Origin: an uncultured Candidatus Saccharibacteria bacterium
Lineage (GTDB): Bacteria; Patescibacteriota; Minisyncoccia; Phycocordibacterales; DATDWN01
Length of the DNA stretch: 64,000 nucleotides
Assembly: GCA_964576615.1 (NCBI GenBank)
Contig: CAZNUU010000001.1
Span: 95,309-159,308, forward strand
Reading direction: 5' to 3'
Below, in pieces: positions 1 to 64,000 of this stretch. The notes below the pieces were generated by a model. The model was not told the origin of the DNA and searched no databases. It saw only the letters and a program-made list of their open reading frames with translations. The position numbers were made by a program, and so were the translations under genes. How positions within the stretch are numbered: the first letter of the stretch is position 1; each line of letters begins with the position of its first letter.

Positions 1-28
1 GTCATGATAAAATTTACTTGGAGGTGAA

Positions 29-376
29 ATGATGATTTACGCCATGCGACCGCGCGGAAACGAGCAAGTCTGCACGAGGATTGAGTTCCGAGGGTTCGAG
101 ATCAGCATCGCGATGGATGCGTTCCACGCGGGATCTCCTGCCCTGATGCGACGAACGCTTGCGGTTTATTACAACGACCGCGACGTCACCGCGAACTTCT
201 ACCCGTCGGAAGGTGTGAGGATGACCCTCGACGGAGTGGTCGACTGCACCGGCGACGACCTCTTCGACATCATGAAGCAAATCGTCGAAGCGACGCCGAA
301 CTTCAAGTCCCCACACCCCAAGAAGAATACCGACTGCGATGTCTGCCACGGTCCCTGCATCGGCGCCGACGCATAG
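29..376 (+). CDS. Hypothetical protein (GC-rich cassette gene)
   Basis: ORF in a GC-rich segment. GGAGGTG SD at 20-26 lies just upstream of ATG 29/32. The opposite-strand ORF 14..409 is probably a high-GC artefact. No recognisable motif. Confidence 0.45.
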   Translation: MMIYAMRPRGNEQVCTRIEFRGFEISIAMDAFHAGSPALMRRTLAVYYNDRDVTANFYPSEGVRMTLDGVVDCTGDDLFDIMKQIVEATPNFKSPHPKKNTDCDVCHGPCIGADA

Positions 377-470
377 ACCAACACAGATCCCTGCCCCCAA
401 GGCCGTCACAACCTGACGGCCTCTTCTTATTTATAAAATTTTAATGGCTCGTCGTTTGCACGATGAGCCA

Positions 471-1070
471 TTAGTTTTTCCACCACAGTCGGAGCATGAG
501 CACCATGACACCGAATGTGAGAACGAAGGAGCGACCAGCATACGTTGCGGCCAGCCAATTTCGTTGCCGAAGCGGAATACTCCAGGCAATCCCAGTTACC
601 ACACCCATCAGTCCCCAGAGTACAAATGACTCTGAGTTCTGAGTTGCTGTCCAGAGATGATAAAGAGTGGGTACGTAACCGAGACCCATCACAACATTAA
701 TCGCGATGTTTGTCCGAAATGCTTTCTTGCTCGTGTAATAGTAGACTAGTGTCCCTAAAACGGAGAGCAAACAAAACTTTTGGACAAAGTTTTGGGCAAA
801 TGGACTACGAGCCCAAAGCAGTGCAAGCGACACCAAAGACGTCTGAACTACACTACCAATGTTCGACATGTTAGCTAGAAAATCTGGCTTACGCCCTTCT
901 TTCTCCTCATGTCGAATATAGGTAAATAGACTGGCTGACGAACCAATAAAAAAGGTCAGCCACGTTGCCAGAACCGGTGCACTTAGCCCCACAACAATCT
1001 GGTAGACATACCAGGAAGTTGTGAGACAGAGCGCAGCACTGTAGACGAAAGCGAAGCGTTGTTTACTCAT
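471..1070 (-). CDS. Polytopic membrane protein, hypothetical
   Basis: Multiple hydrophobic helices. GAGGAGG SD sits 5 nt upstream of ATG at 1070 (the ORF track extends to a GTG at 1073). Confidence 0.55.
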   Translation of the reverse strand: MSKQRFAFVYSAALCLTTSWYVYQIVVGLSAPVLATWLTFFIGSSASLFTYIRHEEKEGRKPDFLANMSNIGSVVQTSLVSLALLWARSPFAQNFVQKFCLLSVLGTLVYYYTSKKAFRTNIAINVVMGLGYVPTLYHLWTATQNSESFVLWGLMGVVTGIAWSIPLRQRNWLAATYAGRSFVLTFGVMVLMLRLWWKN

Positions 1071-1132
1071 CACAACCTCCTCTATTTTTCAGATTACACT
1101 AAATCGTTTAAAGATCAATATTTACTTAACGA

Positions 1133-1166
1133 AAATGCGCGCACCGTTCGAAAACAGTGCGCGCTT
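1133..1166 (-). terminator. Intrinsic terminator downstream of the TrxR-like gene
   Basis: GCGCGCAC-loop-GTGCGCGC stem, followed on the minus strand by ATTTTCGTT. Confidence 0.5.
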
Positions 1167-1171
1167 GAACA

Positions 1172-2155
1172 TTACTTGGAGTTCATCATCTTGAGATAGC
1201 TGAGGATGTTCTGCACAGCTATCGTCCCCTCCGCCGAGGCCGAGGCGAGACGTTTGATGGAACTGTGCCTCACATCCCCCGCCGCGAAAACACCGGGAAT
1301 TGAGGTCTCAAGAAAGAGCGGAGAGCGACTCGCAAGATTCCACCAGCCTGTGGGAATATCGTTCCCAGTGCAGACAAACCCCTTCTCGTCGCGGGAAAGT
1401 ATCCCGGCCATCCACTCGGTGTTGGTCACCTCTCCGATACAGATGAAGAGGTGCTGGCAGATGATCTGGCTCTCGCCTTCCGGCTTCAAGACCAGAATTT
1501 TCTCGAGCTTGCCATTGCCGACTGCCTCTCGAATCTGACAGTTGTAGTGGATCCGGATCTTGGACTTCTTGATCCGGTCGATGAGATAGGCGGACATGCT
1601 GGCAGAGAGATCCGACTTCTTGATCAGCATGTGAACATCACACCCCGGCTGCTTGGAGAGGTGAAGTACTGCTTGTCCGGCGGAATTCGCTCCGCCGATG
1701 ACCACAGCTGCACCCTCAAACGGGTGAGTAAGCGGTGGTGAGCCGTATTTCACTCCCTTGCCCAGAAGATGGGCAATCCCAGGAACGTCGTCCAGACGAC
1801 GATGAGTCGCGCCGAGCGCCAGGATGACCGTCTTGGACGGAATGACAGTGCCGTCATCCGCAGTAACGAGTACCCTGCCGTCCGACTGCTTGAGGCTCAC
1901 GATATTGCACGGCCCCAAGAACTCCGTCCCGAACTTCAGCGCCTGGGCGATCCCGCGAGAAGCGAGCTCGGCACCTGTGAGACCTTCGGGAAACCCGAAG
2001 TAGTTCTCGATCGCTGAGCTCTCGCTCGCCTGACCTCCACAGCCATCCTTCTCTCTTTCGATGAGAAGGGTCTTCAAACCCTCCGACTCTGCAGTAATGG
2101 CCGCGCCAAGTCCGGCCGGACCACGACCCACAATCACAACGTCATAGTTGTCCAT
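1172..2155 (-). CDS. Thioredoxin-reductase-family FAD/NAD(P)-binding flavoprotein lacking the CxxC redox centre (possible ferredoxin-NADP reductase type)
   Basis: N-terminal VVIVGRGPAGLGAA FAD motif, a GGQ...IENYFGFPEG segment and a second VVIGGANSAG dinucleotide motif. Where TrxB has CATCDG this protein has GSPPLTHP. GC-rich, with GGAGG SD and a TTGACT-17-TAATCT promoter upstream. Confidence 0.8.
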   Translation of the reverse strand: MDNYDVVIVGRGPAGLGAAITAESEGLKTLLIEREKDGCGGQASESSAIENYFGFPEGLTGAELASRGIAQALKFGTEFLGPCNIVSLKQSDGRVLVTADDGTVIPSKTVILALGATHRRLDDVPGIAHLLGKGVKYGSPPLTHPFEGAAVVIGGANSAGQAVLHLSKQPGCDVHMLIKKSDLSASMSAYLIDRIKKSKIRIHYNCQIREAVGNGKLEKILVLKPEGESQIICQHLFICIGEVTNTEWMAGILSRDEKGFVCTGNDIPTGWWNLASRSPLFLETSIPGVFAAGDVRHSSIKRLASASAEGTIAVQNILSYLKMMNSK

Positions 2156-2250
2156 GACAACCTCCGCGAATGAGATTACAATAGATTTATTGTAAAGTCA
2201 ATATCAAATAAATTTTAACTTTATGAAACAAAAAATGCTAGTATTTTTGT

Positions 2251-3834
2251 ATGTCTGAAGAAAATTTACCAAAGACTATATCTGGTGCTACGCCAGAAAT
2301 TCCATTTCAGATGTATGAAGTTTCTGGTCAAGACACGATTAGCCAACATGCTTTCGAGAGATATATAAAAGACAGAGACCAGGATGAGAGTATTTCAAAA
2401 AGTGCGGAAACACGAGAAGAAAAAAATTTACTTAAAAAAATAGACGCAGTCAATTATGCAAATAATTTTGGCCTTATTTCAGAGAACTTAGATAATCCGG
2501 ACCCTATTATGCAAGAAAGGGCAGCTGAGCTTATAGCTTTTATTCCCTCGGATAAACGACTTGAGCTTATAATGCGTTTCCTTGAAAAAGGTCCGAATGT
2601 ACAGGTTGCGGCACTTGAAGGTCTTCAACATTTAAGCCCAGAAGTGTGGGAAAATATTTTACCAGTGATCAAGGATAGAATTGATCTTGGACTAAATAGT
2701 AATGAGGAAGAAAAAGTGATAATGGCAATAAAAATGATTCACTATATATACAGTAGCGATGATACATCAAAATTTATAATGCGGGTTCTGACAGATAAAA
2801 TTGAGTACTGGGAATTATTAAGAAGTTCACTTTTTGATGCAAACGAGGAAGTAAAAAATTTTATCGACGAACTAGTGTTGAAAAAACTGAATTCAAAAGA
2901 CAATTCAGATAAAAAAATGGTAGTGGGTTTACTTCAGTTTGGACATGCCGAGAAAATACTTGAAACTATAATGAAAGTCACATTAGATGATGATGAATTT
3001 GCTTTTAAAATGTCCACTATAATATTTTCAGCTCCAGAAAAGGATCAGCTTAAATTTATTAGGACCATATTAGATAGGGACATTCGCTATCACGAACTGG
3101 CCGCGGAACTCATTAGTTACATGCTTGTAAATGCTCCGGTGGAAGAGGATGAACCTGAATTTAATGCAGTTTTAGATGAGACTATGAAAAAAGCCAAGGA
3201 AGATCTACTAGATGAGAACGTAGAAGTTCGACGAACTGGGGCTAGGATAGCAGTCTTACTTGATCCCAGTAATGACAATGAATTGACGAGCTTGGCAATT
3301 GAGAGAGGAGTCAGCGATGAGCTAGTTAAAGCACCTATTTATGCTAACACTGGGGTTAATAAACAGAAATTCTTTCGGGCTGATTTTTTCAAAACTGGAT
3401 CAGAGACAACTTTATTAGGGGGAGAACTAAAAGATAAAACTATTGTAAGACATATTGAACCAGGGGCATTCCTCACCTGGCAGAAGTTATTTGAGAATTA
3501 TAAATTGTGGCAGGACAATGGTTTCGATTATGTCCCGATCGAGCCGATTCACTCATATAGACTTGATAATAATGGTCTGGTAGATGTTTTTTGTGGAGTG
3601 CTTGATCTTAATCTAGAAGACTGGATGGAAAGAAGCAAGGCACATAATAAAGAATTGACAGAGCAGATGGAAAGAATAACAGGGGTATTAGAAAAGTCTG
3701 GCATAGAGCATGGCCACCCCCATGAGAAGAATTTTTGTTTGCGCTTTTGGCGAGATTCAAGCGGACAAGTAGATTTTAATAGAATCCCCAGACTTTATTT
3801 GATTGATTTTGATATGGCTGCATCACTACCTTAA
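2251..3834 (+). CDS. Hypothetical protein: helical-repeat N-terminus plus C-terminal atypical kinase-like motifs
   Basis: AT-rich native-style gene. The C-terminus has HGHPHEKNF, resembling the HGDxHxxN catalytic loop of APH/CotS/RIO kinases with Asp replaced by His. It is followed by LYLIDFDMA, a DFG/IDFD-like motif. Confidence 0.6.
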   Translation: MSEENLPKTISGATPEIPFQMYEVSGQDTISQHAFERYIKDRDQDESISKSAETREEKNLLKKIDAVNYANNFGLISENLDNPDPIMQERAAELIAFIPSDKRLELIMRFLEKGPNVQVAALEGLQHLSPEVWENILPVIKDRIDLGLNSNEEEKVIMAIKMIHYIYSSDDTSKFIMRVLTDKIEYWELLRSSLFDANEEVKNFIDELVLKKLNSKDNSDKKMVVGLLQFGHAEKILETIMKVTLDDDEFAFKMSTIIFSAPEKDQLKFIRTILDRDIRYHELAAELISYMLVNAPVEEDEPEFNAVLDETMKKAKEDLLDENVEVRRTGARIAVLLDPSNDNELTSLAIERGVSDELVKAPIYANTGVNKQKFFRADFFKTGSETTLLGGELKDKTIVRHIEPGAFLTWQKLFENYKLWQDNGFDYVPIEPIHSYRLDNNGLVDVFCGVLDLNLEDWMERSKAHNKELTEQMERITGVLEKSGIEHGHPHEKNFCLRFWRDSSGQVDFNRIPRLYLIDFDMAASLP

Positions 3835-4476
3835 ATCAAACATCCACCACTCTTCACTTTGATGAGGAATCATGTGAGAATGAACTATTCTATAGTCATA
3901 CTCTTTAACCATACTATGAAATTTTTCAATCGAACCACCGATGTTGACCCAACATGCGTAAATAGTTCCTTCTTTATTTAAATAATTTTTGGCAACTTGC
4001 AAAAAACGACGAAAAGTATTGAACCCGGGATCATAGATTGCTTTTTCGCGCAGCTCATTTACAGGAGCATCAATAGAGGGTAAATAAGCAACGATTGAAT
4101 CAAACTTTTCGAAAATATTTTGAAATAGATCCGATTCAATTACTTTAGATTTTGTGACACTATATTTTTTAAAATTTTCGTTTGTGTTCCCACATGCCCA
4201 AGGGTTAATGTCGACTGCCACCACTTCTCTTTCACCAGCCTGGTGAGCAATAATGCCTTGAATTCCTGTTCCCGACCCCATGTCCAAAACTTTCTTATCT
4301 CTGTACATTAAAATATTTTTTGGAGAGACACCTTCTATTTTTGAAATCTGCCTAGGCACAAACACATTTGGAAAAACAACGAGTCTAAATCCACGATAAA
4401 TTATTTCTTGCTCTTTATCGTAGAAGTGCTTGTGCACTTGTGCACCTTTGGCTGATCGTGTTCTTACCTGCGTCAT
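3826..4476 (-). CDS. Class I SAM-dependent methyltransferase (small-domain MTase)
   Basis: VLDMGSGTGIQGI motif I, VVAVDINP post-I and FDSIVAYLPS motif IV-like segment. Confidence 0.75.
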   Translation of the reverse strand: MTQVRTRSAKGAQVHKHFYDKEQEIIYRGFRLVVFPNVFVPRQISKIEGVSPKNILMYRDKKVLDMGSGTGIQGIIAHQAGEREVVAVDINPWACGNTNENFKKYSVTKSKVIESDLFQNIFEKFDSIVAYLPSIDAPVNELREKAIYDPGFNTFRRFLQVAKNYLNKEGTIYACWVNIGGSIEKFHSMVKEYDYRIVHSHMIPHQSEEWWMFDLR

Positions 4477-4532
4477 CCAACTAATATTACCTATGACTGA
4501 AAAAAGTCAAACATTATTCACGTATCTAACAA

Positions 4533-4561
4533 TTGACATACTTATAAAAATAGGTTAGTAT
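4533..4561 (+). promoter_or_regulatory. Sigma70-like promoter for the 4583 cassette gene
   Basis: TTGACA (4533-4538), a 17-nt spacer, then TAGTAT (4556-4561). GGAGG SD at 4574-4578. Confidence 0.4.
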
Positions 4562-4582
4562 CTTCAACAGATTGGAGGCAAG

Positions 4583-4882
4583 ATGAATCTGAACGGCAGA
4601 AGTTACAAGGCCGGGAAGGTGACTTTCAAGGTCCTCGAGGGTGAGGACTACCCGGCAAAGAAGGTGAGCGATCGATACGCCAAGATCCTCAACATCAAGG
4701 CGGGGTGTCTGGTTGGGGTGAAGTTCCATTCGACAGTAATTACGAACATCACCTACGACAAGGGTGTTGTACGCCTCAATAAGATCGAGGTGGACGGCAA
4801 GGTGATCGACAAGGCGGGCAAGATTTCCGAAGCTCTCGGCGTCGATGCACCCCTCATCCCCTACGACCTCTCGGAGCTCTAG
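4583..4882 (+). CDS. Hypothetical protein (GC-rich cassette gene)
   Basis: GC-rich ORF with consensus promoter, GGAGG SD and a hairpin spanning its stop codon. No known motif. Confidence 0.5.
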   Translation: MNLNGRSYKAGKVTFKVLEGEDYPAKKVSDRYAKILNIKAGCLVGVKFHSTVITNITYDKGVVRLNKIEVDGKVIDKAGKISEALGVDAPLIPYDLSEL

Positions 4883-4898
4883 TGAGCTCCACTGCCCG

Positions 4899-4932
4899 AG
4901 GCTGACCGGTATACCCGGCCAGCCTTTTTTAT
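4899..4932. terminator. Bidirectional intrinsic terminator between convergent genes
   Basis: GGAGCTC-TAGT-GAGCTCC hairpin at the stop, then a GGCTGACCGG...CCGGCCAGCC hairpin followed by a T-run (4925-4931). Confidence 0.5.
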
Positions 4933-7900
4933 TTAATGATCACGCCACCTTGATTTCTTTTCATACGCCTAAATAGTTTGTAGCTTTTCTTGGGCCTGTA
5001 CCTTACAAAGAGATTATCGATTACCTCATCATCTGGTATTGCCTCAATGCTGCCATGTTCCTTCTTCATCCCCTCCCCCTTGGCAATAATCTCTTGCTCC
5101 TCAACATATGTCTTTTGATCTTCCTCGTTAAAATCGATATGAAACTGCTTACCGCCTAGTGAAAAATCAGTAATTAGTCTTCTAGAATCTTTTAACCCTG
5201 CACCTTTTTTCGATTTCTTCGCTCGTCTTTTAATTTTCTCGCCTTTCTCGTTTACCTCGATAAGCTTAAAACTATTAGGCTCTCCTTTGGACATGTGGCC
5301 AACAAAGTCCTCGACAGAAAAATTATCATCAATATTTTCAACTTTCTCCAAAGTAATGAATTTAGACTGATAGGATTTCCCGACAACAATCTTCCCGGTA
5401 TAGTCCTCGACCACCTTAAAACCAAGCACTCTTATGTTTTGCTTAAAACCTTCCCAATCGCTAAAGTCATCTGTGTGAACAAGATCAATAATAGCTCTCC
5501 CCCCAACTTTCAAAACTCTGGACATCTCCTTCAGAACTTCCACCCGATCAATCCTACCTTTTGTCGGTTTGAAGTCAAAATAATGCAATGCGAATGTTAG
5601 ATTTAGATAATCAAATGAATTATTTTCGAACGGCAAACGAGTTAGCTGCCCTATGACCCTTTTCATACCTTCTTCTTTTTTAAAATGAGCTGGGTTAATA
5701 TCTGTGGCTGTAATTCTCCCAGCCAGTTCATCCCCACTATGCCTCTTTAACATCTCCGGTCCCGATGCTAGATCTAATATGCTTAAGCTATCAACGGGTT
5801 CGCCATTGTCTTCTATAAACTTTTTCAGAACAGTAGTAGCTATTCTGTTGGCATTCGACTGATAGTTACGTCTGCCTAATTCTTGGTAGGCATCCGCATA
5901 CTCTTCTCCTCTGGTCATCTCTTTACCTTGGATATCGAGATAACGCATGAATTCTTTTTCTCCAATCTCCCAAACTTCGCCGAATATTTGCATCAATTTT
6001 TCCCACTTGTTGAAATAATACCTTGCGAGTTCCGGATTAATTTCCTTATTCTCATCTTGATCTTCTGTCTTTTCAATTATTTCTCTCTCAAGTTCTGTCA
6101 AAGGAACTCCGCGGAGCAATTTTTCCACAGCTCTCTTTTTCATGGCGATAAATTGGTGAATCCCTTCTTCAATAGTACCCTTACCAATAAAAGTTTTGCT
6201 CTCGAGCTCATGCTTCAATCCGGGACGATAAACACGAGCTAGCTGTTGAGCTTTGATGTATTCAGTCCATGGCTCGTTATAAAAATAAACCATCTCCCCA
6301 CCTGAAAAATCAACTCCTTCGCTAGCTGTTTGACCTGAGACAACAACCAACATTTTTTCATCTGAACTATTCAACCTATCTTGAATTTCTTGTCTTGTCT
6401 TCTTTGAAGTATTCTTTTCACCCTCGATAATTTCAACATTTACATTCGGTGGTAAATTTATTTTTTCAATAATTGAACCGGGCCCTCGAATTATATTTTC
6501 AACATAATCATTAACGAACATAACAATTTTGTCGACCTTTTGAAAATCATCCTGTAATTCCTTCTCTACTCTCTTAGCTTTTGAGCAAATCACCCCTGGG
6601 GTCGGATCTACTATTTCGGGGTTCATTAGAAACTGGCGTAGTTTTTGGATTTTTTGTGTCGCGGTAAGCTCATCCTCTTCTTCCAAAATCGCCCCATACA
6701 CATCTCTCTCTAATTCAGTTAAATCTACATAAATTGGTTCATGTTCTATATGCTGGGGCATCTCAACACTCTCTCTCAAACTTTTCATCTGCATTCTAGG
6801 AACAAGCAGACTTCTCAGATCTATGAGATCACCGTTTATAATACTCCTGACCATCTCAGAGTTTTTCATTTCATTAAATTTCTCCGGATAAAGTAATCTT
6901 AGTATTAGAGCAACATCCTCGATCTTGTTTGGTACTGGAGTACCAGATAAAATAGCTAAGTATTTATCGTCCCCTTCAATTTTCTTAGCTAAAGAAAGCA
7001 GGAGCTGCGACCTTACCCCCTCATTTACATTTTTAAACTTGTGAACCTCGTCTACAATTAGCATACCTGGGTCAAGCTTCATGAGCTCAGTGGTATACTC
7101 CTCTGTCATTCTTTCGTGGGAGATAACTATATAATCATAAGTTGATGTATCCCGCTGTAGATCTTCTATACTTTCTACAACTAAAACGCTTGGATTCTCT
7201 CCAGGTTTAAAATAGGTGTGCAGATAACCTTTCTTTTTTTTATTATCCACCCAAGTTGAAACTACATTGCTAGGTACAACAACTAGAGCCTGTTTAATAC
7301 CGAGTGATTCTTTGGTTAAGATCGCAGACGCACTTTTGCCGAGACCCATTTCATCCGCGATTAGTATTTTCTTTTTATCTGAAAGCTCTCTTATATTTAT
7401 ACGCTGGTTTAGATCTGGAAAATCTCTCCCCTCTTTCAGTCCTAGAACTATTTTCTCTGGTTTTTCTATAGACAATAGTCCTGAGTAATACTTTTCAAGT
7501 TCAGTGATAACAAAATCGATATCTGTACTTCCTAGATTCGCTGACTTTTGTCTTACCCCCCCGATATATTCCTCAATGATTTCCTTGTCTTGCCTGTCTT
7601 TATTTTTTCTCTTTTCGAGGTGGTAATATTCCAGACAAGCTTCTTTCATTATCTCAAGAAGCCCTTCGCGTAACTTCGGATCTTTGACAAACTCAACTGC
7701 AATTGGTAAATCATCCACTCTGAAGCCATGCCTTACAACCAAAAAATCTCCGATGTAGTCCGCCATAAGACTTTTAACATATTCCTCTTTGACTGGAAGA
7801 CCTCGAAACTCTGGCCTAAATTTGTATAGAATATCTAGGACTTTGGATGGACCAAAGAGCCCGATAAGACTTCTAAACTGCTGGGCAGTTAAGCTATCGC

Positions 7901-9089
7901 CTTTTTCTACATCTTTTAACAGATCCTCTAAATCGGTTTCTAATTTTTTATTCTTATCTTCTTTATTTAGTTCATCTTTCCTTAGGCTTACTTGTTCTCT
8001 AATAAAATCAGCTAGGGGTTTATGTATAAAAAGAGTTACTGTATTATTCTTTTCCTTATTGTAATAGAGTTTTGCTTGTCCTGGAAAGTTTGCATCAGCT
8101 TCTGCAGCTATCCTTTTAATTACTTTCTTTTTTATGGATAGTTCATCAGCTAAATTGTCAATCGAAATAGAACCCTCGGGAGGAGCCTGCATTTCCTTTA
8201 TATCAATTTTAATTTTATCGATGAGTTCAGGTGAGAAATAAGTATGCACACCGTTTAAATCCCGGTGTTTCTTTTCTAAACTTTCGTCCTTTTCAGTATA
8301 TTTTTTGGCAGCCTTTGTTATGGTCGAATAAGATACAGCAAGTTCTTCAGCTAAATCAGGCACGGTTCTCCAACCTTCCGGTGGTGGGGGATATTGCCTA
8401 AAGTTCTCTAATATTTTTTCAACTAATTGATTGGAATAAAGCTCATCGCCCTGACCAATATCCTGCGATGTTCTCTCCAGAAACCAATCTGGGTGTGAAT
8501 GTTTATATGTCCTAGCAAATGAACGGATTGAGTTATCCGAGATTGTGATCCCTTCACTTGCTAATTCCTCTTTTATCTCTACAGCAGTTTTCCATTTCTG
8601 AAACTCCCGCACTTTTTCTTTTATTATCTCCTCTAAATCTGGATGAATATATTCATGAGTAGTTTTTCCTTTTATGTCTTTACGAGTTAAGATCCAGTCA
8701 GGATTGGATTTTCTGTATGGTTCGATTATCTTATTTATCCAGTTGTCACTAATACCAAGTCTATTGGCAATTTGATTTTTGGTATGCCATTTTTCCTCTA
8801 TTTCTTTTATTTTTTCTTTTTTTTCAATTTCACCCTTGAACCTATCATGGAGTACTTCTGCTAACTCAGGTGAGACGTATTCACTTTTTTTCCCATCCCT
8901 GGGTGTAAATTTTCTAAAATATTCTTCATGTTCAGATCTATACTCTTCGGCAAGTCTTGCTACTTTGGTAGGGCTAATTCCCCATTTTTTAGCTAATTCG
9001 ATCACGGTGTACCAATTTTCTGGAGGTGGTAAACCTTCCATATAATCCAGAACTGAAACATTTTGTGGAGTTGGAAATCCTTCTGTCAT
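4929..9089 (-). CDS. Multidomain protein: 4-5 repeated HTH-like modules, SNF2-family helicase, class I SAM methyltransferase and a basic C-terminal tail
   Basis: SNF2 motif I LIADEMGLGKS, motif II LIVDEVHKF, motif III LSGTPVPN and helicase-C QQLARVYRPG. MTase motifs ILDLASGPE, TATDINP and LPFENNSFDYLNL (Methyltransf_11-like). The N-terminal third carries repeats of roughly 60 aa of the form W-T-x3-LA-x2-LG-IS...HPDW. Confidence 0.85.
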   Translation of the reverse strand: MTEGFPTPQNVSVLDYMEGLPPPENWYTVIELAKKWGISPTKVARLAEEYRSEHEEYFRKFTPRDGKKSEYVSPELAEVLHDRFKGEIEKKEKIKEIEEKWHTKNQIANRLGISDNWINKIIEPYRKSNPDWILTRKDIKGKTTHEYIHPDLEEIIKEKVREFQKWKTAVEIKEELASEGITISDNSIRSFARTYKHSHPDWFLERTSQDIGQGDELYSNQLVEKILENFRQYPPPPEGWRTVPDLAEELAVSYSTITKAAKKYTEKDESLEKKHRDLNGVHTYFSPELIDKIKIDIKEMQAPPEGSISIDNLADELSIKKKVIKRIAAEADANFPGQAKLYYNKEKNNTVTLFIHKPLADFIREQVSLRKDELNKEDKNKKLETDLEDLLKDVEKGDSLTAQQFRSLIGLFGPSKVLDILYKFRPEFRGLPVKEEYVKSLMADYIGDFLVVRHGFRVDDLPIAVEFVKDPKLREGLLEIMKEACLEYYHLEKRKNKDRQDKEIIEEYIGGVRQKSANLGSTDIDFVITELEKYYSGLLSIEKPEKIVLGLKEGRDFPDLNQRINIRELSDKKKILIADEMGLGKSASAILTKESLGIKQALVVVPSNVVSTWVDNKKKKGYLHTYFKPGENPSVLVVESIEDLQRDTSTYDYIVISHERMTEEYTTELMKLDPGMLIVDEVHKFKNVNEGVRSQLLLSLAKKIEGDDKYLAILSGTPVPNKIEDVALILRLLYPEKFNEMKNSEMVRSIINGDLIDLRSLLVPRMQMKSLRESVEMPQHIEHEPIYVDLTELERDVYGAILEEEDELTATQKIQKLRQFLMNPEIVDPTPGVICSKAKRVEKELQDDFQKVDKIVMFVNDYVENIIRGPGSIIEKINLPPNVNVEIIEGEKNTSKKTRQEIQDRLNSSDEKMLVVVSGQTASEGVDFSGGEMVYFYNEPWTEYIKAQQLARVYRPGLKHELESKTFIGKGTIEEGIHQFIAMKKRAVEKLLRGVPLTELEREIIEKTEDQDENKEINPELARYYFNKWEKLMQIFGEVWEIGEKEFMRYLDIQGKEMTRGEEYADAYQELGRRNYQSNANRIATTVLKKFIEDNGEPVDSLSILDLASGPEMLKRHSGDELAGRITATDINPAHFKKEEGMKRVIGQLTRLPFENNSFDYLNLTFALHYFDFKPTKGRIDRVEVLKEMSRVLKVGGRAIIDLVHTDDFSDWEGFKQNIRVLGFKVVEDYTGKIVVGKSYQSKFITLEKVENIDDNFSVEDFVGHMSKGEPNSFKLIEVNEKGEKIKRRAKKSKKGAGLKDSRRLITDFSLGGKQFHIDFNEEDQKTYVEEQEIIAKGEGMKKEHGSIEAIPDDEVIDNLFVRYRPKKSYKLFRRMKRNQGGVIIK

Positions 9090-9283
9090 AAAATTGATTT
9101 TAGCACATTTTTAGCATGTATTTGTTCGAAATGATTTACTGTCGAATTAATGTTGACAAAATCTGTAAAATATGCTAGTGTTGCCCCAGCACTGCATTCC
9201 TGCAGTCAACTCGGGCATAAGACGCCTTAGGCGCACTGCTCCCGGGTATCGTTCGTTAACATCACCCAACTAGGAGTGATCGT

Positions 9284-10414
9284 ATGGGCAAGAGTTCGTT
9301 CGTCAACATGACGCATGCGGCTCTGGACGAGACACCCGCGAAGGAAATCATTCTTCGTGGCGTCGTCTCGCCGGCATCGCTTGGCTCACTGATGGTCGAT
9401 GACTATCAGCGAGAAGCGGCACCGCTTTCGTCGCTCAAGGGCATGCTCAAGGCGTTTGAGCAGGGCAGAACCCTGCCGGACATCGAGCTGGGCATGCGCG
9501 GTCAGCGTTTCGAGGAGAGCAAGACCGAGTCAGGTCTTTTTGTCCTCATGGACCCCGTCTACATCGTCGATGGGTTCCAGCGCGTCACCGCCGGGATGCA
9601 CCTTCAGGCTACCAAGCCCGAAGTGCCGATCCGCCTCGGTGCCACGATTCATTTCGGCACCACCAAGGAGTGGGAGTCCGAGCGCTTCCACATCTTGAAC
9701 ACGCTTCGGATGAAGGTCTCGGCCAACGTCCTCCTGCGCAACAAGCGGGAGACGAGCGAAGCCATCGCCATGCTCTACAGCCTGTCGACGACGGACAGGG
9801 GCTTCGCCCTCCACGATCGCATCAGCTGGAGACAGCGGATGACACGTGGGGAGCTCATCTCGGCGCTTTCCCTGGCAAAGGTCACGGGGTTGCTCCATTC
9901 TCACAAGGCGCCGAGTCGCCGTGTGCAGATGGACGAGCTCGTGCCGGCCCTGGACAGGGCTATCGAGATCTTCGGTTCCCACATCATGCGTGCCAACGTC
10001 GCGACGTTCTTCTCGCTCATCGACGAGTGCTGGGGCATCAAGCAAGTCCAGTATCGCGAGGGAGCGATCTACATGCGCGGCGCATTCCTGCACGTCCTGG
10101 CCCGGATTCTCTCCGATCACCACGACTTCTGGCGCGAGACCGATGAAAAGCGGCTCCTCGTTGAGGCACCGCTCCGTCGCAAACTCGCCCAGTTCCCGAT
10201 CCACGACCCGGGCGTCGTGAATCTGGCAAGCTCCGGTGGCAAGTCGAAGGACATTCTCTACGACCTCATCCGCAACCACATCAACAGTGGCAAGCGGTCG
10301 AAGAGACTGACCTGTCGTTACGGCGAACGGAGCGTCCCGGGTCTCGACGACGAGACGGATGATCAACCGGAATCGTCTAGCGTCGAGGAGCCGGCGACCA
10401 TCGTCTGCTCGTAG
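9284..10414 (+). CDS. DUF262/DGQHR-like (ParB/Srx-fold) domain protein, GC-rich cassette gene
   Basis: DDYQRE and IVDGFQRVTAG segments match the QR and DGQ(Q/H)R signature pair of DUF262/DndB-like domains. AGGAGTG SD, TTGACA-17-TAGTGT promoter and a perfect terminator. The many overlapping opposite-frame ORFs are high-GC artefacts. Confidence 0.6.
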   Translation: MGKSSFVNMTHAALDETPAKEIILRGVVSPASLGSLMVDDYQREAAPLSSLKGMLKAFEQGRTLPDIELGMRGQRFEESKTESGLFVLMDPVYIVDGFQRVTAGMHLQATKPEVPIRLGATIHFGTTKEWESERFHILNTLRMKVSANVLLRNKRETSEAIAMLYSLSTTDRGFALHDRISWRQRMTRGELISALSLAKVTGLLHSHKAPSRRVQMDELVPALDRAIEIFGSHIMRANVATFFSLIDECWGIKQVQYREGAIYMRGAFLHVLARILSDHHDFWRETDEKRLLVEAPLRRKLAQFPIHDPGVVNLASSGGKSKDILYDLIRNHINSGKRSKRLTCRYGERSVPGLDDETDDQPESSSVEEPATIVCS

Positions 10415-10428
10415 AGTGAAGGTGATGA

Positions 10429-10462
10429 GGGCGTTCACATCGCGTGAACGCCCTTTTCTTTT
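10429..10462 (+). terminator. Intrinsic terminator
   Basis: GGGCGTTCAC-ATCGC-GTGAACGCCC perfect 10-bp stem followed by TTTTCTTTT. Confidence 0.7.
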
Positions 10463-10521
10463 GCATAAAATAATTGACAAAGTTTTAGGAAAGGAATTTA
10501 CTTAAGAAAGAAGGAGGTGCG

Positions 10522-10839
10522 ATGGACATCGACACCTTGATCATGATCGCTGCAAGTTACATGGAAGACGATGAGTGGGATGAATTCGTCAATCTCGTTC
10601 AAGATCCTCAGCTGCTAGTCGCTGCTGCTCGTGTACTGCTTCTCGTGGACAACCTATGGGCTAAAGGGAAAATATCTGCACCTGTCGCCCAGGCATATTA
10701 CACCTCAACCGGACTCAGTGCAGTCTCAAAGGAAAAGCTTCGAACTAAATTTCTCCAGAATGAATACCTGGGAGAAAGATCAGGGAGAGGCGGAGCTGAA
10801 GAGACTCTCGTAGCTGCTGAACCGAAACTGGTGTGCTGA
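10522..10839 (+). CDS. Hypothetical protein
   Basis: GAAGGAGGTG SD directly upstream. TTGACA-17-TTTACT upstream. Moderately GC-rich. No motif recognised. Confidence 0.5.
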   Translation: MDIDTLIMIAASYMEDDEWDEFVNLVQDPQLLVAAARVLLLVDNLWAKGKISAPVAQAYYTSTGLSAVSKEKLRTKFLQNEYLGERSGRGGAEETLVAAEPKLVC

Positions 10840-10870
10840 AGGGCGGACGGTCCGAAGACCGTTCGCCTTT
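10840..10870. terminator. Hairpin terminator shared by convergent genes
   Basis: GGCGGACGGT-CCGAAG-ACCGTTCGCC followed by TTT. Confidence 0.5.
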
Positions 10871-10882
10871 GATGTTTATAAA

Positions 10883-11455
10883 TCAATATGCTCTCTTTCC
10901 GTAACTTCTAAACTTCGCTTTCCATCGTGCACGTCTTTCTGGAGAAATTTTTTTCATTGGTCCACATTTCTTTATCTTTGGAGAAAAACCAGCAAACCAA
11001 AGTATACCGTCTCGAATTTCATTTACATTATCGCCAAATAAAAACCTGGCAACCCAAGGTGGTGAATCCGATGTGACGAAGACGGTAGCGGTTCGTCCTT
11101 TTAATAACCTTTTCCACAACATACCGCTCGGCATAAACTTGTAAGCCATGCCAGGCAACCAGGCACGATCGAATAGGCCTTTGAGGAGTGCTGGCATAGT
11201 TGACCACCAAGAAGGGTAAACAATAACCAAGTGATCACACCATTTCACATCTTCTTGGAATTTTAACAAATCTGGCTCAAGCTCCTGGATAACTTTGTAA
11301 CCATGATGGAGAATTGGATCGAATTTCATATCACCCAGATTAGTTCGCCTGACTTCATGACCAGATTCGCGTGCACCTGCAGCATACGAGTCAGCAAACT
11401 CGCAGCACATACTAATAGTGTCAGGGTGACCTAGGAGAACAAATACTTTTTTCAT
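10883..11455 (-). CDS. NAD(P)H dehydrogenase (quinone), flavodoxin-like fold (KefF/MdaB-type)
   Basis: VLLGHP near the N-terminus, DLLKFQEDVKWCDHLVIVYPSWWSTMPALLKGLFDRAW signature. Confidence 0.8.
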   Translation of the reverse strand: MKKVFVLLGHPDTISMCCEFADSYAAGARESGHEVRRTNLGDMKFDPILHHGYKVIQELEPDLLKFQEDVKWCDHLVIVYPSWWSTMPALLKGLFDRAWLPGMAYKFMPSGMLWKRLLKGRTATVFVTSDSPPWVARFLFGDNVNEIRDGILWFAGFSPKIKKCGPMKKISPERRARWKAKFRSYGKRAY

Positions 11456-11503
11456 TTACTTTATTTTATCTAATTCTGGAAAACTGGTCTATGGAAAACT
11501 TTT

Positions 11504-12322
11504 TTGAGGTGCTATATTTTAAATATGTTTAAATGGAGATACCTGGTCGGACTGCTCCTCTTCGGTGCGGCTTCACTTACTGGACTGGTCTATTACTATC
11601 ATATCGACCCACAACTACTCACTACACTATCTTTTTACGAAAACCTAGCGAACCCTTATGTGAGAATCGTTCGAGTACAGGAGGGCCTGCGCAAGGAACA
11701 AATCGCGGATTTGATGGCAGAGAAGTTGGGTTGGGATGATGAGCAAAAACTGGAGTTTATAAACGCCCATCTGGCCTTAAATAGTACAAATCTAGAAGGT
11801 CACTACTTCCCAAAAACATATATGATACCGAAGGACGCCGATCCAATTGGTGTCACTGCGACAATGCTTCACGAATTTAGCACAGAGACCTCCAAGATTT
11901 CCAAGCCTAAAAAAAGCGACGTGGTAAATCAAGATACAGTTTTAAAAATTGCCTCGATAATTCAACGAGAAGCTGCTGGCAAAAGTGATATGAAGCTTAT
12001 CTCCGGCATAATTTGGAATCGCCTTTTTAGTGGAATGAAACTCCAAATTGATGCAACACTTCAGTACGCCAAAGGCACAGAAGAAAACGGCTGGTGGGAT
12101 GAAGTGAATTCAGATGACAAAAATATAAACTCATCCTATAACACATACCTTCACGCTGGGCTTCCTCCATCCCCCATCGCAAACCCAGGCTTGGCTGCTA
12201 TCGATGCGGCATACAACCCTCAAAAGACCAGCTGCCTATTTTACCTTCACGACAAATACAAGAGAATTCATTGTTCAGCTACCTACAACGGCCACCTGAA
12301 AAATATTGCGAGGTATTACTAA
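11504..12322 (+). CDS. mltG: Endolytic murein transglycosylase MltG (YceG family)
   Basis: N-terminal TM helix, EGHYFPKTY, ASIIQREA and YNTYLHAGLPPSPIANPG motifs. Confidence 0.85.
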   Translation: MRCYILNMFKWRYLVGLLLFGAASLTGLVYYYHIDPQLLTTLSFYENLANPYVRIVRVQEGLRKEQIADLMAEKLGWDDEQKLEFINAHLALNSTNLEGHYFPKTYMIPKDADPIGVTATMLHEFSTETSKISKPKKSDVVNQDTVLKIASIIQREAAGKSDMKLISGIIWNRLFSGMKLQIDATLQYAKGTEENGWWDEVNSDDKNINSSYNTYLHAGLPPSPIANPGLAAIDAAYNPQKTSCLFYLHDKYKRIHCSATYNGHLKNIARYY

Positions 12323-12371
12323 CTCAAAGAAACATTTGAACATCTAAGCATTTAAGCACCTGAGCACAAAA

Positions 12372-12404
12372 TACTCAGGGGTCTCCAGAGTATTTTGTTA
12401 TATG
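12372..12404. terminator. Palindromic hairpin, candidate bidirectional terminator
   Basis: ACAAAATACTC-loop-GAGTATTTTGT 11-bp stem. Confidence 0.4.
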
Positions 12405-12437
12405 TTCCTTGCTTAAACGTTTGTATGCTTCTGTGCT

Positions 12438-13121
12438 CTACAGTGGAGTTGTCGTTGTGGAGATCTTTGCTCCAGCCCGTAGTGTGTTTAGAAGTGCGTT
12501 GATGAGAGCTTGCTGTTTGTTAGCAATAAGTTGTTGCCTGATTTGTTCTGCAACAGCGTTTAGGGCCGGAGGGTTTTTCTGACCGTTAATTGCTTGCTGG
12601 TAATAACTTTTTATCTCCTGGACTGTAGCAGTAGCAGAGTTCATGTCGATTTTTGAGATTAGATATGATCGAACTGCAAGTTGCTTTGCTATATTTGCCC
12701 TTAGTTGAGCATCTGTTAGATTAGCGGCTGCAAGTTGACTTGCAAGCTTATCTGTTCCCCCAGCTTGCGAAACTAGTGTCTGGTATTGAGCATCAATTTG
12801 TTGCTGTGTTGCTGCAATTTTTGCCTTAGCAATTTCTTGGGAAACTAGTGCATCGTTTACCATGTCGTTAAGAACTTGAACTTTTACCTGAGCAATGATA
12901 GTTGAACTAGCAACATCAACCCCTTGAGATTTGAGGTTATTTAAAGCCGTTGTAACCTGAGCATCAAAAGCGTCTTTTGTAATTGGAGCATCATTTACAT
13001 AAGCTACGGCTACTGGGGCCTTACTTAGAGATGCCTTCTTACCACCATAGACAGCGATACCTGCAATACCTGCAATCACGACCACAATCACCACTATCGA
13101 AACTATTTTTTCTTTACTCAT
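12438..13121 (-). CDS. Membrane-anchored SurA-N-like chaperone domain protein
   Basis: N-terminal TM helix followed by a helical region resembling the SurA/PpiD N-terminal domain. Confidence 0.5.
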   Translation of the reverse strand: MSKEKIVSIVVIVVVIAGIAGIAVYGGKKASLSKAPVAVAYVNDAPITKDAFDAQVTTALNNLKSQGVDVASSTIIAQVKVQVLNDMVNDALVSQEIAKAKIAATQQQIDAQYQTLVSQAGGTDKLASQLAAANLTDAQLRANIAKQLAVRSYLISKIDMNSATATVQEIKSYYQQAINGQKNPPALNAVAEQIRQQLIANKQQALINALLNTLRAGAKISTTTTPL

Positions 13122-13182
13122 TTATTTTTGATTAATTAATACTGTAAAATCTATCTTAACATGCAAGCTTATCGTTGCAAGC

Positions 13183-13419
13183 CTAGTCATTATGCTCTAG
13201 TGCTTTTTTCCTTTCTTCGTACTCCTCCTTTGAAATTTCACCCTTAGCATAGCGCTCCCGTAACGTATCCATAGCGGGATCATAGAACATATGTCTGCCC
13301 CGCTTCATCCAACGATCGTGCCTGCTGCCACGTAAAAGCCAGAGAATAATCGCGATAACTAAAATCCAACTAATAATGGAGAAGAGAAAATGAAATGGAC
13401 TGTAATAGTAATACATCAT
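13183..13419 (-). CDS. SHOCT-domain membrane protein
   Basis: N-terminal TM helix. C-terminal RERYAKGEISKEEYEERKKAL matches the SHOCT motif. Confidence 0.65.
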   Translation of the reverse strand: MMYYYYSPFHFLFSIISWILVIAIILWLLRGSRHDRWMKRGRHMFYDPAMDTLRERYAKGEISKEEYEERKKALEHND

Positions 13420-13580
13420 GATAATTTTATTAAGCTAATAATAAGACGAAGGAATTATAGTTCCGCAGTATGAAAATAGCAAGAATGGTGTGGTCAGGGA
13501 TATTTTGCTCGTCGCCACTCGCAAAATTCCACGACCCTGCCTCGCCTGTTTTGTTTGCTAACAAAACATAGCTCCGGCTT

Positions 13581-13613
13581 CCACAAATCACAAAAGTCCC
13601 GAGCAGTCGGGAC
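13581..13613 (-). terminator. Intrinsic terminator of the minus-strand tRNA-Ala
   Basis: GTCCCGA-GCAG-TCGGGAC stem, followed on the minus strand by TTTTGTGATTTGTGG. Confidence 0.55.
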
Positions 13614-13628
13614 GTTTTGTGTGTTTTG

Positions 13629-13701
13629 TGGACCCTACCAGATTCGAACTGGTGACCTCCTCATTGCAAATGAGGCGCTCTACCAACTAAGCTAAGGGCC
13701 C
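13629..13701 (-). tRNA. tRNA-Ala (anticodon TGC)
   Basis: Canonical cloverleaf on the minus strand. Acceptor stem GGGCCCT/AGGGTCC with the G3:U70 Ala identity pair. Anticodon loop TTTGCAA, T-loop TTCGAAT. 73 nt, CCA not encoded. Confidence 0.9.
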
Positions 13702-13768
13702 AATGCGAACAAGATTAACAAATTTTGCAAATCTTCACAAGAAAAATATAATAAGAATCTACATATTT

Positions 13769-13839
13769 GGGCCCATAGTTAAGTGGTATAACACATCCAT
13801 GGCATGGATGTAGCGGGGGTCCGATTCCCCCTGGGTCCA
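13769..13839 (+). tRNA. tRNA-Ala (anticodon GGC), T-loop slightly atypical
   Basis: Acceptor GGGCCCA/TGGGTCC with G3:U70. Anticodon stem CATCC/GGATG with loop ATGGCAT. T-arm GGGGG-TCCGATT-CCCCC has C at position 55, which is unusual. Confidence 0.7.
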
Positions 13840-13840
13840 C

Positions 13841-13882
13841 TAAAAAATAAATCGCACTCACAGCCGGGGCCATGAGTGCGAT
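13841..13882 (-). terminator. Intrinsic terminator of the 13906..14607 gene
   Basis: ATCGCACTCA...TGAGTGCGAT 10-bp stem, followed on the minus strand by TTATTTTTTAG. Confidence 0.5.
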
Positions 13883-13905
13883 GTAAAACGTGAACAGTAT
13901 TCGTT

Positions 13906-14607
13906 TCAAGCGAGTGGGATGAGCCCACGTTCGCGGAGCGTCTTAACCAGGTACAGGCCATCCTCCAGACTGCCGACTGGTCTCTGCGGTTCGCCGTCGT
14001 GCTCCGTGAGCATGGCGTAGAGAGACCGATCGGGCACCGGTCCCCACAGACCGTGCTCCGGATGGTAGTTCCACCAGTTGCGACCGCAACTGCAGGTGAA
14101 ACACTTTTTCGGGAACTGTCCTCCCCCGGTCATGGACTCCCACGGAAACGGTGCTGAGGCGTTAGCCCTCAAGAGTTCCTGACAGACACACGGCCCGGTA
14201 TACGCGAGCTTAGGACCGTCGTATCTCTTGACCGGTCTCGATTCTACGACCCCGTGTTCGTCCTTCGCAGAGGACATGTAGAGACCGATTTGGGTCTTCA
14301 CGAAAGCTTCGATCGCGTCATCGAAGACCTTCGCGAGCGTGAACATCGGGCGTCCAGCCTTGTCCTGCCACGAGAAGTGCCCTCGCGGGTCGTGTTGGAC
14401 ATCCCAGATGATGTCATCGGATTCGCGACGCCCCTCAGCGACCCATCTGTGGCTTGAAGCGCAGTTCTCGGCGTAATCCATTGTGTAGATCTGGCCAGAG
14501 ACCTTGGTAGTGCCCTCAGCTTCTGCGAAGGTCTCGATGCACAAACGCTGGGCCGTATAGACAGGTGAACCGAGGGGCTCTTCTCTGCCCATCCACTGAT
14601 AAAGCAT
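13906..14607 (-). CDS. Hypothetical Cys-rich protein (GC-rich cassette gene next to the tRNA-Ala genes)
   Basis: TTGACA-17-TAGTCT promoter and AAGGGAG SD on the minus strand. Cys cluster CVCQ...CFTCSCGRNWW. No family recognised. Confidence 0.5.
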   Translation of the reverse strand: MLYQWMGREEPLGSPVYTAQRLCIETFAEAEGTTKVSGQIYTMDYAENCASSHRWVAEGRRESDDIIWDVQHDPRGHFSWQDKAGRPMFTLAKVFDDAIEAFVKTQIGLYMSSAKDEHGVVESRPVKRYDGPKLAYTGPCVCQELLRANASAPFPWESMTGGGQFPKKCFTCSCGRNWWNYHPEHGLWGPVPDRSLYAMLTEHDGEPQRPVGSLEDGLYLVKTLRERGLIPLA

Positions 14608-14642
14608 GATGTCTCCCTTTCTGGAAACTGATTTCCGACCAC

Positions 14643-14671
14643 AGACTACCAGTTATATTGCCTTATGTCAA
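14643..14671 (-). promoter_or_regulatory. Sigma70-like promoter (minus strand) for the 13906..14607 gene
   Basis: Reverse complement gives TTGACA (14666-14671), a 17-nt spacer, then TAGTCT (14643-14648). Confidence 0.4.
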
Positions 14672-14711
14672 AAGACAGATTTCTCACATAGTTTGCTAAT
14701 ATATATTTATT

Positions 14712-15215
14712 ATGGACATTATTTCTCATGGACTATACGGAGGGGCAGCGTTTGGCAGAAAAAATAAAAGAGATTACATCATCAGTTTTTTGTTTGGTAT
14801 GGGACCAGACCTCATGTCCTTTGGCGTTTATTTTGTTCTAGCGATTCTCGGCTTACAACCTTGGCCAGGTAAATTTGAGCCGCCCAACTACCCTGCTATT
14901 CCAGAGTATGTTCACAAGCTATACAACGCAAGCCACAGTCTAGTTATATACGCAATATTTTTTGGAATAATTTGGTTTCTAGGCTACAAATCTTTTGCCA
15001 AACTGACTCTAGCTTGGCCACTTCATATTTTGGTTGATATCCCAACTCACTCTACAAATTTCTTCCCAACCCCCTTTCTTTGGCCAATTTCAAATCTGCA
15101 TGTAAACGGAATCCCTTGGAGCGAGCCCGCTATTTTTATCCCAGATATTATAGTTATAGCTATAATTTATATTTATTGGTATTTGAAAAATAAACGCAAA
15201 CTACAAAAACAATAA
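14712..15215 (+). CDS. Hypothetical membrane protein
   Basis: Several hydrophobic segments. AT-rich native composition. Confidence 0.55.
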   Translation: MDIISHGLYGGAAFGRKNKRDYIISFLFGMGPDLMSFGVYFVLAILGLQPWPGKFEPPNYPAIPEYVHKLYNASHSLVIYAIFFGIIWFLGYKSFAKLTLAWPLHILVDIPTHSTNFFPTPFLWPISNLHVNGIPWSEPAIFIPDIIVIAIIYIYWYLKNKRKLQKQ

Positions 15216-16466
15216 ATTTCTATCTTTATCATCCGCATCAGTTCCCTTCACCTTATGATCCAGGGACTTGTGAGTCGAAGCGAGGTAAACCACATTTTTG
15301 CCAAATTTTTCCTCGAGAGAATCGATCTGTTCGTGCACGGCATCAAATTTATTTATTTTTTCCACCTGGCCAAACAGATCAAGTTGCTGGGCTTCGATTG
15401 GCACCAGCTCGCGCAGAACAACTCCAGTGGTTCGATATAAAATCCCAGTTTTGTGCATTCTGGAAAAATACTTCCTAGCTAGAGTTGTTATTGCTTCGGG
15501 ATTATTTGATCTTATTTCAAGTGGCAACTCAGTGACGTGGTATTTAAACTCTTGGGTCTTGAGGAAAAATAAAACTTTCTTAGGTACAAGTTTGTAATAC
15601 CTAGCCTTATCACAAGCCAGTTCGATATTTTTGGAAAGTTGGGAGAGAAGAAAAATTTTATCGTCAGTCGCTGGCCAAAAAGTCCTAGTTTTTTGAATCG
15701 AGGAATAATCTTCCTTGCGACTAGAGTCAATTTTCATAATCGGAGTACCGCGAAGTTCCTGCCAAATAACTTCATACGGTTTCGACATATTCTCTCTTAT
15801 CCACCCAATATCTTTATTTATAAAATCTAGTGCAGTCAAAACTTGTTTTGTACCTAAAAATTCTGAAGTCCTTCTACCAATCCCCCAAATTTTTCCTATA
15901 GGAGTTTTGACTAGAAAATCCGGAATCTTTTCTTTGGTTATTTGGGTTAAACCATCCGGCTTTTGCCATTTTGATGCAACCTTGGCTAAAGACTTGGTCG
16001 AAGCAACACCGAGCGAGATAGATAAATCCAATTCCTTATTTATTTCTTTTTTTATTTGTTTTGCTATTTCAAAATAAGTCATCTTAAAAGGAACATCCCA
16101 ACCCGTGAGATCTGCGAAACATTCGTCGATAGAATACTCCTCGACTTCGTCCGCATATCTACGAACAACATTGAACATCTCACGTGAAAATTTTGCATAA
16201 GAAGCATAGTCCCCTGGCAAAACAATTACTTGAGGAAAATATTTTTTGATTTTATAAATTGGAAAGCCCCGAGATAATCCGAGCGCCTTTGCCTCATACG
16301 AGAGAGCTGAGGCAATCCCGCGTTCTTCGCCCGTAACCACAGGTAAACCTCTTAATCTTGGGTTTTTAGCCACCTCACAGGCGACAAAAAAAGCATCTCC
16401 ATCCATATGTAAAATGGTTTTTTCTTTCACCTCTATATTATAGGTGAACTCTAGTTCACCATGCAA
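15201..16466 (-). CDS. dinB: Y-family DNA polymerase (DinB/Pol IV-like)
   Basis: ILHMDGDAFFVACE and SIDECFADLTG catalytic motifs. Confidence 0.85.
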   Translation of the reverse strand: MHGELEFTYNIEVKEKTILHMDGDAFFVACEVAKNPRLRGLPVVTGEERGIASALSYEAKALGLSRGFPIYKIKKYFPQVIVLPGDYASYAKFSREMFNVVRRYADEVEEYSIDECFADLTGWDVPFKMTYFEIAKQIKKEINKELDLSISLGVASTKSLAKVASKWQKPDGLTQITKEKIPDFLVKTPIGKIWGIGRRTSEFLGTKQVLTALDFINKDIGWIRENMSKPYEVIWQELRGTPIMKIDSSRKEDYSSIQKTRTFWPATDDKIFLLSQLSKNIELACDKARYYKLVPKKVLFFLKTQEFKYHVTELPLEIRSNNPEAITTLARKYFSRMHKTGILYRTTGVVLRELVPIEAQQLDLFGQVEKINKFDAVHEQIDSLEEKFGKNVVYLASTHKSLDHKVKGTDADDKDRNLLFL

Positions 16467-16471
16467 CTGGA

Positions 16472-17155
16472 CTAGTCACGCAGAACTTGACCTATTTTGT
16501 CTAAAACTACTTTAGATGCAGCTTGGAAATCCTCAGCTTTAGGATTCTGTTTGTTTATTAAATCCTTAGCTTTTATTTGGGGAAGTATAGTTAAAACTAC
16601 TTTTCTACGTCTCAGTAAAAAATCTTTCCAGGTCATACCAAAAAAAGTATCGATGGCAATGGGCAGGACAGAAACTCCAGTTATATAAACCATGTATCCT
16701 ATGCCACCGCGTGGAGGATTTAGACTGCCGTCAACCGATCTTTTGCCTTCTGGAAAAATAAAAACAGTTCTGCCTTTAACTAGAAGTTTTAGATGATCCT
16801 CTAAAGAAATCCCATAATTCTTATAACCAGTGTGAATTGAATAAGCGCCGAGCATATTAAAAAATCTGCCACCGTATATATAACCTCGCCAACCAAAAGT
16901 CTTGTACCTCTCCGCTGGATTGGAGACATAAAACAGAGGAAATAGTTTGGAAAAAAATGGTAAAGCCAAGCCAAATGCAGTCGGATCTATCTCACTTGTG
17001 TGATTGGAGGCGATGATGATGGGCGACGATAGCCCTTCTAAATTTTCTTGCCCTTTTATTTCAAGTCTTACAAAGAACTTATATATGGGCCAGAAAATTA
17101 TATACCCCAGTTTCTGTAAGAGAAACGGAGTGTAATAGTAGTAGTGTTTTTTCAT
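16472..17155 (-). CDS. plsC: 1-acyl-sn-glycerol-3-phosphate acyltransferase (PlsC family)
   Basis: NHTSEIDP (HX4D) and FPEGKRS motifs. Start placed at the internal Met to avoid an 80-nt overlap with trhO. Confidence 0.8.
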   Translation of the reverse strand: MKKHYYYYTPFLLQKLGYIIFWPIYKFFVRLEIKGQENLEGLSSPIIIASNHTSEIDPTAFGLALPFFSKLFPLFYVSNPAERYKTFGWRGYIYGGRFFNMLGAYSIHTGYKNYGISLEDHLKLLVKGRTVFIFPEGKRSVDGSLNPPRGGIGYMVYITGVSVLPIAIDTFFGMTWKDFLLRRRKVVLTILPQIKAKDLINKQNPKAEDFQAASKVVLDKIGQVLRD

Positions 17156-17165
17156 CCCGTACGAA

Positions 17166-18059
17166 TTATGTGACAGCCGATAAGATTTTATCTCTACAAA
17201 TTTTACCACAAAAGGCTCTGCCATCCTCTTCCGAACAATCCACACAGCACAAAAAATGTTTGTTACACTCCGGATTTTTGCAATTTACATATCTCTCAGA
17301 GAGAATGCCGCATTTATCGCATCTTCCTACCACCTTGTGCTTTTCGCTTGGGTCAAAGTCCATGGTAATCCTGCCATCAAAAACATAGAGTGTGCCTTCA
17401 AATTCCTGAGCTGGAAATTTTTCCATGTATGTCACAATTCCTCCATCCAGCTGATAGACATCTTTAAACCCTTCTCGGACTAAAAGACCCGAAGATTTTT
17501 CACACCTAACCCCACCCGTGCAGACGGTCAGAATAGTTTCATTTTCAAATTCTCGCAAATCTTTTAGTGCACTCGGTACATCCCGAAAATTTTCAAGATT
17601 TGGTATTATGGAATCCTTGAATCTACCGACTTTATACTCATAATCATTTCTCATATCCACAATGTGGAATTTCTTACCGGATTCATACCATTGTTTGAGT
17701 TCCTCTGGTTTTAGATGTTTTCCGGTAACTTCATTTGGATTTATATCTTTTTCTAAGTGGAGCGAAACTATTTCTGGACGAACTTTTACAGAAAGCTTTG
17801 GAAAAGCATCGCCTGTGCCCACACTCTTTTTTATATGTGTGCCCGCAAACCTTTCATCAGAGAGAAATTGGTCTAAATATTTTTGTATATTTTCATTTGT
17901 ACCCTCTAAAGTTGCATTGATTCCCTCCTGCGCCACAATCACTCGCCCTTTTAAATTTAGTTTTGTGCATAAATCAAATTGCTCATCCCGAAGTACTTTG
18001 GGAAAAGCGATATTTACATATTTATAAAATAGGATGATTGTGTATGGTTCCATCGTCAA
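17166..18059 (-). CDS. trhO: tRNA uridine(34) hydroxylase TrhO (rhodanese-domain, YceA family)
   Basis: Rhodanese active-site CTGGVRCEK and a Cys-rich C-terminal tail. Confidence 0.8.
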   Translation of the reverse strand: MTMEPYTIILFYKYVNIAFPKVLRDEQFDLCTKLNLKGRVIVAQEGINATLEGTNENIQKYLDQFLSDERFAGTHIKKSVGTGDAFPKLSVKVRPEIVSLHLEKDINPNEVTGKHLKPEELKQWYESGKKFHIVDMRNDYEYKVGRFKDSIIPNLENFRDVPSALKDLREFENETILTVCTGGVRCEKSSGLLVREGFKDVYQLDGGIVTYMEKFPAQEFEGTLYVFDGRITMDFDPSEKHKVVGRCDKCGILSERYVNCKNPECNKHFLCCVDCSEEDGRAFCGKICRDKILSAVT

Positions 18060-18197
18060 AGACTACCAAAAAACCGGAGAACATCCAAATTTGGATGAAA
18101 TCCGACGTGAGAATTTGAAAAGGCGAGGAGCCTTATCGAGTATAAGGTGACAAGCATTTTCAAATTGGGAACGAGGAGTTCGTCAAATTTGGATGTT

Positions 18198-19676
18198 CTA
18201 TTGTGTAGCTACTACTTTTATTGTATCTCCTTCAGAAAGTCCAGATAAAACTTCCACCATTCCATCTTGACCCTTCAGACCAACAGTCACAGGAACTTCA
18301 GTAAAATTCTTACCGCTACCTTTTTCGACAAATGTGCCACTATCTCTAGTTACGATTGAGTACTGAGGAGCAATCAGAACATCATTTTTGGTGCCTGTAA
18401 TAATATCTAGCTTCGAGGTAAGCCCGCTTTTCATCTGGGGATATTTTTCACTAAATGCTACTGTCACTTTATAATTAACTACCCCATCGACAATGGTCTC
18501 GCCTGGTTCTATGTAAGTAACGACTCCCTTGAAAACTTCTCCTGGAAAAGCATCGAACTTTAATTCCACTGGATTGCCCAGAGCAACTTTGCCTATGTTT
18601 ATCTCAGAAACATTCGATTCAATCTCTAAATCATTGTCTGATATGACAGATATAACTGGCTTCCCCGCAGTAACAGTTTCTCCAACTTTTGCATCCTGAA
18701 TTGTGACTAGACCATTTTGAGGTGAAAATATTATTGTCTTTGAAATATCCGCTTGAACTTTTTTAACCTGAGCTTGCATTTGAAGCACCACTGCTTCTTG
18801 TGCTGAAATTGCCTCCGGAGTACTGCCACTTTGCTTTAAGGATAAATTCTTTTGAGCCAAGGTCAAAGCAGAGAGTGCAGAGTTATATGTTTCTTTTGCA
18901 GAAATCAAAGCACTTCTTGCAGATGATAAGTTTGATTTATAGCCATCTAGTGTCGTTTGGGAGAGTGAAGAGCTTGTGGTTTGGGTGTTAACTGCTTTAG
19001 CTACATTTTCAATCAAAGTCTGGATCTTTGATATTTTAGTATTGTTAATATTACTTCCTGTAAGAGTTATAAGTATACTCTCCACTTCCAGGCGGCCGGA
19101 TTGTATATCGTTTCTAAGCTGGGCATCCGAAAGTTGTAAATTGAAAACAGGCGAGGAGGAATGTGGGTTACTGAAAAGTCCATCTATGTCATTATTTACA
19201 ATATCAGTTGCTTTATCTACCAAACTTTTACCCGCATCATCAAAAGTAACCTGAGCATTTTCGACTTCTGTTTGAGCAATAGAAATTTCTTCTGGCCTGG
19301 TACCCTTTTTCAATTCATCCAGTCTAGCTTGTTCGCTCTGAAGATTAGCTTGGGCTTTTAGCAAATCAGCTTGTAGACTGCCCTGGGACAAAACAGCCAG
19401 AGTCTCACCCGCAAAAACTCTCGAGCCAATTTTTACATAACTGCCTGTAACTGTGCCAGAGACTTCAAAAGCCAAATCAACCGCATTTACTGGTTTTGTT
19501 TTACCATTAACAATGACTTTCTGGACCACATCACCTCTTTTAACCACAAAAAGTTCTGCTTTTTTACCGCCCACAAAGAATACCCGATAACCTAAAAGCA
19601 AAACTGCAGCAGCGATTATACTCGAAATAATATAGTGTGCTTTTACGAAATGTTGAACTTTTTTTACGTGTTTCAT
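18198..19676 (-). CDS. Periplasmic adaptor / membrane fusion protein (MacA/HlyD-like) of an ABC efflux system
   Basis: N-terminal TM helix, biotin-lipoyl-like segment, long coiled coil and beta-barrel C-terminus. Last gene of the permease-ATPase-adaptor operon. Confidence 0.75.
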   Translation of the reverse strand: MKHVKKVQHFVKAHYIISSIIAAAVLLLGYRVFFVGGKKAELFVVKRGDVVQKVIVNGKTKPVNAVDLAFEVSGTVTGSYVKIGSRVFAGETLAVLSQGSLQADLLKAQANLQSEQARLDELKKGTRPEEISIAQTEVENAQVTFDDAGKSLVDKATDIVNNDIDGLFSNPHSSSPVFNLQLSDAQLRNDIQSGRLEVESILITLTGSNINNTKISKIQTLIENVAKAVNTQTTSSSLSQTTLDGYKSNLSSARSALISAKETYNSALSALTLAQKNLSLKQSGSTPEAISAQEAVVLQMQAQVKKVQADISKTIIFSPQNGLVTIQDAKVGETVTAGKPVISVISDNDLEIESNVSEINIGKVALGNPVELKFDAFPGEVFKGVVTYIEPGETIVDGVVNYKVTVAFSEKYPQMKSGLTSKLDIITGTKNDVLIAPQYSIVTRDSGTFVEKGSGKNFTEVPVTVGLKGQDGMVEVLSGLSEGDTIKVVATQ

Positions 19677-19677
19677 T

Positions 19678-20388
19678 TTATTTTTTATTGATTATATCAG
19701 AAATAATTTTTCCATCCGACAGCAGAACTACCCGATCAGTGAGATCAGCATATTCCGGCTCATGAGTAACCATAACAATCGTCTGACCTTGCTTGTGAAG
19801 TTCCAGAAATGCATCCAGGACGCTTCTGGATGTCTCTGTATCAAGATTTGCAGTAGGCTCATCCGCAAAAATAATAGTTGGGTCATGTGCAATTGCCCGA
19901 GCTATTGCCACTCTTTGCTGTTCTCCACCTGAGAGTTGATTAGGCTTATTATAAAGTCTGTCTCCCAAGCCAACTTTATTAAGTGCAGTGATAGCCTTCT
20001 CCTCTGCTTCCTTTGCTTCCTCCCCTAGCATAAGAAGTGGTAAGAGAACATTTTCAAGCGAGTTCAACTCTGGGATTAGAGCATAATCCTGAAAAATGTA
20101 GCCTAACTTTTTTAATCTAAATTGAGTTCGGCTATCCGCATGAATCGAGGAAACATCGGTGCCAGCAATTTCGATAAAACCACTATTGGGATGATCCAAA
20201 AGTCCCATTTGATAAAGAAGAGTTGATTTACCTGAACCAGACTTTCCAGTTATGGAAAGAAATTGGCCCTTCGGCACAGTCAGGTCAAGATCTTTCAAGA
20301 CGAACAACTCGCCTTGTCCGCTCTTGTATGATTTCACTAAATTTTTTACTTTAATAATTTCCATATATTTACCTGCCCAAGATGGCAT
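19678..20388 (-). CDS. ABC transporter ATP-binding protein (MacB/LolD-like)
   Basis: Walker [10 protein letters not shown], signature [14 protein letters not shown] and Walker B IIFADEPT. Confidence 0.9.
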
Positions 20389-21631
20389 CGAGAGTATTTT
20401 GTTTTACAACCAGTCTCGCTGGAATATAGCCTGCAATGATAGTGGCTACAATGAGAAGAACGGCTCTCAAAGACGTGTTGTAGTACTCAGCCACAATAAT
20501 TCCATCACTAAATGGAAAATTAATCGGGTGAGCATTTACAAACGGCACCAGAAATCCATACAAGACAATCGCTCCACAAGAAACTCCCATCACGGCGTAA
20601 AATATTGATTGCAAAATGTATGAAATTTCTATAGCTCTAGAATCAATGCCAATGCCTTTTAGAATTCCAATAAATTTTCTGCGCGTAATTGCATTAATGT
20701 AGATAACAATAAAAATAGTAATCATTGCCACTGCCAAACCAATTGAACCAATGACATTTCCAAGTAGTGCAAACGTGTCCTTGATATCTTTCAAAAATTT
20801 AGGCAATGCCTCACCCGAAACTTGAACTCTGGCAGTATCTCCTACCCCACTTGAAAGCAAGGCATTCTTTACTAAATATGGATCTACCCCAGGTTTCGTT
20901 TTTATCGCAATTTCATCTACGTTATAGTCAGTTCGGCCAATAAGCGTGCGCATAGTCGAGTCAAGCATGAAAATCCTAATATCCAGTTCATCCACCTTAC
21001 TTTTTATCACACCTTTTATTGTTACCTCACGGGTATTACCCCCAATGGTAAGCCTGACCTGTGAGCCGACTTCCACCTTGTCTAGATTACTAAAAGCTGG
21101 AGACTCAAAGGCCAGGTACTTCTTTAAGAGATTTGCCCCAACCAAGATCGAATCTGTGTCGTCCTTATTTAAATATTGCCCTTCAATTATTTTGGATGAA
21201 AGATGAGTTGTGGCATCCTCCTTTTCTGGGTCAATACCTGCTACAAGTGCACCAGCTTCATTAGACTTTTCTGTAAAATCAATTCTCTCTTTGTATGTTC
21301 CCTCGATTTTTCCAGCTTCCACATACCGCGCAGAGTAATTCTCCGTCCAAGGCATGCCTTTAACAATTTCAATTATAGAAGGACTATTTTCGATATAATC
21401 TTTCTTCGGTAAATTAGAAATTAAGACATCACCAGAATAATGCTCCCGAAATGTGCTGGTTGAGCCCTCCAGTAATCCCACTAATACACCTCGAATTACC
21501 ACCAAGTTAAGAAAAGTCAGCATCATGACAAAAACAATAAGGGTAGTGGTACCTATGCTCGATCCTCGTATTTGTCTCCACGCAAGGAAAAAACCAAGCT
21601 TGATAGAAGTAAGGAGATTCTTAAAACGCAT
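20369..21631 (-). CDS. ABC transporter permease (FtsX/MacB-type)
   Basis: N-terminal TM helix, a large periplasmic domain and C-terminal FtsX-like helices. Overlaps the ATPase gene by 20 nt. Confidence 0.8.
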   Translation of the reverse strand: MRFKNLLTSIKLGFFLAWRQIRGSSIGTTTLIVFVMMLTFLNLVVIRGVLVGLLEGSTSTFREHYSGDVLISNLPKKDYIENSPSIIEIVKGMPWTENYSARYVEAGKIEGTYKERIDFTEKSNEAGALVAGIDPEKEDATTHLSSKIIEGQYLNKDDTDSILVGANLLKKYLAFESPAFSNLDKVEVGSQVRLTIGGNTREVTIKGVIKSKVDELDIRIFMLDSTMRTLIGRTDYNVDEIAIKTKPGVDPYLVKNALLSSGVGDTARVQVSGEALPKFLKDIKDTFALLGNVIGSIGLAVAMITIFIVIYINAITRRKFIGILKGIGIDSRAIEISYILQSIFYAVMGVSCGAIVLYGFLVPFVNAHPINFPFSDGIIVAEYYNTSLRAVLLIVATIIAGYIPARLVVKQNTLDAILGR

Positions 21632-21667
21632 TAGCCTACATTAACTCAAAATTAGCGTTTGGTCAAA

Positions 21668-22060
21668 CTAGTAAAGTCCCTTGCAGTTGCCCCCAGGTAC
21701 AAATCCAGCAGCCTTTGCCACAATGATCGAAGCAAAATGAATCTGGTTTTCTGGCTTTATTCTTTTAACTGTTCCGCACCAGGGATAATAGTATTTCTTG
21801 CCACTGCGTGAGCCTATAACCGGACCGTCCTTCGGAATCGGAGCTTCCACCTTTGGAATAACTTTTTCTGTCGAACTTGCCACACCCAAGACATCACTCG
21901 AGGAAGTTGCGATCACATTATTATATTCAATTTTAATGGGTGGACGGTGTTCTTCTGTGTACGAGAGCCTGCCGATTGCAAAGAAAATCGAAGCAACAAC
22001 CAAGATTAAAATAAGAGTATAGTATGGCTTTACTTTTTCAAGTATTTCATTTATACTCAT
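21668..22060 (-). CDS. Membrane-anchored protein with Ada Zn-binding-like C-terminal domain
   Basis: N-terminal TM helix. KYYYPWCGTVKRI...HFASIIVAKAAGFVPGGNC resembles the Ada metal-binding domain pattern. Confidence 0.5.
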   Translation of the reverse strand: MSINEILEKVKPYYTLILILVVASIFFAIGRLSYTEEHRPPIKIEYNNVIATSSSDVLGVASSTEKVIPKVEAPIPKDGPVIGSRSGKKYYYPWCGTVKRIKPENQIHFASIIVAKAAGFVPGGNCKGLY

Positions 22061-22079
22061 AGCGCTTTAATTATATACC

Positions 22080-22355
22080 ATGGCTCATAAGAAATCCGCA
22101 GGAACATCAAAAAACGGCCGGGATTCAAACCCAAAATACCTTGGGGTTAAATTAACCGATGGTGATATTGCAGAGGCCGGTTCGGTTTTAATCCGCCAGA
22201 GAGGTACGGATGTTTTGCCAGGACGCGGAGTTTCTATGGGCAGAGACCACACTATTTACGCCCTTGTTTCTGGGAAGGTTAGATTTAGTACAAAAAGAAA
22301 AACTCATTTTGATAATAGATCTGTCGTAAAGAAGACAATAAGTGTAGTTGCCTAA
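22080..22355 (+). CDS. rpmA: 50S ribosomal protein L27
   Basis: [24 protein letters not shown] is a canonical bL27 N-terminus. Confidence 0.95.
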
Positions 22356-22377
22356 GGGACTCGAACAAATTTCGGGA

Positions 22378-22417
22378 ATAAAAATGGTGCCGATTGCACC
22401 ATTTTTATTTTATTTTT
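22378..22417 (+). terminator. Intrinsic terminator of rpmA
   Basis: AAAAATGGTGC-CGATT-GCACCATTTTT stem followed by ATTTTATTTTT. Confidence 0.7.
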
Positions 22418-22422
22418 CTATA

Positions 22423-22450
22423 TTGACAAATTACGGTTTAGTGCTATAAT
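22423..22450 (+). promoter_or_regulatory. Consensus sigma70-like promoter of a GC-rich three-gene cassette
   Basis: TTGACA (22423-22428), a 16-nt spacer, then TATAAT (22445-22450). AAGGAGA SD lies before the GTG start at 22492. Confidence 0.5.
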
Positions 22451-22491
22451 ACACATAGATACGGGGTAAGTCCCCACAATCAAGGAGACAG

Positions 22492-22881
22492 GTGTTGAAA
22501 AGACACAAACGTGCATGGCGTGATCGAATCGGGCAGAAGTTCGTCGATCGACTGCCGGAAACGGTGGTCAAGGTCGGAAGTGACGAGTTCACTCGCCGTG
22601 ACCTAGTGATCGACGTTGAATCAGCCAACTTCCAGGCGGCTGCCGCTCTGGACGAGGCGATTCAGCACTTCCATCCGAAGGGCGTCGTGGAAGTCTCGAA
22701 GAGAGTCGATCAGCACATGCTTCGCGCCCGTGGCTACATCGGAGATACCGCCATCTTCGTTTGGTGCGGAATTCTCGAAGCCAAAGGCGTGAACGTGGAT
22801 CGCTGGCTCGACCAGGACTTCACCGAACGCAACAAGGAACGCAGGCGTAGACGCCTCAAGCGTCGCAATCGCAAGCGCTGA
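22492..22881 (+). CDS. Hypothetical protein with Arg/Lys-rich C-terminal tail
   Basis: GC-rich, GTG start, SD present. C-terminus NKERRRRRLKRRNRKR. Confidence 0.5.
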   Translation: MLKRHKRAWRDRIGQKFVDRLPETVVKVGSDEFTRRDLVIDVESANFQAAAALDEAIQHFHPKGVVEVSKRVDQHMLRARGYIGDTAIFVWCGILEAKGVNVDRWLDQDFTERNKERRRRRLKRRNRKR

Positions 22882-22957
22882 CCGCCGAACATGAAGCCGC
22901 CGAACAGGCACTTCAGGTTCGGCGGTTTTCATATATAAAATTTAGTTTACAAGCCTT

Positions 22958-23347
22958 TTGTACCATGCTAGTTTGATTTACGGAGGGCTCATGCCTAAAA
23001 TCGATATTCTGTTCGTCGTGGCTCTGGCACTTTACTCAATCGCGATCTGGTCAGCCAACCAGACCCGGATTGGCCTTTCACCTTTGAAGGTCATCGTCTT
23101 CGGACTCGCACTTGTCGCTGACTACACCGGCACTGTTGTCGTCTGCATGACGGCAAAAAACTGGTCTTGGAACGCTCATGCCATCCTGGGCTTCACTGCG
23201 CTAGGAATCATGGTCGTTCACTTCCTCATTGCTTTCTGGGCTGTCCTAGGAAACGAGGATGCCAAGTGGAAGTTCGAGAAGTATTCCATCCCAGCCTGGT
23301 TCCTGTGGCTAATCACATTCCTGAGTGGCATCTTTGTCCAGAGGTGA
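22958..23347 (+). CDS. Hypothetical four-helix membrane protein
   Basis: Four hydrophobic helices. Moderately GC-rich. Confidence 0.5.
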   Translation: MYHASLIYGGLMPKIDILFVVALALYSIAIWSANQTRIGLSPLKVIVFGLALVADYTGTVVVCMTAKNWSWNAHAILGFTALGIMVVHFLIAFWAVLGNEDAKWKFEKYSIPAWFLWLITFLSGIFVQR

Positions 23348-23350
23348 CTT

Positions 23351-23545
23351 ATGGGACATTCCAGGCCAAGAGTCATCTGCGCAGTCTGTAACCTCTGGGT
23401 CTCAACAAGAAACAACAAAAGCCCAGAACCATCGCGGCATCTTTGCCCACACAGGCGAAGCTGTTCCGGTAAAGAGGTCAACTGTCCAGAATGCAGGAGG
23501 GCAATAGAAAAGAGAACCCGCCAATCCGAAGCAAAACCCGGGTGA
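23351..23545 (+). CDS. Small Zn-ribbon-like protein (two CxxC pairs), candidate
   Basis: GAGGTGA SD overlaps the upstream stop. CAVC...CPEC motifs. The terminator hairpin begins within its stop codon. Confidence 0.35.
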   Translation: MGHSRPRVICAVCNLWVSTRNNKSPEPSRHLCPHRRSCSGKEVNCPECRRAIEKRTRQSEAKPG

Positions 23546-23563
23546 CAGGCGGGTTTTGTGTTT
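23531..23563 (+). terminator. Intrinsic terminator
   Basis: AAACCCGGGTGACAGGCGGGTTT hairpin followed by TGTGTTT. Confidence 0.5.
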
Positions 23564-24005
23564 AGATAGATTCAACCACGACCTTAAATTCTGCTTTTTT
23601 ACCTTCGACTTCAAGACGAACAACATGTTCCCCTACTTCTTTAAGCGGTTTTGCAAGTTCTATCCATTCTGGATCAATATTTAAGTGAATCGACTTAAGT
23701 ATTTCCTCCGCCAGTATTTCTTTTGTAACCCCAGCAAATAAATGGCCTTTGTCATTTGCCTTTTCTTTTATGCGTAGAACAAGTTCTTTTATTTTGTCTA
23801 AATTTTTAGATAAAAGTTCCATTTGAACTCTCTTGCTATCGGTATCTTTGGCTTTCATTACCTCTATCCTTTGGACTGCTGCAGGAGTTGCTAACTGCGC
23901 AAGTTTTCTGGGAATAAGCATATTTAAAGCAAAGCCATCTGCTACATTTTTTATTTCGTATTTTCGTCCCACATTTGGAACATCTTTAATAAGAATGACT
24001 TTCAT
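23562..24005 (-). CDS. rplI: 50S ribosomal protein L9
   Basis: MKVILIKDVPNVGRKYEIKNVADGFALNMLIP is a canonical bL9 N-terminus. Confidence 0.9.
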   Translation of the reverse strand: MKVILIKDVPNVGRKYEIKNVADGFALNMLIPRKLAQLATPAAVQRIEVMKAKDTDSKRVQMELLSKNLDKIKELVLRIKEKANDKGHLFAGVTKEILAEEILKSIHLNIDPEWIELAKPLKEVGEHVVRLEVEGKKAEFKVVVESI

Positions 24006-24099
24006 GAAAACTAATATAACAAATATAATATAAATAGCTAATTTGGTGACAGAAAATAGCGCAAAACACGGGCCTGGCTTTCCTGTTATAATCTACCTC

Positions 24100-24756
24100 A
24101 TGAATAATACGGAAAAGCTGATAGAGATGTTTAAGGAATTTCCTGGAATAGGCCCGAGACAAGCAAAAAGATTTGTATACTTTCTCCTAAATAGAAGTTC
24201 TGGCTACTCTGAGAGTTTGGCTAGATTAATAATGGAGGTCAGATCAACGGTCCATAATTGTGATACCTGTTTTAGATTTTTCTCCCTAAACTCCAACGGA
24301 GTCGGGCGATCTGCTAAGGCAGATGTAGCCAACTCAAAAAATAAGACCTGCCCAATATGCCTAGACCAGAGTCGCGAAGACAGTTTACTTATGCTTGTTT
24401 CAAATGATGTCGATCTAGAAAATATAGAAAAAACAAAAGTCTACAATGGATATTATTTCGTCTTGGGGGGAAACATTCCAATCCTCGAAAAAAATCCTGA
24501 GAAAAGAATAAGACAAAGTGAGCTTTTAGATATTGTTGAGAAAAGAGTGAAAAATGGACTAAAGGAGATCGTAATCGCCCTCAATTATAATCCTGAAGGT
24601 GAAAACACTTTGAGTTATCTGGTGGAGATCTTAAAGCCACTTATCACTAAAAACAAAATTAAAATTTCCACACTTGGGCGAGGACTCTCAACGGGCACAG
24701 AACTGGAATACTCTGACACAGACACCATAAAAAACGCTTTCAAAAATAGACAGTAG
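24100..24756 (+). CDS. recR: Recombination protein RecR
   Basis: HhH FPGIGPRQAKRF, C4 zinc finger (CDTC...CPIC) and Toprim region. Start taken at the internal Met; the ORF track begins at 24043. Confidence 0.85.
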   Translation: MNNTEKLIEMFKEFPGIGPRQAKRFVYFLLNRSSGYSESLARLIMEVRSTVHNCDTCFRFFSLNSNGVGRSAKADVANSKNKTCPICLDQSREDSLLMLVSNDVDLENIEKTKVYNGYYFVLGGNIPILEKNPEKRIRQSELLDIVEKRVKNGLKEIVIALNYNPEGENTLSYLVEILKPLITKNKIKISTLGRGLSTGTELEYSDTDTIKNAFKNRQ

Positions 24757-24780
24757 TGCTAGTATAGAGCTGGAGGGACT

Positions 24781-24870
24781 GTGACCAAAACAAAAAAAGC
24801 GGCACAAACCGACGGCGAGATATATGTGAAGGCGATCAAGCCGATTCTTATCGGCAAGAGGAAAACCTGA
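24781..24870 (+). CDS. 29-aa micro-ORF, candidate leader or small protein
   Basis: GGAGGG SD 3 nt upstream of GTG 24781. Its TGA stop overlaps the ATG of the next gene (TGATG). Translation is MTKTKKAAQTDGEIYVKAIKPILIGKRKT. Confidence 0.3.
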   Translation: MTKTKKAAQTDGEIYVKAIKPILIGKRKT

Positions 24871-25064
24871 TGAAGCGATTCCCTGATTGGCCAGAAGACC
24901 CGGTTGGAGTGATCTCGGCCAAGTATGGCTGGGACCGCTCAACAACCTTGCAGAAGATCCGACGGACCAAGCAGATCCTGGGCCTCACATCCGTTTTCGA
25001 CGCAGCCGATTTCTTGCTGGCGACTTACATACCCAAGCAGGAAATCAGCATCAGCACCGAGTAA
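24870..25064 (+). CDS. Hypothetical small protein (GC-rich cassette)
   Basis: Translationally coupled to the micro-ORF. GC-rich. Terminator follows. Confidence 0.45.
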   Translation: MKRFPDWPEDPVGVISAKYGWDRSTTLQKIRRTKQILGLTSVFDAADFLLATYIPKQEISISTE

Positions 25065-25077
25065 GTGGATCCATTTG

Positions 25078-25122
25078 AAAAGGCGCCCCTTCTGGGGCGC
25101 CGAATTCGTTGTTTATTTATTG
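25078..25122 (+). terminator. Intrinsic terminator
   Basis: GGCGCCCC-TTCT-GGGGCGCC stem followed by a T-rich tract. Confidence 0.55.
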
Positions 25123-25155
25123 TCTTGAGTTTCGTAAAATAAAATTGGAGAGAAC

Positions 25156-25341
25156 ATGAGGTACAAAATACCTGACAGTGTGAGTCGAGTTGCTCGTCGC
25201 CATAGCTGGGGCAGAGCAACGGCAAGGCGGCGAATCGTTGCCTTTGCAAAGGACCATGGCTTTACGATTCTCGAAGCTATCGAATGTCTAATGGTCATCC
25301 AGCCCAGAAAGTTGGGCGAGAACCTAATTCTTCAGTTCTGA
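25156..25341 (+). CDS. Hypothetical small basic protein (GC-rich cassette)
   Basis: GGAGAGAAC SD before the ATG. Arg-rich sequence. Followed by a bidirectional terminator. Confidence 0.45.
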   Translation: MRYKIPDSVSRVARRHSWGRATARRRIVAFAKDHGFTILEAIECLMVIQPRKLGENLILQF

Positions 25342-25371
25342 AAAGGCACTCCGCGCGGAGTGCCAATTCAT
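25341..25371. terminator. Bidirectional terminator shared with rplU
   Basis: GGCACTCC-GCGC-GGAGTGCC stem with T-runs on both sides. Confidence 0.6.
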
Positions 25372-25686
25372 TTATTTTATTTCGCCAATCTTTACTTTAA
25401 AAAATGGTTGTCTGTGTCCCCTTCTTTTAAAATATCTGCTCTTTGGTCTGTATTTGATAACTTCAACTTTTTTATTTCTGCCAACTTCTTCTAGTGTTCC
25501 TGTAACTGTAGCTTTCAAATAAGGAGCGCCAATTGTTGTCTCTTTACCATCATCAATAAGCATGACTTTATCAAAAGTTACTTTATCGCCCACCTTGAAA
25601 TCACCTTTGATTTTCTCAATTTTTAGGGAGTCTCCGGGAGAGACTTTGTATTGTTTTCCGCCTGTGCTAATAATTGCAAATGTCAT
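25372..25686 (-). CDS. rplU: 50S ribosomal protein L21
   Basis: MTFAIISTGGKQYKVSPGD is a canonical bL21 N-terminus. Confidence 0.95.
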   Translation of the reverse strand: MTFAIISTGGKQYKVSPGDSLKIEKIKGDFKVGDKVTFDKVMLIDDGKETTIGAPYLKATVTGTLEEVGRNKKVEVIKYRPKSRYFKRRGHRQPFFKVKIGEIK

Positions 25687-25736
25687 ATTTAGTCCTATAA
25701 AACTACCAAATATGGCTTAAAATTGCAAGTATTTGG

Positions 25737-26774
25737 CTATTCCAAGTCTGGCTTGTCCAAAAGAGAGGGCTCAAATTCAATTGATTCCCCTGTTATACGA
25801 ACTACATCTTTGTCTATTTTTTTGAATTCTTTGTTTGAGTTGTTGTAGTGGTTCACAACAGTTCCGAGAGAAACACCGAGTTTGCTCTGGTATTCCTCGT
25901 AGCTTTTTAGGTGGTTCATCAGATTTACAATATTTTTTTGAATCTCCTTTGTCTTTTCTTCTATTTGCATTGCCTTAAGGCCTTGCAAAACTGTCTGCAG
26001 ATAAGCCAAGAAAGATGTTGGGGAAACAATGATGACTTTATACTTACCTGCGGCTCTTTGAATCAGATTTTCTGTATCATCTGTAACTGCACCGATTTTG
26101 TTTATGAGCAAATCATAATAAATCGCCTCGTGGGGAATAAACATAAAAGCAAACTCCATTGTCCCCTCTGCTGGTCGAATGTATTTTGCTGTTTCTTGGA
26201 TACGAAGTTTTAAATCATTTAGGAAAATCTTTTGCAGTCTTTCTTTTTCCGTAGAATCATTTGTTTCTGAAATACGGTTATAGTTCTCTAGCGAAAACTT
26301 TGAATCAATGGGGATGACTTTATCTTTAACAAAAACTGCTGCATCCACAATCTCACCATTTTTGAAAGCGTATTGCATCTGGTAACCACCAGGCGGTAAG
26401 ACATTTTTCAGCAGTGTTTCCAGATAATACTCACCCAAAACACCTCTTTGTTTTGGATTCTTTAGGATGTCTTGAAGATTCTGAAGTTGATCTGCAAAAG
26501 AAACAACTTGGCGGTTAGTCTCGTCTAACTTGGTGAGGCCCTTGGTTACTTCGCGAATTAGGTTTGCGGATTCGCCTAATTGCGACCTGACTGATTCATT
26601 CATTTGCTTTGTACTCTCGCCTATTTTTGAATCCACTACCCGGTTTAACTCGTTTATTTGCTCTAGAATGAGTTTGAGACCAGTTTCATCTCCCCCTTTT
26701 GGACGAAAAAAATAAACTAGGACTGCACCAACTGCAAAAGCCAGCAAAATTAGAATTATCGAAATACCATCCAT
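25737..26774 (-). CDS. rmuC: DNA recombination protein RmuC
   Basis: N-terminal TM helix, coiled coil and the conserved RmuC C-terminal region (FAFMFIPHEAIYYDLL). Confidence 0.85.
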   Translation of the reverse strand: MDGISIILILLAFAVGAVLVYFFRPKGGDETGLKLILEQINELNRVVDSKIGESTKQMNESVRSQLGESANLIREVTKGLTKLDETNRQVVSFADQLQNLQDILKNPKQRGVLGEYYLETLLKNVLPPGGYQMQYAFKNGEIVDAAVFVKDKVIPIDSKFSLENYNRISETNDSTEKERLQKIFLNDLKLRIQETAKYIRPAEGTMEFAFMFIPHEAIYYDLLINKIGAVTDDTENLIQRAAGKYKVIIVSPTSFLAYLQTVLQGLKAMQIEEKTKEIQKNIVNLMNHLKSYEEYQSKLGVSLGTVVNHYNNSNKEFKKIDKDVVRITGESIEFEPSLLDKPDLE

Positions 26775-26819
26775 AAGGCCATTCTACCAAAAAAGATATT
26801 GTTGTGATAATCTAGTCTA

Positions 26820-27275
26820 ATGTCATTACATACCCAAATAAAAGAAGAAATCAAGGAAGCGATGAAAGCCAAGGACTCTGTTCGACTGGGGGTAGTCAAA
26901 GGCCTGGTTGCTGCATTTACGAACGAACTTGTTAGCTTAAAGAGAATGCCAACTGAGGAGCTCCCAGACGAAGAAGCCTTAAATGTTATAAGGCGTGCAG
27001 TTAAGCAGAGAAAGGACTCGATTGAGCAGTTTGCTAAAGGTGGGCGTGAAGATCTAGTTTCAAACGAAAAATCAGAACTTGTAATTTTAGAGAGATACCT
27101 GCCTCAAATGATGTCGAAAGACGAAATCATGAAAGTCGCTCAGGCCAAAATGGCTGAGACGGGTGTAACTGACAAATCCAAAGCAGGACAATTTATGGGT
27201 ACACTTATGAAAGACCTCAAGGGTAAAGCGGATGGAGATGATGTAAAACGAGTTGTTGATGAGTTGCTAAAATAA
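26820..27275 (+). CDS. yqeY: GatB/YqeY domain protein
   Basis: Full-length similarity to the YqeY family (IKEEIKEAMKAKD ... GKADGDDVKRVVDELL). Confidence 0.85.
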   Translation: MSLHTQIKEEIKEAMKAKDSVRLGVVKGLVAAFTNELVSLKRMPTEELPDEEALNVIRRAVKQRKDSIEQFAKGGREDLVSNEKSELVILERYLPQMMSKDEIMKVAQAKMAETGVTDKSKAGQFMGTLMKDLKGKADGDDVKRVVDELLK

Positions 27276-28517
27276 CTATTTTGAAAGAATTTCTAAAGCT
27301 TTTTCCATCTGGGTATCCGTACCTTTCTTAAACAAATCCTCATCCAGTTTTACAACTACATCCGGAGTTAGACCTTGGTGCGAAATAGAAATCCCGTTTG
27401 GAGTAAGCCATCTTGCTACAGTTACCTTGAGCGAAGTCTTGTCAGTAATATCAACTAATTCCTGAACCGAACCTTTGCCAAAGGACTGCACTCCAACAAG
27501 TTTTGCCACGCCGTGATCATGCAGGGCACCAGAGAGAATCTCCGATGCACTAGCTGAACCGCCATCAATTAGGACCACTAGTTTTAGTTTGTCGCTGAAA
27601 ATATTGTAACCTTTGCTCCTGAAAATCTGATTCTCGGCTTTGTTTCTAAAGTCTTCCTGAACAATCACCTGCCCGGTTGGTAAAAACCAAGATGCCATAT
27701 CTTGGGCTGCTTCGAGGTAACCCCCGGGGTTGCCTCTCAAGTCTATGATCAATTTATACTTCCCGGACTGAACAAAATCACGCAAGGCATTTCGGAAAAG
27801 ATTTGGTGAAATAGCCGAGAAACTATAAAGGTGGATTACAAAAACATCTCCTTTCGTTTCTGTATCAACTGTCGGCATATTTATAACATCTCGTGTAATG
27901 CTAAGCTCAAATGGTTCCTTCACCCCTGCTCTCGCGAATGTAATTTTAACTGTTGTACCTTTTTTACCCCGGATAAGTTTTATGGCCTCCTCTGTGTTAA
28001 GAGAGCTAGTAACTGTATCATCAATTTTAAGAACTTGATCTCCAGCTTTTACCCCCGCCCTGTAAGCCGGCGTATCTTTTATTGGAGCAATAACTGTTAA
28101 GACTCCATCCTTCATCCCAACTTCCATACCAATCCCTTCGATAGTACCGCTTATTTCCTCGTTGAAACTTTTAGATTCTGCAGGTGGAAAAAAGATAGTA
28201 TATGGATCACCTAATGACGAGACCATCCCCGATATCGCGCCGTAAACTCTGGTCTGATCATCTACTTTTTCCGGCGTAGTGCTGCTGGATGGCAGATATT
28301 TTTCATTAATTATATTCCAAGCTTTCCAGAAAGGCGCAAAATCAACCTGGCTAGAGGAGGTATCGTCCTTGTTTATTATTGTGCTAATTTTGGACTCAGC
28401 TGGTAAATTGTTTTTGCCAGTATAAAAACCAGAAACAAACGCCCCCACTACAAGTAGGAGGGTTACAATTACATACGAGCGATATTTCGGAAAATCCGTC
28501 ATTAATTTTATCCGCAC
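27276..28517 (-). CDS. ctpA: Carboxyl-terminal processing protease (S41 family) with PDZ domain
   Basis: PDZ segment, LRGNPGGYL motif, catalytic Ser GSASASEIL and Lys FGKGS. Confidence 0.85.
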   Translation of the reverse strand: MRIKLMTDFPKYRSYVIVTLLLVVGAFVSGFYTGKNNLPAESKISTIINKDDTSSSQVDFAPFWKAWNIINEKYLPSSSTTPEKVDDQTRVYGAISGMVSSLGDPYTIFFPPAESKSFNEEISGTIEGIGMEVGMKDGVLTVIAPIKDTPAYRAGVKAGDQVLKIDDTVTSSLNTEEAIKLIRGKKGTTVKITFARAGVKEPFELSITRDVINMPTVDTETKGDVFVIHLYSFSAISPNLFRNALRDFVQSGKYKLIIDLRGNPGGYLEAAQDMASWFLPTGQVIVQEDFRNKAENQIFRSKGYNIFSDKLKLVVLIDGGSASASEILSGALHDHGVAKLVGVQSFGKGSVQELVDITDKTSLKVTVARWLTPNGISISHQGLTPDVVVKLDEDLFKKGTDTQMEKALEILSK

Positions 28518-28694
28518 ACTAAATTTGGCTTAGTTGCAGGTGTTTTGTAAAGATTGAATAAATTGTGTTTTTGTCAAGAATCACAGACATACAACGCATA
28601 GGTAATTGGCAACAAAAACACGAAGCTAAAATTAGTGTGCGGATTAATTATCTCACCCTATTAAAGTTTTTTCAACAACAAAATCTCGTCGAGT

Positions 28695-28846
28695 CATGTT
28701 TCGAGGAGAGCCTTGAGAGCGCACTTTCGCAATCACGAGGTGAGAAGCGGAGCTTCGCAAGACCTTGAGCACGTAGTAGCGAAAGGTGTACAGCTTCTGT
28801 AAGAAGATTTTTAGCAAGAAAATATCCGTGCTCTCTGAGAAACATG
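28695..28846 (+). repeat. Dispersed structured repeat, copy 1 (modules A-B-C, 152 nt)
   Basis: Near-identical to 54716..54867. The outer arms CATGTTTCGAGGAGAGC and GCTCTCTGAGAAACATG are largely complementary. A 67-nt core B (28741..28807) is shared with 47147..47213. Confidence 0.6.
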
Positions 28847-28899
28847 ATGAGAAAGAGATTCCGATTGTGGTCTAATATTTCATACGATATAATTTAAAG

Positions 28900-29820
28900 A
28901 TGGTAAACGAGTACAAATACGAGAATGAGAAGTGGATTGATATTGACCACGGTACACCTGAAGAAATCCACAGAATTATGGACCAGTATGGTATTCACCC
29001 CTTTGTTGCCAAAGAACTTACCTCTGCCACCCCCAAGCCCAGAATAGAAGTTCATGATAAATATATCTATTGTATCCTCCATTTCCCAGCTTGGAAGCAC
29101 ACTCACGCCAAAGAAAATAAAAACCAAGAAGTCGATTTCATAATCGGCCGCGATACTCTAATAACCGCTAGATATGACACTATCGACGCCCTCCACAAAC
29201 TCTCCAAGGACTTGGAGGTAAACGAAATCTTGGGTGGGACATACACCAAGAGAGCCAAGAGTCATATTATTTTCGTCAGCATGCTAAGGACTTTGTATGA
29301 ATCACTTTTTCAAGAACTAGAATATGTGGAAGATTTGACAGATGATATCACTAGCAGGATTTTTAAGGGTGAGGAAAAAAAGATGGTGGTTACAATTTCT
29401 CATGTCACCAGAACTCTTCTTAATTTCAAAAAAACAACAGACTTACATCACGAAATCCTGGAGGAACTTAACAATCGTGGCAAGGAAATGTTCGGTGCTG
29501 AATTTTCAAGGGAGATTGAAAATATAATTCTGGAATATCTCAAAATAAATACGAACATAAGGTCAAACCTCGACATGTTACGAGAACTTCGGGATACCAA
29601 TAACTCACTTTTGACATCGAAGCAAAATGAAACAGTCAAACAATTGACTGTTGTTGGCGCAACACTTCTCCCCCTCAACCTTCTCTCCTGGATATTCGCT
29701 ATGAGAGTCGGAGGCCTGCCTCTAGTTGATAATCCTGCAGGATTCTCTATTGTTATTGGGATGATGCTTGTTTCTGCACTGGTTACCTTAGTCTTTGCGC
29801 GCCATCAAAAATGGATATGA
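28900..29820 (+). CDS. CorA-like divalent cation transporter (degenerate GMN motif)
   Basis: Cytoplasmic domain plus two C-terminal TM helices. AMR stands where the GMN motif is expected (WIFAMRVGG). Confidence 0.6.
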   Translation: MVNEYKYENEKWIDIDHGTPEEIHRIMDQYGIHPFVAKELTSATPKPRIEVHDKYIYCILHFPAWKHTHAKENKNQEVDFIIGRDTLITARYDTIDALHKLSKDLEVNEILGGTYTKRAKSHIIFVSMLRTLYESLFQELEYVEDLTDDITSRIFKGEEKKMVVTISHVTRTLLNFKKTTDLHHEILEELNNRGKEMFGAEFSREIENIILEYLKINTNIRSNLDMLRELRDTNNSLLTSKQNETVKQLTVVGATLLPLNLLSWIFAMRVGGLPLVDNPAGFSIVIGMMLVSALVTLVFARHQKWI

Positions 29821-29948
29821 GACAAGTAAAATTGCATCATCTGCGTTGTTGTAGTTCAATTTTGCTCGTTCACCTTATTACGTATAAGGCTCACTCGCAA
29901 AATCTCCTACGCCTAGCATCTAAAGCAATTTAATTTATCTCATAAAAA

Positions 29949-31322
29949 ATGGATATACACCTAAACAACACCTTAACTGGAGAAAAAGAGGTCTTTAAGC
30001 CGCTAAAAAATGGCTCTGTTTCAATGTATACTTGCGGGCCGACAGTTTACAACTATGCCCATGTCGGCAATCTACGCAGTTATATTTTTGCAGATATCCT
30101 AAGACGAACTCTGGAATACAGTGGTTACAAAGTAAAACAAGTTGTAAACATTACTGATATTGGTCATCTAGCGAGTGATGCGGACGATGGCGAAGATAAA
30201 ATGACAAAGGCCCTGAAGCGTGAAGGTAAACCGCTTACATTGAAAGCGATGCGTGAAGTTGCAGATTTTTATTTTGGAGAATTTAAAAAAGATTTAGAAA
30301 GTTTAAATATAGAACTCCCAGAAACTTTCCCTTTTGCCAGCGAGCATATTTCTGAAGATATAGATATCGTGCAGGAACTTATAAAAAAAGATTTTACTTA
30401 CAACATATCGGATGGCATTTATTTCGATACCAGCAAATTTCCTGATTACGGCAAACTTGGCAATACTAGAGCTGGTTTCGGGGGTGAGGAATCCCGTACT
30501 GGTTTAAATCCTGAGAAGAAAAATCAAAGAGATTTTGCTATTTGGAAATTTAACAGTGAACTTGGCTACGATGCGCCTTTTGGCAAAGGTTTTCCTGGTT
30601 GGCATATCGAGTGTTCTGCCATGTCCCGAAAATATCTTGGCCAACCTTTTGATATTCACACTGGTGGGATCGATCACATTCCTACTCACCACACAAACGA
30701 GATTGCTCAATCCGAAGCAGCATATGGCGTGCCCCTTGCCAACTATTGGCTTCATAATGCGCATTACAATATTGGTGAAGGTAAGATGGCCAAGTCTGGT
30801 GAGAATTTTATACGACTTGAATCATTGCGAGAAAAAGGTGTTGACCCTTTGGCTCTAAGATACTTATATTTAACTGCCAGATATTCTTCACCAATACAAT
30901 TTAGCTGGGAAGCACTGGAGGGTGCACAGTCCGCCTGGAAGAAGTTAAGAACTTTTGTTGGCGGAGAAGTTGGGAATGTAAAAATTAATAATGATTATAA
31001 AAATAAATTTTTGGAGTTAATTAACGATGATCTTGATACACCAAAAGCACTAGCTTTGGTTTGGGATATTTTGAAAGACGAGAAATTGAGCGAGGATGAA
31101 AAAAAAGCTTTAGTTCTGGATTTCGATAAAGTTCTGGGCTTAAAACTAGATGAGAAAAACAAATTTGAAATACCTGAAAAAGTTAAGAAACTTTTACTGG
31201 AACGTGACAAGGCAAGAGAGAATAAGGATTTTGAGAAAAGCGACAAACTGAGAGTTGAAATTGAATCGCTTGGTTTTGAAGTAAAAGATACTACAGAAGG
31301 TACTGTGCTCGAGCCCAAATAG
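29949..31322 (+). CDS. cysS: Cysteine--tRNA ligase
   Basis: MYTCGPTVYNYAHVGN (HIGH-type) and KMAKSG (KMSKS) motifs. Zn-binding Cys present. Confidence 0.95.
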   Translation: MDIHLNNTLTGEKEVFKPLKNGSVSMYTCGPTVYNYAHVGNLRSYIFADILRRTLEYSGYKVKQVVNITDIGHLASDADDGEDKMTKALKREGKPLTLKAMREVADFYFGEFKKDLESLNIELPETFPFASEHISEDIDIVQELIKKDFTYNISDGIYFDTSKFPDYGKLGNTRAGFGGEESRTGLNPEKKNQRDFAIWKFNSELGYDAPFGKGFPGWHIECSAMSRKYLGQPFDIHTGGIDHIPTHHTNEIAQSEAAYGVPLANYWLHNAHYNIGEGKMAKSGENFIRLESLREKGVDPLALRYLYLTARYSSPIQFSWEALEGAQSAWKKLRTFVGGEVGNVKINNDYKNKFLELINDDLDTPKALALVWDILKDEKLSEDEKKALVLDFDKVLGLKLDEKNKFEIPEKVKKLLLERDKARENKDFEKSDKLRVEIESLGFEVKDTTEGTVLEPK

Positions 31323-31373
31323 GCTTGATTTTTGAGAAAAAGTATGTTTATATAGTATCAGAGGTGAGTCAAA

Positions 31374-31883
31374 ATGCTAAGAGAGGGCCATTTAATCGCT
31401 GTCTGCAAGAGCAACCATGGCGGCTTGTACAAGGTGCCATGCGAAGGAGCAATCATCGACCCGTTCGGACTTCGCGGCGATTTTCATTGCCGTGAAAGGT
31501 ATTCCAGATTCCCTGGGATCTGGAAGGAGAACACCGATCGCCACATTCTCATCCTGGGGTGGGAAGCGATCGCGGCAGTGAACGAAGAGCTTGGCCTTGA
31601 TCCGCCACTCGTATTCGGCACTCTGGCCGAGAATTTCACTTCTTACGGCTTGGGTGACCTCTCAGACGTGCTGCCGGGCAGCAAGGTCATCATCCGTGGT
31701 CGTATTGAGTTGCGGGTGACCAAACAGAACAAGCCGTGTGGAAATACGGCTGTCCTTCATCCACTCTTCAATCGCACCATTTACAACAACGAGAAGAAGC
31801 GACGAGGAATCCTCTGCGCAGTTGTAAGGGGCGTGGGAGAGCACGTCGCACCAGGCGATGAGATCACCATCATTTCCCCGTAA
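31374..31883 (+). CDS. MOSC domain protein (GC-rich cassette)
   Basis: AENFTSYGLGDL...RIELRVTKQNKPCGN...GDEITI follows the MOSC beta-barrel pattern. GAGGTGA SD. Terminator downstream. Confidence 0.7.
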   Translation: MLREGHLIAVCKSNHGGLYKVPCEGAIIDPFGLRGDFHCRERYSRFPGIWKENTDRHILILGWEAIAAVNEELGLDPPLVFGTLAENFTSYGLGDLSDVLPGSKVIIRGRIELRVTKQNKPCGNTAVLHPLFNRTIYNNEKKRRGILCAVVRGVGEHVAPGDEITIISP

Positions 31884-31885
31884 AA

Positions 31886-31921
31886 GACGGGTACGCCGGC
31901 CATCGCGGTCGGCGTTTTACT
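31886..31921 (+). terminator. Intrinsic terminator
   Basis: ACGCCGGCC-ATCGC-GGTCGGCGT imperfect stem followed by TTTTACTTT. Confidence 0.5.
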
Positions 31922-32004
31922 TTCCCCACATTCCTAACAGCTTGTTCTATATTTGCAGAGTTGTTGCTATTTAGTCTGGTGGTAAAATATAAGTAATACC
32001 CCGT

Positions 32005-33396
32005 ATGCCCCAAACAATAATAACTCAAACCATCCAAAATCGACTCAGGATTCCTCCCCAAAACCTGGAGGCTGAAATGGCTCTTCTTGGTTCCGTCATG
32101 CTTCGTCCTGACGCGCTCTATGATATTTCCGAAATTGTAACTGCAGATTCTTTTTATTCCGAAAAACACAGGATTATTTTTGAAACGATGATGGAACTCC
32201 TATCTAAGCGCTCCCCGATCGACCTTTTATCTATTTCATCCAAACTCTCCGAAAAGGGCTGGCTAGACCAAATCGGCGGGAACACATATTTAACCGAGAT
32301 CGTAAATTCAGTTCCGTCCTCTAGTAACGCTCAGTACTACGCTCTCATTGTTCAGAAGAAATACATGATGAGAAGGCTAATCGAAGCAGCTGATCATATT
32401 TCCCAAATTGGTTATGACGAAGTAAAAGAGCTAGAAGAAATGCTCGACAGTGCTGAAAAAAAACTTTTTGAAGTTACCAATTTTAATACCTCCCACAAAT
32501 TTATTCCGATTAAAGATGAGTTAGCCGAGGCCTGGGAGAGACTAGATAGACTGCATACCCACGGCAATGCTTTGCGAGGAATTCCGACTGGTTTTCAGGA
32601 TTTAGATAATAGAATTTCCGGACTTCAGAAATCTGATCTCATTATTTTGGCCGGCAGACCAAGTACGGGCAAGACTTCCCTAGCGCTAGACATTGCCCGT
32701 CAATCTGCTGTAAATCACAACAGCCATGTTGGAATTTTTTCTTTAGAGATGAGCTCGCAGCAACTGGTAGATAGAATGCTGGCTGCCCAATCCAATGTAG
32801 ATGCCTGGAAAATGAGGACAGGGACTCTCTCTAGGCAAAACGATTTTGAAGCCATCCGCGAATCGCTCGATAAACTAAATAAAGCTCCGATTTATATTGA
32901 TGACCAGCCTGGAAACAATATTTTGAAAATGAGATCAATCGCTAGAAGGCTAAAAAGCGAGAAGGGGCTCGATCTTATTGTCGTAGACTACTTACAACTC
33001 ATGGTGCCGACAAACACAAAAAGCGATAACGTTGTCCAGCAAGTAACCGAAATTTCTCACTCCTTAAAAAATCTAGCTCGGGAACTAGATGTTCCTGTTC
33101 TCGCTCTCTCTCAGCTTTCTCGTGCAGTCGAGCAGCGTGGGGGCAGGCCTCGTCTTTCGGACCTGAGGGATTCGGGAACAATTGAGCAGGACGCAGATCT
33201 TGTTATTTTCATCCATCGGGAAGATAGATACAAAGAACAAGAAGAGAAAACGAATATTGTCGAATTACTCATTGAGAAACACAGAAACGGCGAGACAGGT
33301 AAAGTGGAACTATTTTTCAACGATAAAAAGGCCACCTTCCAGTCCATGGATAAATCAAAATACGGCGGCGCTGAAAAGGAGTTCAGTGATTTCTAA
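32005..33396 (+). CDS. dnaB: Replicative DNA helicase DnaB
   Basis: PPQNLEAEMALLGSVM N-terminus, Walker A GRPSTGKTSLAL and a RecA-like C-terminal domain. Confidence 0.9.
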   Translation: MPQTIITQTIQNRLRIPPQNLEAEMALLGSVMLRPDALYDISEIVTADSFYSEKHRIIFETMMELLSKRSPIDLLSISSKLSEKGWLDQIGGNTYLTEIVNSVPSSSNAQYYALIVQKKYMMRRLIEAADHISQIGYDEVKELEEMLDSAEKKLFEVTNFNTSHKFIPIKDELAEAWERLDRLHTHGNALRGIPTGFQDLDNRISGLQKSDLIILAGRPSTGKTSLALDIARQSAVNHNSHVGIFSLEMSSQQLVDRMLAAQSNVDAWKMRTGTLSRQNDFEAIRESLDKLNKAPIYIDDQPGNNILKMRSIARRLKSEKGLDLIVVDYLQLMVPTNTKSDNVVQQVTEISHSLKNLARELDVPVLALSQLSRAVEQRGGRPRLSDLRDSGTIEQDADLVIFIHREDRYKEQEEKTNIVELLIEKHRNGETGKVELFFNDKKATFQSMDKSKYGGAEKEFSDF

Positions 33397-33408
33397 ACTA
33401 ATCAAAAC

Positions 33409-33436
33409 GCCACCTATTCCTAGGTGGCGTTGGCCG
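33409..33436 (+). terminator. Intrinsic terminator of dnaB
   Basis: AACGCCACCTA-TTCC-TAGGTGGCGTT 11-bp stem. Confidence 0.6.
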
Positions 33437-33474
33437 GTGTCAAAATCCACCGACCAACTTGCGCTTAGCGGCTT

Positions 33475-34197
33475 CTAGCGAGGCCCGCTAATTAGTTTTC
33501 TTATTGCTTCTCTGAACTCGGGACACTGAGGCTTGTCGCCGCAACCCTTGAGAATCCCATCGAGTCTCTCAAAGTCGTGCATCATCGGGAATCCATTGGC
33601 CACCATTGGCCTAACGGCTTCTAGACTTGCACGTGAATAGGCCCTCACCTCCTCGTCCAAATGATCTCCCTTCTTCATGATCGAATCCATCTCTGGACCG
33701 AGTTCTAGGTGCACTGTCTCGTGGTAGAAAGCAACCACGAAAGCAGCGAAGAACTTCTCTGCACTTACCTGGTGCGCACCAGGAAAAAGATTGGCGGCAT
33801 GCACAATAATCCTGGGAACTGACCCGCGATAGCCCGAAGACATCATCGCAGTCTTGTTGTACAGATCATCCTTTATGTTGATCTCCAGTGAAAGTGCCTT
33901 ACCTTGTGACATCCCCACGATCCCAGATATACGGTTCTTGACCATCGCGGGTAAACGGTCTGACCAAGGATTGCTCGTGAGAATGAGACCAAGTTCTTCT
34001 TGCACTTTTGTGTAAACGAACTGAGCTTCCTGGTCTGAAACGACCTCATTCTTGCTACTCACCGTCTTGCTCGAACGAACATACAGAAGAGCCGGCAGTC
34101 CCACCATGAGCATGGCTGACAGGATCACCAGATAGTAACCCTGGCGACACCTCTTTCCAGCGGCGCTCTGCCTCGCCTTTTTACTTTTTGATGCCAT
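33475..34197 (-). CDS. Membrane-anchored HExxH-motif protein (putative metallopeptidase-like), GC-intermediate cassette
   Basis: N-terminal TM helix. VVAFYHETVHLE contains HExxH. GGAGGTG SD present (the ORF track start is a GTG lying inside the SD). Confidence 0.5.
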   Translation of the reverse strand: MASKSKKARQSAAGKRCRQGYYLVILSAMLMVGLPALLYVRSSKTVSSKNEVVSDQEAQFVYTKVQEELGLILTSNPWSDRLPAMVKNRISGIVGMSQGKALSLEINIKDDLYNKTAMMSSGYRGSVPRIIVHAANLFPGAHQVSAEKFFAAFVVAFYHETVHLELGPEMDSIMKKGDHLDEEVRAYSRASLEAVRPMVANGFPMMHDFERLDGILKGCGDKPQCPEFREAIRKLISGPR

Positions 34198-34246
34198 TGG
34201 CACCTCCTATTTAAACTGTAGCACAAATACCCTGATATGTAAATAC

Positions 34247-35143
34247 CTATTCTAAGGCCAGCAATAGCACGTGGTGAACGAAATCTTTTGTAGATAGGCC
34301 GACAAAATCCATTGATTTTAGGGCGAGAGATTTTTCAGTGAGTTTAGGTAGAGAGTTAACTTCCAGAAAGTAAATTCCCCTTTTTGGAGAAACAATGAAA
34401 TCCGACTGAGAATACTGGCCGAGCCCCAGAATCTCGTGAATTCTTCTAGCTAGATTTTCAACTTCTAGGGCTTCTTCTTTTTTCAATTGCTTGGTTGGAG
34501 GAAATGCATAAATATCTTGTCCCCGAAATTTATTCAAAACAAGACAGGAGACAGAATGCCCAGGGATAAATTCCTCCACAATTGCATTACCATGATCTGA
34601 CATAACTGTCTGGAGTGCCCCAACGAGATCAGGCAAAGTCTCGACAATTGCAAAACCGAAAGCTGAGCCGCCCCTTGAAGGTTTAACCACGAGCGGATGT
34701 GTAATCGAATTCCATATTTCTCTTGCCCTTCTTTTAAACGAACCGCTCGTACGAACCAAAAAACCAATGGGCGTTTTTATGCCTCCAGAAATTGCATGTT
34801 CCTTGGAAAGCCACTTATTCATAGCCACCATTGAGGCATACTTTGGAGAACCTGTATACCTAACCCCATGAGTATCTAGAATAGTTTGAACTCCCCCATC
34901 TTCCCCATAGGTACCATGTAAAGCATTGAAAACAACATCCACATTTCTTAAAATCCTTTCCGGCGGACGCTCTAGACCCTGCATGTGCCATCTGCCGTCG
35001 CTAGAAATAAAAATATCAATAGGTCTGTGAGTTTCAGATAAAATATTTAAAACATTTTGGCCGCTCTTCAAAGAGAGATCATACTCAGGAGAAGGTCCTC
35101 CGCGCAAAACTCCGATACGTAATGAACGAGGTAAAACTTCCAT
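34247..35143 (-). CDS. ddl: D-alanine--D-alanine ligase
   Basis: IGVLRGGPSPEYDLSL, HGTYGEDGGVQTILD and the ATP-grasp C-terminus. Start placed at the internal Met MEVLPR. Confidence 0.85.
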   Translation of the reverse strand: MEVLPRSLRIGVLRGGPSPEYDLSLKSGQNVLNILSETHRPIDIFISSDGRWHMQGLERPPERILRNVDVVFNALHGTYGEDGGVQTILDTHGVRYTGSPKYASMVAMNKWLSKEHAISGGIKTPIGFLVRTSGSFKRRAREIWNSITHPLVVKPSRGGSAFGFAIVETLPDLVGALQTVMSDHGNAIVEEFIPGHSVSCLVLNKFRGQDIYAFPPTKQLKKEEALEVENLARRIHEILGLGQYSQSDFIVSPKRGIYFLEVNSLPKLTEKSLALKSMDFVGLSTKDFVHHVLLLALE

Positions 35144-35500
35144 CCTATTAGTATAACAAAAAAATTTTACAGATAAAAAGAAAAGAGGCCCTGCAGTGAC
35201 GCGGAGCCCCCAACGTCCCCCAGAGGTGACGGTCAAGCTGCATGTCGAGTGGACACGCGATTTTGTGTTGTGGTGTCCTCGGCTTGCGCCCAGAACTCCT
35301 CGAGTTCATTTTCGGGTGTGACCCCGAACCTGAGACCCAAGACCTCAACCCATCCTCGCTGCGCCCATCGGCCGCTGCTTGAACCGTTCACTCCTGTGGA
35401 ACATTGACAACTATATACCCATGAAAAAATAAAGTCAACATTTTTTTACAACAGAAAACAAATTATTAATGTTTGTCAAAATATCTAAAATTTGTCGAAC

Positions 35501-35589
35501 CATGTTTCGAAGAGAGCCTTGCGAGCGCGACTGGCGCGAGCACGAGGAATTTTTCAGCAGAAAAATATCCGTGCTCTCTGAGAAATATG
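35501..35589 (+). repeat. Structured repeat, copy 2 (modules A-C only, core B absent)
   Basis: CATGTTTCGAAGAGAGCCTTGCGAGCGCGACTGGCGCGAGCACGAGG is joined directly to the C arm ...ATCCGTGCTCTCTGAGAAATATG. Confidence 0.5.
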
Positions 35590-35688
35590 GTGAGAAAAAA
35601 TTTTAGATATTCAGGTCTATAGTTCTTTCTCACACTTTTCTTTTTGGAAACACTCATCTTTTCCAGCGAAAAGACTCGTTCGGTCCTC

Positions 35689-35737
35689 GGCCTCTACTTG
35701 TCAAGAAAGGTGCCTTGACAAGACCATGCTAGAGGCC
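35689..35737. repeat. REP-like nested palindrome (inverted copy of 47109..47133)
   Basis: GGCCTCTA ... CTTGTCAAG-AAAGGTGC-CTTGACAAG ... TAGAGGCC. Confidence 0.4.
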
Positions 35738-35775
35738 TGCGGATGTTCCAAAAAGGAAAAGTGTTCAACGAAACC

Positions 35776-37014
35776 CTAGACCAACCTCTCTCTTAACTTT
35801 TTATGATACGAAATCCCAAACCTATGTGCTTCACTGTTAGAGAGAATTATTTCTCGCTCGCGATCTAACCATTTTTTATCCCCCAAAATTTGCTTCGGTC
35901 TATGATATTCATCTTTTACCACGGAAACGACTGGAACTTGTACATTGTTTTTAGCTAAGACTCTCTCCATCGCTCGCTTCTGGATAAGTCCCCCGTCTAC
36001 GACGATAAGATCCGGCATTCTCCATTCGATGTGCCCCAGACGCCTAGATAAAATCTCGGATAAAGCTTTGGTATCGTTTATACCCGGGTCTTCTTTTATT
36101 CTGAACTTACGGTATTCTGATAATTTTTTCTCCCCGTCCTCGACTACAGTCATTACCCCTACAACATTTGTTCCAGCCATGTGAGCAATATCATACGACT
36201 CTATTCGAAAACCAGCTAAAGAGAGGAGTGAATCCTCCTTTATAAGAGAGATATCCTGGATATGTTTTAATGAGAATAAAGTACGTTTAGTAATGTTAGC
36301 TTTTTCGAATTCTTTTTTCTTTGCAAAACCTCTCATTTGTTTCTCAAGGTTTTTCACCAAGCGTTTTTTGTTGCCTTCAAAAAATAAAACTATATTTTCA
36401 ATTTGTCTTGCATAATCCTCCTGTGAAATTTCTCCAGTGCACACCCCAGGGCAAAGTCCAATCTGGCGATTAAAACATGGCTTAGGGGGTTGTTTTTTCT
36501 GCTCTGGGGCTGGGGTGCACTTCTCATCCCTGTATGGAAACATTTTACGAATTATCTTTAGCCCCTCCCGAAGCTGACCCCCGTTCGGAAACGGCCCGAA
36601 TGATTTTAGTATTTTCAGCCCAGAGATATTTTTTGTCTTAAGTAATTCGCGTCCACGAATAATTATCAGCTTCGGATAATCTTCTTTGGTTATAATCACA
36701 AAATTAAAACTCCTATTATCTTTCTCCTTTACATTGGCCTCTGGCTGAATTTTTTTTATAAGGTTTGCCTCCAAGATCAATGCCTCCAAGACTGAATCTG
36801 TTTTTATGTGTTCGATCGTATCAAATTGCAAAAGCATCTTAGATATGAGCGGGCCGCGAGTTGCTTCGATATCACCATTAAAATAACTTTTTACTCTATC
36901 CCGCAAAGATGTTGCTTTCCCGATATATAGTATTTTTTGTCCACGCTTAAAAATATACACTCCTGGGGAATCGGGTAAACTGGTTATTTTCTTTTTTTTG
37001 TTTATACTTGACAT
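35776..37014 (-). CDS. uvrC: Excinuclease ABC subunit C (short form, no C-terminal HhH)
   Basis: GIY-YIG motifs GVYIFKRG...ILYIGKATSLRDRV, a UvrB-interacting region and an RNase-H-like endonuclease domain. Confidence 0.85.
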   Translation of the reverse strand: MSSINKKKKITSLPDSPGVYIFKRGQKILYIGKATSLRDRVKSYFNGDIEATRGPLISKMLLQFDTIEHIKTDSVLEALILEANLIKKIQPEANVKEKDNRSFNFVIITKEDYPKLIIIRGRELLKTKNISGLKILKSFGPFPNGGQLREGLKIIRKMFPYRDEKCTPAPEQKKQPPKPCFNRQIGLCPGVCTGEISQEDYARQIENIVLFFEGNKKRLVKNLEKQMRGFAKKKEFEKANITKRTLFSLKHIQDISLIKEDSLLSLAGFRIESYDIAHMAGTNVVGVMTVVEDGEKKLSEYRKFRIKEDPGINDTKALSEILSRRLGHIEWRMPDLIVVDGGLIQKRAMERVLAKNNVQVPVVSVVKDEYHRPKQILGDKKWLDREREIILSNSEAHRFGISYHKKLRERLV

Positions 37015-37053
37015 TTATACTTTAGTATGCTACTATCAAAGTGGGAGGTTTTC

Positions 37054-37248
37054 ATGACCGAAAAAGAGTCGAAAGAAGTTTCAGCCCTCGTCTTCATCCT
37101 GCTGCTGTGCTCCTTCGTTGGCCTTGCGGTTCACTACCAGACCTACGGAATTGCAGCTGGAATCGCCGTCTTCACCATCATTGGCGGAATCGGCGAGGTC
37201 GGGGCGTCCATCGAAAGGAAGCTGGACGAGCTCAAGCAGCCCAAGTAG
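37054..37248 (+). CDS. Small two-helix membrane protein (GC-rich cassette)
   Basis: TTGACA-17-TACTAT promoter. GGGAGG SD 4 nt before ATG 37054. Confidence 0.45.
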   Translation: MTEKESKEVSALVFILLLCSFVGLAVHYQTYGIAAGIAVFTIIGGIGEVGASIERKLDELKQPK

Positions 37249-37296
37249 TTCCACGTAGGCGTCGGGTAACCCCCGGCACCTTGTCTATTTTACACC

Positions 37297-39996
37297 TTAT
37301 TTTCTATAAGCTCTGTACTGTTTCAGTGCTTTTTTCAAATAATGCCCCGTATGACTTTTTTCATTATTGGCGACTTGTTCCGGTGTTCCTTTGGCAATAA
37401 GCTGACCCCCGTCGTCTCCCCCTTCGGGACCAATATCTAAAATATAGTCAGTCGATTTTATTACATCCATATTGTGTTCGATAACCAAAACTGTATTGCC
37501 TTTGTTCACCAATTTCTGCAAAATTTCAATTAACTTTTTTACATCCTCGTAGTGAAGCCCGATGGTTGGCTCATCTAGTAGGTAAATGGTTTTCTGTAAG
37601 TGCGGCCTGTACAACTCTGATGAGATTTTTACTCTCTGGGCCTCACCACCAGAGAGGGTGGTAGCTGATTGACCCAGCTCAAGATATCCCAGACCTACCT
37701 CATCTAGAGTTCTTAATCTGTCTGCGATCGCAGGAATATCTTCAAAAAATTTAAGAGCCTCTTCTACTGTCATTTTCAAGACATCATGAATATTTTTCTT
37801 CTTGTAGTGAACTTCCAGAGTCTCTCTCATAAATCTTTTACCTTTACAGACATCACAGGGCACATAAACAGTCGGCAAAAAATGCATTTCAACCTCAATC
37901 ATGCCATTACCTTGGCAGACTTCACAGCGTCCGCCTTTCACGTTAAATGAAAACCTATTGGCCTTCCACCCACGTGCACGAGCCTCTACAGTTTCTGCAA
38001 ACAAATCACGAATAAACGTCCAGGCACCAGTGTATGTCGCAGGATTAGATCTTGGGGTTCGACCGATGGGAGACTGATCGATCAGAATTGCTCGACCTAA
38101 ATACTCTGTGCCATTGAAGGAAGAGCAATTGAAAATCTGGTTTGATCTGTACTTTCTTTCAAATCTGGCCTGTAGGTTTCTATGCAAAATTTCGTAAACA
38201 AATGACGACTTACCTGAACCAGAGACCCCTGTTACCGCTATAAATTTACCTAAGGGAATATCGACGTTTAGATTTTTGATGTTAAATATTTTTCCGCCCC
38301 GAATCTGAATCGCTCCCCTTTGTTCCTCTCTTCTTTTTTCTGGAACTTCTACTACTTCATCTCCCCTTAAATAATCTAGTGTAAGAGAACCGGAATTATT
38401 TTTCTTGGCAGTAAGTAAATCGTCGAGATAGCCGCTTACCACCACATCTCCCCCATGCACACCAGCTCCTGGGCCAATATCTACAATATAGTCCGAGGCA
38501 AAAATAGTATCTTCATCGTGTTCCACAACTATTATTGTGTTCCCAAGGTCACGTAAGTTCAGCAAGGTCTTAACCAAACGATCGTTATCGCGAGAATGTA
38601 ACCCAATGGTCGGCTCATCCAAGACATATAGCGCGCCAACCAAGCCAGAGCCAAGTTGAGAGGCAAGTCGTATTCTTTGAGCCTCCCCACCAGAAAGAGT
38701 GTGCGCTCTACGGTTTAGCGAAAGATACTCAATACCAACATTTATCATAAAGAGAAGTCTGGATTCGATCTCTTTTATCACTACTTTTGAGATACTTTTT
38801 TCCCTTTCTGTAAGTTTCGCTTTTGTTATAAAATCATATGCATCTTTTATGGACATAGCGGTAAACTCAACAACATTTTTTTTGCCAATTAAGACATGCA
38901 GAGCCTCTGGACGTAGTCTTGCACCTTTACAGACGGGACAAGGCTCATTGCCAAAAAAATGCCGTGTACCTAGACCATTACACTCGGGACAAGCACCATA
39001 GGGCGAGTTAAACGAAAAAAGTCTTGGTTCAATTTCTGGGAAAGAGTAGCCATCTCGCGGGCAAGAGAGTTTAGATGACATGAAAAATTCCTCCCTAAAC
39101 CCAGGCTCTGCCTGGGTCGGGCGATCATCCCTTAGGGATGATTTAGCCCTAAATCCTTGGTCGGATCGGGCGACCGAGCTAGCACTCGGTTTAGCCTTAT
39201 TCATATCCTCGAATACTATTTTTACGAGTCCCTCAGATTCATGTAGAGCTTTTTCTAAATCTTCCGAGAGTCTCTCTTCTGCACTTTTCGGATCAGATTT
39301 GAAATCTAAAATGGAGATCGAATCAACCAGGACATCTATTTCATGTCTTTTTGTCTTGGACAGTTCGACTCTCTCTCGCAGGGATCTTTTAACACCATCA
39401 ACTAAGACATATGAATAACCCCTACCCAATAGATCATAAAGAAGTTGGTAATACTCCCCTTTTCTACCCCGGACAACTGGAGAATATATTTCAACATTTA
39501 AAGGTAAGGGAATTTTTCCTGCCTTTGGACTAGTCTTTTTCTTTTCGTTTATTTTATCTAAAACGAAATTTTTTATTTCTTCATTGGAAAGTTTCTCTAA
39601 CTCCAGACCACAAATAAGGCAGTGCGGATGGCCTATTCGCGAGTATAAAATACGTAAGTAATCATAAATCTCTGTGATGGTGGCTACAGTCGAACGCGGG
39701 TTATTGGAGCGGGACTTTTGATCAATAGAAATTGCAGGAGATAACCCCGCTATCTCATCTACTTCTGGTTTTTGCATCTGACGTAGGAACTGCCGAGCAT
39801 AGGAAGAGAGTGATTCTACGTATCTTCTCTGACCTTCAGCAAAAATAGTATCGAAAGCCAAAGACGACTTGCCTGACCCTGAAAGACCAGTGAAGACGAT
39901 CATTTTGTTACGCGGCATCTCAACCGTAATGTTCTTAAGGTTGTGGGTACGCGCACCTTTAACTATAATTTTTTCTTCTTTTTTATCACCTTTCAT
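37297..39996 (-). CDS. uvrA: Excinuclease ABC subunit A
   Basis: Two ABC modules with Walker [12 protein letters not shown] and GVSGSGKSS. Zn fingers present. Contains an in-frame low-complexity insertion. Confidence 0.95.
39090..39195. repeat. In-frame palindromic insertion within uvrA (RPE-like)
   Basis: Nested palindromes CCCAGGCTCTGCCTGGG, ATCCCTTAGGGAT and CCGAGCTAGCACTCGG. Shares CTGGGTCGGGCGA with uvrB 41400..41412. Encodes ...[14 protein letters not shown]... Confidence 0.5.
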
Positions 39997-40107
39997 ATAA
40001 TAAAATTTGCCCTGCGTTTGAGATACAGGGTTGTAGGGAACACGAGTAATGCTAGCACATTTATGTAAAAACGAAAACCGGCGAGCCTTCGGGCACGCCG
40101 GTCGAAA

Positions 40108-40362
40108 CTAGATCCAGGATTCCCCTTGTCGCCTCTTTTTCAGAGCCGCAAGTGCCGATTTTGCAACTTTGACAAGATACATCACGAGATCTTCAATGAG
40201 CTGGGTCACCACAAAGGCGAACCCGATCACCCCGAGAAGTGCTGTAACTGCCAAAAGTGCGAAAAGGACTACAGCGACAAGGAAGACAACTAGGATCGCA
40301 GCCAGCACACTCACCGTCACGATGAGCATGATAATGGAATCAGCGAGTGATCCTTGGTCCAT
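40108..40362 (-). CDS. Small hydrophobic membrane protein (GC-rich cassette, second gene)
   Basis: The ATG overlaps the upstream TGA by 1 nt. Very hydrophobic. Confidence 0.4.
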   Translation of the reverse strand: MDQGSLADSIIMLIVTVSVLAAILVVFLVAVVLFALLAVTALLGVIGFAFVVTQLIEDLVMYLVKVAKSALAALKKRRQGESWI

Positions 40363-40601
40363 CAGGCCCTCCTCTTGCGACGATGGTGTTCGATCGCCGA
40401 AACCCCAGCACTTCCGGCAAATGTGACTAGTGCCAAGAGCTCACCGATCGCAACGGCCGCCGGCGTCCCCGTCTTCACCAACTGCCATCTGGCCGAGACT
40501 GGCGGCCGAACCACAGCCGAGTTACGGTTTGCGTAGCCCACGAGAAGCGTGACTGCCATGATAAGAGCAAACCTTAATGCCAATAGGCACCTCCAATTCA
40601 A
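40362..40601 (-). CDS. Small membrane protein (GC-rich cassette, first gene)
   Basis: TTG start in the track, or an internal ATG. GGAGGTG lies upstream. Hydrophobic. Confidence 0.4.
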   Translation of the reverse strand: MNWRCLLALRFALIMAVTLLVGYANRNSAVVRPPVSARWQLVKTGTPAAVAIGELLALVTFAGSAGVSAIEHHRRKRRA

Positions 40602-40631
40602 AAAATAATACTTTTTTAGCAGTTCGTCAAG

Positions 40632-42812
40632 CTACTGCAGTAGATCTCTATTTCTTGGATTTCTTACCTTTTTTTCTTTTTTGGGCAGTGTAAGTCTTTG
40701 TAATTCCATAATTTCATCTCGTAAAATTGCTGCTGTTTCGAAATCAAGGATTTTTACTGCACCATCCATTTGCTTCTCCTTTTGTTTAATCAGCTTTTCC
40801 GGATCTTTTTCCATCATTTTCTTATCGATTCTCAAAAGCTCATCGACTGTCTTGGTATGTTCTGACTTTATTTGATCCGTAATGTCTTGAATCTTTTTTA
40901 TAATCGTCTTTGGGGTAATGCCATGCTTTTTATTGAATTCTACTTGCAAGTTTCTCCTGCGATTAGTCTCATCAATTGCATACTTCATGGAACCAGTAAC
41001 GTTATCAGCATAAAGAATAACTCTGCCATTTACATTTCTCGCCGCTCTACCAATTATTTGGATAAGTGATGTTTCGCTCCTGAGAAATCCTTCCTTATCC
41101 GCATCCAAAATCCCAATAAGTGTTACCTCTGGCAAATCCAAGCCTTCTCTAAGTAGATTTACCCCAACCAAAATATCGAACTCCCCCTTTCGAAGTCTAG
41201 TTAAAATCTCAATTCTCTCTATTGTTTTTATATCACTGTGCAAATACTCCGCTCGGATTCCTTTCTCTTTTAGATACTCACTCAAATCTTCCGCCATTTT
41301 TTTGGTAAGAGTTGTGGCAATTGCTCTCCCTCCTGCCTTGATCGCTTTATCTGCCTCGGAAATAAAATCTGCAATTTGGCCCCTATACCCAGACTTTGTC
41401 TGGGTCGGGCGAATATTTGCTTCTGCAAATGTTTTAGCCTGATCATCTGAAGTAATTGGTCTAACTTCTATCATTGGATCAACCAATCCCGTTGGCCTTA
41501 TGACCTGCTCCACAATCCCCGACGTTTCAGTCGGGGCTCCGACCTCCGATCTCAGCTGATCGGAGCGTCGGAGTTGCTTCACCGACTCTTGGCTCTTTTT
41601 AATTTCATAATCGCTGGGCGTTGCAGAAGTGTAAATAACCTGGCCAACTCGTTCTTCGAACTCTTCGAACTTAAGTGGCCTGTTGTCTTTGGCACTTGGA
41701 AGTCTAAAGCCGTAGTCAATCAATGACTGTTTTCTGGATGCATCCCCTGCATACATTGCCCCAAGCTGAGGCACCGTGACATGCGACTCATCAATTATTG
41801 TCAAAAATTCAGCTTTGCCTGCTTTGTCATGAGGAAAATAGGAAAGAAGCGTATCTGGCGGCTCACCTGGTGCTTTACCCGAGAAGTGCCTGGAATAATT
41901 TTCAATGCCGTTGCAATAACCCATCTCTCGAATTAAAGCTAGGTCATTTGTCGTTCGTCTCTTTAGTCTCTCTACCTCAAGTAACTTGCCTTCTTTTTCG
42001 AGTTCCTTAAGTCTAACTTTCAATTCTTCTTTTATGGATTTAAAAGCTCTCTCAATTTGCTCTTCGCTTGAAATAAAGTGCTTGGCCGGAAAAAGAAAGA
42101 ACAAATCGAGTTCTTTAATGATTTCGCGAGTTATAGCGTTTATAAGTAGGATTTGTTTTATTTTGTCTCGCTCTATCTCTATTCTATAAATAACTTTTTC
42201 CGATACAGGCATAATCTCAATCATGTTACCGATTGCTCGAAACAAGCCAGGAGTTAAATCTGCCGTGGTTCTTTCAAAGTGAATATTTATTAGCCGCCTT
42301 ATAAATTCAGCTCTCGAAATAGCTTGGTCTACAGCTATCTTCATGTTCACCTTTTCATATTCAACTGGAGAGCCGAGACCATAGATACACGAAACGGAAG
42401 CCACAATAATCACATCTTTCCTTGTAAGTAGTGCCTGAGTGGAGGCATGGCGGAGTCTTTCAATTTCCTCATTTATCATCGCTTCCTTCTCTATATATGT
42501 ATCAGAGACAGGCATGTAGGCCTCGGGCTGATAGTAGTCGTAGTAAGAGACAAAGTAGTGCACGGCATTTTTTGGAAAAAATTCTCTATACTCTTGCGCC
42601 AGTTGAGCCGCTAGAGTTTTGTTGTGAGCAATAACAAGGGTTGGCTTTTGAACCTCTGCAATCACATTCGCGGCAGTAAAAGTTTTACCTGAACCGGTCA
42701 CGCCCAAAAGAGTTTGGTGCTGAAAGCCCTTTTTTATACCAGAGACAAGCGCCTCAATTGCTTTGGGCTGATCTCCGGCCGGTTTTAGTTCTTTGTTGAG
42801 TTCGAATTTCAT
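40632..42812 (-). CDS. uvrB: Excinuclease ABC subunit B
   Basis: Walker A GVTGSGKTFT, helicase motifs and a UvrB C-terminal domain. Carries palindromic in-frame insertions. Confidence 0.95.
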   Translation of the reverse strand: MKFELNKELKPAGDQPKAIEALVSGIKKGFQHQTLLGVTGSGKTFTAANVIAEVQKPTLVIAHNKTLAAQLAQEYREFFPKNAVHYFVSYYDYYQPEAYMPVSDTYIEKEAMINEEIERLRHASTQALLTRKDVIIVASVSCIYGLGSPVEYEKVNMKIAVDQAISRAEFIRRLINIHFERTTADLTPGLFRAIGNMIEIMPVSEKVIYRIEIERDKIKQILLINAITREIIKELDLFFLFPAKHFISSEEQIERAFKSIKEELKVRLKELEKEGKLLEVERLKRRTTNDLALIREMGYCNGIENYSRHFSGKAPGEPPDTLLSYFPHDKAGKAEFLTIIDESHVTVPQLGAMYAGDASRKQSLIDYGFRLPSAKDNRPLKFEEFEERVGQVIYTSATPSDYEIKKSQESVKQLRRSDQLRSEVGAPTETSGIVEQVIRPTGLVDPMIEVRPITSDDQAKTFAEANIRPTQTKSGYRGQIADFISEADKAIKAGGRAIATTLTKKMAEDLSEYLKEKGIRAEYLHSDIKTIERIEILTRLRKGEFDILVGVNLLREGLDLPEVTLIGILDADKEGFLRSETSLIQIIGRAARNVNGRVILYADNVTGSMKYAIDETNRRRNLQVEFNKKHGITPKTIIKKIQDITDQIKSEHTKTVDELLRIDKKMMEKDPEKLIKQKEKQMDGAVKILDFETAAILRDEIMELQRLTLPKKEKKVRNPRNRDLLQ
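41385..41585. repeat. In-frame palindromic insertions within uvrB (RPE-like)
   Basis: CCCAGACTTTGTCTGGGTCGGGCGA at 41388..41412. GC-rich nested hairpins CCCCGAC-GTTTCA-GTCGGGG and CTCCGAC...GTCGGAG at 41505..41580. Confidence 0.45.
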
Positions 42813-42961
42813 ATTGTTTAGAACTTCCAGATTCGGCCAATTTCTTTGTCAAAGTTCAAAAAATAATTCTCGTCTTATACTCGATAAGCCTCCAATTATT
42901 TTTCTCCTTCTTCGCGAACTTGTCTCAAATCTGAAAGTTCTAGGTGACGTTGAGTATACAA

Positions 42962-43002
42962 TATTTAAATAAAATGACGAAGGCGGCCACAATGGCCGCC
43001 TT
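42962..43002 (-). terminator. Intrinsic terminator of the 43006 gene
   Basis: AAGGCGGCCA-CAA-TGGCCGCCTT perfect stem with a T-rich tract on the minus strand. Confidence 0.6.
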
Positions 43003-43005
43003 GAT

Positions 43006-43332
43006 TCAAACTCCGAGAGCTTTCCTTTCCGCATCGGTCAGCTTCGCGATTGCATTCTTCCGAACCTCGAGCCTTGCAGCCTCGTCATCAGCAAGACTAA
43101 CTGAGGAAGGATTGATCAGGAAGGCTTCAGCACCATTCGTCAGGACCCACACCAATCGCATCTGATGGAAATCTTTGTCTCTGAGGGTACCGCGCCACCC
43201 CTCGGCGACATCCGGGTCGGCTAGGTAGGCAACTGGACGTGGATTGAGACCATCCTGATCAGTTCTGTAGACCTCCGAGACCTGACCAACTGTGAACTGC
43301 TTCAGAACACCCCTCAGTTCATTGATATCCAT
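43006..43332 (-). CDS. Hypothetical protein (GC-rich cassette)
   Basis: CGAGGTGA SD 5 nt before the ATG. No known motif. Confidence 0.5.
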   Translation of the reverse strand: MDINELRGVLKQFTVGQVSEVYRTDQDGLNPRPVAYLADPDVAEGWRGTLRDKDFHQMRLVWVLTNGAEAFLINPSSVSLADDEAARLEVRKNAIAKLTDAERKALGV

Positions 43333-43392
43333 GTATCACCTCGCAATAGTCCTAGCCGAATATAGCCAAGACATCTAATGAAAGATTACTCA

Positions 43393-44631
<1,239 letters not shown>

Positions 44632-44649
44632 CTATCACTTGTACATAAA

Positions 44650-44690
44650 TATCGAAAGCCGGGAGTGTTACCTCCCGGCTTGATTCGCTA
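44650..44690 (-). terminator. Intrinsic terminator of the 44699 gene
   Basis: AGCCGGGAG-TGTTA-CCTCCCGGCT stem. Confidence 0.5.
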
Positions 44691-44698
44691 TCTGCGAT

Positions 44699-44977
44699 TC
44701 AGATGTGGACGCCTGCAGCCAGCAACTCCTGTCGCTGAGCAAACACAGGAAACGCCCCAGGCCAAGCGTGATTGAGTAACTGCCCGCGGTTGCCGTAGGC
44801 AACCTGGCCTCGACGCTTGCTTTTCCAGCCAACCTCCCAGAAAGTTTCCTCGTCGGCATTTGTGATCCACACTTCGCCGGGTTGAATTTCAGGGTGATTG
44901 TTCTGGCTGAACTTCACTGAACCTGCTTTCCTCCAACGGCGCCAGAAGCGCTCGTCGTGCTTTTTGCACTGATTCAT
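44699..44977 (-). CDS. Hypothetical Trp/Arg-rich protein (GC-rich cassette)
   Basis: TTGACG-17-TACTAT promoter. GGAGGA SD 5 nt before ATG 44977 (the ORF track extends to 44995). Confidence 0.45.
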   Translation of the reverse strand: MNQCKKHDERFWRRWRKAGSVKFSQNNHPEIQPGEVWITNADEETFWEVGWKSKRRGQVAYGNRGQLLNHAWPGAFPVFAQRQELLAAGVHI

Positions 44978-45062
44978 GCCTATCCTCCAACCCAATAGTA
45001 ATATATAAATATAAATACGTCAAGGGCAGAACTTCTCAACTCAGTATTAGTAAACAGTACTA

Positions 45063-45518
45063 TTATTTCTCTACCTTAAGTAGCTCCACTTCAAAAACAA
45101 GAGTCGAACCACCAGGAATAGGACCATAATCATTTGCCCCATAACCGAGTTCAGGAGGAACAACTATTGTTCGCTTCCCCCCTACTCTCATACCCAGAAG
45201 ACCTTGGTCCCACCCTTTAATTACTTGATTAGTTCCCAAGACAAACTGAAATGGCTCATTTCTTGCAACAGAACTGTCAAATACTTTGCCATCTGTAAAT
45301 CTTCCCACATAATTTACTGTAATCCTGCTACCGGCGACTGCAGGCTCACCTCCTCCCACTACATTATCTTGAATCTGAAGTTGTGGTGTAGTCACTTGTA
45401 ATACATTAGTTTTATTTGTAAATAATGAAATCAATCCCTGGCCAAAAACAAAAAAGAATCCGATAACAAAGATAGCGACAATAACTGCCACCCATTCTTT
45501 TTGATTTAAGTGTGTCAT
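45063..45518 (-). CDS. FKBP-type peptidyl-prolyl cis-trans isomerase, membrane-anchored
   Basis: N-terminal TM helix. FKBP core VNYVGRFTDGKVFDSS...GWDQGLLGMRVGGKR. Confidence 0.85.
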   Translation of the reverse strand: MTHLNQKEWVAVIVAIFVIGFFFVFGQGLISLFTNKTNVLQVTTPQLQIQDNVVGGGEPAVAGSRITVNYVGRFTDGKVFDSSVARNEPFQFVLGTNQVIKGWDQGLLGMRVGGKRTIVVPPELGYGANDYGPIPGGSTLVFEVELLKVEK

Positions 45519-45617
45519 ACATAAATTATATTACATCACAAAAACCTGTAAACGGAAAAATCTACTTTGACACTCACGCACGCATGTGTTATTTTCCATG
45601 CAGAATGGAGGCGGAAC

Positions 45618-46232
45618 ATGTTTGATAAGGCCTCGAGAATGCCGAAGACCTTCCTGCCCAATGTCATCACCATAACCGGCGCATCGGGCACTGGTAAGGG
45701 AACCTTGGTCGAGAGACTCCTCGAAGAGAAGATATTCGAGCGCTACAGACCAGTAAGCGGTGGGAGCATCATGCGCGATTTCGCAAGAAGCCGCGGGATG
45801 GATATCGAGCCATTCGTTGCCTACTGTCGGGAACATCCGGAGGAGGGCTGGGACAGGAAATGCGACGAGGCGCTTGCGAGGGAGGGTGAAATCGACTATG
45901 TGGTCATCGAGGCAAGACTTGGACACGTCTTCGCCCCGAGAGGATTCCACGTACTTCTCAAGTGTCCTTTGGAAGTCCGCGCGCAATGGATGAGGAAAAA
46001 CGAGAAGCGTAAGGAATATTTCGGAAAACCACTGGACCAGATTCAGGCGATGATGCAGCAGCGAGACGTAGATGACCAGACTCGCTACCAAAGAATCTAC
46101 CCTGGATCGCTGTGGCCGGAGGAGGACTTCGACCTCGTAATTGAGACAAACAAACAGAGTCTCTATGACGAGGTAAGACTCATCCGGATCCGGCACAGTT
46201 TCTGGCGGGCTACACAAAACATCAATTGGTAA
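45618..46232 (+). CDS. P-loop NMP-kinase-like protein (cytidylate-kinase-like), GC-rich cassette
   Basis: VITITGASGTGKGTL matches the Cmk-type P-loop. TTGACA-17-TATTTT promoter. GGAGG SD 6 nt before the ATG. The opposite-strand ORF 45531..46313 is rejected. Confidence 0.6.
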   Translation: MFDKASRMPKTFLPNVITITGASGTGKGTLVERLLEEKIFERYRPVSGGSIMRDFARSRGMDIEPFVAYCREHPEEGWDRKCDEALAREGEIDYVVIEARLGHVFAPRGFHVLLKCPLEVRAQWMRKNEKRKEYFGKPLDQIQAMMQQRDVDDQTRYQRIYPGSLWPEEDFDLVIETNKQSLYDEVRLIRIRHSFWRATQNINW

Positions 46233-46317
46233 TAGCAGGGCTGCTGACGAAAGTTGGCAGCCCTGAAATTTTACTTGAACTTGCTTACGAATTTTTATCC
46301 AAGTAAAATACAAGCCA

Positions 46318-47069
46318 TGAACAAAAAAATAATTTTAAACGTCCCGGAGAAACATCTGCCTATTGAACCCCTCACCAAAAAGGAACTGCACGACACGGCG
46401 GTGGAGAGAGTACACCTCATATCCCGAGAATTCACAGATGGCTTTAATTTCCTGAGCAAATACCCAAAATCTGTGACGATCTTCGGTGGAACGCGCTTTA
46501 AGGAAACTGACCCGGAATACGAGAAGGCGAATTCCCTAGCAAAAAAAATCTCAAGTGAACTGAAATACACCATTTTCACAGGTGGCGGGCCTGGAATCAT
46601 GGAGGCGGCAAATCGGGGGGCAAAAGACGCTGGAGGTGGATCAATTGGAGTAACAATTGAGCTAGAGCGCCACCAAGTTAGAAACCAATACTTAACTGAT
46701 CATATTAGCTTTCATTACTTCTTTTCTAGAAAAGTCTGCTTGGCATTTTCTGCTGAAGCTTACATATTCTTCCCGGGTGGTTTTGGAACACTAGATGAGT
46801 TTTTCGAGATTATTACCCTGGTTCAGACAAAAAAGATCGAGAGGGTGCCAATTGTATTGGTAGGCAGCGAATACTGGAATGCTCTTGAAACCTTCATGAG
46901 AAAGGAACTGCTCAACAGAAGTACAGTGGATGAGGATGACTTGAACCTTTTTACTATTACTGATGACGAAGACCAGATTGTAGAAATAATAAAAAACGCT
47001 CCGATCCATGTTGGTGTTAGATTTACGCATAAAAACCTGGAGAAATCAGGAATTGTAGTGGAGAATTAG
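46318..47069 (+). CDS. LOG family protein (Rossmann-fold nucleotide-binding, TIGR00730-type)
   Basis: GGGPGIMEAANRGA and PGGFGTLDEF motifs. Start taken at the internal Met MNKK. Confidence 0.85.
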
Positions 47070-47261
47070 GGTTCTTGTTTTCGAGCCTCCGCAGGCCGCA
47101 AACACGGTTTTGTCAAGGCACCTTTCTTGACAAATTGTGGCCGAGGTGAGAAGCGGAGCTTCGCAAGACCTTGAGCACGAAGTAGCGAAAGGTGTACAGC
47201 TTCAGTAAGAAGAGCCGAGAGCTTCGCTGGAAGCTTGAGGGTAGCAAGAAAACAAGAACCC
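47069..47261. mobile_element. MITE-like non-coding element with 14-bp terminal inverted repeats
   Basis: TIRs GGGTTCTTGTTTTC and GAAAACAAGAACCC. Contains a REP-like palindrome (47109..47133) and a core-B copy (47147..47213). Exactly fills the gap between convergent stop codons. Confidence 0.5.
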
Positions 47262-47264
47262 CAA

Positions 47265-47474
47265 TTACGACTTGGATGTTTTTTGTATATCTTTCTTTAT
47301 CTCTTTGAATTCGTTTTCAATTTGGGAGAGCCTTTCTCTGGATTGTTTTATTAAATATCCTCCTTCCTTTACATATTCTAGTGCTTTTTCAATATCTAAG
47401 TCTGACTGATTATCGAACCAGGACACAATCTGATTTATTTTTTTCAAATTTTCGCTTAAGTTATTTTTTTTCAT
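47265..47474 (-). CDS. xseB: Exodeoxyribonuclease VII small subunit
   Basis: Small helical protein immediately downstream of xseA and overlapping it by 4 nt. Confidence 0.75.
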   Translation of the reverse strand: MKKNNLSENLKKINQIVSWFDNQSDLDIEKALEYVKEGGYLIKQSRERLSQIENEFKEIKKDIQKTSKS

Positions 47475-48577
47475 ATCACTTGTGATTTTAATTCTCCATC
47501 CGAAAGGATAACGTCAATTTTATCATTTTTCCTCACACCCCTTACACTTTTCAGAACCTTACCTCTGTGTCGAACTATGCTGTAGCCTTGAGACAATCTC
47601 TTTTTGGGATTATACAGATCGATACTCTTCTCTGATTGTTGAATAAAATCATTTATACCCCTAAATACATCCAGAAACCCTCTCTCTATTTCTCTTGCAC
47701 TTAAATCGATCGACTCCCCCACTCTATCTATTTCTAACTCAATCGAGGAAAGAATTTTCTCCTCTGCAAGTCTAAGTTCAGATAAGACTTCGTTCCAACC
47801 CGAATTTAGAAGATTTGCCACTGCGGTAGGAGTAGAGACATTTTTATCCGAAACCAAAGAAACTAGCGACACATCCTTATCATGACCAATACCTGTTAAG
47901 ACTGGAACTGGAAAATTTAAGATAGCCCTCACAAGAACCTCGTTATTGAAAGCTTGAAATGATTCCAGTGAACCGCCACCCCTCATAATGACTAGGACAT
48001 CAATGTCTTTGTGCTTCAAAGTCTCGAGGGCAAGCAAAAGATCTTTGGTGGCTTCAGCCCCTTCCACCCTTGAGTCAACAAACAATATTTCAAAACCAAA
48101 TTTACCAATATTCGATAAAAAATCGTTTATTACAGCCCCAGATTTGGAGGTAATAACTCCAATCCGGTGTGGAAATCTCGGAATATTTCTCTTACGATTC
48201 TCCAGAAATAAACCCTCTGCTTCAAGTCTTTTCTTCAGCTTTTCATAGGAAATTTTGAGCGCACCTTCGCCCACCAATTCAACTGAATCAACTTTAAATG
48301 TTAATCTTCCTGTTGGCTTATAAACCTCTGGATAGGCGGATATGACAACCTCCAAACCATCTCGAAGTTCCACCCCAGAAACTCGGTAATCATTTTTCCA
48401 CATTATACAGGTAATGACCCCATCGGCCTTTGTGTCTTTTAATGAAAAGAATAGATAATTTTTGCCATCATATAATTTCAATTCGGATACTTCCCCAATT
48501 ATTCTCGCACCTTCTACTTTCAAGCGGTTATTTAGAGAATTTAGATACTCAGCAACCGACAGTACATTTTTAGACAT
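47471..48577 (-). CDS. xseA: Exodeoxyribonuclease VII large subunit
   Basis: N-terminal OB fold. Catalytic region VITSKSGAVINDF...RGGGSLESFQAFNNE. Confidence 0.85.
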   Translation of the reverse strand: MSKNVLSVAEYLNSLNNRLKVEGARIIGEVSELKLYDGKNYLFFSLKDTKADGVITCIMWKNDYRVSGVELRDGLEVVISAYPEVYKPTGRLTFKVDSVELVGEGALKISYEKLKKRLEAEGLFLENRKRNIPRFPHRIGVITSKSGAVINDFLSNIGKFGFEILFVDSRVEGAEATKDLLLALETLKHKDIDVLVIMRGGGSLESFQAFNNEVLVRAILNFPVPVLTGIGHDKDVSLVSLVSDKNVSTPTAVANLLNSGWNEVLSELRLAEEKILSSIELEIDRVGESIDLSAREIERGFLDVFRGINDFIQQSEKSIDLYNPKKRLSQGYSIVRHRGKVLKSVRGVRKNDKIDVILSDGELKSQVI

Positions 48578-49199
48578 TTTTATTTCTACTATGTCGTAAA
48601 TACTCGATGAGTAGTGGTAACTGCGAAACAAAAACAATAAGAAGTATCATGGGAGTTAAGTACCTATCTGCTCCAGGAATAGATCGGCCAAGATAATAGC
48701 CAATTGAGGTTACCCCAACTGTCCAAATAAATCCCCCTAAAATTGAATCCCGGATAAATTTACCATAAGTCATGTCAGCTGTACCGGCCAAGGTTGGAGC
48801 AAAGGATCTGACTATCGGCACAAATCTACTAATAATTATTGTCTTATCCCCGTACTTTTTGAAAAAATCTTCGGTATAGTCAAGATGTTTTTTCTTAAAC
48901 CAGTATCTATCATTTGTTTTCAATATGAAAGTCCTGATCCTCTCGCCCATTCTGTAACTAAACATAAAACCAAAAACCGCTCCTAGAAAAAAAGTGAGGA
49001 TGAGAAGAGGCAAGCTAAAGTATCCCTGGGAAGCCAGCAGCCCAGCTGCAAAAAGTAAACTATCGCCGGGCAAGAAAAAAGTGAATGGGAATGATTCAAA
49101 AAAGATAATAAGAAACAGGACTATGTAGCCCAAATAACCAAGATTTCTTATAAAATCGGTAAGATATTCCATCCGAATAATCTCAGCTAAATAATGCAT
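48570..49199 (-). CDS. dedA: DedA family membrane protein
   Basis: FFLPGDSLLFAAG and SRFVPIVRSFAP DedA motifs. Confidence 0.8.
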   Translation of the reverse strand: MHYLAEIIRMEYLTDFIRNLGYLGYIVLFLIIFFESFPFTFFLPGDSLLFAAGLLASQGYFSLPLLILTFFLGAVFGFMFSYRMGERIRTFILKTNDRYWFKKKHLDYTEDFFKKYGDKTIIISRFVPIVRSFAPTLAGTADMTYGKFIRDSILGGFIWTVGVTSIGYYLGRSIPGADRYLTPMILLIVFVSQLPLLIEYLRHSRNKNV

Positions 49200-49502
49200 C
49201 GAGCTATTTTACCATAAAATGAAGATTGTCTCGTTTTTAACAGTTTGTGCACAGCTTGTTAACAGTTAAAAGGAAAATGTTGATTGACTTTCAAAAACAG
49301 TTAATAAAAAATTAATACCGGTAGCTAGCTCTTGGAGATTCCTTAACAATTTTTTAGAAAATCCCACTTGTGCTCAGTGTTGAGCACTGAGCTAGGGATA
49401 AAAATTCAAACAATGCGGAACTCCTTGGCACTAAGAGTTACCAGCAAAAACAAAACCTCTCGTGAACTCACGGAGGTTTTGTTTTTGTACTTAAGCTGTC
49501 AC

Positions 49503-50600
49503 CTACCAGATGAAGTAGCTCCACCACGGTCGAGAGACTTGGACCGTCGCACCCGTCTGTGCATTAATCATGTATGTAACATCTGCATTAACAGGAACAA
49601 TAAATAATAGATAGCCTCTTTTTATTCCCTTGATTCTATACAGATCAACCGTTGTCTCATCAGTTGTGGTAGCTTTAAATTCTGTAACAACACTAACTTC
49701 CACATTCTTATCCGGTAAAGTCACTTTCTGAATTAGACCCTTTGGCATAGGTAAAATAGATGAGTTAGTAGAACTGCTCATTTCGCAACTATTGCCGTTA
49801 CAAACTTTACAGTTCTCTGAGCCTAGCGGACAAACTGTTACTGTGCCAGAAATTTTAATGACACCATTTAAAGCTGCGCTACCCCCCGAACTCGAGTTAT
49901 ACCCGTAGCTGTTTTTTACAACCGTAAAAACAACCGTGTCACTTGTAATAGCAGTTACTTTTATATCTACACCGTAAACATTAGTAGTCTGACCCTCTGA
50001 GACCTCAATAATTCTAACTGGTGCATTCATCATAGGACATGGGGTGATGGATGTATTTGATGTTCCTCCGTTTTGTGTGCTTGTAGTTTTCAGACCACAT
50101 CCACTATTAATGCTTACATTTAAAACTGCCGTAGAATCCTTAATATTGTCTAAGGTTACTGTCATATTTGTACCATCTATCTTTATACTATTGTGCAATT
50201 TCAAGGTGTACTCGGCTTGAGCTGGCGCAGGAGCGGGCTCCGGCTCGGGTGGAGTTACTTTAATTGTAATCATTGAATCGGTAATCGAGACCACATGAAT
50301 TTTGTATCCAGCAATTTCTATATCCTGATTCACTAAAAACTTATAATTTTGAATTTTGCTTGGCATGGCTGAAAGTAACGGACAAGGTTTTGTGCCTGAA
50401 CAATCCGGACCAGAAACAACTGACACGTTCGCTACTCCCGATGAGATACTATTTAAAGTCACAGAAACAGAGATTATGGAATTACTGGTTAGTTTTACCG
50501 TTTCTCCAACCGCCATTGAATACTCCCCGTTTGCAGTAATGGTTGATGCCGAAGCTAAACTAGCACTCAATAATATGGCTAAGAATAAGACTTTTTTCAT
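49503..50600 (-). CDS. Secreted Ser/Thr-rich hypothetical protein
   Basis: Signal peptide MKKVLFLAILLSASLASA. Low-complexity mature region. Confidence 0.55.
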   Translation of the reverse strand: MKKVLFLAILLSASLASASTITANGEYSMAVGETVKLTSNSIISVSVTLNSISSGVANVSVVSGPDCSGTKPCPLLSAMPSKIQNYKFLVNQDIEIAGYKIHVVSITDSMITIKVTPPEPEPAPAPAQAEYTLKLHNSIKIDGTNMTVTLDNIKDSTAVLNVSINSGCGLKTTSTQNGGTSNTSITPCPMMNAPVRIIEVSEGQTTNVYGVDIKVTAITSDTVVFTVVKNSYGYNSSSGGSAALNGVIKISGTVTVCPLGSENCKVCNGNSCEMSSSTNSSILPMPKGLIQKVTLPDKNVEVSVVTEFKATTTDETTVDLYRIKGIKRGYLLFIVPVNADVTYMINAQTGATVQVSRPWWSYFIW

Positions 50601-50671
50601 ATTTTTAATTAATAGCTAAATTATGAAGACGGTTAAAACTCTGGGCTCTTACACCTGGATTATACAACATG

Positions 50672-53428
50672 TCAAGGTCTGGGTGTGAGTTTGTCATTAA
50701 TTTCTGCTCTTGTTATAGGACCTAGATTGCCATAACCATTGGTTGAAGGTGAACCTGAGCAAATTGAAAGTTTGTCACATTGGAACTTTTGGAGAGCGAC
50801 TCTAGTTAAATTGCCGAAATAAGTTGTTTCATTGCCAGCAGAGCCTGGGCCAGATTGTGAGATAGGGTAATTTAGATAGTTTAAGGCTTGTTGGAGATAT
50901 TCAACTTGAATGTCATCTGATCCTGGAGAAAGATTCGTGGTTAGCTGGGATACCAAGTTGTTATTTGTTGACACAATGACTTGTGGATCAGACTCCACAA
51001 TGGATTGACCTAAAACGGCAGCCGCAGTTGTGCTGGAGGGCTTAACTATGATTGTTAGTATATCTTCGCCGGGCGATGTCGCGTTAAGATTATTCATTAC
51101 CACTGCTTGTGTATAAGTGCCAGGTGTAGTTGGAACACCGGAAATAATACTCTGCCCATCAAAAGATAGACCAGGCACATTAAATGAACCAGATTGTAAA
51201 TTGGGGGCAAAAATAGAAAATCTAACCTCGCCAGGTCTTGCTAGTCTCTTTTGAATGGAGGCTTTTAAGGAATACTGGAATTGCTGGCCAATTATGCCAG
51301 TTGCAGTTCCGGGGCTAGATAACCTTGGCACACTTGGGTCATTGGAATTAACCCGAAGGAATACATGGGGGCCAAAACTAGGGCCACTTTTATTGAATGC
51401 AAATGGCTGGAAAGACCAGTCTCCGCCTAGTCCAGATGCAACCCTTTCAGGGGTGGCAACAATAGTACCAGAGACGATACCTGTTATTTTGTTTACAGAT
51501 AAACCACTAAAAGCACCATTCTCAATATTATCCACCAGAACATCATATGATGTGGGATCTTTCGTCCCGATTATTTGATAACTAAAAGGCAAACCTATAG
51601 TACCCACAGCAATTAACGGACTTGTTATGACAGGTACAAATGGAGAGGAAGTACCAATTATCAAATCAAAACTGCTTAAACCTACCACATTACCTAATGA
51701 ATCCTTGACATTTACAATAATTGGAAAAATTCCAGCAACGGTTGGAGTGCCAGAAATTCTGGCTGAGCGGCCACAGGGCGCGGCAAAACATTGGATATTA
51801 GTGAGTATAAGCCCAAAAGGTAAACCCCTGGAAACACCCCAAGTGTAAGACTCGGTAAAACTACCACCTGAAATTGACATGTTTATATCATAGAACTGCC
51901 CGACCTTACCATTTGGTAGAGTTGAGTTATCAATTGAGACAGACGAATTAGATATGGTAATATTTTCAACCGCCACAGCATTTGTATTACCAACAGCGTC
52001 ATGAGCGGTTGCGGTGATCCTGTGAACTCCATTTGAGAATTGTCTTGAATCAAAAGTTATTGAGTATGGGGGAGATGTAAGGGTCGGACCTATTTGGACA
52101 CCCTTTGAACCATCCAAACGAAACACTACATCCTTTACACCTACATTATCTGTAACATTGGCCGTAACTGCGACACTCGATCCGATAATGGTTGTGCTGG
52201 CAATAGGTGCTGTTATTAAAATTTGAGGTGGGATGGTATCAGTGAGGGGCTGCATTAATACTATCTCTGACAGAAATGTCCACCACCAGTTGTAGACTCT
52301 TAATACAGGCTGTGTACAATTGGCTGGCAAAGGAGAGAGAACAATTTGATAAAGACCATCCTGAGTAGCGGCAGGTACATTCCAAATCATAGTCTGGTTA
52401 TTACATGTAACTGACGCTTTAGTCATCATTTTTATTCCAGAGCCATTTGAAACCAAGGTGTGTAAAACTAAACTAGTTACCGGCTGTAAACTTGCTGGAG
52501 TAATGGTTGCATCAAAAATGCCAGGGGCTTGGCCGACAATACCAACCCAATTTGGATCTCTAAAATCCATACTGGCAAATTTTCCATCATTTAGTTCCCC
52601 ACCAGAATCTGGATAACTGGGATGAATACCGGGAGAACCTATTGAATACGAAAATGGTGCACGAGGTACAGCTTCATAGCCATGCACATATTCTATATTC
52701 ATAAAATCTGGCAACACAGCATTAGCAATACTTCCAGCAAATGTACCCACTTCATCGGTTAAGAGCAAATAACCAGGAGTTTGGGCAATACCAGGACCGT
52801 TGTAAGAAAAGGTATTGGAGCCATCGACATAATAATCATACTGAGTTGGCTGCCAATTTATGCCAATCTCATGGTAGTTTCCGTCGTTGACTACAACATT
52901 ACTTGTCTTATTTGCTACTTGTTTAGTAACAAACCGATCAAAGATGGTACCTTGGCCAATTGTATTGTTTGCAAAATTCTCAACCATATCAACTTCAGCC
53001 GTATCTGCTAACATCCAAAATCCACCCCAATGACCGATTGGGGTATTAAATTTTATCTTTGAACTAAAATATCCAAACTTTGCATTAAATTTTCCATTTG
53101 TATCTATAGCTCCACTTCTATAGGCCGGGATTGAACTATCTAGGTCTGTTTTCAGGCTAAGCTGCCCGGAATTATTTAACGAGGCATTATCTTGCCACCA
53201 CCATCCTGGGGGAGTAGTCTCGTTTCTTCTTAAATAATTTCCCAGTTTATTCCATTTTGATTCATCTAAGACACTTCCATCAAAATCATCATTAAAATTT
53301 AATTGCCAGACTTTATTTATGGGCGAATCAGGTAATTTTTCTTGAGGAATAACCTGGGCTAGATTTACTGCAAATATTACGCCTGGAAATAAAACGAGGA
53401 CAATTGCAATTAGAAATTTTGTTTTCAT
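50672..53428 (-). CDS. Large surface protein: GH16-like glycoside hydrolase domain, Ig-like repeats and C-terminal peptidoglycan-binding domain
   Basis: Signal peptide. EVDMVE matches the GH16 E-x-D-x-x-E catalytic motif. C-terminal TRVALQKFQ...GYGNLGPITRAEI resembles PG_binding_1. Confidence 0.75.
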   Translation of the reverse strand: MKTKFLIAIVLVLFPGVIFAVNLAQVIPQEKLPDSPINKVWQLNFNDDFDGSVLDESKWNKLGNYLRRNETTPPGWWWQDNASLNNSGQLSLKTDLDSSIPAYRSGAIDTNGKFNAKFGYFSSKIKFNTPIGHWGGFWMLADTAEVDMVENFANNTIGQGTIFDRFVTKQVANKTSNVVVNDGNYHEIGINWQPTQYDYYVDGSNTFSYNGPGIAQTPGYLLLTDEVGTFAGSIANAVLPDFMNIEYVHGYEAVPRAPFSYSIGSPGIHPSYPDSGGELNDGKFASMDFRDPNWVGIVGQAPGIFDATITPASLQPVTSLVLHTLVSNGSGIKMMTKASVTCNNQTMIWNVPAATQDGLYQIVLSPLPANCTQPVLRVYNWWWTFLSEIVLMQPLTDTIPPQILITAPIASTTIIGSSVAVTANVTDNVGVKDVVFRLDGSKGVQIGPTLTSPPYSITFDSRQFSNGVHRITATAHDAVGNTNAVAVENITISNSSVSIDNSTLPNGKVGQFYDINMSISGGSFTESYTWGVSRGLPFGLILTNIQCFAAPCGRSARISGTPTVAGIFPIIVNVKDSLGNVVGLSSFDLIIGTSSPFVPVITSPLIAVGTIGLPFSYQIIGTKDPTSYDVLVDNIENGAFSGLSVNKITGIVSGTIVATPERVASGLGGDWSFQPFAFNKSGPSFGPHVFLRVNSNDPSVPRLSSPGTATGIIGQQFQYSLKASIQKRLARPGEVRFSIFAPNLQSGSFNVPGLSFDGQSIISGVPTTPGTYTQAVVMNNLNATSPGEDILTIIVKPSSTTAAAVLGQSIVESDPQVIVSTNNNLVSQLTTNLSPGSDDIQVEYLQQALNYLNYPISQSGPGSAGNETTYFGNLTRVALQKFQCDKLSICSGSPSTNGYGNLGPITRAEINDKLTPRP

Positions 53429-53447
53429 ACTTTGGGTTTATTATTTT

Positions 53448-53840
53448 CTATTTTTTCTCCTCTAAATCTAGGCAAACTGAATTCAAACAATACCTCTTCT
53501 TGGTTTTAGTTGGACCATCATCAAAAACATGCCCAAGGTGTGAACCACAATTACTGCAGATAATTTCGGTCCTATGCATACCCATTGATTGATCTTCCTT
53601 GAGTTCCACTGCTCCAGGCAAAGCCTTGTCGAAGGACGGCCAGCCTGTACCGGAATCAAATTTAGCATCCGAGGAAAAAAGCTGTTGTCCGCAAACCTTA
53701 CATTTATACATCCCTTCCCGTTTATCGTGCAGCAAGTCCCCCGAGAATGGAGCTTCAGTTCCCTGTTCGCGTAAAACATGATACTCCTCTGGGCTTAACT
53801 TCTTTTTTAACTCTTCCTCGCTTACTTTCATTTTGCTCAT
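53448..53840 (-). CDS. msrB: Peptide-methionine (R)-S-oxide reductase
   Basis: CxxC pairs with GTGWPSF and RTEIICSNCGSHLGHVF. Confidence 0.9.
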   Translation of the reverse strand: MSKMKVSEEELKKKLSPEEYHVLREQGTEAPFSGDLLHDKREGMYKCKVCGQQLFSSDAKFDSGTGWPSFDKALPGAVELKEDQSMGMHRTEIICSNCGSHLGHVFDDGPTKTKKRYCLNSVCLDLEEKK

Positions 53841-53860
53841 ATTATTTTTTTATCCGCACA

Positions 53861-54127
53861 CTAATTCTCGTTTTGCGCTAGTGTACTTCTTAACCTACTT
53901 TTTAATTGGTTCCTGGCTTGTCCTCTTAATTTTAACATCTTTTCCCTCCTACGCGCATCATGCTCTGCCTTATATGCTTCGTAATAAATCAAATTATATG
54001 GTCCTTTGAGTCTGGTAGACTCGACCTTACCCTTATTATGTTCTATCATCCTTCTCTTTAAATTATTGGTAGAACCAATATAGAATTCACTCGACTTAGG
54101 ATTATTTAGAACATAGACATAGAACAT
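53861..54127 (-). CDS. GIY-YIG nuclease superfamily small protein
   Basis: FYVYVL...YIGSTNNLKRRMIEHN matches the GIY-YIG motif. Confidence 0.8.
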   Translation of the reverse strand: MFYVYVLNNPKSSEFYIGSTNNLKRRMIEHNKGKVESTRLKGPYNLIYYEAYKAEHDARRREKMLKLRGQARNQLKSRLRSTLAQNEN

Positions 54128-54140
54128 AATAAAACGAGAT

Positions 54141-54689
54141 TTAGTGTGCGGATGAATTATCTTTTAATAAATCCGCGTATTCCTTCTGCACCTTCTCCAA
54201 TTTCGGGCTTATCACCAACTGACAATAGGCTGCATCAGGATTTTTAGCATAATAATCTTGATGATAATTTTCAGCCACATAAAAAACATCTAATGGCAGG
54301 ACCTCCGTAACGACTGGTTTACCTTCCTTAGTAGAACTATTGAGTTCTTTTATAAAATCTTCTGAAATCTTTTTTTGCTCGGGAGTGGTATAGAAAATTG
54401 CTGACTTGTATTGAGTTCCGACATCATTACCTTGCCGATTTAAAGTTGTCGGATCATGGGAAGCAAAAAAAATAGTAAGGAGTGTTTTATATTGAACCTT
54501 AGTTGGATCAAATTCAACTTTTACTGATTCTGTATGACCAGTTGTACCAGTGCTAACTTGTTCGTAAGTAGGATTTTTGGTTGTACCCCCCGTATACCCC
54601 GGCAAAACACTAGAAACACCCTTTAGCATCTTAAAAACAGCCTCGGTACACCAAAAACAACCACCCCCAAAAACTGCTGTCTCTTTCAT
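54141..54689 (-). CDS. msrA: Peptide-methionine (S)-S-oxide reductase
   Basis: GGGCFWCTEAVF active site. Confidence 0.9.
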   Translation of the reverse strand: MKETAVFGGGCFWCTEAVFKMLKGVSSVLPGYTGGTTKNPTYEQVSTGTTGHTESVKVEFDPTKVQYKTLLTIFFASHDPTTLNRQGNDVGTQYKSAIFYTTPEQKKISEDFIKELNSSTKEGKPVVTEVLPLDVFYVAENYHQDYYAKNPDAAYCQLVISPKLEKVQKEYADLLKDNSSAH

Positions 54690-54715
54690 GAAATTATTAT
54701 AACACTAAAACGAAC

Positions 54716-54867
54716 CATGTCGTGAAGAAAGCCTTGGGAGCGCACTTTCGCGAACACGAGGTGAGAAGCGAAGCTTCGCAAGACCTTGAGCACGTAGTAG
54801 CGAAAGGTGTACAGCTTCTGTAAGAAGACTTTCAGCAGAAATTTATCCGTGCTTTCTTCACGACATG
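54716..54867 (+). repeat. Structured repeat, copy 3 (modules A-B-C, 152 nt)
   Basis: Outer arms CATGTCGTGAAGAAAGC and GCTTTCTTCACGACATG are perfectly complementary over 17 bp. Compensatory changes relative to copy 1. Confidence 0.6.
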
Positions 54868-54879
54868 GTGAGTACACTC

Positions 54880-55845
54880 TTATGCAATCAAAAGCGGTGC
54901 AAACAGAATTGACTGATATATATACAAAAGACCCAAGATAATGACTAGTAGCCCTATGCCAAGGAAAATCATTCTAGGATGTTGTAGCTTGATCTCAATA
55001 AATATCATTAAGATAAGACCTAAGACAATTATGAATGAGAGAATGAAGTAAATAAAGCTTAGTGACTCATCTGGATTAGTTAAAATCTTTTGCCAGGCAC
55101 TTGAATATTTTGAAGTTGGAGTGTTGGTCGAGTTAGCTGATTTTTTACCGACAGCGATGAACAATTCATTGGTGGATGTCGATTCAGCCAAAACAACTTG
55201 AGTGGTTGTAGCCGGTTTTGAAACTGTAGTTTTCGGAGGCTTTACCGTGGTAGTCGGTTTAACTACTGGTAGCACAACCTCTTGTTCTGCAGGTGTACCG
55301 AACAATTCCACAACAAAAACAGTGTGTCTCCCTTGATAGACTCCTTCCGCAGTAGCAATACCAATTTCGGTGAAATTTTCATTCATTATGTTTGCTCTGT
55401 GCCCTGGAGAATTCATCCAGGCCTGATTTACTTGAGAGGAGTCATCAAAGTTAACTGCCAGGTTTTCACCGGCATAACTGAAATCATAACCAACCTGTCT
55501 AAACCAATACCAAGGGTTTCGCCCCTCTGGAGAAGTGTGCGCAAAATAACTTTTTTCAGCCATGTCATTGGCTTTAAGCTGAGCTGCTCTCTCCAAGGTA
55601 GAATTTATTGCGAGCTGTCTGTAATTACTTGTGGCTCTGTCTTCGTTTGCATAATCGACAAGAACCTTAGGCAAAACTAGGGCAGTTAAGTTTGTTCTGA
55701 CTAGAATTACCCTATTAGACAGAACCGCAACAAAAGCGACAATAACCAGTGAAAGAAGTCCTAAGACTCCTGCTTCTCGGAATAGGTGGGGTTTAAAGTC
55801 GTTTTCCTTGTGAGGGATGAAGTATTTCTTAAACCACTTTTTCAT
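54880..55845 (-). CDS. CAP (SCP/PR-1-like) domain protein with C-terminal membrane anchor
   Basis: YFAHTSPEG and SPGHRANIMN CAP motifs. Pro/Thr linker and C-terminal hydrophobic helices. Confidence 0.75.
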   Translation of the reverse strand: MKKWFKKYFIPHKENDFKPHLFREAGVLGLLSLVIVAFVAVLSNRVILVRTNLTALVLPKVLVDYANEDRATSNYRQLAINSTLERAAQLKANDMAEKSYFAHTSPEGRNPWYWFRQVGYDFSYAGENLAVNFDDSSQVNQAWMNSPGHRANIMNENFTEIGIATAEGVYQGRHTVFVVELFGTPAEQEVVLPVVKPTTTVKPPKTTVSKPATTTQVVLAESTSTNELFIAVGKKSANSTNTPTSKYSSAWQKILTNPDESLSFIYFILSFIIVLGLILMIFIEIKLQHPRMIFLGIGLLVIILGLLYIYQSILFAPLLIA

Positions 55846-55924
55846 TGTGTAATATTATATAACAAAAACGGGAATATTACAAGCATAACTAAAAACCCTG
55901 GAAACTCCAGGGTTTTTAGTTTAT

Positions 55925-58900
55925 TTACTGTGCGTTAGGGTTCTTTGACCAAGGTACAAGTGGTGGAAGTTTTAAGGCTAGATCTGGACACTCTAGATTG
56001 TTGATTTGTCGTAGTGTCGAAAGATAAATAATTCCAGTTGGCTTACTCTCACCCCAAGGCCTTAGAATTTCATCTGAATATTTTGCTTGGAATGCGAGAG
56101 CCACGTTATAAGTTTGTGACCCGTAAAAACCAGTTATTGGTAAGGCTGATTTCATCCATTTATTTAGGAAAGTCTGAAGTTTCTTAACTTGAGTAATGTT
56201 GTTTTTACTTGAACCAAGTCTTACGTGCTTATCCATATAAAGTCCACACGATTCTCCCAAGACCTGACCTAAAACCTGACCTCCACCATTGTTTGGTACA
56301 AAAGTAGAGATTGGACCATTGCCACCGCCTCCTCCGCCATATCCACCTTGTGAGTAAACTGGAGGCGCTGGAGGATTGTCGTTATTTGTAATTGTACATG
56401 TCTTGTTATCACCTGCAGCTAAAGTTACGCTCCCATTTGAGTCACAGTCACCGCTAAACGAGCCGGTGTAGCTAGGATCTGAAACCTCTGCCACAGCATG
56501 GACTCCTACTGTCGAAGTTGTTGCAACGCTAGATGAGGCTAGGACGCCATCGATATAGAGTGGGAAGTCCGAAACAACCTTAGTTCCACCATTATCATTT
56601 ACCACAACTTTTGTGACTGTAAGTTTTGGTAAGAAAGCGGAACAATCTGGATCGTTAAGATCAACTAACCCGTCACCGTCATTATCTTGACCATCTGTAC
56701 AAAGCTGCAATGTAGTTTCATTACCTTCGCTTTGAGCATTTGGGGTATAAGAGTCAGGATTATTTGCATCTTTATCGCTGTGACAACCTGGGTCATGGGA
56801 GTCGATTAGCTGGTCTTGATCGTTGTCTAAATTATCAGAGCAAGCTGGAATGTCATTGTTTGTAATTACACAAGTTGCAGAGTCCCCTAGACCAAGCGAG
56901 ATCTCGGAGCAACTACCATAAGTAGTGCTGTAACCAGGAGCTGAAACTTCACTTACGGAGTAACCTCCTGGACCAACGATTAGAACGTCCTCGCCATCTG
57001 CTTCAAAAACATAAGGATTTTCAGTATCACCATTTACTATAAATGAGAACGAAGTAGTTGCTTGAGATTTACCACTATCATTTATAAGTACTTTTTGGAC
57101 AATGAGCTTGGTTTGTTTGTCATTATTTGTAATCGTACAATTTTTTGTTTCCCCAGCAGCAATTGTTCCTGAGCAATCATCTGAGAGCACTGATGTATAT
57201 CCAGAATTGGCTACTTCCGTAATTGAATACTCGCCCGGGTTAACTGTAACTTGATTTGAGCCATCTGATTCAAATGAGATAGCATCTCCACCGTTTACCT
57301 TGAATGAGAAGTCAGATGTTGTAGCTGTACCATAATCGTCATTGATCACAATTTTATTAATAACCAACTTTGGTATGAATTGCGAACAATCTGGATCGTT
57401 AAGATCAACTAACCCGTCACCGTCATTATCTTGACCATCTGTACAAAGCTGCAATGTAGTTTCATTTCCTTCAGATGCACCGTTTGGTGTGTAGGAGTCA
57501 GGATTACTTGCATCCTTATCACTGTGACAACCTGGATCCTGAGCATCGATCAACTGGTCACCGTCATCATCTGCACCATTGGAACAGACTGGAAGTGGGT
57601 TATCGTTGTTTGTAATTGTACAAGAAACATTCTCGCCTAGACCAATGGTTAACATGTTGCCAACAAGTATTCCGCCACCATTACATGACCAAGCAGAAGC
57701 TGTGTAACCAGATGGACCTGATTCGGAAAGAGTATAGATCCCGGCGGAGAAACCTGGAGTGTTTGAAACTGATGGTCCAGGACCAGAAAATCCTGTTGGG
57801 CCGGCAGCTGTTAGTGTCCAAGCGGAAGCAGGAGTAGTACCGTTGTTGTCGTTATCATCGATTACAATCTTGTTTAAAGTAAGGGAAGGCTCATTGTCAT
57901 TGTTGGTAATCGTACAATTCTTTACATCACCCAAGTTAAGTGTAACTGAACCGTTAGCTGCACAATCACCTGAGATTGCGCCGGTATAACCAGCACTACC
58001 TTGTTCGCTTACAGTAGTGGTAGTCGCATTAAACATATTCTGAACTCCAGATAGAACTGACTGTAAACCAACGAGCAAAGTAAAGGTAGAAGTTGTAGCA
58101 GTACCTCCGTTGTTATTTACAACAACTTTTGTGACAGTAAGCTTTGCAGCTACGTCATCATTTGTAATAGTACAAATTTTTGCACCACCATTTACAACTG
58201 TTACATTTCCATTTGAGTCACAATCACCCGAGTAAGTTCCGGCATAGCCTGAGACAGAATCTTCACTAACATTGTAAGAACCGCCAGCAAGAGTATAAGT
58301 TTTACCAGTAGTTGATCCAACAGCTGGAGAACCTGTGACATCAACATTGTTTTGTTTTACATGAAGATTGAAATCTGAAGCAACTTTTGTTCCACCATTG
58401 TTGTTTGTCACAAGTTTAACAACCTTAAGTGTGCCATTCGTTGGGGCCACATCATCATTAGTTATAGTACAGGTTACTGAGCCATTTAATGGCACTGCTA
58501 TATTTGTACAATTACTATAAGAAGTGTTGTAGCCAGCTGCTGCAACTTCTGTAATGGTGTAATTACCAACTGCTACAACTAGGTGATTTTCACCGTGAGT
58601 GGAATCAACCTGAATAAATGGTGTGGATGTACCATTATTTACTTTAAATGAGAATTTGTTTGGTGTACTTGTGCCACTGTTATCATTCACCACTACCTTC
58701 TTAACAATAAGATTGCCTTGTGGTGGTACAACAACAATAGTTGTGTCAGTCGAATCTCCAGAACCTTCAGAACCAGTACACGTTTGGTGACAAATATTTA
58801 CAATTATTTTGAAACTAGATGTTGTAGCATTGGTATAAGAGTGTGTTAACGGTCCCCAATTCCAATTAAATCCTCCGCCAGAAAATGTTCCGGCTGGCAC

Positions 58901-59158
58901 AGTAACATCCGTATTAGCAGAACCATCGCCCCAGTTAACAACTAGATGCTGCGCACTTTGCTGACCCACATAGTTCGTAGAACTTGCGTTCCCACTAATT
59001 GAGAGAGGGTTAGCAGAAACTACTGGTTGATTTATCTTTACGTGATAATCCGGAGAAGCTGCGGTAGCTACAGCTGGAATTAAAGTAGCTACAGCTGGAA
59101 CTAACGAATATGGCAATACCATCGCCAATGTCACAAGTGATGTAATTATTTTTTTCAT
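55925..59158 (-). CDS. Giant surface adhesin-like protein with tandem beta-domains, Ca-binding D-x-D-x-DG repeats and C-terminal peptidoglycan-binding domain
   Basis: Signal peptide from MKKIITSLVTLAM; start chosen there. More than 8 domains each ending ...CTITNNDN. Duplicated segment CTDGQDNDGDGLVDLNDPDC. C-terminal PG-binding-like region. Confidence 0.7.
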   Translation of the reverse strand: MKKIITSLVTLAMVLPYSLVPAVATLIPAVATAASPDYHVKINQPVVSANPLSISGNASSTNYVGQQSAQHLVVNWGDGSANTDVTVPAGTFSGGGFNWNWGPLTHSYTNATTSSFKIIVNICHQTCTGSEGSGDSTDTTIVVVPPQGNLIVKKVVVNDNSGTSTPNKFSFKVNNGTSTPFIQVDSTHGENHLVVAVGNYTITEVAAAGYNTSYSNCTNIAVPLNGSVTCTITNDDVAPTNGTLKVVKLVTNNNGGTKVASDFNLHVKQNNVDVTGSPAVGSTTGKTYTLAGGSYNVSEDSVSGYAGTYSGDCDSNGNVTVVNGGAKICTITNDDVAAKLTVTKVVVNNNGGTATTSTFTLLVGLQSVLSGVQNMFNATTTTVSEQGSAGYTGAISGDCAANGSVTLNLGDVKNCTITNNDNEPSLTLNKIVIDDNDNNGTTPASAWTLTAAGPTGFSGPGPSVSNTPGFSAGIYTLSESGPSGYTASAWSCNGGGILVGNMLTIGLGENVSCTITNNDNPLPVCSNGADDDGDQLIDAQDPGCHSDKDASNPDSYTPNGASEGNETTLQLCTDGQDNDGDGLVDLNDPDCSQFIPKLVINKIVINDDYGTATTSDFSFKVNGGDAISFESDGSNQVTVNPGEYSITEVANSGYTSVLSDDCSGTIAAGETKNCTITNNDKQTKLIVQKVLINDSGKSQATTSFSFIVNGDTENPYVFEADGEDVLIVGPGGYSVSEVSAPGYSTTYGSCSEISLGLGDSATCVITNNDIPACSDNLDNDQDQLIDSHDPGCHSDKDANNPDSYTPNAQSEGNETTLQLCTDGQDNDGDGLVDLNDPDCSAFLPKLTVTKVVVNDNGGTKVVSDFPLYIDGVLASSSVATTSTVGVHAVAEVSDPSYTGSFSGDCDSNGSVTLAAGDNKTCTITNNDNPPAPPVYSQGGYGGGGGGNGPISTFVPNNGGGQVLGQVLGESCGLYMDKHVRLGSSKNNITQVKKLQTFLNKWMKSALPITGFYGSQTYNVALAFQAKYSDEILRPWGESKPTGIIYLSTLRQINNLECPDLALKLPPLVPWSKNPNAQ

Positions 59159-59358
59159 TAAAATATTGTTTGTTATTAAATAAACCCTTAATATTAGCCA
59201 CAAAATACCAATAACTAACCTTGGACCAAAACTACCACAGAAGACAAGATAAGGCAAGCCCCTCGCACTATACACAGAAAACTACTTTTTTGGAAAAAAA
59301 CCATAAAGCTGCGAGGTGTTTTTTTAAAAAAGTGGATAAGACGTGGACAAACTGTAGA

Positions 59359-60870
59359 TTAGACATAACCAGGAAAGAAATCGACTTTAATATTTGAACT
59401 CTTCACCCCCATTTTTTTAAGTGTTGCCTCAAAAGCATCTACCATTACATGCGGACCAGAAATATAAAATTTTCTCTCCATAAAATCTGGAGTTTCTTTT
59501 TTTATACTTTCCTCTGAAATAGTCCCGACTCGAAAGTTTGCTAACATCACTTTTCCAGATGGATCACCAAAAAAATAAACTGCCTTTAGGCCAACTTTTT
59601 TTTCGGCATTGTCAAAAACATCTTTATAAACTATGTCATTTGCTGTCTTATTTGAAAAAAACAATACTGCATCCCGGGTTTGGTTTCGATCTAGAAGATC
59701 TTGAACTATAGATCTAAATGGTGTAATCCCTATTCCCCCTGCAATAAAAGCAAGTTTTTGATCCTTGTCCTGTGGTAAAACAAACTCGCCCGATAGCTGA
59801 GAGGCCATTATTCTATCTCCTGGTGATAGGCCCGCTAATTTATTCTTAAAACTGGAACCGTTGGGATAGAATTTAACACCAAGCCTCAAGTTCTCCTCCA
59901 TCGGGGAGGAAGCAATAGTAAAATATCTTCTATTTCCTCTCATATCGGCTTTATCGTGTCCCAAAGTCCATTCCAAATATTGCCCAGCTTTAAAATTAAT
60001 CTTTTTTCCTTTCCAAACAAACTCGTACACATCGGAAGATAATTTGTTTTTTTGAACAAGTGTTAGAACTAATCGATCTTTTGGACTAACGATATATGCA
60101 AAAATATTCCCAATGATTAGCGCAAATTCTGGCGTGGAATACAATGGCCCAAAGTGAAACTGCACCCCATATAAGATACCGACAATTGCCCCATAAATAA
60201 CTTGAAGCCTTCTAGTTGGTGGAGTAGTGGAAGGCTCGGTGAGCATTATTACCCCAAGGAAAATCAGTGGACCATGAGAGAAGATTTGATCTAATGTATC
60301 AACACCCAATTTCAAAGAAAAGCCGAAATAGAGAGCGGAAAGAAAGCCAAAAATGGCAAAAGAGAAAAACATTGAGAATCTCTTCACTTTTCTTAAAACC
60401 AAAATACCTAGGATGGCTACCGGTATGATAAGAGCATCGCCTCCTACCCACCAGGCAGACATGCCACTACCCAAAAGACCAGCAATAAATATTGCTATAG
60501 CGGTGGGGTTAAATATATGTTTCTTTTTTATAGCTAATATGTACTTTGAAGCCATTGCCCCGACTCCGACTAAAACTGTGACCCATAAATCATTCAGAGT
60601 AGATATGGGAAAAAGAATAAAAAACAAAATAAAAGCCGTGATTAAGTAAGACTCTGAGTTAGCATCTACTTTAAATAATTTGGCTAACAACAAATTGGCG
60701 AGATAGCATGAAACAGATAATGCGAGAGCTGAATATATTAAACTTAAGGGACTGAAGGCGACAAAACCAAAAAAACTCATCCCTACAGAGTAAACAATCA
60801 AAACTAGTAGTCCGTACAAGACAAGCTTGTATATGGTAATTTTATTTAAAAAATCATCAACATATTTCAT
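59359..60870 (-). CDS. Membrane-bound FNR-like oxidoreductase (polytopic N-terminal domain fused to an FAD/NAD(P)-binding reductase)
   Basis: About 8 N-terminal TM helices. RRYFTIASSP (FAD RxYS-type motif) and AGGIGITPF (NAD GGxGxxP motif). Confidence 0.7.
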   Translation of the reverse strand: MKYVDDFLNKITIYKLVLYGLLVLIVYSVGMSFFGFVAFSPLSLIYSALALSVSCYLANLLLAKLFKVDANSESYLITAFILFFILFPISTLNDLWVTVLVGVGAMASKYILAIKKKHIFNPTAIAIFIAGLLGSGMSAWWVGGDALIIPVAILGILVLRKVKRFSMFFSFAIFGFLSALYFGFSLKLGVDTLDQIFSHGPLIFLGVIMLTEPSTTPPTRRLQVIYGAIVGILYGVQFHFGPLYSTPEFALIIGNIFAYIVSPKDRLVLTLVQKNKLSSDVYEFVWKGKKINFKAGQYLEWTLGHDKADMRGNRRYFTIASSPMEENLRLGVKFYPNGSSFKNKLAGLSPGDRIMASQLSGEFVLPQDKDQKLAFIAGGIGITPFRSIVQDLLDRNQTRDAVLFFSNKTANDIVYKDVFDNAEKKVGLKAVYFFGDPSGKVMLANFRVGTISEESIKKETPDFMERKFYISGPHVMVDAFEATLKKMGVKSSNIKVDFFPGYV

Positions 60871-60890
60871 AAATATATTTTAGCATTTCC

Positions 60891-61757
60891 CTAAATAAAC
60901 ATCTCTGCGTTAAAACCGAGGGATCTCTTTATGGAATAGTCTGAAAAGACAATCAGATATTCGAATTTATGGTTATTTATTTTTTCTGGAGGGACAAAAA
61001 ATAAGGCAGTCGTAACCAAATCAGCTAAAATTGTGCTCTCTGCTATTGCCCAAACAGCTAATACATCATTAGCGGATGAAAGTGTCTCGGGATTTATTAT
61101 ATGATGAAAATTTCCCCACTTTCTTCTATTCCCTGCTGAACCACAAATTGATTTGTTTAGAATTGGGATAACCCCAATTACTGAACCAGCATCATCTGGG
61201 TGTTCTAGTCCGACCTTAAGAACCTCCCCGTCCTCACCTCTCTGTCTAATATCTCCCCCCGCATCCACACAGTACGACTTCATTCCTTCTGTTTCTAGAA
61301 GCTCAGATACGATATCAACCAGGTATCCCTTACCTCCTGCCCCAAAGTCCAGAAGTACAGGTTCTTTTATAGTAAGCTTTGGTTCTTGCCAAGACATTGT
61401 GTCTTCCCACTTTTTTGGCTTGGTTAGGATTTTTTCTTCTAGCGAATACCTCGAGTCATAACCAGCATCAACCAGAACTTGCCCAATTAGAGGTGTAACT
61501 AGACTATCAGTTGCGTCATAAAATTCTTTATAAAGCGAAACCATCTTGTGAGCATCAGAAGGTAATACAAATTCCCCTGATTCCTTGGACATTTTGGTTA
61601 CAAGCGAGTCATCTCTAAACCTGGAGTAGTCTTTATCAAAAATATCTATCCGTTTTATTATTTTTTTTAAAAGCAAGTCTTCACTTTCTTCTGAAAGAGG
61701 ATCTTTAATATCAATCACCCAGGAAGTCCCGATGGCTGGAAATCCGAACTTTGTCAT
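60891..61757 (-). CDS. apbE: FAD:protein FMN transferase (ApbE family)
   Basis: GAGGKGYLVD, DAGGDI and HHIINPET ApbE motifs. Confidence 0.85.
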   Translation of the reverse strand: MTKFGFPAIGTSWVIDIKDPLSEESEDLLLKKIIKRIDIFDKDYSRFRDDSLVTKMSKESGEFVLPSDAHKMVSLYKEFYDATDSLVTPLIGQVLVDAGYDSRYSLEEKILTKPKKWEDTMSWQEPKLTIKEPVLLDFGAGGKGYLVDIVSELLETEGMKSYCVDAGGDIRQRGEDGEVLKVGLEHPDDAGSVIGVIPILNKSICGSAGNRRKWGNFHHIINPETLSSANDVLAVWAIAESTILADLVTTALFFVPPEKINNHKFEYLIVFSDYSIKRSLGFNAEMFI

Positions 61758-61963
61758 TTTTTTATTTAGATGAATAATTACTTTTTAAAACATTGCGCAG
61801 GAAATTAGAAAATAACGACGATATGTACCAGTCTGGAGACACTGTCTGAGCGAAGCGGGTTTGCGAAAGGACCAGCATAGAGGAGATTATTTTCTTGATT
61901 TCCGAGCATAGCAAAAGTTCACCAGAACTTTATGCGTGTTTTAAAAAGTAATTACTCATAATT

Positions 61964-62467
61964 CTAGACCTTTGCTTGTACTTCTACTTTAGCCAAAGCG
62001 TCCATAAAACCTTTCGGCGCAAGAGACGAACCGGAAACCTTGTCGAGTTGTACATCATCAATCTTTTTGCCGATAACAAGTGGTTTATAACCAGAAATGA
62101 ATAAACCTTGGTAGTGAATGGAGTTTGGCCTAAATGCCTTCGAGACAACATCTGCACTAACTATCACATCATCTTCCAGAGTAATCGTCACTCCTAACTG
62201 TTCAGCTCCACCTGGAGAGTAATAGTCGCCTACCACAGAATAAGTTCCATCTTTGTATTTATTTTTTTGATCCGAAACTGTGCCGTCTTCCATCTGAACG
62301 TCATTGTTAGTGGTTGTAGTAGTTGCTACAGCGTCATTCGAATCCGATAAAGTATCAGTTGTGTTTTTCTGTTTGAGATATCTGTACCCTCCATACCCGA
62401 TTAAAGCCAAAATAATAACCACTGCAATCCAAATTAAAGCCTTGCTTCCTTTTTTTTGTTCATCCAT
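61964..62467 (-). CDS. Membrane-anchored FMN-binding domain protein (candidate ApbE substrate)
   Basis: N-terminal TM helix. YKDGTY...VSGSSLAPKGF resembles the FMN_bind domain with its (S/T)GA(T/S) flavinylation-site region. Confidence 0.65.
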   Translation of the reverse strand: MDEQKKGSKALIWIAVVIILALIGYGGYRYLKQKNTTDTLSDSNDAVATTTTTNNDVQMEDGTVSDQKNKYKDGTYSVVGDYYSPGGAEQLGVTITLEDDVIVSADVVSKAFRPNSIHYQGLFISGYKPLVIGKKIDDVQLDKVSGSSLAPKGFMDALAKVEVQAKV

Positions 62468-62478
62468 TGTTTTAATTG

Positions 62479-62826
62479 TTAACTATTATTTTTCCAGCCT
62501 TTTTTCATTCCCCTCTTTGGCGCAAATTCTTGGCTAACCTCGCTTGGCACAATATTGTTTTGCTGCAAAATTTGCTTCATAGTTTTGCCGGATCTTAATT
62601 CTTGTTTTATTTCATCTTTATTTAACCCTAAAGTTCCGGCAATGCCATTGGAATTCCAGTGGTGCATCATTTGCATACCGGTTGGCGCACTTCTCTCACT
62701 ATAATGAGAATCGAGGGTTTCTGCTAAAGCAACATTACTTGAGCCCATAAGGATAATTCCAGTGGCAATAGCAGAACTTGCTCCAGAAATTATCGCTTTT
62801 TTTAATTTTCTATATTTTTTCTTCAT
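62479..62826 (-). CDS. Secreted small hypothetical protein
   Basis: N-terminal signal/TM segment. No motif. Confidence 0.45.
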   Translation of the reverse strand: MKKKYRKLKKAIISGASSAIATGIILMGSSNVALAETLDSHYSERSAPTGMQMMHHWNSNGIAGTLGLNKDEIKQELRSGKTMKQILQQNNIVPSEVSQEFAPKRGMKKGWKNNS

Positions 62827-62965
62827 TTCAAATTTATATACTTAATTTTATTTTAACAATATATTTATTTTTTGAAGTATTGATCCCATCACTTACATAT
62901 GTCAGAATATTAATAACAGGTTCATTAATTAATACGTTTAAAACGCCCAAATCGTTGCACCTATA

Positions 62966-63361
62966 ATGGCAAGATCGATCATCAACGACAGGTTCTGGAG
63001 ATATATCACAAATATTTGGTGCTTGATATGCTATGCGGCTATCATTTACGATTTTATTTACGATCATGCTTTAGGGGACGTACTGCCTTCCGTCCTAGTT
63101 ATCTATGTGGCGCTTCTTACTATCTATGCTGGGGTAAAGGAATTTGAGAGATGGTTTGAAAGACATGATGGTCGCCATCCTGGGGAGTGGTTTGTAATCG
63201 GCTGGACAGTCATAGTTATGGGTCTATTTTTAGCCAAGGTGTTTACTCACAAGAATTACCCTATTCCAGGCGAAGTCCTATCTACATACATAGCGGTCCT
63301 AAGTATTATGGCTATTACCCAAAAATCTAAGAGGTTAAAATCCGAGAGAAAAAGACGTTGA
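62966..63361 (+). CDS. Hypothetical membrane protein
   Basis: Four hydrophobic helices. Confidence 0.5.
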   Translation: MARSIINDRFWRYITNIWCLICYAAIIYDFIYDHALGDVLPSVLVIYVALLTIYAGVKEFERWFERHDGRHPGEWFVIGWTVIVMGLFLAKVFTHKNYPIPGEVLSTYIAVLSIMAITQKSKRLKSERKRR

Positions 63362-63406
63362 TTGACTTTTCTATATTTTGTACCATTATATTAGAGGGAG
63401 GCTTCC

Positions 63407-63754
63407 ATGAAGACGACTGCGACGCGAGATGTCGGCGGCTTCACATTTGAAGCCGAGCTAATTGACTCACCCGCGGCATCGTGTACCTTACCCCAGGACC
63501 TAAAGTGCCTTCTTTCAGTTGCAAGAGCTGGCAAGGTGCTTTACCTGGGTCAAGAAGTCATGCCCTCAGGCCATCCTAGTCTGCCCATACCGAGAACACT
63601 TCGAGGCTGGATTGCGGGAATTCACTTCCCCAACCCAGAGGATCGCAAGAATCGCATCCTCGATGTGTACTGGTTGGGCACGAGCAGGATCATGCAACTC
63701 AAGATGGAGATGGTCGAGGGATGCTCGTACGAGAACGAAAGAGGGGTCGCATGA
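63407..63754 (+). CDS. Hypothetical protein (GC-rich cassette)
   Basis: TTGACT-17-ATTATA promoter. GGGAGG SD. Two terminator hairpins downstream. Confidence 0.5.
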   Translation: MKTTATRDVGGFTFEAELIDSPAASCTLPQDLKCLLSVARAGKVLYLGQEVMPSGHPSLPIPRTLRGWIAGIHFPNPEDRKNRILDVYWLGTSRIMQLKMEMVEGCSYENERGVA

Positions 63755-63832
63755 GGCGACCCCTTTAAATTTCTCCATATTTTCAATATATATCAAAACA
63801 ACCTCTCCTTTTTAGGGAGAGGTTGTTTTGAT
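63755..63832. terminator. Tandem hairpin terminators (bidirectional)
   Basis: AGGGGTCGC-ATGA-GGCGACCCCT, then CAAAACAACCTCTCC-TTTTTA-GGGAGAGGTTGTTTTG (15-bp perfect stem). Confidence 0.6.
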
Positions 63833-63839
63833 TAAGAAA

Positions 63840-64000
63840 TTAAGATAGGTGCTTAGATACCAGTTTTGTCATTTCAAACATACTGACTGTTCCCTTTCCA
63901 CCGAATACTTTCTTTAAAGCCTCGTCAGCATTGATATTTCTCCTATTCTTTGCATCCTGAAGACCCTCTTTTTTTATATATACCCAGAGCTTCTTTACCA
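63840..64000 (-). CDS. SWIB/MDM2 domain protein (C-terminal part; 5' end beyond window)
   Basis: Minus-strand translation ...KKLWVYIKKEGLQDAKNRRNINADEALKKVFGG...MFEMTKLVSKHLS matches SWIB-domain proteins. Confidence 0.7.
   Translation of the reverse strand, partial: VKKLWVYIKKEGLQDAKNRRNINADEALKKVFGGKGTVSMFEMTKLVSKHLS

Follow-up and report, generated by a model that had tools for sequence, protein, structure and literature searches.

The 64-kb window, the whole stretch of DNA analysed here, is a genuine mosaic in which accessory GC-rich genes are interleaved with AT-rich core genes. We consider it probable that this is a natural Paceibacteria (CPR) chromosome in which moron-like horizontal cassettes accumulate at permissive gene boundaries. 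GC content along the window is bimodal, with 17 islands of 0.50-0.61 GC that make up 16% of its length and lie where a sequence-only reading had placed GC-rich genes between AT-rich native ones; the window median is 0.41, rather than the background of about one-third GC given in that reading. The cassette inventory comprises 21 confirmed protein-coding ORFs and one non-coding GC-rich unit (Table 1). The latter contains a segment of approximately 220 nt with a rod-like predicted fold (z = -6.6), and no convincing ORF was found in it. A Flavodoxin_2/KefF-like gene at 10883-11455, previously counted as a cassette, was dropped: its GC content is 0.43, its TAAAAT box is of the leaderless kind, and relatives have orthologues of it that are 60-78% identical. 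The ORFs at 24870-25064 and 25156-25341 look alike by eye (not scored) and are possible paralogues.

Table 1. Cassettes and other features of the window
Feature	Coordinates	Strand	Content	Signals
Cassette	1..430	+	ORF 29-376, 115 aa, GC 0.59, GC3 0.78	Promoter lost at window edge; GGAGG SD; hairpin 400-422
Cassette	441..1130	-	ORF 471-1070, membrane protein, GC 0.47	GGAGG SD; shared bidirectional hairpin 441-474
Cassette	1137..2200	-	ORF 1172-2155, TrxR-like Pyr_redox_2, GC 0.57	TTGACT-17-TAATCT; GGAGG SD; terminator 1137-1164
Cassette	4533..4925	+	ORF 4583-4882, 99 aa, GC3 0.77	TTGACA-17-TAGTAT; GGAGG SD; 12-bp terminator
Cassette	9147..10455	+	ORF 9284-10414, 376 aa, GC 0.61, GC3 0.80; ParB/Srx-fold N-domain, DGxQR motif	TTGACA-17-TAGTGT; 102-nt conserved 5' UTR; AGGAG SD; terminator 10427-10455
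Cassette	10470..10872	+	ORF 10522-10839, 105 aa, GC 0.49	TTGACA -35, poor -10; GGAGG SD; bidirectional terminator 10839-10870
tRNA-Ala	13769-13840		Adjoins cassette 13851..14670	
Cassette	13851..14670	-	ORF 13906-14607, 233 aa, Cys-cluster family, GC 0.59	TTGACA-17-TAGTCT; GGGAG SD; 14-bp terminator
Three-gene block	22415..23560	+	Between rpmA (L27) and rplI (L9); ORFs 22492-22881, 22991-23347 (membrane protein), 23351-23545 (Zn ribbon)	TTGACA-16-TATAAT before first ORF; terminator and second promoter between first and second
Two-ORF unit	24760..25375	+	ORFs 24870-25064, 25156-25341, GC 0.50-0.54; downstream of recR	SD and perfect 8-bp GC hairpin per ORF
Cassette	31330..31925	+	ORF 31374-31883, MOSC-domain, GC 0.54; between cysS and dnaB	SD; terminator
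Cassette	33415..34250	-	ORF 33475-34197, HExxH membrane protein, GC 0.51	TTTACA-17-TACAGT; GGAGG SD; terminator
Non-coding unit	35185..35436	-	GC 0.53; between uvrC and ddl	TTGACT-17-TATAGT; hairpin and T-run
Cassette	37020..37290	+	uvrC/uvrA gap; ORF 37054-37248, 64-aa membrane peptide, GC3 0.74	TTGACA-17-TACTAT; GGAGG SD; terminator
Two-gene cassette	40070..40625	-	uvrA/uvrB gap; ORFs 40362-40583, 40108-40362, membrane peptides	TTGACG-17-TATTTT; terminator
Cassette	42965..43385	-	uvrB/tgt gap; ORF 43006-43332, 108 aa, GC 0.53	Weak promoter match; GAGGT SD; 13-bp terminator
Cassette	44655..45020	-	tgt/FKBP-gene gap; ORF 44699-44977, 92 aa, GC 0.56	TTGACG-17-TACTAT; GGAGG SD; terminator
Cassette	45578..46275	+	ORF 45618-46232, cytidylate-kinase-like P-loop kinase, GC 0.53	TTGACA-17-TATTTT; GGAGG SD; 13-bp terminator
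Cassette	63360..63815	+	ORF 63407-63754, 115 aa, GC 0.54	TTGACT -35; GGGAGG SD; 14-bp terminator
Native backbone	2251..62826		About 48 AT-rich core genes, e.g. uvrABC, tgt, rpmA, rplI, rplU, recR, cysS, dnaB, ddl, xseAB, msrAB, dinB	TGnTAnnnT boxes; leaderless, no SD

Pooled cassette coding sequences have a GC content of 0.549 and a GC3 of 0.650, versus 0.397 and 0.345 for pooled native ones. Composition by codon position implies a source genome of approximately 49-58% GC for the cassettes, with no GC3 deficit, and of 34-40% GC for the natives. The difference extends to the proteins, where the GARP/FYMINK amino-acid ratio is 1.18 in cassettes versus 0.66 in natives; the window copies reach or exceed the family median in six of seven families compared, the exception being 4583-4882 (0.65 versus 0.70).

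The two gene classes also differ in their expression signals. With starts corrected at 22991, 34197, 37054, 40583, 44977 and 45618, a Shine-Dalgarno sequence (SD; GGAGG, AGGAG or GAGG, 3-8 nt upstream) precedes all 21 cassette ORFs and only 1 of 48 native ORFs (Fisher p = 8e-17), in agreement with the strong cassette SDs and their general lack in native genes described from the sequence. Native genes instead carry a TGnTAnnnT extended -10 box, and since this box lies only 6-8 nt before the ATG, they appear to be mostly leaderless. Seven cassette units have an exact TTGACA and a TAnnnT box 16-17 nt apart, and four more have a TTGACG or TTGACT variant, so that most promoters are of the TTGACA type; the near-perfect match claimed for every unit does not extend to 10522, 24870, 25156 and 43006, which are poorer. 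Similarly, the perfect-stem terminator ascribed to each cassette is present after 18 of the 21 ORFs, where a GC-rich stem of 8-14 bp with at most one mismatch runs into a T-rich stretch; the other three belong to multi-gene units (22991 and 40362-40583 internal, 23351-23545 last). The promoter regions of the cassettes, however, are AT-rich and do not resemble DNA of a donor with 55-60% GC, so the units as a whole were not taken over from such donors.

Sharply bimodal composition and textbook-consensus-like signals could also arise from an assembly or binning chimera of AT-rich and GC-rich organisms, or from a synthetic or engineered sequence. However, native and cassette proteins are located on a single NCBI contig of 236,541 bp, and Logan contigs from two runs (SRR12313479, SRR12313480), built with a different assembler, match window positions 3759-6477, 4131-5758 and 28782-35547 at 100% identity. 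These contigs cover native-cassette-native junctions of three cassettes and the non-coding unit: L001 and L002 both span the two junctions of cassette 4533..4925, and L003 includes the MOSC cassette, the HExxH cassette and unit 35185..35436. Because separate assemblies of two runs reproduce the junctions exactly, we reject a chimera. Against engineering, relatives from other, unrelated samples show this architecture too (L004, L174-176 and L178; sources of relatives include SRR12486998, JGI 3300045356, ENA ERZ27332908 and MAG DAORIV01). The cassettes fill precisely the space from the stop codon of one syntenic core gene to the promoter of the next, and no parts are reused, since no two promoters, leaders or terminators have the same sequence. 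An artefact of either kind is thus extremely improbable.

The UvrA loci nearest to that of the window, at 74-83% identity, come from MAGs of Parcubacteria, Zambryskibacteria and Paceibacteria, in keeping with the taxon. The gene order ddl-uvrC-uvrA-uvrB-tgt-FKBP-LOG-xseB-xseA is kept in L035, L004, L005-7 and L173, where the window's cassette genes were not found in the ddl-to-xseA locus: the ddl-to-FKBP genes are contiguous, with 37020..37290, 40070..40625 and 42965..43385 missing from their junctions. The cassettes are likewise missing from the uvr neighbourhoods of over 100 further Paceibacteria loci. Relatives without the window's cassettes at these sites have others that are built alike, whether in these gaps or elsewhere. 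One of them, an Adk-like cassette, lies between uvrC and ddl of L004. In L178, 6 of 13 genes have GC contents of 0.49-0.59 and an SD amid leaderless natives; one of the six is a KGG cassette, in a gap without any insert in the window, and a homologue of ORF 29-376 (44-47% identity) lies in another hotspot. The cysS/dnaB junction of L174, site of the MOSC cassette in the window, holds a different, AT-rich gene, and an HExxH-family member in L177 has native-like GC yet a TTGACT promoter and an SD.

Some cassettes do have counterparts at the same site. Homologues of 22492-22881 occur at the L27/L9 site of L174-176 (58-62% identity), with a GC3 of 0.67 versus 0.17-0.26 for native genes, as does a homologue of the Zn-ribbon gene; L173 carries a 13906-14607 homologue (52% identity) whose terminator is also homologous and which has a convergent tRNA-Ala next to it. 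A small GC-rich (0.52) ORF also follows recR in L174, although its resemblance to those of the window was judged by eye, with no tblastn match listed. Presence at the same site, which together with the same GC-rich composition would speak for native genes, is seen for these two or three cassettes, with the composition kept at least by 22492-22881, and not for most cassettes. Same-site cassette proteins (52-62% identity) are about as well conserved as flanking core proteins (41-85%; L174, L173). Although synonymous sites are saturated, GC3 has remained 0.67 in both lineages, in genomes with a native GC3 of 0.2-0.35. Recent transfer that has not yet ameliorated does not, alone, explain this lasting GC-richness; it takes either a hotspot that receives the gene again and again or some force that maintains GC, so that some cassettes are old residents or have arrived more than once at one hotspot.

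In an alternative that fits these observations, the clade has long had the GC-rich genes as accessory genes passed on vertically, a second native class whose composition and SD/-35 expression are actively maintained by selection on mRNA or translation, or by GC-biased gene conversion at loci prone to recombination. The L177 member, which keeps a -35 and an SD at native GC, fits this alternative, as does the family of ORF 9284-10414 (the 9284 family), whose members exceed the GC content of the surrounding locus in each of six Paceibacteria genomes (backgrounds 0.415-0.545 GC). We nevertheless regard it as rather unlikely, given that most cassettes have no same-site counterpart in the closest relatives, L035 and L004, or in the other uvr neighbourhoods, that one hotspot holds different cargo in different relatives, and that phages and Actinomycetota, which lie outside the clade, carry GC-rich relatives of the families. 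Nor is translational selection for GC3 evident, because ribosomal protein genes of this genome have a low GC3 of 0.26-0.34.

The origins of the cargo are consistent with horizontal acquisition, with donor taxa named for two families and most members of the cassette families carrying no taxon label. By homology, the ParB-fold (9284) family traces to GC-rich phages: among more than 226 homologues, all named ones are Patescibacteria, the gene neighbourhood differs from genome to genome, and 12 relatives lie on IMG/VR contigs of 0.52-0.65 GC, with gene GC matching contig GC, one of them adjoining phage primase, methyltransferase and sliding-clamp genes. The TrxR-like gene similarly traces to Actinomycetota and Chloroflexi; its nearest matches form a small clade (57-59% identity) that includes a 'Minisyncoccia bacterium', followed by response-regulator-TrxR fusions of Micromonospora, Chloroflexi and Acidobacteria (43-50%), a high-GC tier. 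Further families trace to other Patescibacteria. The 4583-4882 family has homologues at up to 54% identity and the 43006-43332 family many at 36-43%, and ORF 10522-10839 had only its self match among the best 150 of 362 matches in a representative search.

The cassettes could instead be cargo of a dedicated mobile system targeting intergenic sites or terminators, such as morons left by prophages, integron-like cassettes or the products of a trans-acting recombinase encoded elsewhere. The moron-like architecture, the tRNA gene beside one cassette, and the occurrence of the 9284 family in phage replication modules and, in some other Paceibacteria, beside serine recombinases or T4SS pilins all point this way. 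However, as the sequence-only reading had reported, no integrase or transposase was found in the window, nor any phage structural gene; no att site or target duplication was found, and the direct and inverted repeats beside the cassettes do not exceed those of controls in length. Cassette boundaries share no common motif, the hairpins are ordinary terminators of differing sequence, and the other five families scanned were absent from IMG/VR, with no matches in PLSDB. Such a system is therefore quite unlikely.

We favor the accumulation of moron-like cassettes at permissive boundaries of a leaderless, AT-rich, largely monocistronic core, which bears out the fine-grained mosaic of foreign-looking genes with their own expression signals first proposed. 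Each accessory gene would be an autonomous unit predicted to be expressed from a sigma-70-type -35/-10 promoter, with an SD leader, a GC-rich ORF and an intrinsic terminator. Most core genes probably start from a private promoter placed right at the ATG, and at least some end in a terminator of their own; a self-contained unit between them would then disturb nothing, which may account for insertions at nearly every gene boundary. An incoming ORF would find a promoter exactly 6-8 nt from its AUG hard to acquire, but could be used from any upstream promoter if it brought or kept an SD. Cassette DNA was probably taken up and then integrated through illegitimate or flank-homology recombination, and the cargo probably derives from a GC-richer gene pool (phages of GC-rich bacteria, Actinomycetota/Chloroflexi-type bacteria and GC-richer Patescibacteria) that then circulates among Paceibacteria, where redelivery or GC maintenance may keep it GC-rich. 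The arrangement had been called potentially unprecedented, but abundant gene-by-gene horizontal transfer in Patescibacteria, mostly among themselves, has already been reported (PMC12455944). As autonomous expression units, the cassettes share the logic of phage morons, and their placement follows that of core-flanked hotspots of horizontal transfer.

The mosaic of GC-rich cassettes, small accessory genes or units lying between AT-rich core ('native') genes, is a real, natural feature of this chromosome. The sequence-only reading had also entertained a chimeric or engineered sequence. Logan contigs from SRR12313479 and SRR12313480, produced by a different assembler, contradict a chimera: they are 100% identical to positions 3759-6477, 4131-5758 and 28782-35547, and span the native-cassette-native junctions of 4583-4882, 31374-31883 and 33475-34197 (cassettes are named by their ORF coordinates), as well as those of a non-coding unit. 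By exact look-up, a single 236,541-bp NCBI contig carries UvrA, UvrB and a native 527-aa ORF as well as cassette proteins, and several native and cassette proteins are also present in Logan assemblies. Engineering is contradicted by the same architecture in related genomes of unrelated samples (comparison loci L004, L178 and L174-176), and the cassette promoters, leaders and terminators differ in sequence and so are not reused parts. L004 (GC 0.35) has an Adk-like gene of GC 0.49-0.53 between uvrC and ddl, with a TTGACg-17-TATACT promoter, a GGGGAG Shine-Dalgarno (SD) site and a terminator. L178 (GC 0.425), whose Flavodoxin_2 and YceG proteins are 78% and 69% identical to those of the window, shows GC of 0.49-0.59 together with an SD in 6 of 13 genes, amid leaderless natives; L174-176 have a GC of 0.36.

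The nearest UvrA loci among GTDB species representatives (74-83% identity) belong to Parcubacteria, Zambryskibacteria and Paceibacteria MAGs, and the best UvrB from a metagenome scan is 70% identical; these matches place the organism as a CPR bacterium of the Paceibacteria. At UvrB and UvrA identities of at most 70% and 83%, intergenic DNA is unalignable and exact insertion boundaries are out of reach.

The claimed GC-rich islands are recovered: 17, of GC 0.50-0.61 and covering 16% of the window, lie where the sequence-only reading placed them, in a window of 41.8% GC overall (sliding-window median 0.41). Per ORF, cassettes range over GC 0.47-0.61 and GC3 0.46-0.80, against 0.29-0.43 and 0.21-0.48 for native genes. 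Pooled coding sequence has a GC of 0.549 in cassettes (GC1/2/3 = 0.57/0.42/0.65) and 0.397 in natives (0.49/0.36/0.35). One gene listed as a cassette, 10883-11455 (Flavodoxin_2), is native, with a GC of 0.43, a leaderless promoter and orthologues 60-78% identical in relatives.

The two gene classes also differ in their start signals. After correction of six cassette start codons, which brought them into agreement with the starts originally proposed, an SD was present 3-8 nt upstream of all 21 cassette ORFs and of only 1 of 48 native ORFs (Fisher p = 8e-17), just as had been claimed. The near-perfect promoter attributed to every cassette holds in part: an exact TTGACA lies 16-17 nt from a TAnnnT box in seven units and TTGACG or TTGACT serves as the -35 element in four more (about 11 units with TTGAC[ATG] and a -10 element), while a few units match weakly. 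The perfect-stem terminator described for each unit likewise holds for most, a GC-rich stem of 8-14 bp (0-1 mismatch) with a T-rich tail following 18 of 21 ORFs; the three exceptions belong to multi-gene units, two being internal and one the last of its unit. Judged from these signals, cassette units appear to be autonomous, each with promoter, SD and terminator.

An extended -10 box (TGnTAnnnT) that stops 6-8 nt ahead of the ATG is typical of native genes, for example upstream of 2251, 4929, 25737, 26820, 48570, 54141 and 59359, and comes with neither a -35 consensus nor an SD. A TAnnnT box lies 4-12 nt upstream of the start in 23 of the 48 native ORFs, and 10 of these 23 boxes carry the TG extension, where by our own estimate from base composition about one is expected by chance. 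An extended -10 box close to the ATG and no SD are the signature of leaderless mRNAs, which indicates that the transcriptome of this Paceibacteria genome is probably largely leaderless; a description of a leaderless transcriptome in CPR was not found in the literature searched. Differing in composition, promoter type and translation-initiation signal, natives and cassettes thus form two gene classes in the window. Genome GC was considered as a variable that might sort SD use across Paceibacteria; scored at uvrA and uvrB starts, SD use was 13-23% in every GC class, noisy and non-discriminating.

Structured RNA was considered as a cause of the islands and set aside, since Rfam recognizes only two tRNAs and at least six of the eight ORFan cassettes have protein homologues. 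Among the islands, a non-coding appearance is restricted to the unit in the uvrC/ddl gap, a candidate small RNA with zero Rfam matches and zero homologues among the comparison loci.

Coordinates of individual features in the window and in comparison loci
Feature	Position	Strand	Description
Non-coding GC-rich unit	35185-35436		Minus strand; GC 0.53; TTGACT-17-TATAGT promoter and terminator; without convincing ORF
Placement of the non-coding unit	uvrC/ddl gap		Predicted transcript of ~220 nt, a long rod (-111 kcal/mol, z = -6.6)
tRNA-Ala pair (anticodons TGC and GGC)	13628-13701; 13769-13840	-; +	Divergent, 67 bp apart
5' UTR of 9284-10414	9176-9283	+	102 nt; motif common to homologues in two other genomes
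Same 5' UTR motif, other genomes	L084 about 8690-8740; L086 about 4700-4750		
~170-nt intergenic repeat	28690-28851; 54711-54872; 47142-47213; 35487-35608; 35685-35753		Four copies
~170-nt repeat, structured copy	47060-47275		Closed by 13-bp inverted repeat (z = -5.9)
~170-nt repeat, relatives	L177 3731-3846; L113; L020; L028 3170-3218		
wHTH-SNF2-methyltransferase fusion	4929-9089	-	1386 aa; native
Surface-type protein	55925-59275	-	1116 aa; five SpaA_2/prealbumin-like repeats
GIY-YIG nuclease-domain protein	53861-54127	-	88 aa, stand-alone; native composition
GIY-YIG homologue	L173 9234-9482		51% identity
uvrB stretch	L028 2701-3350		uvrB alignment ~35 residues longer

We compared all window ORFs by tblastn with 163 loci totalling 2.4 Mb, most of them Paceibacteria uvrA/uvrB neighbourhoods. 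The closest relatives keep the order ddl-uvrC-uvrA-uvrB-tgt-FKBP-LOG-xseB-xseA and have none of the cassette genes. The uvrC/uvrA, uvrA/uvrB, uvrB/tgt, tgt/FKBP and FKBP/LOG junctions are cassette-free in L035, L004, L005-7 and L173. Cargo turnover occurs at the same gaps. Between uvrC and ddl, the window has its non-coding unit and L004 the Adk-like gene; 3' of Flavodoxin_2, the window carries 9284 and 10522, and L178 has four other cassettes; the cysS/dnaB gap is taken up by a MOSC gene in the window and by another gene in L174; and the YceG/SurA-like gap, empty in the window (116 bp), is occupied in L178 by a complete promoter-SD-KGG-terminator unit. The cassettes leave the stop codons, terminators and promoters of core genes intact, fitting exactly between them, and their density is about one per 3 kb.

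No agent of mobility was apparent. The reported absence of integrases, transposases and attachment repeats stands: ORF searches found neither enzyme among the cassette or native ORFs of the 64-kb window, and the longest flanking repeats average 6.5 nt versus 6.3 nt in controls, direct and inverted repeats alike within chance. Att sites, target duplications and terminal inverted repeats were sought and none was above chance. Only one cassette, 13906-14607, abuts a tRNA; it directly adjoins the tRNA-Ala pair.

A plausible route of entry would be competence uptake, which has been proposed for Patescibacteria (PMC12455944), followed by recombination. Many core genes appear to be leaderless with a promoter right on the ATG, and at least some probably have their own terminator, so that a unit could land at almost any gene boundary without effect. 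For an ORF arriving from elsewhere, a promoter 6-8 nt from its own AUG would be hard to acquire; if it retained its SD, it could be expressed from any upstream promoter, which would account for SD-led cassettes among leaderless core genes. Paceibacteria are probably where the AT-rich promoter parts were recruited or evolved, and the whole unit may thereafter spread among relatives.

Regarding the source of the cargo, the cassette 'ORFans' are not orphans: when eight of them were joined into a single query for an exhaustive phmmer search, families emerged for at least six of the eight among the best 150 of 362 matches. For the TrxR-like cassette, the nearest clade (57-59% identity) includes a 'Minisyncoccia bacterium', and the next tier (43-50%) consists of the C-terminal half of response-regulator-TrxR fusions from Micromonospora, Catellatospora, Nonomuraea, Chloroflexi and Acidobacteria. 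GC-rich external relatives thus exist for at least two cargo families, the 9284 family described below included. Pooled codon-position GC points to source genomes of ~49-58% GC, with no GC3 deficit, under the Muto-Osawa and Lawrence-Ochman regressions. In amino-acid composition, window copies are at or above the family median in six of seven families compared, the exception being 4583-4882.

For the largest cassette, 9284-10414, homologues at 45-71% identity number more than 226, and all named ones are from Patescibacteria. In six genomes, the gene is 8-20 GC points above its own locus and has its own TTGACA promoter with different neighbours each time, in some cases serine recombinases or T4SS pilins; the promoter is thus kept in all six, and the leader is similar in three. 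IMG/VR viral contigs of GC 0.52-0.65, where gene GC equals contig GC, hold more distant relatives (36-52% identity), one of which belongs to a phage replication module alongside primase, methyltransferase and sliding-clamp genes. The protein has no Pfam match. Its N-terminal domain contains an invariant D96-G97-x-Q99-R100 (DGxQR) in 19 sequences and is predicted to adopt a ParB/Srx-like fold (AlphaFold model pLDDT 80), which may place it among ParB/Srx-fold (DGQHR/DUF262-like) proteins; the best PDB matches are ParB-N (5k5d), PadC, ParB and BrxU (probability up to 1.0, but E ~1e-3 and TM 0.2-0.5). The motif in the 5' UTR of this gene consists of a P1 stem, CUCGGG/CCCGGG, around conserved internal loops (CAUAAG, ACUGCU) together with a variable inner hairpin, with covariation at one or two pairs and no Rfam match; three more homologues show only a looser CAUAAAGUCGCC-like box. 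The motif could be a leader or riboswitch-like element.

A phage origin for all cassettes was considered and is not favored. The 9284 family is the only one linked to phages; PHROGs gave a single weak match, of 43006-43332 to a family of unknown function, INPHARED tblastn only a weak match, between a 735-kb megaphage and the membrane ORF 22958, and the other five families scanned were not found on IMG/VR viral contigs. A plasmid origin was rejected likewise, as PLSDB contains no match for the cassettes. As for defence systems, PADLOC matched only the kinase 45567-46232, through generic similarity to pVip-kinase and VakA. A sequence search of solved structures with three families returned nothing.

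Several loci carry a related cassette at the same site. L174-176, with core proteins 62-85% identical to those of the window, carry in the rpmA/rplI gap homologues of 22492-22881 (58-62% identity) and of the Zn-ribbon ORF. The former has a TTGACA-17-TATAAT promoter, a GAGGAGG SD and a GC3 of 0.67 versus 0.17-0.26 in natives. A small GC-rich ORF after recR in the same loci resembles its window counterpart by eye, with none among the tblastn matches listed. In L173 (UvrA 74-78% identical), a 52% homologue of 13906-14607 is followed, as in the window, by a recognizably homologous terminator and a convergent, correspondingly placed tRNA-Ala. Codon identity at conserved residues in same-site pairs equals the saturation expectation, as it does in core genes. 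The copies therefore diverged long ago, and both are nonetheless GC-rich.

This persistence of GC-richness at conserved sites is the genuinely unexplained aspect of the mosaic. Related units may have been delivered independently, or re-delivered by recombination through flanking homology, to the same hotspots; possibly, GC-richness has instead been maintained during residence. A member of the HExxH family in L177 has native-like GC and retains its -35 element and SD, from which it follows that composition does ameliorate, without loss of the signal architecture. We think it rather improbable that the clade runs a two-tier genome, with a leaderless, extended -10, AT-rich core and, in the cassettes, a selectively maintained second class of GC-rich, SD-led, -35-dependent genes that are not passing imports. 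Composition and signals of the second tier would then be actively maintained over the long term at conserved sites, perhaps because SD-dependent translation is a separately controlled regime, as in host contact or stress, or, more speculatively, because the signals are suited to expression by a host cell that is richer in GC and uses SDs.

Other observations concern native genes and intergenic DNA. The wHTH-SNF2 fusion, of AT-rich native composition and with a leaderless promoter, joins wHTH domains, an SNF2/helicase core and a C-terminal SAM methyltransferase, and is unusual for a reduced genome. Internal DNA repeats of the surface-type protein gene (periods ~260-740 nt) are 60-81% identical. 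The ~170-nt repeat contains a cTTGTCAAG...CTTGACAAg hairpin, and its 72-nt core, shared by three copies at 96-99% identity, is absent in frame from the fourth; one copy is strongly structured. In some copies, stops break up a conserved peptide-like frame (..FLREHGYF..LLTEAVHLSLLRAQGLAKLRFSPR..), and the repeat may represent a MITE, an RNA or a decayed gene. The GIY-YIG gene lies near one copy. In L028 (Zambryskibacteria), the longer uvrB stretch is GC-enriched (0.46 vs 0.34), matches part of this repeat family and may be an insertion within uvrB.

CPR/Patescibacteria account for much of bacterial diversity; their genomes are tiny, they depend on hosts, and how they acquire new functions is poorly understood. 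This locus presents gene gain by single self-contained units, unusually dense and with no visible recombinase. The clean contrast of leaderless core with SD-led accessory genes offers a simple sequence rule for separating core from flexible genes, usable also for improving start-codon calling in such genomes, and the same-site GC-rich cassettes at saturated divergence are a concrete test case of amelioration versus maintained composition. Overall, we regard the mosaic as of moderate interest.

Gene-by-gene transfer in Patescibacteria is already published: in groundwater MAGs, genes transferred one by one, together with islands, occupy up to 13% of genome length, mostly exchanged between Patescibacteria, with diverse other donors, and competence and pili have been suggested as the route (PMC12455944). 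That survey does not treat per-gene promoter/SD/terminator autonomy, the leaderless-core versus SD-led split, or GC persistence at conserved sites, and a term search of it found promoters unmentioned. Our limited literature searches found no description of these three aspects.

Several known systems share features with the cassettes. Integron gene cassettes are promoterless, arrayed beside intI/attI and end in attC sites. Both kinds are small, mostly single-ORF, of heterogeneous and often unknown function, and have a 3' inverted repeat; the window units, however, are dispersed, with their own promoters, and their 3' repeats are ordinary terminators with T-runs. There is no integrase in the 64 kb, and the 3' hairpins, judged from their sequences, share no common sequence. 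Genomic islands, ICEs and prophages fit no better, given the lack of a recombinase, repeats at control level and a single tRNA-abutting cassette.

Core-flanked HGT hotspots, or flexible genomic islets, reportedly described by Oliveira, Touchon and Rocha in 2017, similarly place variable genes amid conserved syntenic core, with variable cargo in one gap and often no integrase; different cargo in the same interval of relatives is what we found at four gaps. Such hotspots are usually few (~1% of intervals) and hold multi-gene islands, whereas in the window a sizeable share of successive gene boundaries is occupied, each by a single small self-contained unit, and all units are shifted the same way, towards high GC. 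Phage morons, reportedly described in HK97 and HK022 by Juhala, Hendrix and colleagues in 2000, are likewise single genes or very small groups, each with a sigma-70 promoter and a factor-independent terminator, placed between genes adjacent in related genomes and unlike their neighbours in composition. Three of four moron hallmarks are found here: insertion between adjacent genes, own promoter and terminator (at sequence level) and distinct composition. The fourth, residence in a phage or prophage, is not: phage structural and integrase genes are absent, and the recipient is a cellular core chromosome (uvrABC, ribosomal protein, tRNA-synthetase and dnaB neighbourhoods). The window cassettes differ further in their density and in being SD-led against leaderless host genes. 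As such, they are moron-like accretions at HGT hotspots in a CPR chromosome.

Follow-up and report, generated by a model that had tools for sequence, protein, structure and literature searches.

A single large gene in the window, the 64,000-nucleotide stretch of DNA analysed here, raises the question of what one polypeptide built from HTH-like repeats, an SNF2 ATPase and a class-I SAM methyltransferase does, and whether its neighbours form a defence-like island with it. The ORF at 4929-9089 was confirmed to be intact; it has an ATG start, encodes 1386 aa and lies on the minus strand. The three-part architecture of the original prediction is borne out by Pfam search, and the motifs that it named (DEMGLGKS, DEVH, SGTP, QQLARVYRPG, LDLASGPEM, TDIN and FDY) were all found and are invariant or nearly so in relatives. 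It had not recognised this architecture as a described defence or remodelling protein; the large gene belongs to no common annotated family. The domain anatomy obtained by computation is as follows.

4929-9089, minus strand: large gene, 1386 aa; its product runs from an HTH-repeat array through a helical linker and the SNF2 ATPase to an Rrp8-like methyltransferase and a C-terminal domain (intact ORF, Pfam domains, family alignment).
8001-9023, minus strand: array of five HTH-like repeats of ~60 aa each (repeat HMM, Pfam HTH_29, NCBIfam, PHROG).
7410-7907, minus strand: conserved helical region between array and motor, ~aa 395-560, boundaries approximate (family alignment).
6648-7379, minus strand: first lobe of the SNF2 ATPase, aa 571-814; its motifs are DEMGLGKS (Walker A), DEVH and SGTP (Pfam SNF2-rel_dom, E 5.7e-17).
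6219-6581, minus strand: second lobe of the SNF2 ATPase (Helicase_C), aa 837-957; QQLARVYRPG is its motif VI (Pfam, E 1.5e-8).
5340-5828, minus strand: class-I SAM methyltransferase, ~aa 1088-1250, with motif I LDLASGPEML, the ribose-binding acid in TDIN and motif IV FDY.
5193-5291, minus strand: lysine-rich low-confidence linker, ~aa 1267-1299 (pLDDT <50 at model residues 268-300; missing from most relatives).
4932-5192, minus strand: conserved C-terminal domain, aa 1300-1386 (pLDDT ~77-94; kept in the family alignment).

The earlier count of four to five tandem repeats of ~60 aa resolves to five units by the repeat HMM (aa 23-79, 99-156, 164-226, 237-293 and 304-363), with only 21-36% identity among them. 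Pfam HTH_29 has matches dispersed across the N-terminus at E 5.8e-10 (score 39.6 bits; cut-off 28.1), NCBIfam models for the N-terminal HTH regions of IS481 and IS630 transposases match the repeats at E 1.6e-10 and 1.1e-8, respectively, and PHROG relates them to HNH-endonuclease (homing-endonuclease) and transposase families. The N-terminal arrays vary among family members and are interchangeable, and the region at aa ~395-560 is kept in every member even when the array differs; this region has no Pfam match and no sequence relative in the PDB. What had been taken for a lysine-rich tail is a linker, in part an insertion peculiar to this window, and is followed by a conserved C-terminal domain of ~87 aa, which is kept to its final residues (G.VIIK) across the family and has no Pfam or PDB sequence match.

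SNF2 motifs I, II, III and VI are kept in nearly all relatives (family alignment and motif scan), and the best solved relative of the SNF2 core is the dsDNA-translocating Sulfolobus Rad54-like core 1z63 (E 1.9e-29). An identity of the large protein as DrmD, DpdE or BrxH was considered and rejected, as the matches span the generic SNF2 core only and lie far below curated cut-offs (NCBIfam: DrmD, 25 bits against 610; DpdE, 33.6 against 500). The core also matches phrog_62, a large phage family, at E 6.5e-45, and methylase-SNF2 fusions are common in phages, plasmids and conjugative elements (PMC5512222). Both points would suit a polyvalent or anti-restriction protein of such an element, a DarB-like methylase-helicase that is chromosomal here by chance. 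We find this reading scarcely credible, however, as relatives of the C-terminal module were not found in 2.9 million IMG/VR contigs, 50,697 phage records and 72,556 plasmids; the homologues have housekeeping flanks, with no integrase or transfer genes at the loci inspected; and the methyltransferase falls outside the EcoKI/TaqI adenine class, in a domain order opposite to that of the methylase-helicase dyad (PMC5512222).

In the methyltransferase domain, Methyltransf_11 matches at aa 1105-1201 of the large protein (Pfam, E 4.6e-10), and the motif I pattern was present in 26 of the 29 proteins scanned, each time as D-x-ASGPE(M/L/I)L. Judging from sequence conservation, both enzymatic cores, SNF2 and methyltransferase, appear to be under purifying selection. 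The earlier view that this is not an N6/N4 DNA methyltransferase is upheld: the domain shows no visible DPPY/NPPY motif and matches neither the N6_Mtase nor the N6_N4_Mtase model. It is related most nearly to UbiE-type Methyltransf_11 enzymes and, at the most specific level, by both sequence and fold, to Rrp8/nucleomethylin; the substrates of the nearest characterised relatives are rRNA or small molecules. Rrp8/nucleomethylin (Pfam Methyltransf_8; PDB 2zfu) differs from the large protein, however, in having neither SNF2 nor HTH modules; the large protein scores 16.9 bits where PF05148 has its cut-off at 27, and its motif I reads ASGPE in place of the usual glycine-rich loop. Bud23, whose product is m7G, is the third-ranked structural match of the domain. 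Rrp8 is a eukaryotic nucleolar rRNA enzyme that makes m1A (PMC6085284).

The original prediction saw a likeness to a DNA-modification or defence-like island in the large gene, a neighbouring methyltransferase, a HEAT/pseudokinase-like protein (527 aa) and a DUF262/DGQHR-like gene. In its fullest form this would be a DISARM-, Dpd- or BREX-like island serving anti-phage defence or resembling restriction-modification, with the DUF262/DGQHR-like product as a nuclease. Several observations lean in this direction: PADLOC relates the SNF2 core weakly to DrmD (5.6e-11), BrxH and DpdE and, also weakly, the methyltransferase at 3826-4476 to mad2 (1.7e-18); the family is patchily distributed, with variable N-terminal arrays; the gene at 9284-10414 is a compositional island (GC 0.61 versus 0.38); and PLD-like, XRE-type HTH or ParB-MTase genes lie within a few kilobases of some related loci. 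Such an island is contradicted when neighbouring genes are compared all against all in the window and in 22 other distinct loci (L001-L024), to which the large gene led. Relatives of the genes at 2251-3834, 3826-4476 and 9284-10414 stand beside homologues at 0 of the 22 other loci, and the surroundings are housekeeping genes (such as ftsZ/ftsA, pyruvate kinase, topA, dprA, ribosomal protein L1 and uvrD). The DISARM, BREX and Dpd partners DrmA/B/C, PglX/Z and DpdA-C are absent, no recognised nuclease effector is linked to the large gene, and the DrmD and DpdE scores given above also count against the island. As for the flanking genes themselves, 3826-4476 does encode a methyltransferase, of the HemK/PrmC-type 'MTS' class, and the HEAT signal of 2251-3834 is non-significant (E 0.096). 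The product of 9284-10414 contains VDGFQRV yet matches neither DUF262 nor any other model in NCBIfam, PADLOC, PHROG or Pfam, the last searched at thresholds as loose as E<=10; the gene is sharply different in GC and is therefore probably an unrelated insertion. We consider an island of this composition very unlikely.

What accompanies the large gene is a small gene, for which the following features were found.

4583-4882, plus strand: conserved partner gene, 99 aa, encoding a miniature AAG/Mpg-like protein, tail-to-tail with the large gene.
4533-4561, plus strand: promoter-like site of the small gene, TTGACA-17-TAGTAT, then a GGAGG ribosome-binding site (consensus match only).
4898-4930, no strand assigned: G+C-rich terminator-like hairpin with T-run between the convergent stop codons (folding energy).

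This 99-aa ORF is the sole conserved neighbour of the large gene across the 23 loci compared. Among these loci, all found from the large gene, it adjoins the large gene in 13, being co-directional and upstream in 9 and tail-to-tail in 4; the other 10 have no adjacent partner. Look-ups from the small gene placed it tail-to-tail beside a gene of 1317-1759 aa with SNF2 domains in five of five cases, and four of these neighbours also match Methyltransf_11. The computed linkage of the two genes is strong, and the pair is a two-gene chromosomal module, mainly of Patescibacteria/CPR as far as records are labelled. The large-gene family falls into 149 or more clusters at 50% identity and occurs in 18 or more of 185,579 species representatives; its labelled records are mostly Patescibacteria MAGs. 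A description of such a pair of SNF2-methyltransferase and AAG-like partner was not found in the literature searched. The promoter-like site had the top score of its scan (10/12 positions matched), and the hairpin folds at -19.7 kcal/mol (z -4.2) with a U-tail on the plus strand and at -26.4 kcal/mol (z -5.3) on the minus strand. The small ORF had gone unmentioned in the original prediction.

The AF2 model of the 99-aa protein (pLDDT 96.6) has a fold common to AAG and the formyltransferase C-terminal domain; 97 of the 99 residues of this predicted structure superpose on human AAG (hAAG), and the top structural matches are the C-terminal domains of Fmt and ArnA. Models that match the partner family are those of AAG/3-methyladenine glycosylases and not of formyltransferases: the L011 partner reaches 27.2 bits against the Pfam PF02245 cut-off of 27, 4 of 16 members match NCBIfam DNA-3-methyladenine glycosylase models (best 1.9e-6), and it is the longer members that match the Pfam/NCBIfam 3-methyladenine DNA glycosylase models. 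The family profile aligns with hAAG at E 1.6e-4, collinear over 105 columns (hhalign). Because the window's own protein directly matches nothing by sequence in Pfam, NCBIfam or the PDB and a profile of short forms only is not significant against hAAG (E 0.17), its assignment to AAG rests on transitive homology and predicted fold. When the family profile is aligned with hAAG by hhalign, the window copy has E21 and Y23 opposite Glu125 and Tyr127, the water-activating and base-stacking residues of an enzyme that removes 3-methyladenine and 7-methylguanine (PMC12347255). Compared with AAG/Mpg (Pfam PF02245), the partner shares the fold and keeps both residues in the window copy, but it is half-sized (99 aa versus ~200 aa for human AAG chains in the PDB), has a shortened 128-148 loop and no C-terminal third, as read from the alignments, and has no evident counterpart of His136 or Tyr159. 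Most partner-family members (the 125-aa and 175-aa forms) carry PQ in place of the catalytic Glu. The partner family lies beside an SNF2-MTase gene in the look-ups, whereas AAG is a stand-alone repair gene.

These features of the small protein may be read in other ways. Its top structural matches and the loss of the catalytic Glu from most partners would suit a transcription or nucleoid remodeller, in which the HTH array places the SNF2 motor on the chromosome, RNA polymerase or nucleoid proteins are displaced or recycled in a RapA-like manner, the methyltransferase modifies RNA or protein, and the small protein is a nucleic-acid-binding accessory with a formyltransferase C-terminal fold and not a glycosylase. 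The homologues sit among housekeeping genes and not mobile or defence genes, and the closest relatives of the methyltransferase are rRNA enzymes, as would also be expected. In one relative, P0141 (L090), a complete sigma-70 (regions 2, 3 and 4) follows the C-terminal domain as an in-frame fusion; however, this fusion comes from just one contig, of 5.1 kb, and the genes adjoining all other loci include no sigma gene. No RapA model is matched (NCBIfam), the models matching the partner family speak for a glycosylase, and a patchy distribution with interchangeable N-terminal arrays is unusual for a core transcription factor. A remodeller is possible but, in our view, doubtful.

Membership of the partner in the AAG family, with residues of the window copy aligned to the catalytic Glu and Tyr, may also indicate an alkylation-repair module. 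The SNF2 motor would clear or scan DNA so that the AAG-like glycosylase reaches alkylated purines, much like the help that CSB and chromatin remodellers give to excision repair, and the MTase-like domain would be a SAM sensor or regulatory. The SNF2 protein CSB reportedly stimulates AP-endonuclease activity (PMC1919475), and uvrA, uvrD, a RecG-like helicase and DNA ligase lie near some copies. These repair genes vary between loci, however, most partners lack the catalytic Glu, and such a module leaves unexplained both the variable HTH arrays and the most strongly conserved feature, an apparently active methyltransferase, judged by its near-invariant SAM motif. We regard repair as an unlikely function.

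The reading that we prefer, tentatively, is a DNA-tethered, ATP-driven methylpurine writer whose partner, AAG-like in miniature, reads or erases the mark. The array of transposase-type HTH repeats would most likely tether the large protein to DNA, the SNF2 motor would use ATP to translocate on duplex DNA, and translocation would offer a base to the SAM-dependent methyltransferase at the C-terminal side, a domain that may methylate a purine in DNA; its nearest relatives act on ring nitrogens of rRNA purines. The 99-aa partner would be an alkylpurine glycosylase of AAG/Mpg type, reduced in size, that recognises the methylpurine so formed, and partner forms with the catalytic Glu/Tyr, including the window copy, would excise it. 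We infer here which base is methylated, that it lies in DNA, that translocation is coupled to methylation and that the partner is active as a glycosylase. Against this reading stand the 10 loci with no adjacent partner, the PQ in most partner forms and the single sigma-70 fusion, which would speak for transcription. A precedent for an SWI2/SNF2 ATPase coupled to a DNA methylase is the 'methylase-helicase dyad' (PMC5512222). If the proposal is true, the pair would write and read or erase a 'lesion-like' purine mark, which may serve as a label on the cell's own DNA, in base excision that is regulated, or in a conflict with foreign DNA; a possible defence role of the two-gene module itself falls under this reading.

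Among known systems, RapA/HepA, a SWI2/SNF2 protein that recycles RNA polymerase, is likewise a chromosomal bacterial SNF2 protein amid housekeeping genes, and one relative of the large protein is sigma-70-fused; RapA, however, is not known to have a methyltransferase domain or an HTH array. Eukaryotic SNF2-coupled base modifiers are DNMT5 (SNF2 and C5-MTase) and JBP2 (SNF2 and thymine hydroxylase), and writer/eraser pairs include DarT-DarG and the plant MTase/ROS1 glycosylase. These follow the same logic, a DNA motor fused to a base modifier and dedicated removal of the mark, by analogy only; their catalytic domains and lineages are unrelated to the window pair, and we do not claim homology. 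DISARM (SNF2 protein DrmD plus methylase DrmMI/II) and Dpd (DpdE) also tie an SNF2-family ATPase to a DNA-modifying activity and weakly match the SNF2 core, but the large protein is far below their cut-offs, their defining partner genes are absent, the methyltransferase is of a different class, and the setting is a two-gene module amid housekeeping genes. The methylase-helicase dyad, with P1 DarB as archetype (Iyer et al. 2017, PMC5512222), likewise unites a SWI2/SNF2-type ATPase and a SAM methyltransferase in one polypeptide, and its proposed logic of duplex-DNA translocation coupled to methylation is the same as that suggested here; the SNF2 core of the large protein strongly matches phrog_62. 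The methyltransferase of the dyad is EcoKI/TaqI-like, N6-adenine and N-terminal to the helicase (PMC5512222), whereas that of the large protein is Methyltransf_11/Rrp8-like and C-terminal. The dyad belongs to phage and conjugative elements, whereas the large gene is chromosomal in CPR-type genomes, with a C-terminal module that has no relative in the phage, plasmid or viral collections searched, and its product is further set apart by its HTH arrays and AAG-like partner.

The large gene occupies one intact reading frame, as claimed in the original prediction, and Pfam matches bear out the helicase, the class I methyltransferase and the N-terminal repeats that were read from its sequence.

Features of the large gene and its protein
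4929-9089, minus strand: large gene, an intact ATG-started open reading frame of 1386 aa
aa 571-814, minus strand: SNF2-rel_dom (Pfam, 5.7e-17, 62.2 bits against a cut-off of 24.9)
aa 837-957, minus strand: Helicase_C (Pfam, 35.3 bits against a cut-off of 23.5)
aa 1105-1201, minus strand: Methyltransf_11 (Pfam, 4.6e-10)
N-terminus, minus strand: HTH_29 (Pfam, 5.8e-10, above cut-off), with weaker HTH models too

Residues 94-207 resemble the DNA-binding regions at the N-termini of IS481 and IS630 transposases (NCBIfam), and the repeats resemble homing-endonuclease and transposase families (PHROGs). By a repeat HMM built from the family, this protein has five units (aa 23-79, 99-156, 164-226, 237-293 and 304-363) and its relatives have 5 to 12. 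Identity between the repeats inside the protein is only 21-36%, and the array is therefore old rather than a recent duplication. Between the array and the motor lies a conserved region of about aa 395-560. The motor has the two Pfam domains, Walker A, DExH box, motif III and motif VI arginines of an SNF2/SWI2 ATPase; its GLGKS, DEVH, SGTP and QQLARVYRPG motifs are conserved across the family, and its nearest solved relative is a DNA-bound Sulfolobus Rad54-like ATPase (PDB 1z63, 1.9e-29). The supposed lysine-rich tail is instead a linker that is disordered (pLDDT below 50 in the model) and in part inserted in the window protein alone; after it, the predicted structure has a conserved C-terminal domain of about 87 aa, modelled with confidence. 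Searches for PDB sequence relatives of the helical linker and of the C-terminal domain found none.

The methyltransferase has the Rossmann-like fold, motif I, acidic residue after strand 2 and motif IV of class I SAM-dependent enzymes. It was predicted not to be an N6/N4 DNA methylase, and this holds: there was no N6_Mtase, N6_N4_Mtase or MethyltransfD12 match in Pfam or NCBIfam, and of the (D/N/S)PP(Y/F) motif, no DPPY or NPPY is visible in the protein. The best solved sequence relative of the C-terminal module, that is, the methyltransferase with the C-terminal domain, is nucleomethylin/RRP8 (2zfu, 2e-7 in a profile search). Against the Rrp8 family (Methyltransf_8, PF05148) the protein scores 16.9 bits, under the gathering threshold of 27, so the domain resembles Rrp8 without demonstrated membership; the nearest solved structure is nonetheless of Rrp8 type. 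Yeast Rrp8 makes m1A645 in 25S rRNA (PMC6085284). The motif I pattern was matched by 26 of 29 scanned proteins, each time as D-x-ASGPE(M/L/I)L, and SNF2 motifs I, II, III and VI are kept in nearly all relatives, a pattern from which both catalytic cores appear to be under purifying selection.

The architecture does not belong to a common annotated family, a possibility that the original prediction had allowed for: among 5.8 billion protein clusters, a word-indexed search returned only nine full-length relatives (33-49% identity), almost none of them named. An exhaustive profile search of 1.84 billion cluster representatives found the C-terminal module in at least 149 at E<=1e-30, in almost all of which it forms the end of a protein of 1100-2635 aa; the shorter matches look like fragments. 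Four large family proteins checked with Pfam have the same order of SNF2, Helicase_C and Methyltransf_11. With one genome per species (185,579 species), the family was present at at least 18 loci, deposited as Saccharibacteria/Saccharimonadales (6), Paceibacterota (2), Moraniibacteriota (1), 'Patescibacteria group' (1), simply 'bacterium' (3) and, as the depositors labelled them, 'uncultured Gammaproteobacteria' (5). The next best matches, in Bacilli and Tenericutes, have the SNF2 core alone in common (24-27% identity).

Within the family the N-terminus is interchangeable, while the linker, motor, methyltransferase and C-terminal domain are constant. In three homologues (L012:6658-11166, L013:5436-11159 and L017:8399-12886) tandem-repeat arrays of other kinds, none related to another, make up the N-terminal 500-650 aa or so; their units measure about 80, 85 and 110 aa, respectively. 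In L015 the N-terminus is non-repetitive. Pfam gave no significant match for any of these four alternative N-termini. One conserved catalytic chassis carries at least four unrelated repeat types, which, if the mechanism proposed below holds, suggests modular targeting. Several family members have a short cysteine motif ahead of the repeat array, C-x-HGN...C-x-x-C, which may be a zinc ribbon: it occurs in the N-termini of the L012 protein, of family protein P0004 and of L092:3648-4334, and is missing from the window protein. L092 is the single short contig returned when metagenome contigs were searched with a narrow alignment of the small gene described below; on it, the small gene is followed by the start of an open reading frame that resembles the P0004 and L012 N-termini by eye, below HMM significance. 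At three further loci (L014:8327-15247, L019:3183-8455 and L024:9386-13082) the large gene is split into two to four open reading frames; these could be pseudogenes or assembly indels, and in L014, the one checked by eye, the reading frames shift.

The sole recurring neighbour of the large gene is a 99-aa open reading frame at 4583-4882, which the original prediction did not mention. Of 23 distinct loci, 13 have a copy of this partner directly beside the large gene, according to HMM and jackhmmer searches run on six-frame translations: in nine it is upstream and co-directional, with gaps of about 40-155 nt, and in four, the window among them, downstream and tail-to-tail. The other 10 loci found from the large gene have no adjoining partner; unfiltered HMM searches of their neighbours revealed no substitute, and those neighbours are mutually unrelated. 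Starting from the partner, a profile search recovered 57 clusters of 99-262 aa. Five of these, chosen at random, all lie tail-to-tail beside a gene for a 1317-1759 aa protein with SNF2 domains; four of the large neighbours have precomputed Methyltransf_11 matches and the fifth (L088) has methyltransferase motif I in its sequence. A linkage that persists whichever way the two genes face speaks for a functional pair. The window's small gene comes with a promoter-like site of its own (a consensus match) and a GGAGG ribosome-binding site, and its stop codon is separated from that of the large gene by a strong hairpin with a T-run. The GC3 of the small gene is far above that of the adjoining large gene in 8-9 of 16 independent loci (the window, L011, L015, L018, L020, L021, L023, L087 and L089); the window values are 0.77 versus 0.34, and elsewhere the contrast reaches 0.86 versus 0.35. 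One recent transfer does not account for an excess that turns up in different lineages.

The window copy of the partner has no Pfam match even at E<=10, PF02245 included, and no NCBIfam match; a PDB profile search with the partner alignment A3 gave only noise, and the short forms alone were not significant against human AAG (hhalign). The L011 partner reaches the methylpurine-DNA glycosylase family Pur_DNA_glyco (PF02245) with 27.2 bits against a cut-off of 27, over profile positions 2-130 of 181, and a second member matches it at 1.5e-3. DNA-3-methyladenine glycosylase models of NCBIfam (PRK00802) match 4 of 16 members (best, 1.9e-6), and two bear the JGI name 'Mpg'. The family profile aligns with human AAG over 105 collinear columns (hhalign, E 1.6e-4; 36 residues of the human sequence used were checked against a PDB alignment). 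Because its relatives match and the window copy does not, AAG membership of the latter is transitive: the link is made only by the profile of the wider family and by the structure prediction. In the predicted structure the 99-aa protein is predicted to adopt the AAG fold, which is common to the formyltransferase C-terminal domain. On the relatives' matches and the alignment, we call the partner a miniaturised AAG-family protein.

Human AAG removes 3-methyladenine, 7-methylguanine and ethenoadenine; its Glu125 activates water, Tyr127 stacks on the base, and Tyr159, also stacking, and Arg182 are further residues of the enzyme (PMC12347255). E21 and Y23 of the window partner align with Glu125 and Tyr127. 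The position of Tyr159 is Gly or Val according to the alignment used, neither Tyr159 nor His136 has an evident counterpart, and a conserved R64 lies two positions off the Arg182 column. In the commoner 125-aa and 175-aa forms 'PQ' replaces the glutamate, together with a different, nearly invariant signature. Judging from these residues, the partner plausibly acts as an enzyme in the subfamily of the window copy, and in other subfamilies it possibly does no more than bind.

Tentatively, we favour a four-part mechanism, which we regard as possible and in which we infer every biochemical step. The HTH array would tether the large protein to DNA, the SNF2 core would move along the duplex, the motor would hand a purine to a methyltransferase of the ring-nitrogen type, and the AAG-like partner would recognise or remove the methylated product. 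The modified bases m1A, m3A and m7G are normally regarded as DNA damage. A more specific version, which we think rather unlikely as a whole, is that this patescibacterial enzyme writes such an N-methylpurine (m1A, m3A or m7G) into duplex DNA with its SNF2 motor, at sites picked by the interchangeable repeat array, and that an AAG-derived reader or excisor of 99-175 aa acts on it, making up a programmable base-excision or 'lesion-as-signal' system. Such a system would have no described counterpart, and its glycosylase would be, to our knowledge, smaller than any other known protein with the AAG fold.

The chief alternative, conceivable if doubtful, makes the large protein a remodeller of transcription or of the nucleoid; its methyltransferase would modify RNA or protein, and the partner would do no more than bind nucleic acid. 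The partners that lack the glutamate would suit such a role, as would the formyltransferase-like structural matches of the partner and the housekeeping surroundings of the homologues: transketolase, pyruvate kinase, ftsZ/ftsA, nrdR, topA, dprA, ribosomal protein L1, uvrD, ksgA, D-Ala-D-Ala ligase and alanine racemase. In one family protein, P0141 (L090:131-4834, on a single 5.1-kb contig), a complete sigma-70 factor (regions 2, 3 and 4) follows the C-terminal domain in-frame, which points the same way; however, P0141 is alone in this fusion, and no sigma gene was found adjoining any other locus. A role in alkylation repair fits less well than either the four-part mechanism or a remodeller, and we consider it improbable.

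The original prediction saw in the large gene and three flanking genes a resemblance to a DNA-modification or defence-like island.

Genes flanking the pair, and GC3-rich genes of the window
2251-3834, plus strand: 527-aa gene, no significant match
3826-4476, minus strand: HemK/PrmC-type small methyltransferase, 'MTS'
9284-10414, plus strand: 376-aa gene, GC 0.61 and GC3 0.80 versus a genome GC3 near 0.35, a compositional island
1172-2155, 9284-10414, 13906-14607, 22492-23347, 31374-31883, 44699-44995, 63407-63754: GC3-rich genes (0.60-0.80)

Neighbour clustering of the window and L001-L024 found no relative of any of the three genes beside any homologue. Nor could 9284-10414 be recognised as DUF262/DGQHR-like: Pfam (at E<=10), NCBIfam, PADLOC and PHROG all returned nothing for it, and its only resemblance to DGQHR is a 'DGFQR' string (VDGFQRV). 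Its transcription diverges from that of the large gene. The flanking methyltransferase has IVAYLPS in motif IV where NPPY is expected, its PADLOC 'mad2' match (1.7e-18) covers the methyltransferase core only, and its 3' end overlaps that of 2251-3834 by 9 nt. Scores for known defence systems were far under their cut-offs. DISARM is defined by a DrmD equivalog score with DrmA, DrmB and a DrmMI/II methyltransferase in the neighbourhood; NF038317 (DrmD) gave 25 bits against a cut-off of 610 and the neighbours are unrelated. For Dpd, the 7-deazaguanine modification/restriction system defined by a DpdE equivalog score with dpdA-C, NF041062 (DpdE) gave 33.6 bits against 500, and no TGT-like neighbour was found. 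BREX comprises the PglX methylase, PglZ and BrxC with the BrxH helicase; one 33-bit PADLOC BrxHI match fell on SNF2 lobe 1 and no other BREX genes were found. We therefore rejected the defence-island reading, which fits less well than the four-part mechanism or a remodeller and is very improbable. The sole defence-like neighbours seen, which are not general, are genes for a 160-aa PLD-like protein and an XRE-type HTH protein 1-3 kb from the pair (L088:13087-13999 and L091:4651-5559) and a ParB_N-N6_N4_Mtase fusion two genes off (L089:12324-13667).

The window is of mosaic composition, with the GC3-rich genes, among them a pyridine nucleotide-disulphide oxidoreductase (1172-2155), dotted among genes of typical GC3 (0.30-0.40). 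Two tRNA-Ala genes, 13628-13701 (minus strand, anticodon TGC) and 13769-13840 (plus strand, GGC), stand back-to-back 67 nt apart.

If the mechanism is true, SNF2-coupled nucleic-acid modification would have a new type, in which the writer is an Rrp8-like enzyme of rRNA type, not an N6A or C5 DNA methylase, and in which damage-type bases are installed enzymatically and then handled by a partner of their own, a member of the alkylpurine repair glycosylase family. The chromosome biology of CPR bacteria is almost unexplored; they would gain a lineage-specific DNA-marking system, and a 99-residue AAG-fold protein could interest engineers of compact glycosylase tools. Even with the mechanism wrong, there stand a strongly linked, apparently undescribed gene pair and the finding that the flanking 'island' genes are not its conserved neighbours.

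In the literature searched, we found no description of the architecture or of the gene pair; SNF2 ATPases and CPR methyltransferases come up together in one paper only, and there generically. Polyvalent proteins such as DarB offer a precedent for joining a SWI2/SNF2 ATPase to a DNA methylase, the 'methylase-helicase dyad' (PMC5512222). In the dyad, an EcoKI/TaqI-like N6-adenine methylase is N-terminal to the helicase, whereas here both the methyltransferase class and the domain order differ. The dyad belongs to phage and conjugative-element proteins; in contrast, the C-terminal module has no relatives in IMG/VR viral contigs, 50,697 phage records (INPHARED) or 72,556 plasmids (PLSDB). On these grounds we rejected a mobile-element origin, and a polyvalent protein of such an element, which fits less well than the four-part mechanism or a remodeller, is extremely improbable. 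What we describe would be SNF2-coupled nucleic-acid modification with an unusual methyltransferase class, interchangeable repeat arrays and a partner from a repair-glycosylase family.

Follow-up and report, generated by a model that had tools for sequence, protein, structure and literature searches.

DUF262/DndB-type proteins are familiar components of multi-gene systems for DNA modification and restriction, and DndB itself (PF14072/TIGR03187) is a DGQHR-domain protein that regulates the dndBCDE phosphorothioation operon. Orphan parB-like genes, lying outside parAB operons, are common. A survey of ParB-CTPase-fold proteins (PMC12704722) reported that a DndB-like protein bound ATP as well as GTP, and described DndB as a repressor of the dnd operon that depends on ATP. 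The signature of the DGQHR/DUF262 domain consists of a QR pair, the pentapeptide DGQ(Q/H)R, which reads (I/V)(I/V)DGQQR with its preceding residues in DUF262, and FxxxN, in that order (PMC4619093).

We analysed a stretch of 64,000 nucleotides from an uncultured Candidatus Saccharibacteria bacterium, referred to below as the window, in which a gene for a 376-aa protein had been proposed to be of this type and to work together with its neighbors. The features of the locus are as follows.

4929 to 9089, minus strand: HTH, SNF2, Helicase_C and class-I SAM methyltransferase fusion, the divergent neighbor
9153 to 9181, plus strand: promoter-like element read from the sequence, with -35 TTGACA (9153-9158), a 17-nt spacer and an extended -10 TGcTAGTGT (9173-9181)
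9272 to 9276, plus strand: Shine-Dalgarno (SD) sequence AGGAG, 7 nt ahead of the ATG
9284 to 10414, plus strand: DndB/DUF262-like coding sequence, 376 aa
10427 to 10463, plus strand: intrinsic terminator, a stem-loop (10427-10455; 12-bp stem, 7 GC pairs) and then the T-run UUUCUUUU
10522 to 10839, plus strand: 105-aa ORFan with its own TTGACA-17-TTTACT and SD AAGGAGG; terminator at 10839-10870

Fold, motifs and family of the 376-residue protein

The original prediction was built on two stretches, DDYQRE and IVDGFQRVTAG, and both are present in the product of ORF 9284..10414, at residues 39-44 and 94-104. It also described the gene as compositionally foreign and equipped with its own SD and terminator. 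As a matter of fact, the gene has a GC of 0.61 and a GC3 of 0.80, as compared with a GC of 0.42 for the window and GC3 values of 0.30-0.45 in the adjacent genes, and the AGGAG and the stem-loop with its T-run are both present. The ORF is a real gene and is foreign in composition. Its product can be divided as follows.

Residues ~1-140: N-terminal ParB/Srx-type (DUF262/DndB-like) domain, with QR at 42-43, DGFQR at 96-100 and FxxxN at 135-139
Residues ~147-335: helical C-terminal domain
Residues 334-342: basic patch NSGKRSKRL
Residues ~353-376: disordered acidic tail

The AF2 model was confident (pLDDT 89.3, pTM 0.82) and showed an all-helical C-terminal part. Top Foldseek matches in the PDB were the ParB-like protein PadC (the best, prob 0.99), BrxU of the GmrSD family (7p9k), pNOB8 ParB-N and sulfiredoxin. 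A structural search of BFVD gave 23 matches at E≤1e-3. The best of them (1.3e-8) was an unnamed protein, and several of the named ones were labelled GmrSD-N/DUF262, "sulfur modification protein," "DNA-sulfur modification-associated" or ParB/Srx; the GmrSD-N/DUF262 and DndB-like proteins among these were close in length to the window protein. Eight residues were invariant across 40 homologs (Q42, R43, D96, G97, Q99, R100, F135 and N139). All three elements of the published signature occur in the window protein in the published order, the pentapeptide only in the form DGxQR: its third position varies across the family (L/F/Q/W/V) and is F here.

Profile searches gave a more distant picture. The window protein matched nothing in Pfam, NCBIfam or PADLOC, even at E≤1-10: PF03235 (GmrSD_N) and the DndB model TIGR03187/NCBIfam were unmatched at E≤10, and there was no match to ParBc or to any of the 5027 PADLOC models. 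PHROGs returned a weak ParB-like match alone (E 0.19), and a profile of alignment A1 found nothing among PDB sequences at E≤10. Its relatives did slightly better. PF03235 matched 23 of the 40 homologs at 12-18 bits (best E 1.1e-4, profile positions ~11-78) and DndB PF14072 matched 7 of the 40 at 11-14 bits (best E 8.5e-3, residues 92-168), all of them located where such a domain was expected and below the curated cut-offs of 33.2 bits (gathering) and 29.1 bits, respectively. Weak GmrSD_N or DndB matches were also seen in 7 of 8 phage copies. The original prediction had taken the lack of a significant DUF262/DndB profile hit as counting against itself, and, read to the letter, this lack is what the window protein showed. 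The fold, the invariant motifs and the weak matches of the relatives nonetheless support the assignment to the ParB/Srx fold, DUF262/DndB-like, at the superfamily level. Because the protein matches no profile and its relatives stay below the cut-offs, we consider it a divergent sister family that stands outside PF03235 and PF14072. This family was previously unmodelled: it has no model in Pfam, NCBIfam, PADLOC or PHROGs, and its members are annotated merely as "hypothetical."

The closest described proteins help to place it. Like DndB, the family combines a QR pair, a loop of the DGxxR type and FxxxN in a ParB/Srx-type core, continues into a helical C-terminal region and lacks a nuclease domain; BFVD matches and weak profile matches of some members point the same way. 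In contrast to DndB, its pentapeptide reads DG(L/F/Q/W/V)QR and not DGQHR, its gene is never found beside dndCDE or another conserved partner, and in the window the protein ends in an acidic tail and its gene is preceded by a structured leader RNA. Fold and motif order are likewise shared with GmrS and the DUF262 domains of Type IV enzymes (GmrSD, BrxU, SspE, DndI), and many GmrSD_N-annotated viral proteins were among the BFVD matches. However, the first Q of DGQQR is replaced by F in the window protein, and profile searches found no DUF1524, HNH or other nuclease domain in it or its relatives, whereas GmrSD, SspE and DndI differ from the family in this very respect, be the nuclease fused or neighboring. 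Canonical ParB proteins (ParBc PF02195, PadC, pNOB8 ParB) have the same N-terminal fold, but the GERRxRA box, the ParBc match, the parA neighbor and the HTH domain are all missing here.

Genomic context and mobility of the gene

The SNF2-methyltransferase gene and the 376-aa gene are divergently adjacent, separated by 194 nt. This arrangement had suggested a system in which the 376-aa protein senses or regulates, the giant neighbor remodels and modifies, and the 105-aa ORF is the partner within the cassette. Several observations go along with this idea: DUF262 domains do operate with modification systems, the SNF2 protein weakly matches the defense helicases DrmD, BrxH and DpdE, and a nearby 216-aa methyltransferase matches PADLOC mad2. 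Yet a tblastn search of 134 related loci (1.2 Mb, within 3-10 kb of the gene) gave no homolog of the SNF2-methyltransferase, the 105-aa ORF, the 216-aa methyltransferase or a 527-aa protein, and no other neighbor is conserved. The GC3 of the SNF2-methyltransferase gene is 0.34 versus 0.80, pointing to separate origins, and its methyltransferase domain is UbiE/Methyltransf_11-like, which is not a recognized DNA methyltransferase family. The proposal is largely refuted by this absent co-occurrence, and we now regard it as very improbable.

The 105-aa ORF is, as had been said, an ORFan with a strong SD. Among 5.8 billion proteins it matched only itself, so that its conservation as a pair with the 376-aa gene finds no example there or in the 134 loci. 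The locus had also been called a GC-rich two-gene cassette. The first gene and its ~100-nt leader are indeed GC-rich, but the 105-aa ORF has a GC of 0.49 and a GC3 of 0.46 and lies beyond the terminator; with this terminator in between, it is a separate transcription unit. The 376-aa gene is not functionally coupled to either the SNF2-methyltransferase or the 105-aa ORF, and a tempting but wrong inference about its working partner is thereby removed.

Beyond the window, we found 226 homologs at 45-71% identity, whereas a look-up of the exact sequence of the window protein gave no record. A profile search of 1.84 billion representatives, which listed strong family members only and gave no bridge to DUF262, brought the family to 505 clusters at 50% identity (E≤1e-3). 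In Patescibacteria the gene is solitary and GC-enriched, in varied contexts that differ completely between genomes. Its GC exceeded that of its flanks in 42 of 45 genome loci (mean +0.09, max +0.23). No neighbor family was common to more than 6 of 49 genome loci, in which no DUF1524/HNH nuclease recurred as a conserved neighbor either, and the contexts that we inspected held no dnd, ssp or dpd genes.

The gene is also found in phages. On 34 IMG/VR viral contigs its GC equalled that of the flanks. Viral copies were surrounded by genes for recombination and replication; their neighbors, annotated by eye from the sequences and not by profile search, included YqaJ-like exonuclease, RecT-like, SSB, RusA-like, HNH and GcrA-like genes. 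In one viral group the gene directly followed a canonical ParB-like (GERRLRA) gene, and one locus (L044) carried an array of 17 tRNAs, typical of large phages. In a neighbor-joining (NJ) tree the viral copies were interspersed among cellular clades. The best reading of these data is a horizontally mobile one-gene cassette that moves between Patescibacteria genomes and phages. Thus, the nucleotide-binding core otherwise known from multi-gene systems is also passed around as a gene on its own, without a nuclease. It occurs in this form in phages as well as in Patescibacteria, in whose reduced genomes each retained gene is informative. Around the cassette we found only short terminal inverted or direct repeats, at chance level. 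Adjacency to a tRNA was considered as an integration signal and rejected, the pattern being inconsistent: a few loci have a tRNA less than ~400 nt from the gene and most do not.

Two alternative views of the protein bear on this distribution. It may be a single-protein anti-phage or anti-plasmid effector, whose ParB/Srx core would be an NTP-modulated nuclease or nickase directed against modified or foreign DNA. Domain kinship with GmrS, BrxU, SspE and DndI would fit, as would a sporadic, mobile, GC-anomalous gene in variable contexts, and Osa as well as some ParB-like nucleases have been reported to carry nuclease activity in a ParB/Srx core. However, characterized DUF262 restriction enzymes have a separate nuclease domain, of which the window protein shows neither an HNH/DUF1524 nor another version, no PADLOC model recognizes it, and phage replication/recombination modules, which hold many copies, are an unexpected place for host defense genes. 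We consider this view unlikely.

Alternatively, the gene may primarily belong to phages or other mobile elements, as a DNA-metabolism accessory, a partition-like factor or an anti-defense factor acting on the element's DNA; the Patescibacteria copies would then be domesticated or moron-like, having gained promoter and leader. The native GC and the replication/recombination surroundings of the viral copies, the group following a ParB-like gene, the large-phage tRNA array and the GC-richness of cellular copies relative to their hosts all speak for such an origin, with the reservation that the viral neighbors were named by eye. Yet cellular copies are 45-70% identical, their motifs are intact and their leaders are elaborate and clade-specific, which argues for a selected cellular function and not just a remnant. 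We see a modest chance, well short of even, that this alternative is the right one. It is compatible with the mobile NTP-gated regulator that we favor below as regards biochemical mechanism, and biological role is the sole difference between the two.

A structured leader between promoter and start codon

Transcription probably starts from the element at 9153..9181. The gene had been credited with a consensus promoter: the -35 is perfect, but the -10 is weak and a consensus promoter scan made no call there. Since a TTGACA is found equally far ahead of the leader in most homologous loci, this promoter is probably real. Three structural elements follow it.

9191 to 9206, plus strand: hairpin HP1 (ACUGCA-uucc-UGCAGU), predicted at or near the 5' end of the transcript
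9207 to 9249, plus strand: type A leader core, in which P1 (CUCGGG 9210-9215 with CCCGGG 9241-9246) encloses CAUAAG (9216-9221), HP2 (9223-9233) and ACUGCU (9235-9240)
9261 to 9280, plus strand: hairpin HP3 (AUCAC ... GUGAU), with CCCAAC and the SD AGGAG in its loop and 3' arm, from the minimum free energy (MFE) fold

The MFE fold of 9183-9290 recovered HP1, HP3 and, independently, the motif of the core. Inside P1, CAUAAG and ACUGCU are conserved. A covariance model of the core (R1) scored 44.1 bits at the window leader (E 1.7e-8). When 1.69 Mb were searched with it, all 18 matches with E<0.01 were on the sense strand and directly upstream of homologs of the gene, a specificity limited to this 1.7-Mb set, which was chosen as sequence flanking homologs. 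In the type A alignment, 86.6% of cells were paired and 9 of 11 pairs showed changes on both sides; the covariation score was 0.576 versus 0.252 in shuffles (0 of 500 reached it) and at most 0.176 in slid controls, bearing in mind that the alignments of types A and C were fitted to the model, which favors structure. G-U pairs occurred in the sense reading only. The whole-leader MAFFT alignment (A2) was too poor beyond the core for pair counts, and HP1 and HP3 were judged by folding each sequence. At the position of HP1, a hairpin of differing sequence was found in 16 of 16 type A loci (mean z -2.2 versus shuffles). SD-containing hairpins analogous to HP3, with differing stem sequences, were present in most type A loci, with weak statistics (mean z -1.0).

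None of the 4227 families of Rfam 15 matched 9100-9320 at E≤10, and in 17 related loci the sequence ahead of the gene was likewise unmatched at E≤1; in the whole window, the matches at gathering score were two tRNAs alone. The literature that we searched described no leader or riboswitch for DUF262-type genes. The region from promoter to start codon is a conserved structured 5' leader, previously undescribed, and its occurrence upstream of a DndB/DUF262-like gene is new.

Type A was not the only architecture. A second motif, type C, precedes more distant homologs and resembles type A in its succession of stem, conserved internal loop and stem; it is specific, covarying and sometimes tandem. 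Two further architectures were seen by eye. Leader types track protein clades, and phage copies are without type A or C leaders, which indicates that the leader is not essential to the function of the protein. Type A has the generic marks of a structured cis-regulatory RNA, namely compensatory changes, sense-strand location and a place in the 5' UTR, and the leader probably controls expression of the gene. Covarying structure, invariant unpaired nucleotides, a location between promoter and SD and restriction to one gene family are shared with orphan riboswitch candidates and autoregulatory mRNA leaders; several architectures ahead of one gene family, some in tandem, are another trait in common.

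A mobile NTP-gated regulator as the preferred reading

Taking these data together, we think it rather probable that the locus is an acquired one-gene cassette for a stand-alone, nuclease-less protein of the DUF262/DndB branch, which would act as an NTP-gated regulator or sensor, with leader-controlled synthesis and no local partner. The cassette would be self-contained and horizontally acquired, running from promoter through a ~100-nt structured leader and the coding sequence to the intrinsic terminator. By analogy with DndB, with the DUF262 domains of GmrS, SspE and DndI and with ParB-CTPase-fold proteins, the pocket formed by QR, DGxQR and FxxxN would bind a nucleoside triphosphate and probably hydrolyze it. 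We infer this use of NTP from the invariance of Q99 and R100 and from the precedent of DndI R87A. The nucleotide state might in turn decide whether the helical C-terminal domain and the basic patch engage nucleic acid, and the acidic tail could serve as an autoinhibitory mimic. The 376-aa protein would thus be an NTP-gated DNA-binding regulator or sensor in the fashion of DndB, and not a restriction nuclease.

The leader would act on synthesis after transcription initiation, by means of the hairpin with the invariant internal loop (CAUAAG/ACUGC) and then the hairpin holding the SD. As to how it acts, autoregulation, with the encoded protein as effector, seems to us slightly more likely than a small-molecule riboswitch; the associated gene points to no obvious metabolite. 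Besides a riboswitch, a role in stability or as the target of an RNase is also conceivable. A bolder version, to which we give little credence, is that the Patescibacteria copies stand under at least two covariation-supported aptamer-like leader classes (A and C), plus the two seen by eye, that sense a nucleotide-derived or DNA-damage- or infection-related small molecule. They would then form a new multi-class riboswitch family for a single-protein, NTP-gated factor of nucleic-acid surveillance shuttling between phages and ultra-small bacteria. In either case, leader RNAs that are absent from Rfam offer an experimental handle, and their binder, protein or metabolite, should reveal the cue to which the protein responds.

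Two minor points concern the limits of the gene. A long antisense ORF (316 aa, at 9530..10480) stays open in 42 of 49 loci, but we do not take it for a gene: its stops correspond to the sense codons TTA, CTA and TCA, which are unused after codon 83 of this GC3-rich gene. Lastly, an independent metagenome contig of 1.8 kb (L055), located by way of the 105-aa ORFan and 100% identical to the window, begins exactly at 10427, the first nucleotide of the terminator stem-loop.

Protein family and its predicted fold

The gene encodes a nuclease-less DUF262/DndB-like protein of the ParB/Srx superfamily, and forms an autonomous, horizontally mobile cassette with a structured leader. Its main features are as follows.

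9284-10414 (+), ORF of 376 aa
9153-9158, perfect TTGACA of a promoter-like element, with a weak extended -10, TGcTAGTGT
AGGAG, Shine-Dalgarno (SD) sequence, 7 nt 5' of the ATG
10427-10455, intrinsic terminator, a 12-bp stem then a T-run, 3' of the stop codon

The motifs named in the original prediction, DDYQRE and IVDGFQRVTAG, were both present in the 376 aa. As proposed, the composition was foreign, with GC 0.61 and GC3 0.80, against 0.42 for window GC and 0.30–0.45 for GC3 of the neighbours (SNF2-MTase, 0.34; flavodoxin, 0.37; YceG, 0.45), and the gene's own SD and terminator were found. The claimed consensus promoter was borne out by the perfect TTGACA, but the extended -10 was weak and the scan tool made no call. 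Because TTGACA recurs at the equivalent relative position in most homologous loci, we accept the element as the probable promoter of the gene.

Searches of Pfam, NCBIfam and PADLOC gave no match to the window protein, even at E ≤ 1–10, and a search of PHROGs gave only a weak ParB-like one (E 0.19). Its family is nevertheless large and tight, with 226 homologs at 45–71% identity, ~355–377 aa long, all "hypothetical" and mostly from MAGs named Patescibacteria, Paceibacteria or Parcubacteria. Searched with a profile, 1.84 billion cluster representatives yielded 505 clusters at 50% identity (E ≤ 1e-3). In an alignment of 40 members, invariant residues included Y41, Q42, R43, P65, D66, R72, D96, G97, Q99, R100, F135 and N139. 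The AlphaFold2 model built from this alignment was confident (pLDDT 89.3, pTM 0.82); its N-terminal domain is alpha/beta, its C-terminal domain is helical, and an acidic tail is disordered. Against the PDB, Foldseek ranked the ParB-like PadC first (prob 0.99), then BrxU, which belongs to the GmrSD family, pNOB8 ParB-N and sulfiredoxins. Among viral predicted structures (BFVD), 23 matches reached E ≤ 1e-3; the top one (1.3e-8) was an unnamed protein, and many of the named ones were GmrSD N-terminal domain/DUF262, "sulfur modification protein" (DndB-like) or ParB/Srx proteins.

The DGQHR/DUF262 signature consists of a QR pair, a DGQ(Q/H)R pentapeptide and an FxxxN motif (PMC4619093). The window protein contains QR, DGxQR and FxxxN in the correct order, and their key residues are invariant; the x of DGxQR varies across the family and is F in the window protein. 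When the 40 aligned members were scanned one by one against Pfam profiles, GmrSD_N gave weak matches in 23 (best E 1.1e-4) and DndB in 7, with scores of 12–18 bits, far under the curated cut-offs. The GmrSD_N matches had the expected span, residues ~37–125 on profile positions 11–78, and those to DndB placed residues 92–168 on positions 99–164. The proposed DUF262/DndB assignment thus holds at superfamily level, through fold, motifs and the relatives' weak matches, but not as a profile match of the window protein, which is outside PF03235 and PF14072 by those families' own criteria. We conclude that, within the ParB/Srx superfamily, the family belongs to the DUF262/DndB branch as a divergent sister family. 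It is new and has no existing model. One may think of a single-protein defence nuclease, given BrxU and the GmrSD domains among the structural matches. This is unlikely, as neither a DUF1524 nor an HNH nuclease domain is present in the window protein.

In nearly all homologs, the C-terminus (window residues ~345–376) is an acidic tail with -AA as its last residues (for example ...EEDDEDTKAA or ...DESEEQAA), and a conserved basic patch, NSGKRTKRL, comes before it; the window protein has ...EEPATIVCS at its end instead. Such an -AA end recalls protease degrons. The succession of patch (NSGKRxKRL) and acidic tail suggests, speculatively, DNA binding with an autoinhibitory tail. In DndI and SspE, the arginine pocket of DGxxR binds and hydrolyses NTP; DndB has been described as repressing the dnd operon in an ATP-dependent way, and a DndB-like protein binds ATP and GTP (PMC12704722). 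By analogy, the nucleotide state may gate nucleic-acid binding by the window protein.

Structured leader RNAs

Of all the results, the leader RNAs are of the greatest interest, and they can be tested directly. Aligning the upstream regions of homologs revealed a conserved structured leader, which is why the GC-rich island starts ~100 nt 5' of the start codon. In the window, this type A leader has three parts.

9191-9206, hairpin HP1
9207-9249, core: stem P1 (CUCGGG/CCCGGG) around an invariant CAUAAG, variable hairpin HP2 and near-invariant ACUGC(U)
9261-9280, SD hairpin, with CCCAAC and the SD in its loop and 3' arm

The minimum free energy fold of 9183-9290 independently yielded all these elements (-37.9 kcal/mol, z -2.2). 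A covariance model of the core gave 18 matches at E ≤ 0.002 in 1.06 Mb searched on both strands, all of them on the sense strand and directly upstream of homologs, one (L050) being from outside the seed alignment; in a further 0.63 Mb, mostly viral loci, it found nothing below E 0.18. In the model-fitted alignment, 86.6% of cells were paired and 9 of 11 pairs had changes on both sides. The covariation score was 0.576, as compared with 0.252 in shuffles (0/500 reached 0.576) and at most 0.176 with slid partners. G-U pairs in the sense reading and the variable length of HP2 (12–23 nt between conserved loop strands) argue for an RNA over a double-stranded DNA operator. HP1 was a hairpin of differing sequence in 16/16 type A loci (mean z -2.2); the SD hairpin had weaker support (mean z -1.0). 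Rfam 15 had no match in the window leader at E ≤ 10, nor in 17 related loci at E ≤ 1, and the literature searched contained nothing linking DUF262 with riboswitches. The leader of this gene family is a new result.

More distant homologs carry a type C motif, GGGUU-GCUA-UCCC ... GGGA-GCUAA-AACCC, with the same stem/internal loop/stem architecture as type A. Matches to its covariance model were confined to the upstream regions of homologs (~30 loci, 5 non-seed), with tandem copies in L111, L114 and L053; pairing held in 89.1% of cells, and changes on both sides occurred in 8 of 9 pairs. Type C was absent from the window, from viral loci and from Rfam. Two further types were noticed only by eye. 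In type B, a P1 stem encloses GGCGCA-N-AUAAGUCGC, and type D starts with UUGCACAUUGGAAAGC. Leaders of almost every type have a short element, GUUCUU(Y)..CA, 3' of a hairpin.

Leader types by locus (each an L-numbered locus with a homolog)
Type C, immediately upstream of the homolog: L023-L030, L033, L038-L042, L066, L070, L074, L091, L096, L102, L111, L113, L114, L125, L130
Type B: L009/L057, L010/L058, L013, L005/L006, L051
Type D: L034, L083, L087, L105, L108

Leader type tracks protein clade. The leader would most likely control translation initiation. Its effector could be a small molecule; we favour the encoded protein itself, because the leader motifs are dedicated to the family and co-evolve with it.

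Sub-threshold Hammerhead_3 matches (gathering score 48.5) lie ~0.9–1.05 kb downstream of the homolog in two type C loci, at L091 3801-3855 (30.8 bits) and L074 2286-2332 (25.7 bits).

Neighbourhoods and phage copies

In three homolog-bearing contigs, the neighbourhoods were unrelated: alaS and ribosomal protein genes in one, genes for the pentose-phosphate pathway and T4SS pilins in another, and radical-SAM, SRAP and AcrVA2-like genes in the third. The wider comparison covered 134 loci (1.2 Mb), namely the first six, 80 on metagenome contigs and 48 in species-representative genomes. None of four window neighbours (SNF2-MTase, 105-aa ORF, 216-aa MTase and 527-aa protein) had a homolog there by tblastn. 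All-against-all clustering of neighbouring ORFs, on 49 loci, gave no family common to more than 6. The proposed functional pairing with the SNF2-MTase, suggested by its divergent placement, is therefore unsupported and highly improbable, and the 105-aa ORF is not a conserved partner. The original prediction was thus right in part in its observation, and at superfamily level in its domain reading, but wrong at the level of the system. The sole neighbour common to the window and related loci (1/134) was a flavodoxin-like gene adjoining the homolog at L017 1371-1901, with 61% identity to the window's and differing in orientation and order. This probably reflects lineage relatedness or coincidence.

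The 105-aa ORF (10522-10839) lies downstream of the 10427-10455 terminator, with its own SD and its own terminator. It is indeed an ORFan, with its self-match alone among 5.8 billion proteins, and its composition is intermediate (GC3 0.46). Because of the intervening terminator, these signals, this GC3 and the lack of homologs, the supposed GC-rich two-gene cassette resolves into two separate units, of which only the first is GC-rich and conserved.

Gene GC was above flank GC in 42/45 genome loci (mean +0.09, max +0.23) and correlated only in part with host GC (r 0.54, genome loci). IMG/VR held 34 viral contigs with relatives at 36–52% identity, in which gene GC equals flank GC (0.43–0.65), and the viral copies were interspersed among cellular clades in the NJ tree. 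Native GC in viral contigs, foreign GC in cells and the interspersed tree therefore indicate that the family travels between phages and cells, and an acquired one-gene cassette is the best reading of the window copy. As read by eye, the viral copies sit in replication/recombination modules, beside a YqaJ-like exonuclease, a RecT-like protein and an SSB with a DDIPF tail, or RusA-like, HNH and GcrA-like proteins. This location would suit a phage factor for DNA metabolism or anti-defence that the cell has domesticated, a rather unlikely explanation.

In one viral group (L158, L159, L161, L162, L163, L169; ~6817-7980 in L163), a canonical ParB-like gene with a GERRLRA box ends 6–21 nt upstream of the homolog, which suggests a two-ParB-fold operon. 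L044, a contig binned as Terracidiphilus sp., has at 6037-11260 the homolog and, downstream of it, 17 tRNA genes in an array; such an array is typical of large phages, and the contig looks like a large-phage fragment, not acidobacterial chromosome.

Other features of the window

L055, a 1.8-kb metagenome contig of another assembly (SRR12313480), is 100% identical to window 10427-12263, and its start coincides exactly with the first base of the terminator stem. This could be a coverage or strain break; it is compatible with population-level variability at the cassette edge, and proves nothing.

A 316-aa antisense ORF (9530-10480, minus strand) overlaps the gene, and similar ones are open in 42/49 loci. 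We rejected it as a gene: stops in its frame correspond to sense TTA, CTA and TCA codons, of which the GC3-rich gene has two only, at 9386 and 9530, and the antisense ORF is therefore a by-product of codon bias.

Further GC-rich islands occur in the window; the genome appears to be a compositional mosaic.

1172-2155 (-), thioredoxin-reductase-like Pyr_redox_2 gene, GC3 0.69
13906-14607 (-), 233-aa ORF, GC3 0.70, without Pfam match, adjoining two tRNA-Ala genes, 13628-13701 (-) and 13769-13840 (+)
22492-23347 (+), third GC-rich stretch, two 129-aa ORFs, both without Pfam match

Upstream of the gene, 2251-9089 is a possible defence or modification island. There, the 216-aa MTase (3826-4476) matches PADLOC mad2 (E 1.7e-18), the 527-aa protein (2251-3834) is without family, and the SNF2-MTase weakly matches DrmD, BrxH and DpdE helicases, its HTH weakly matching mad1.
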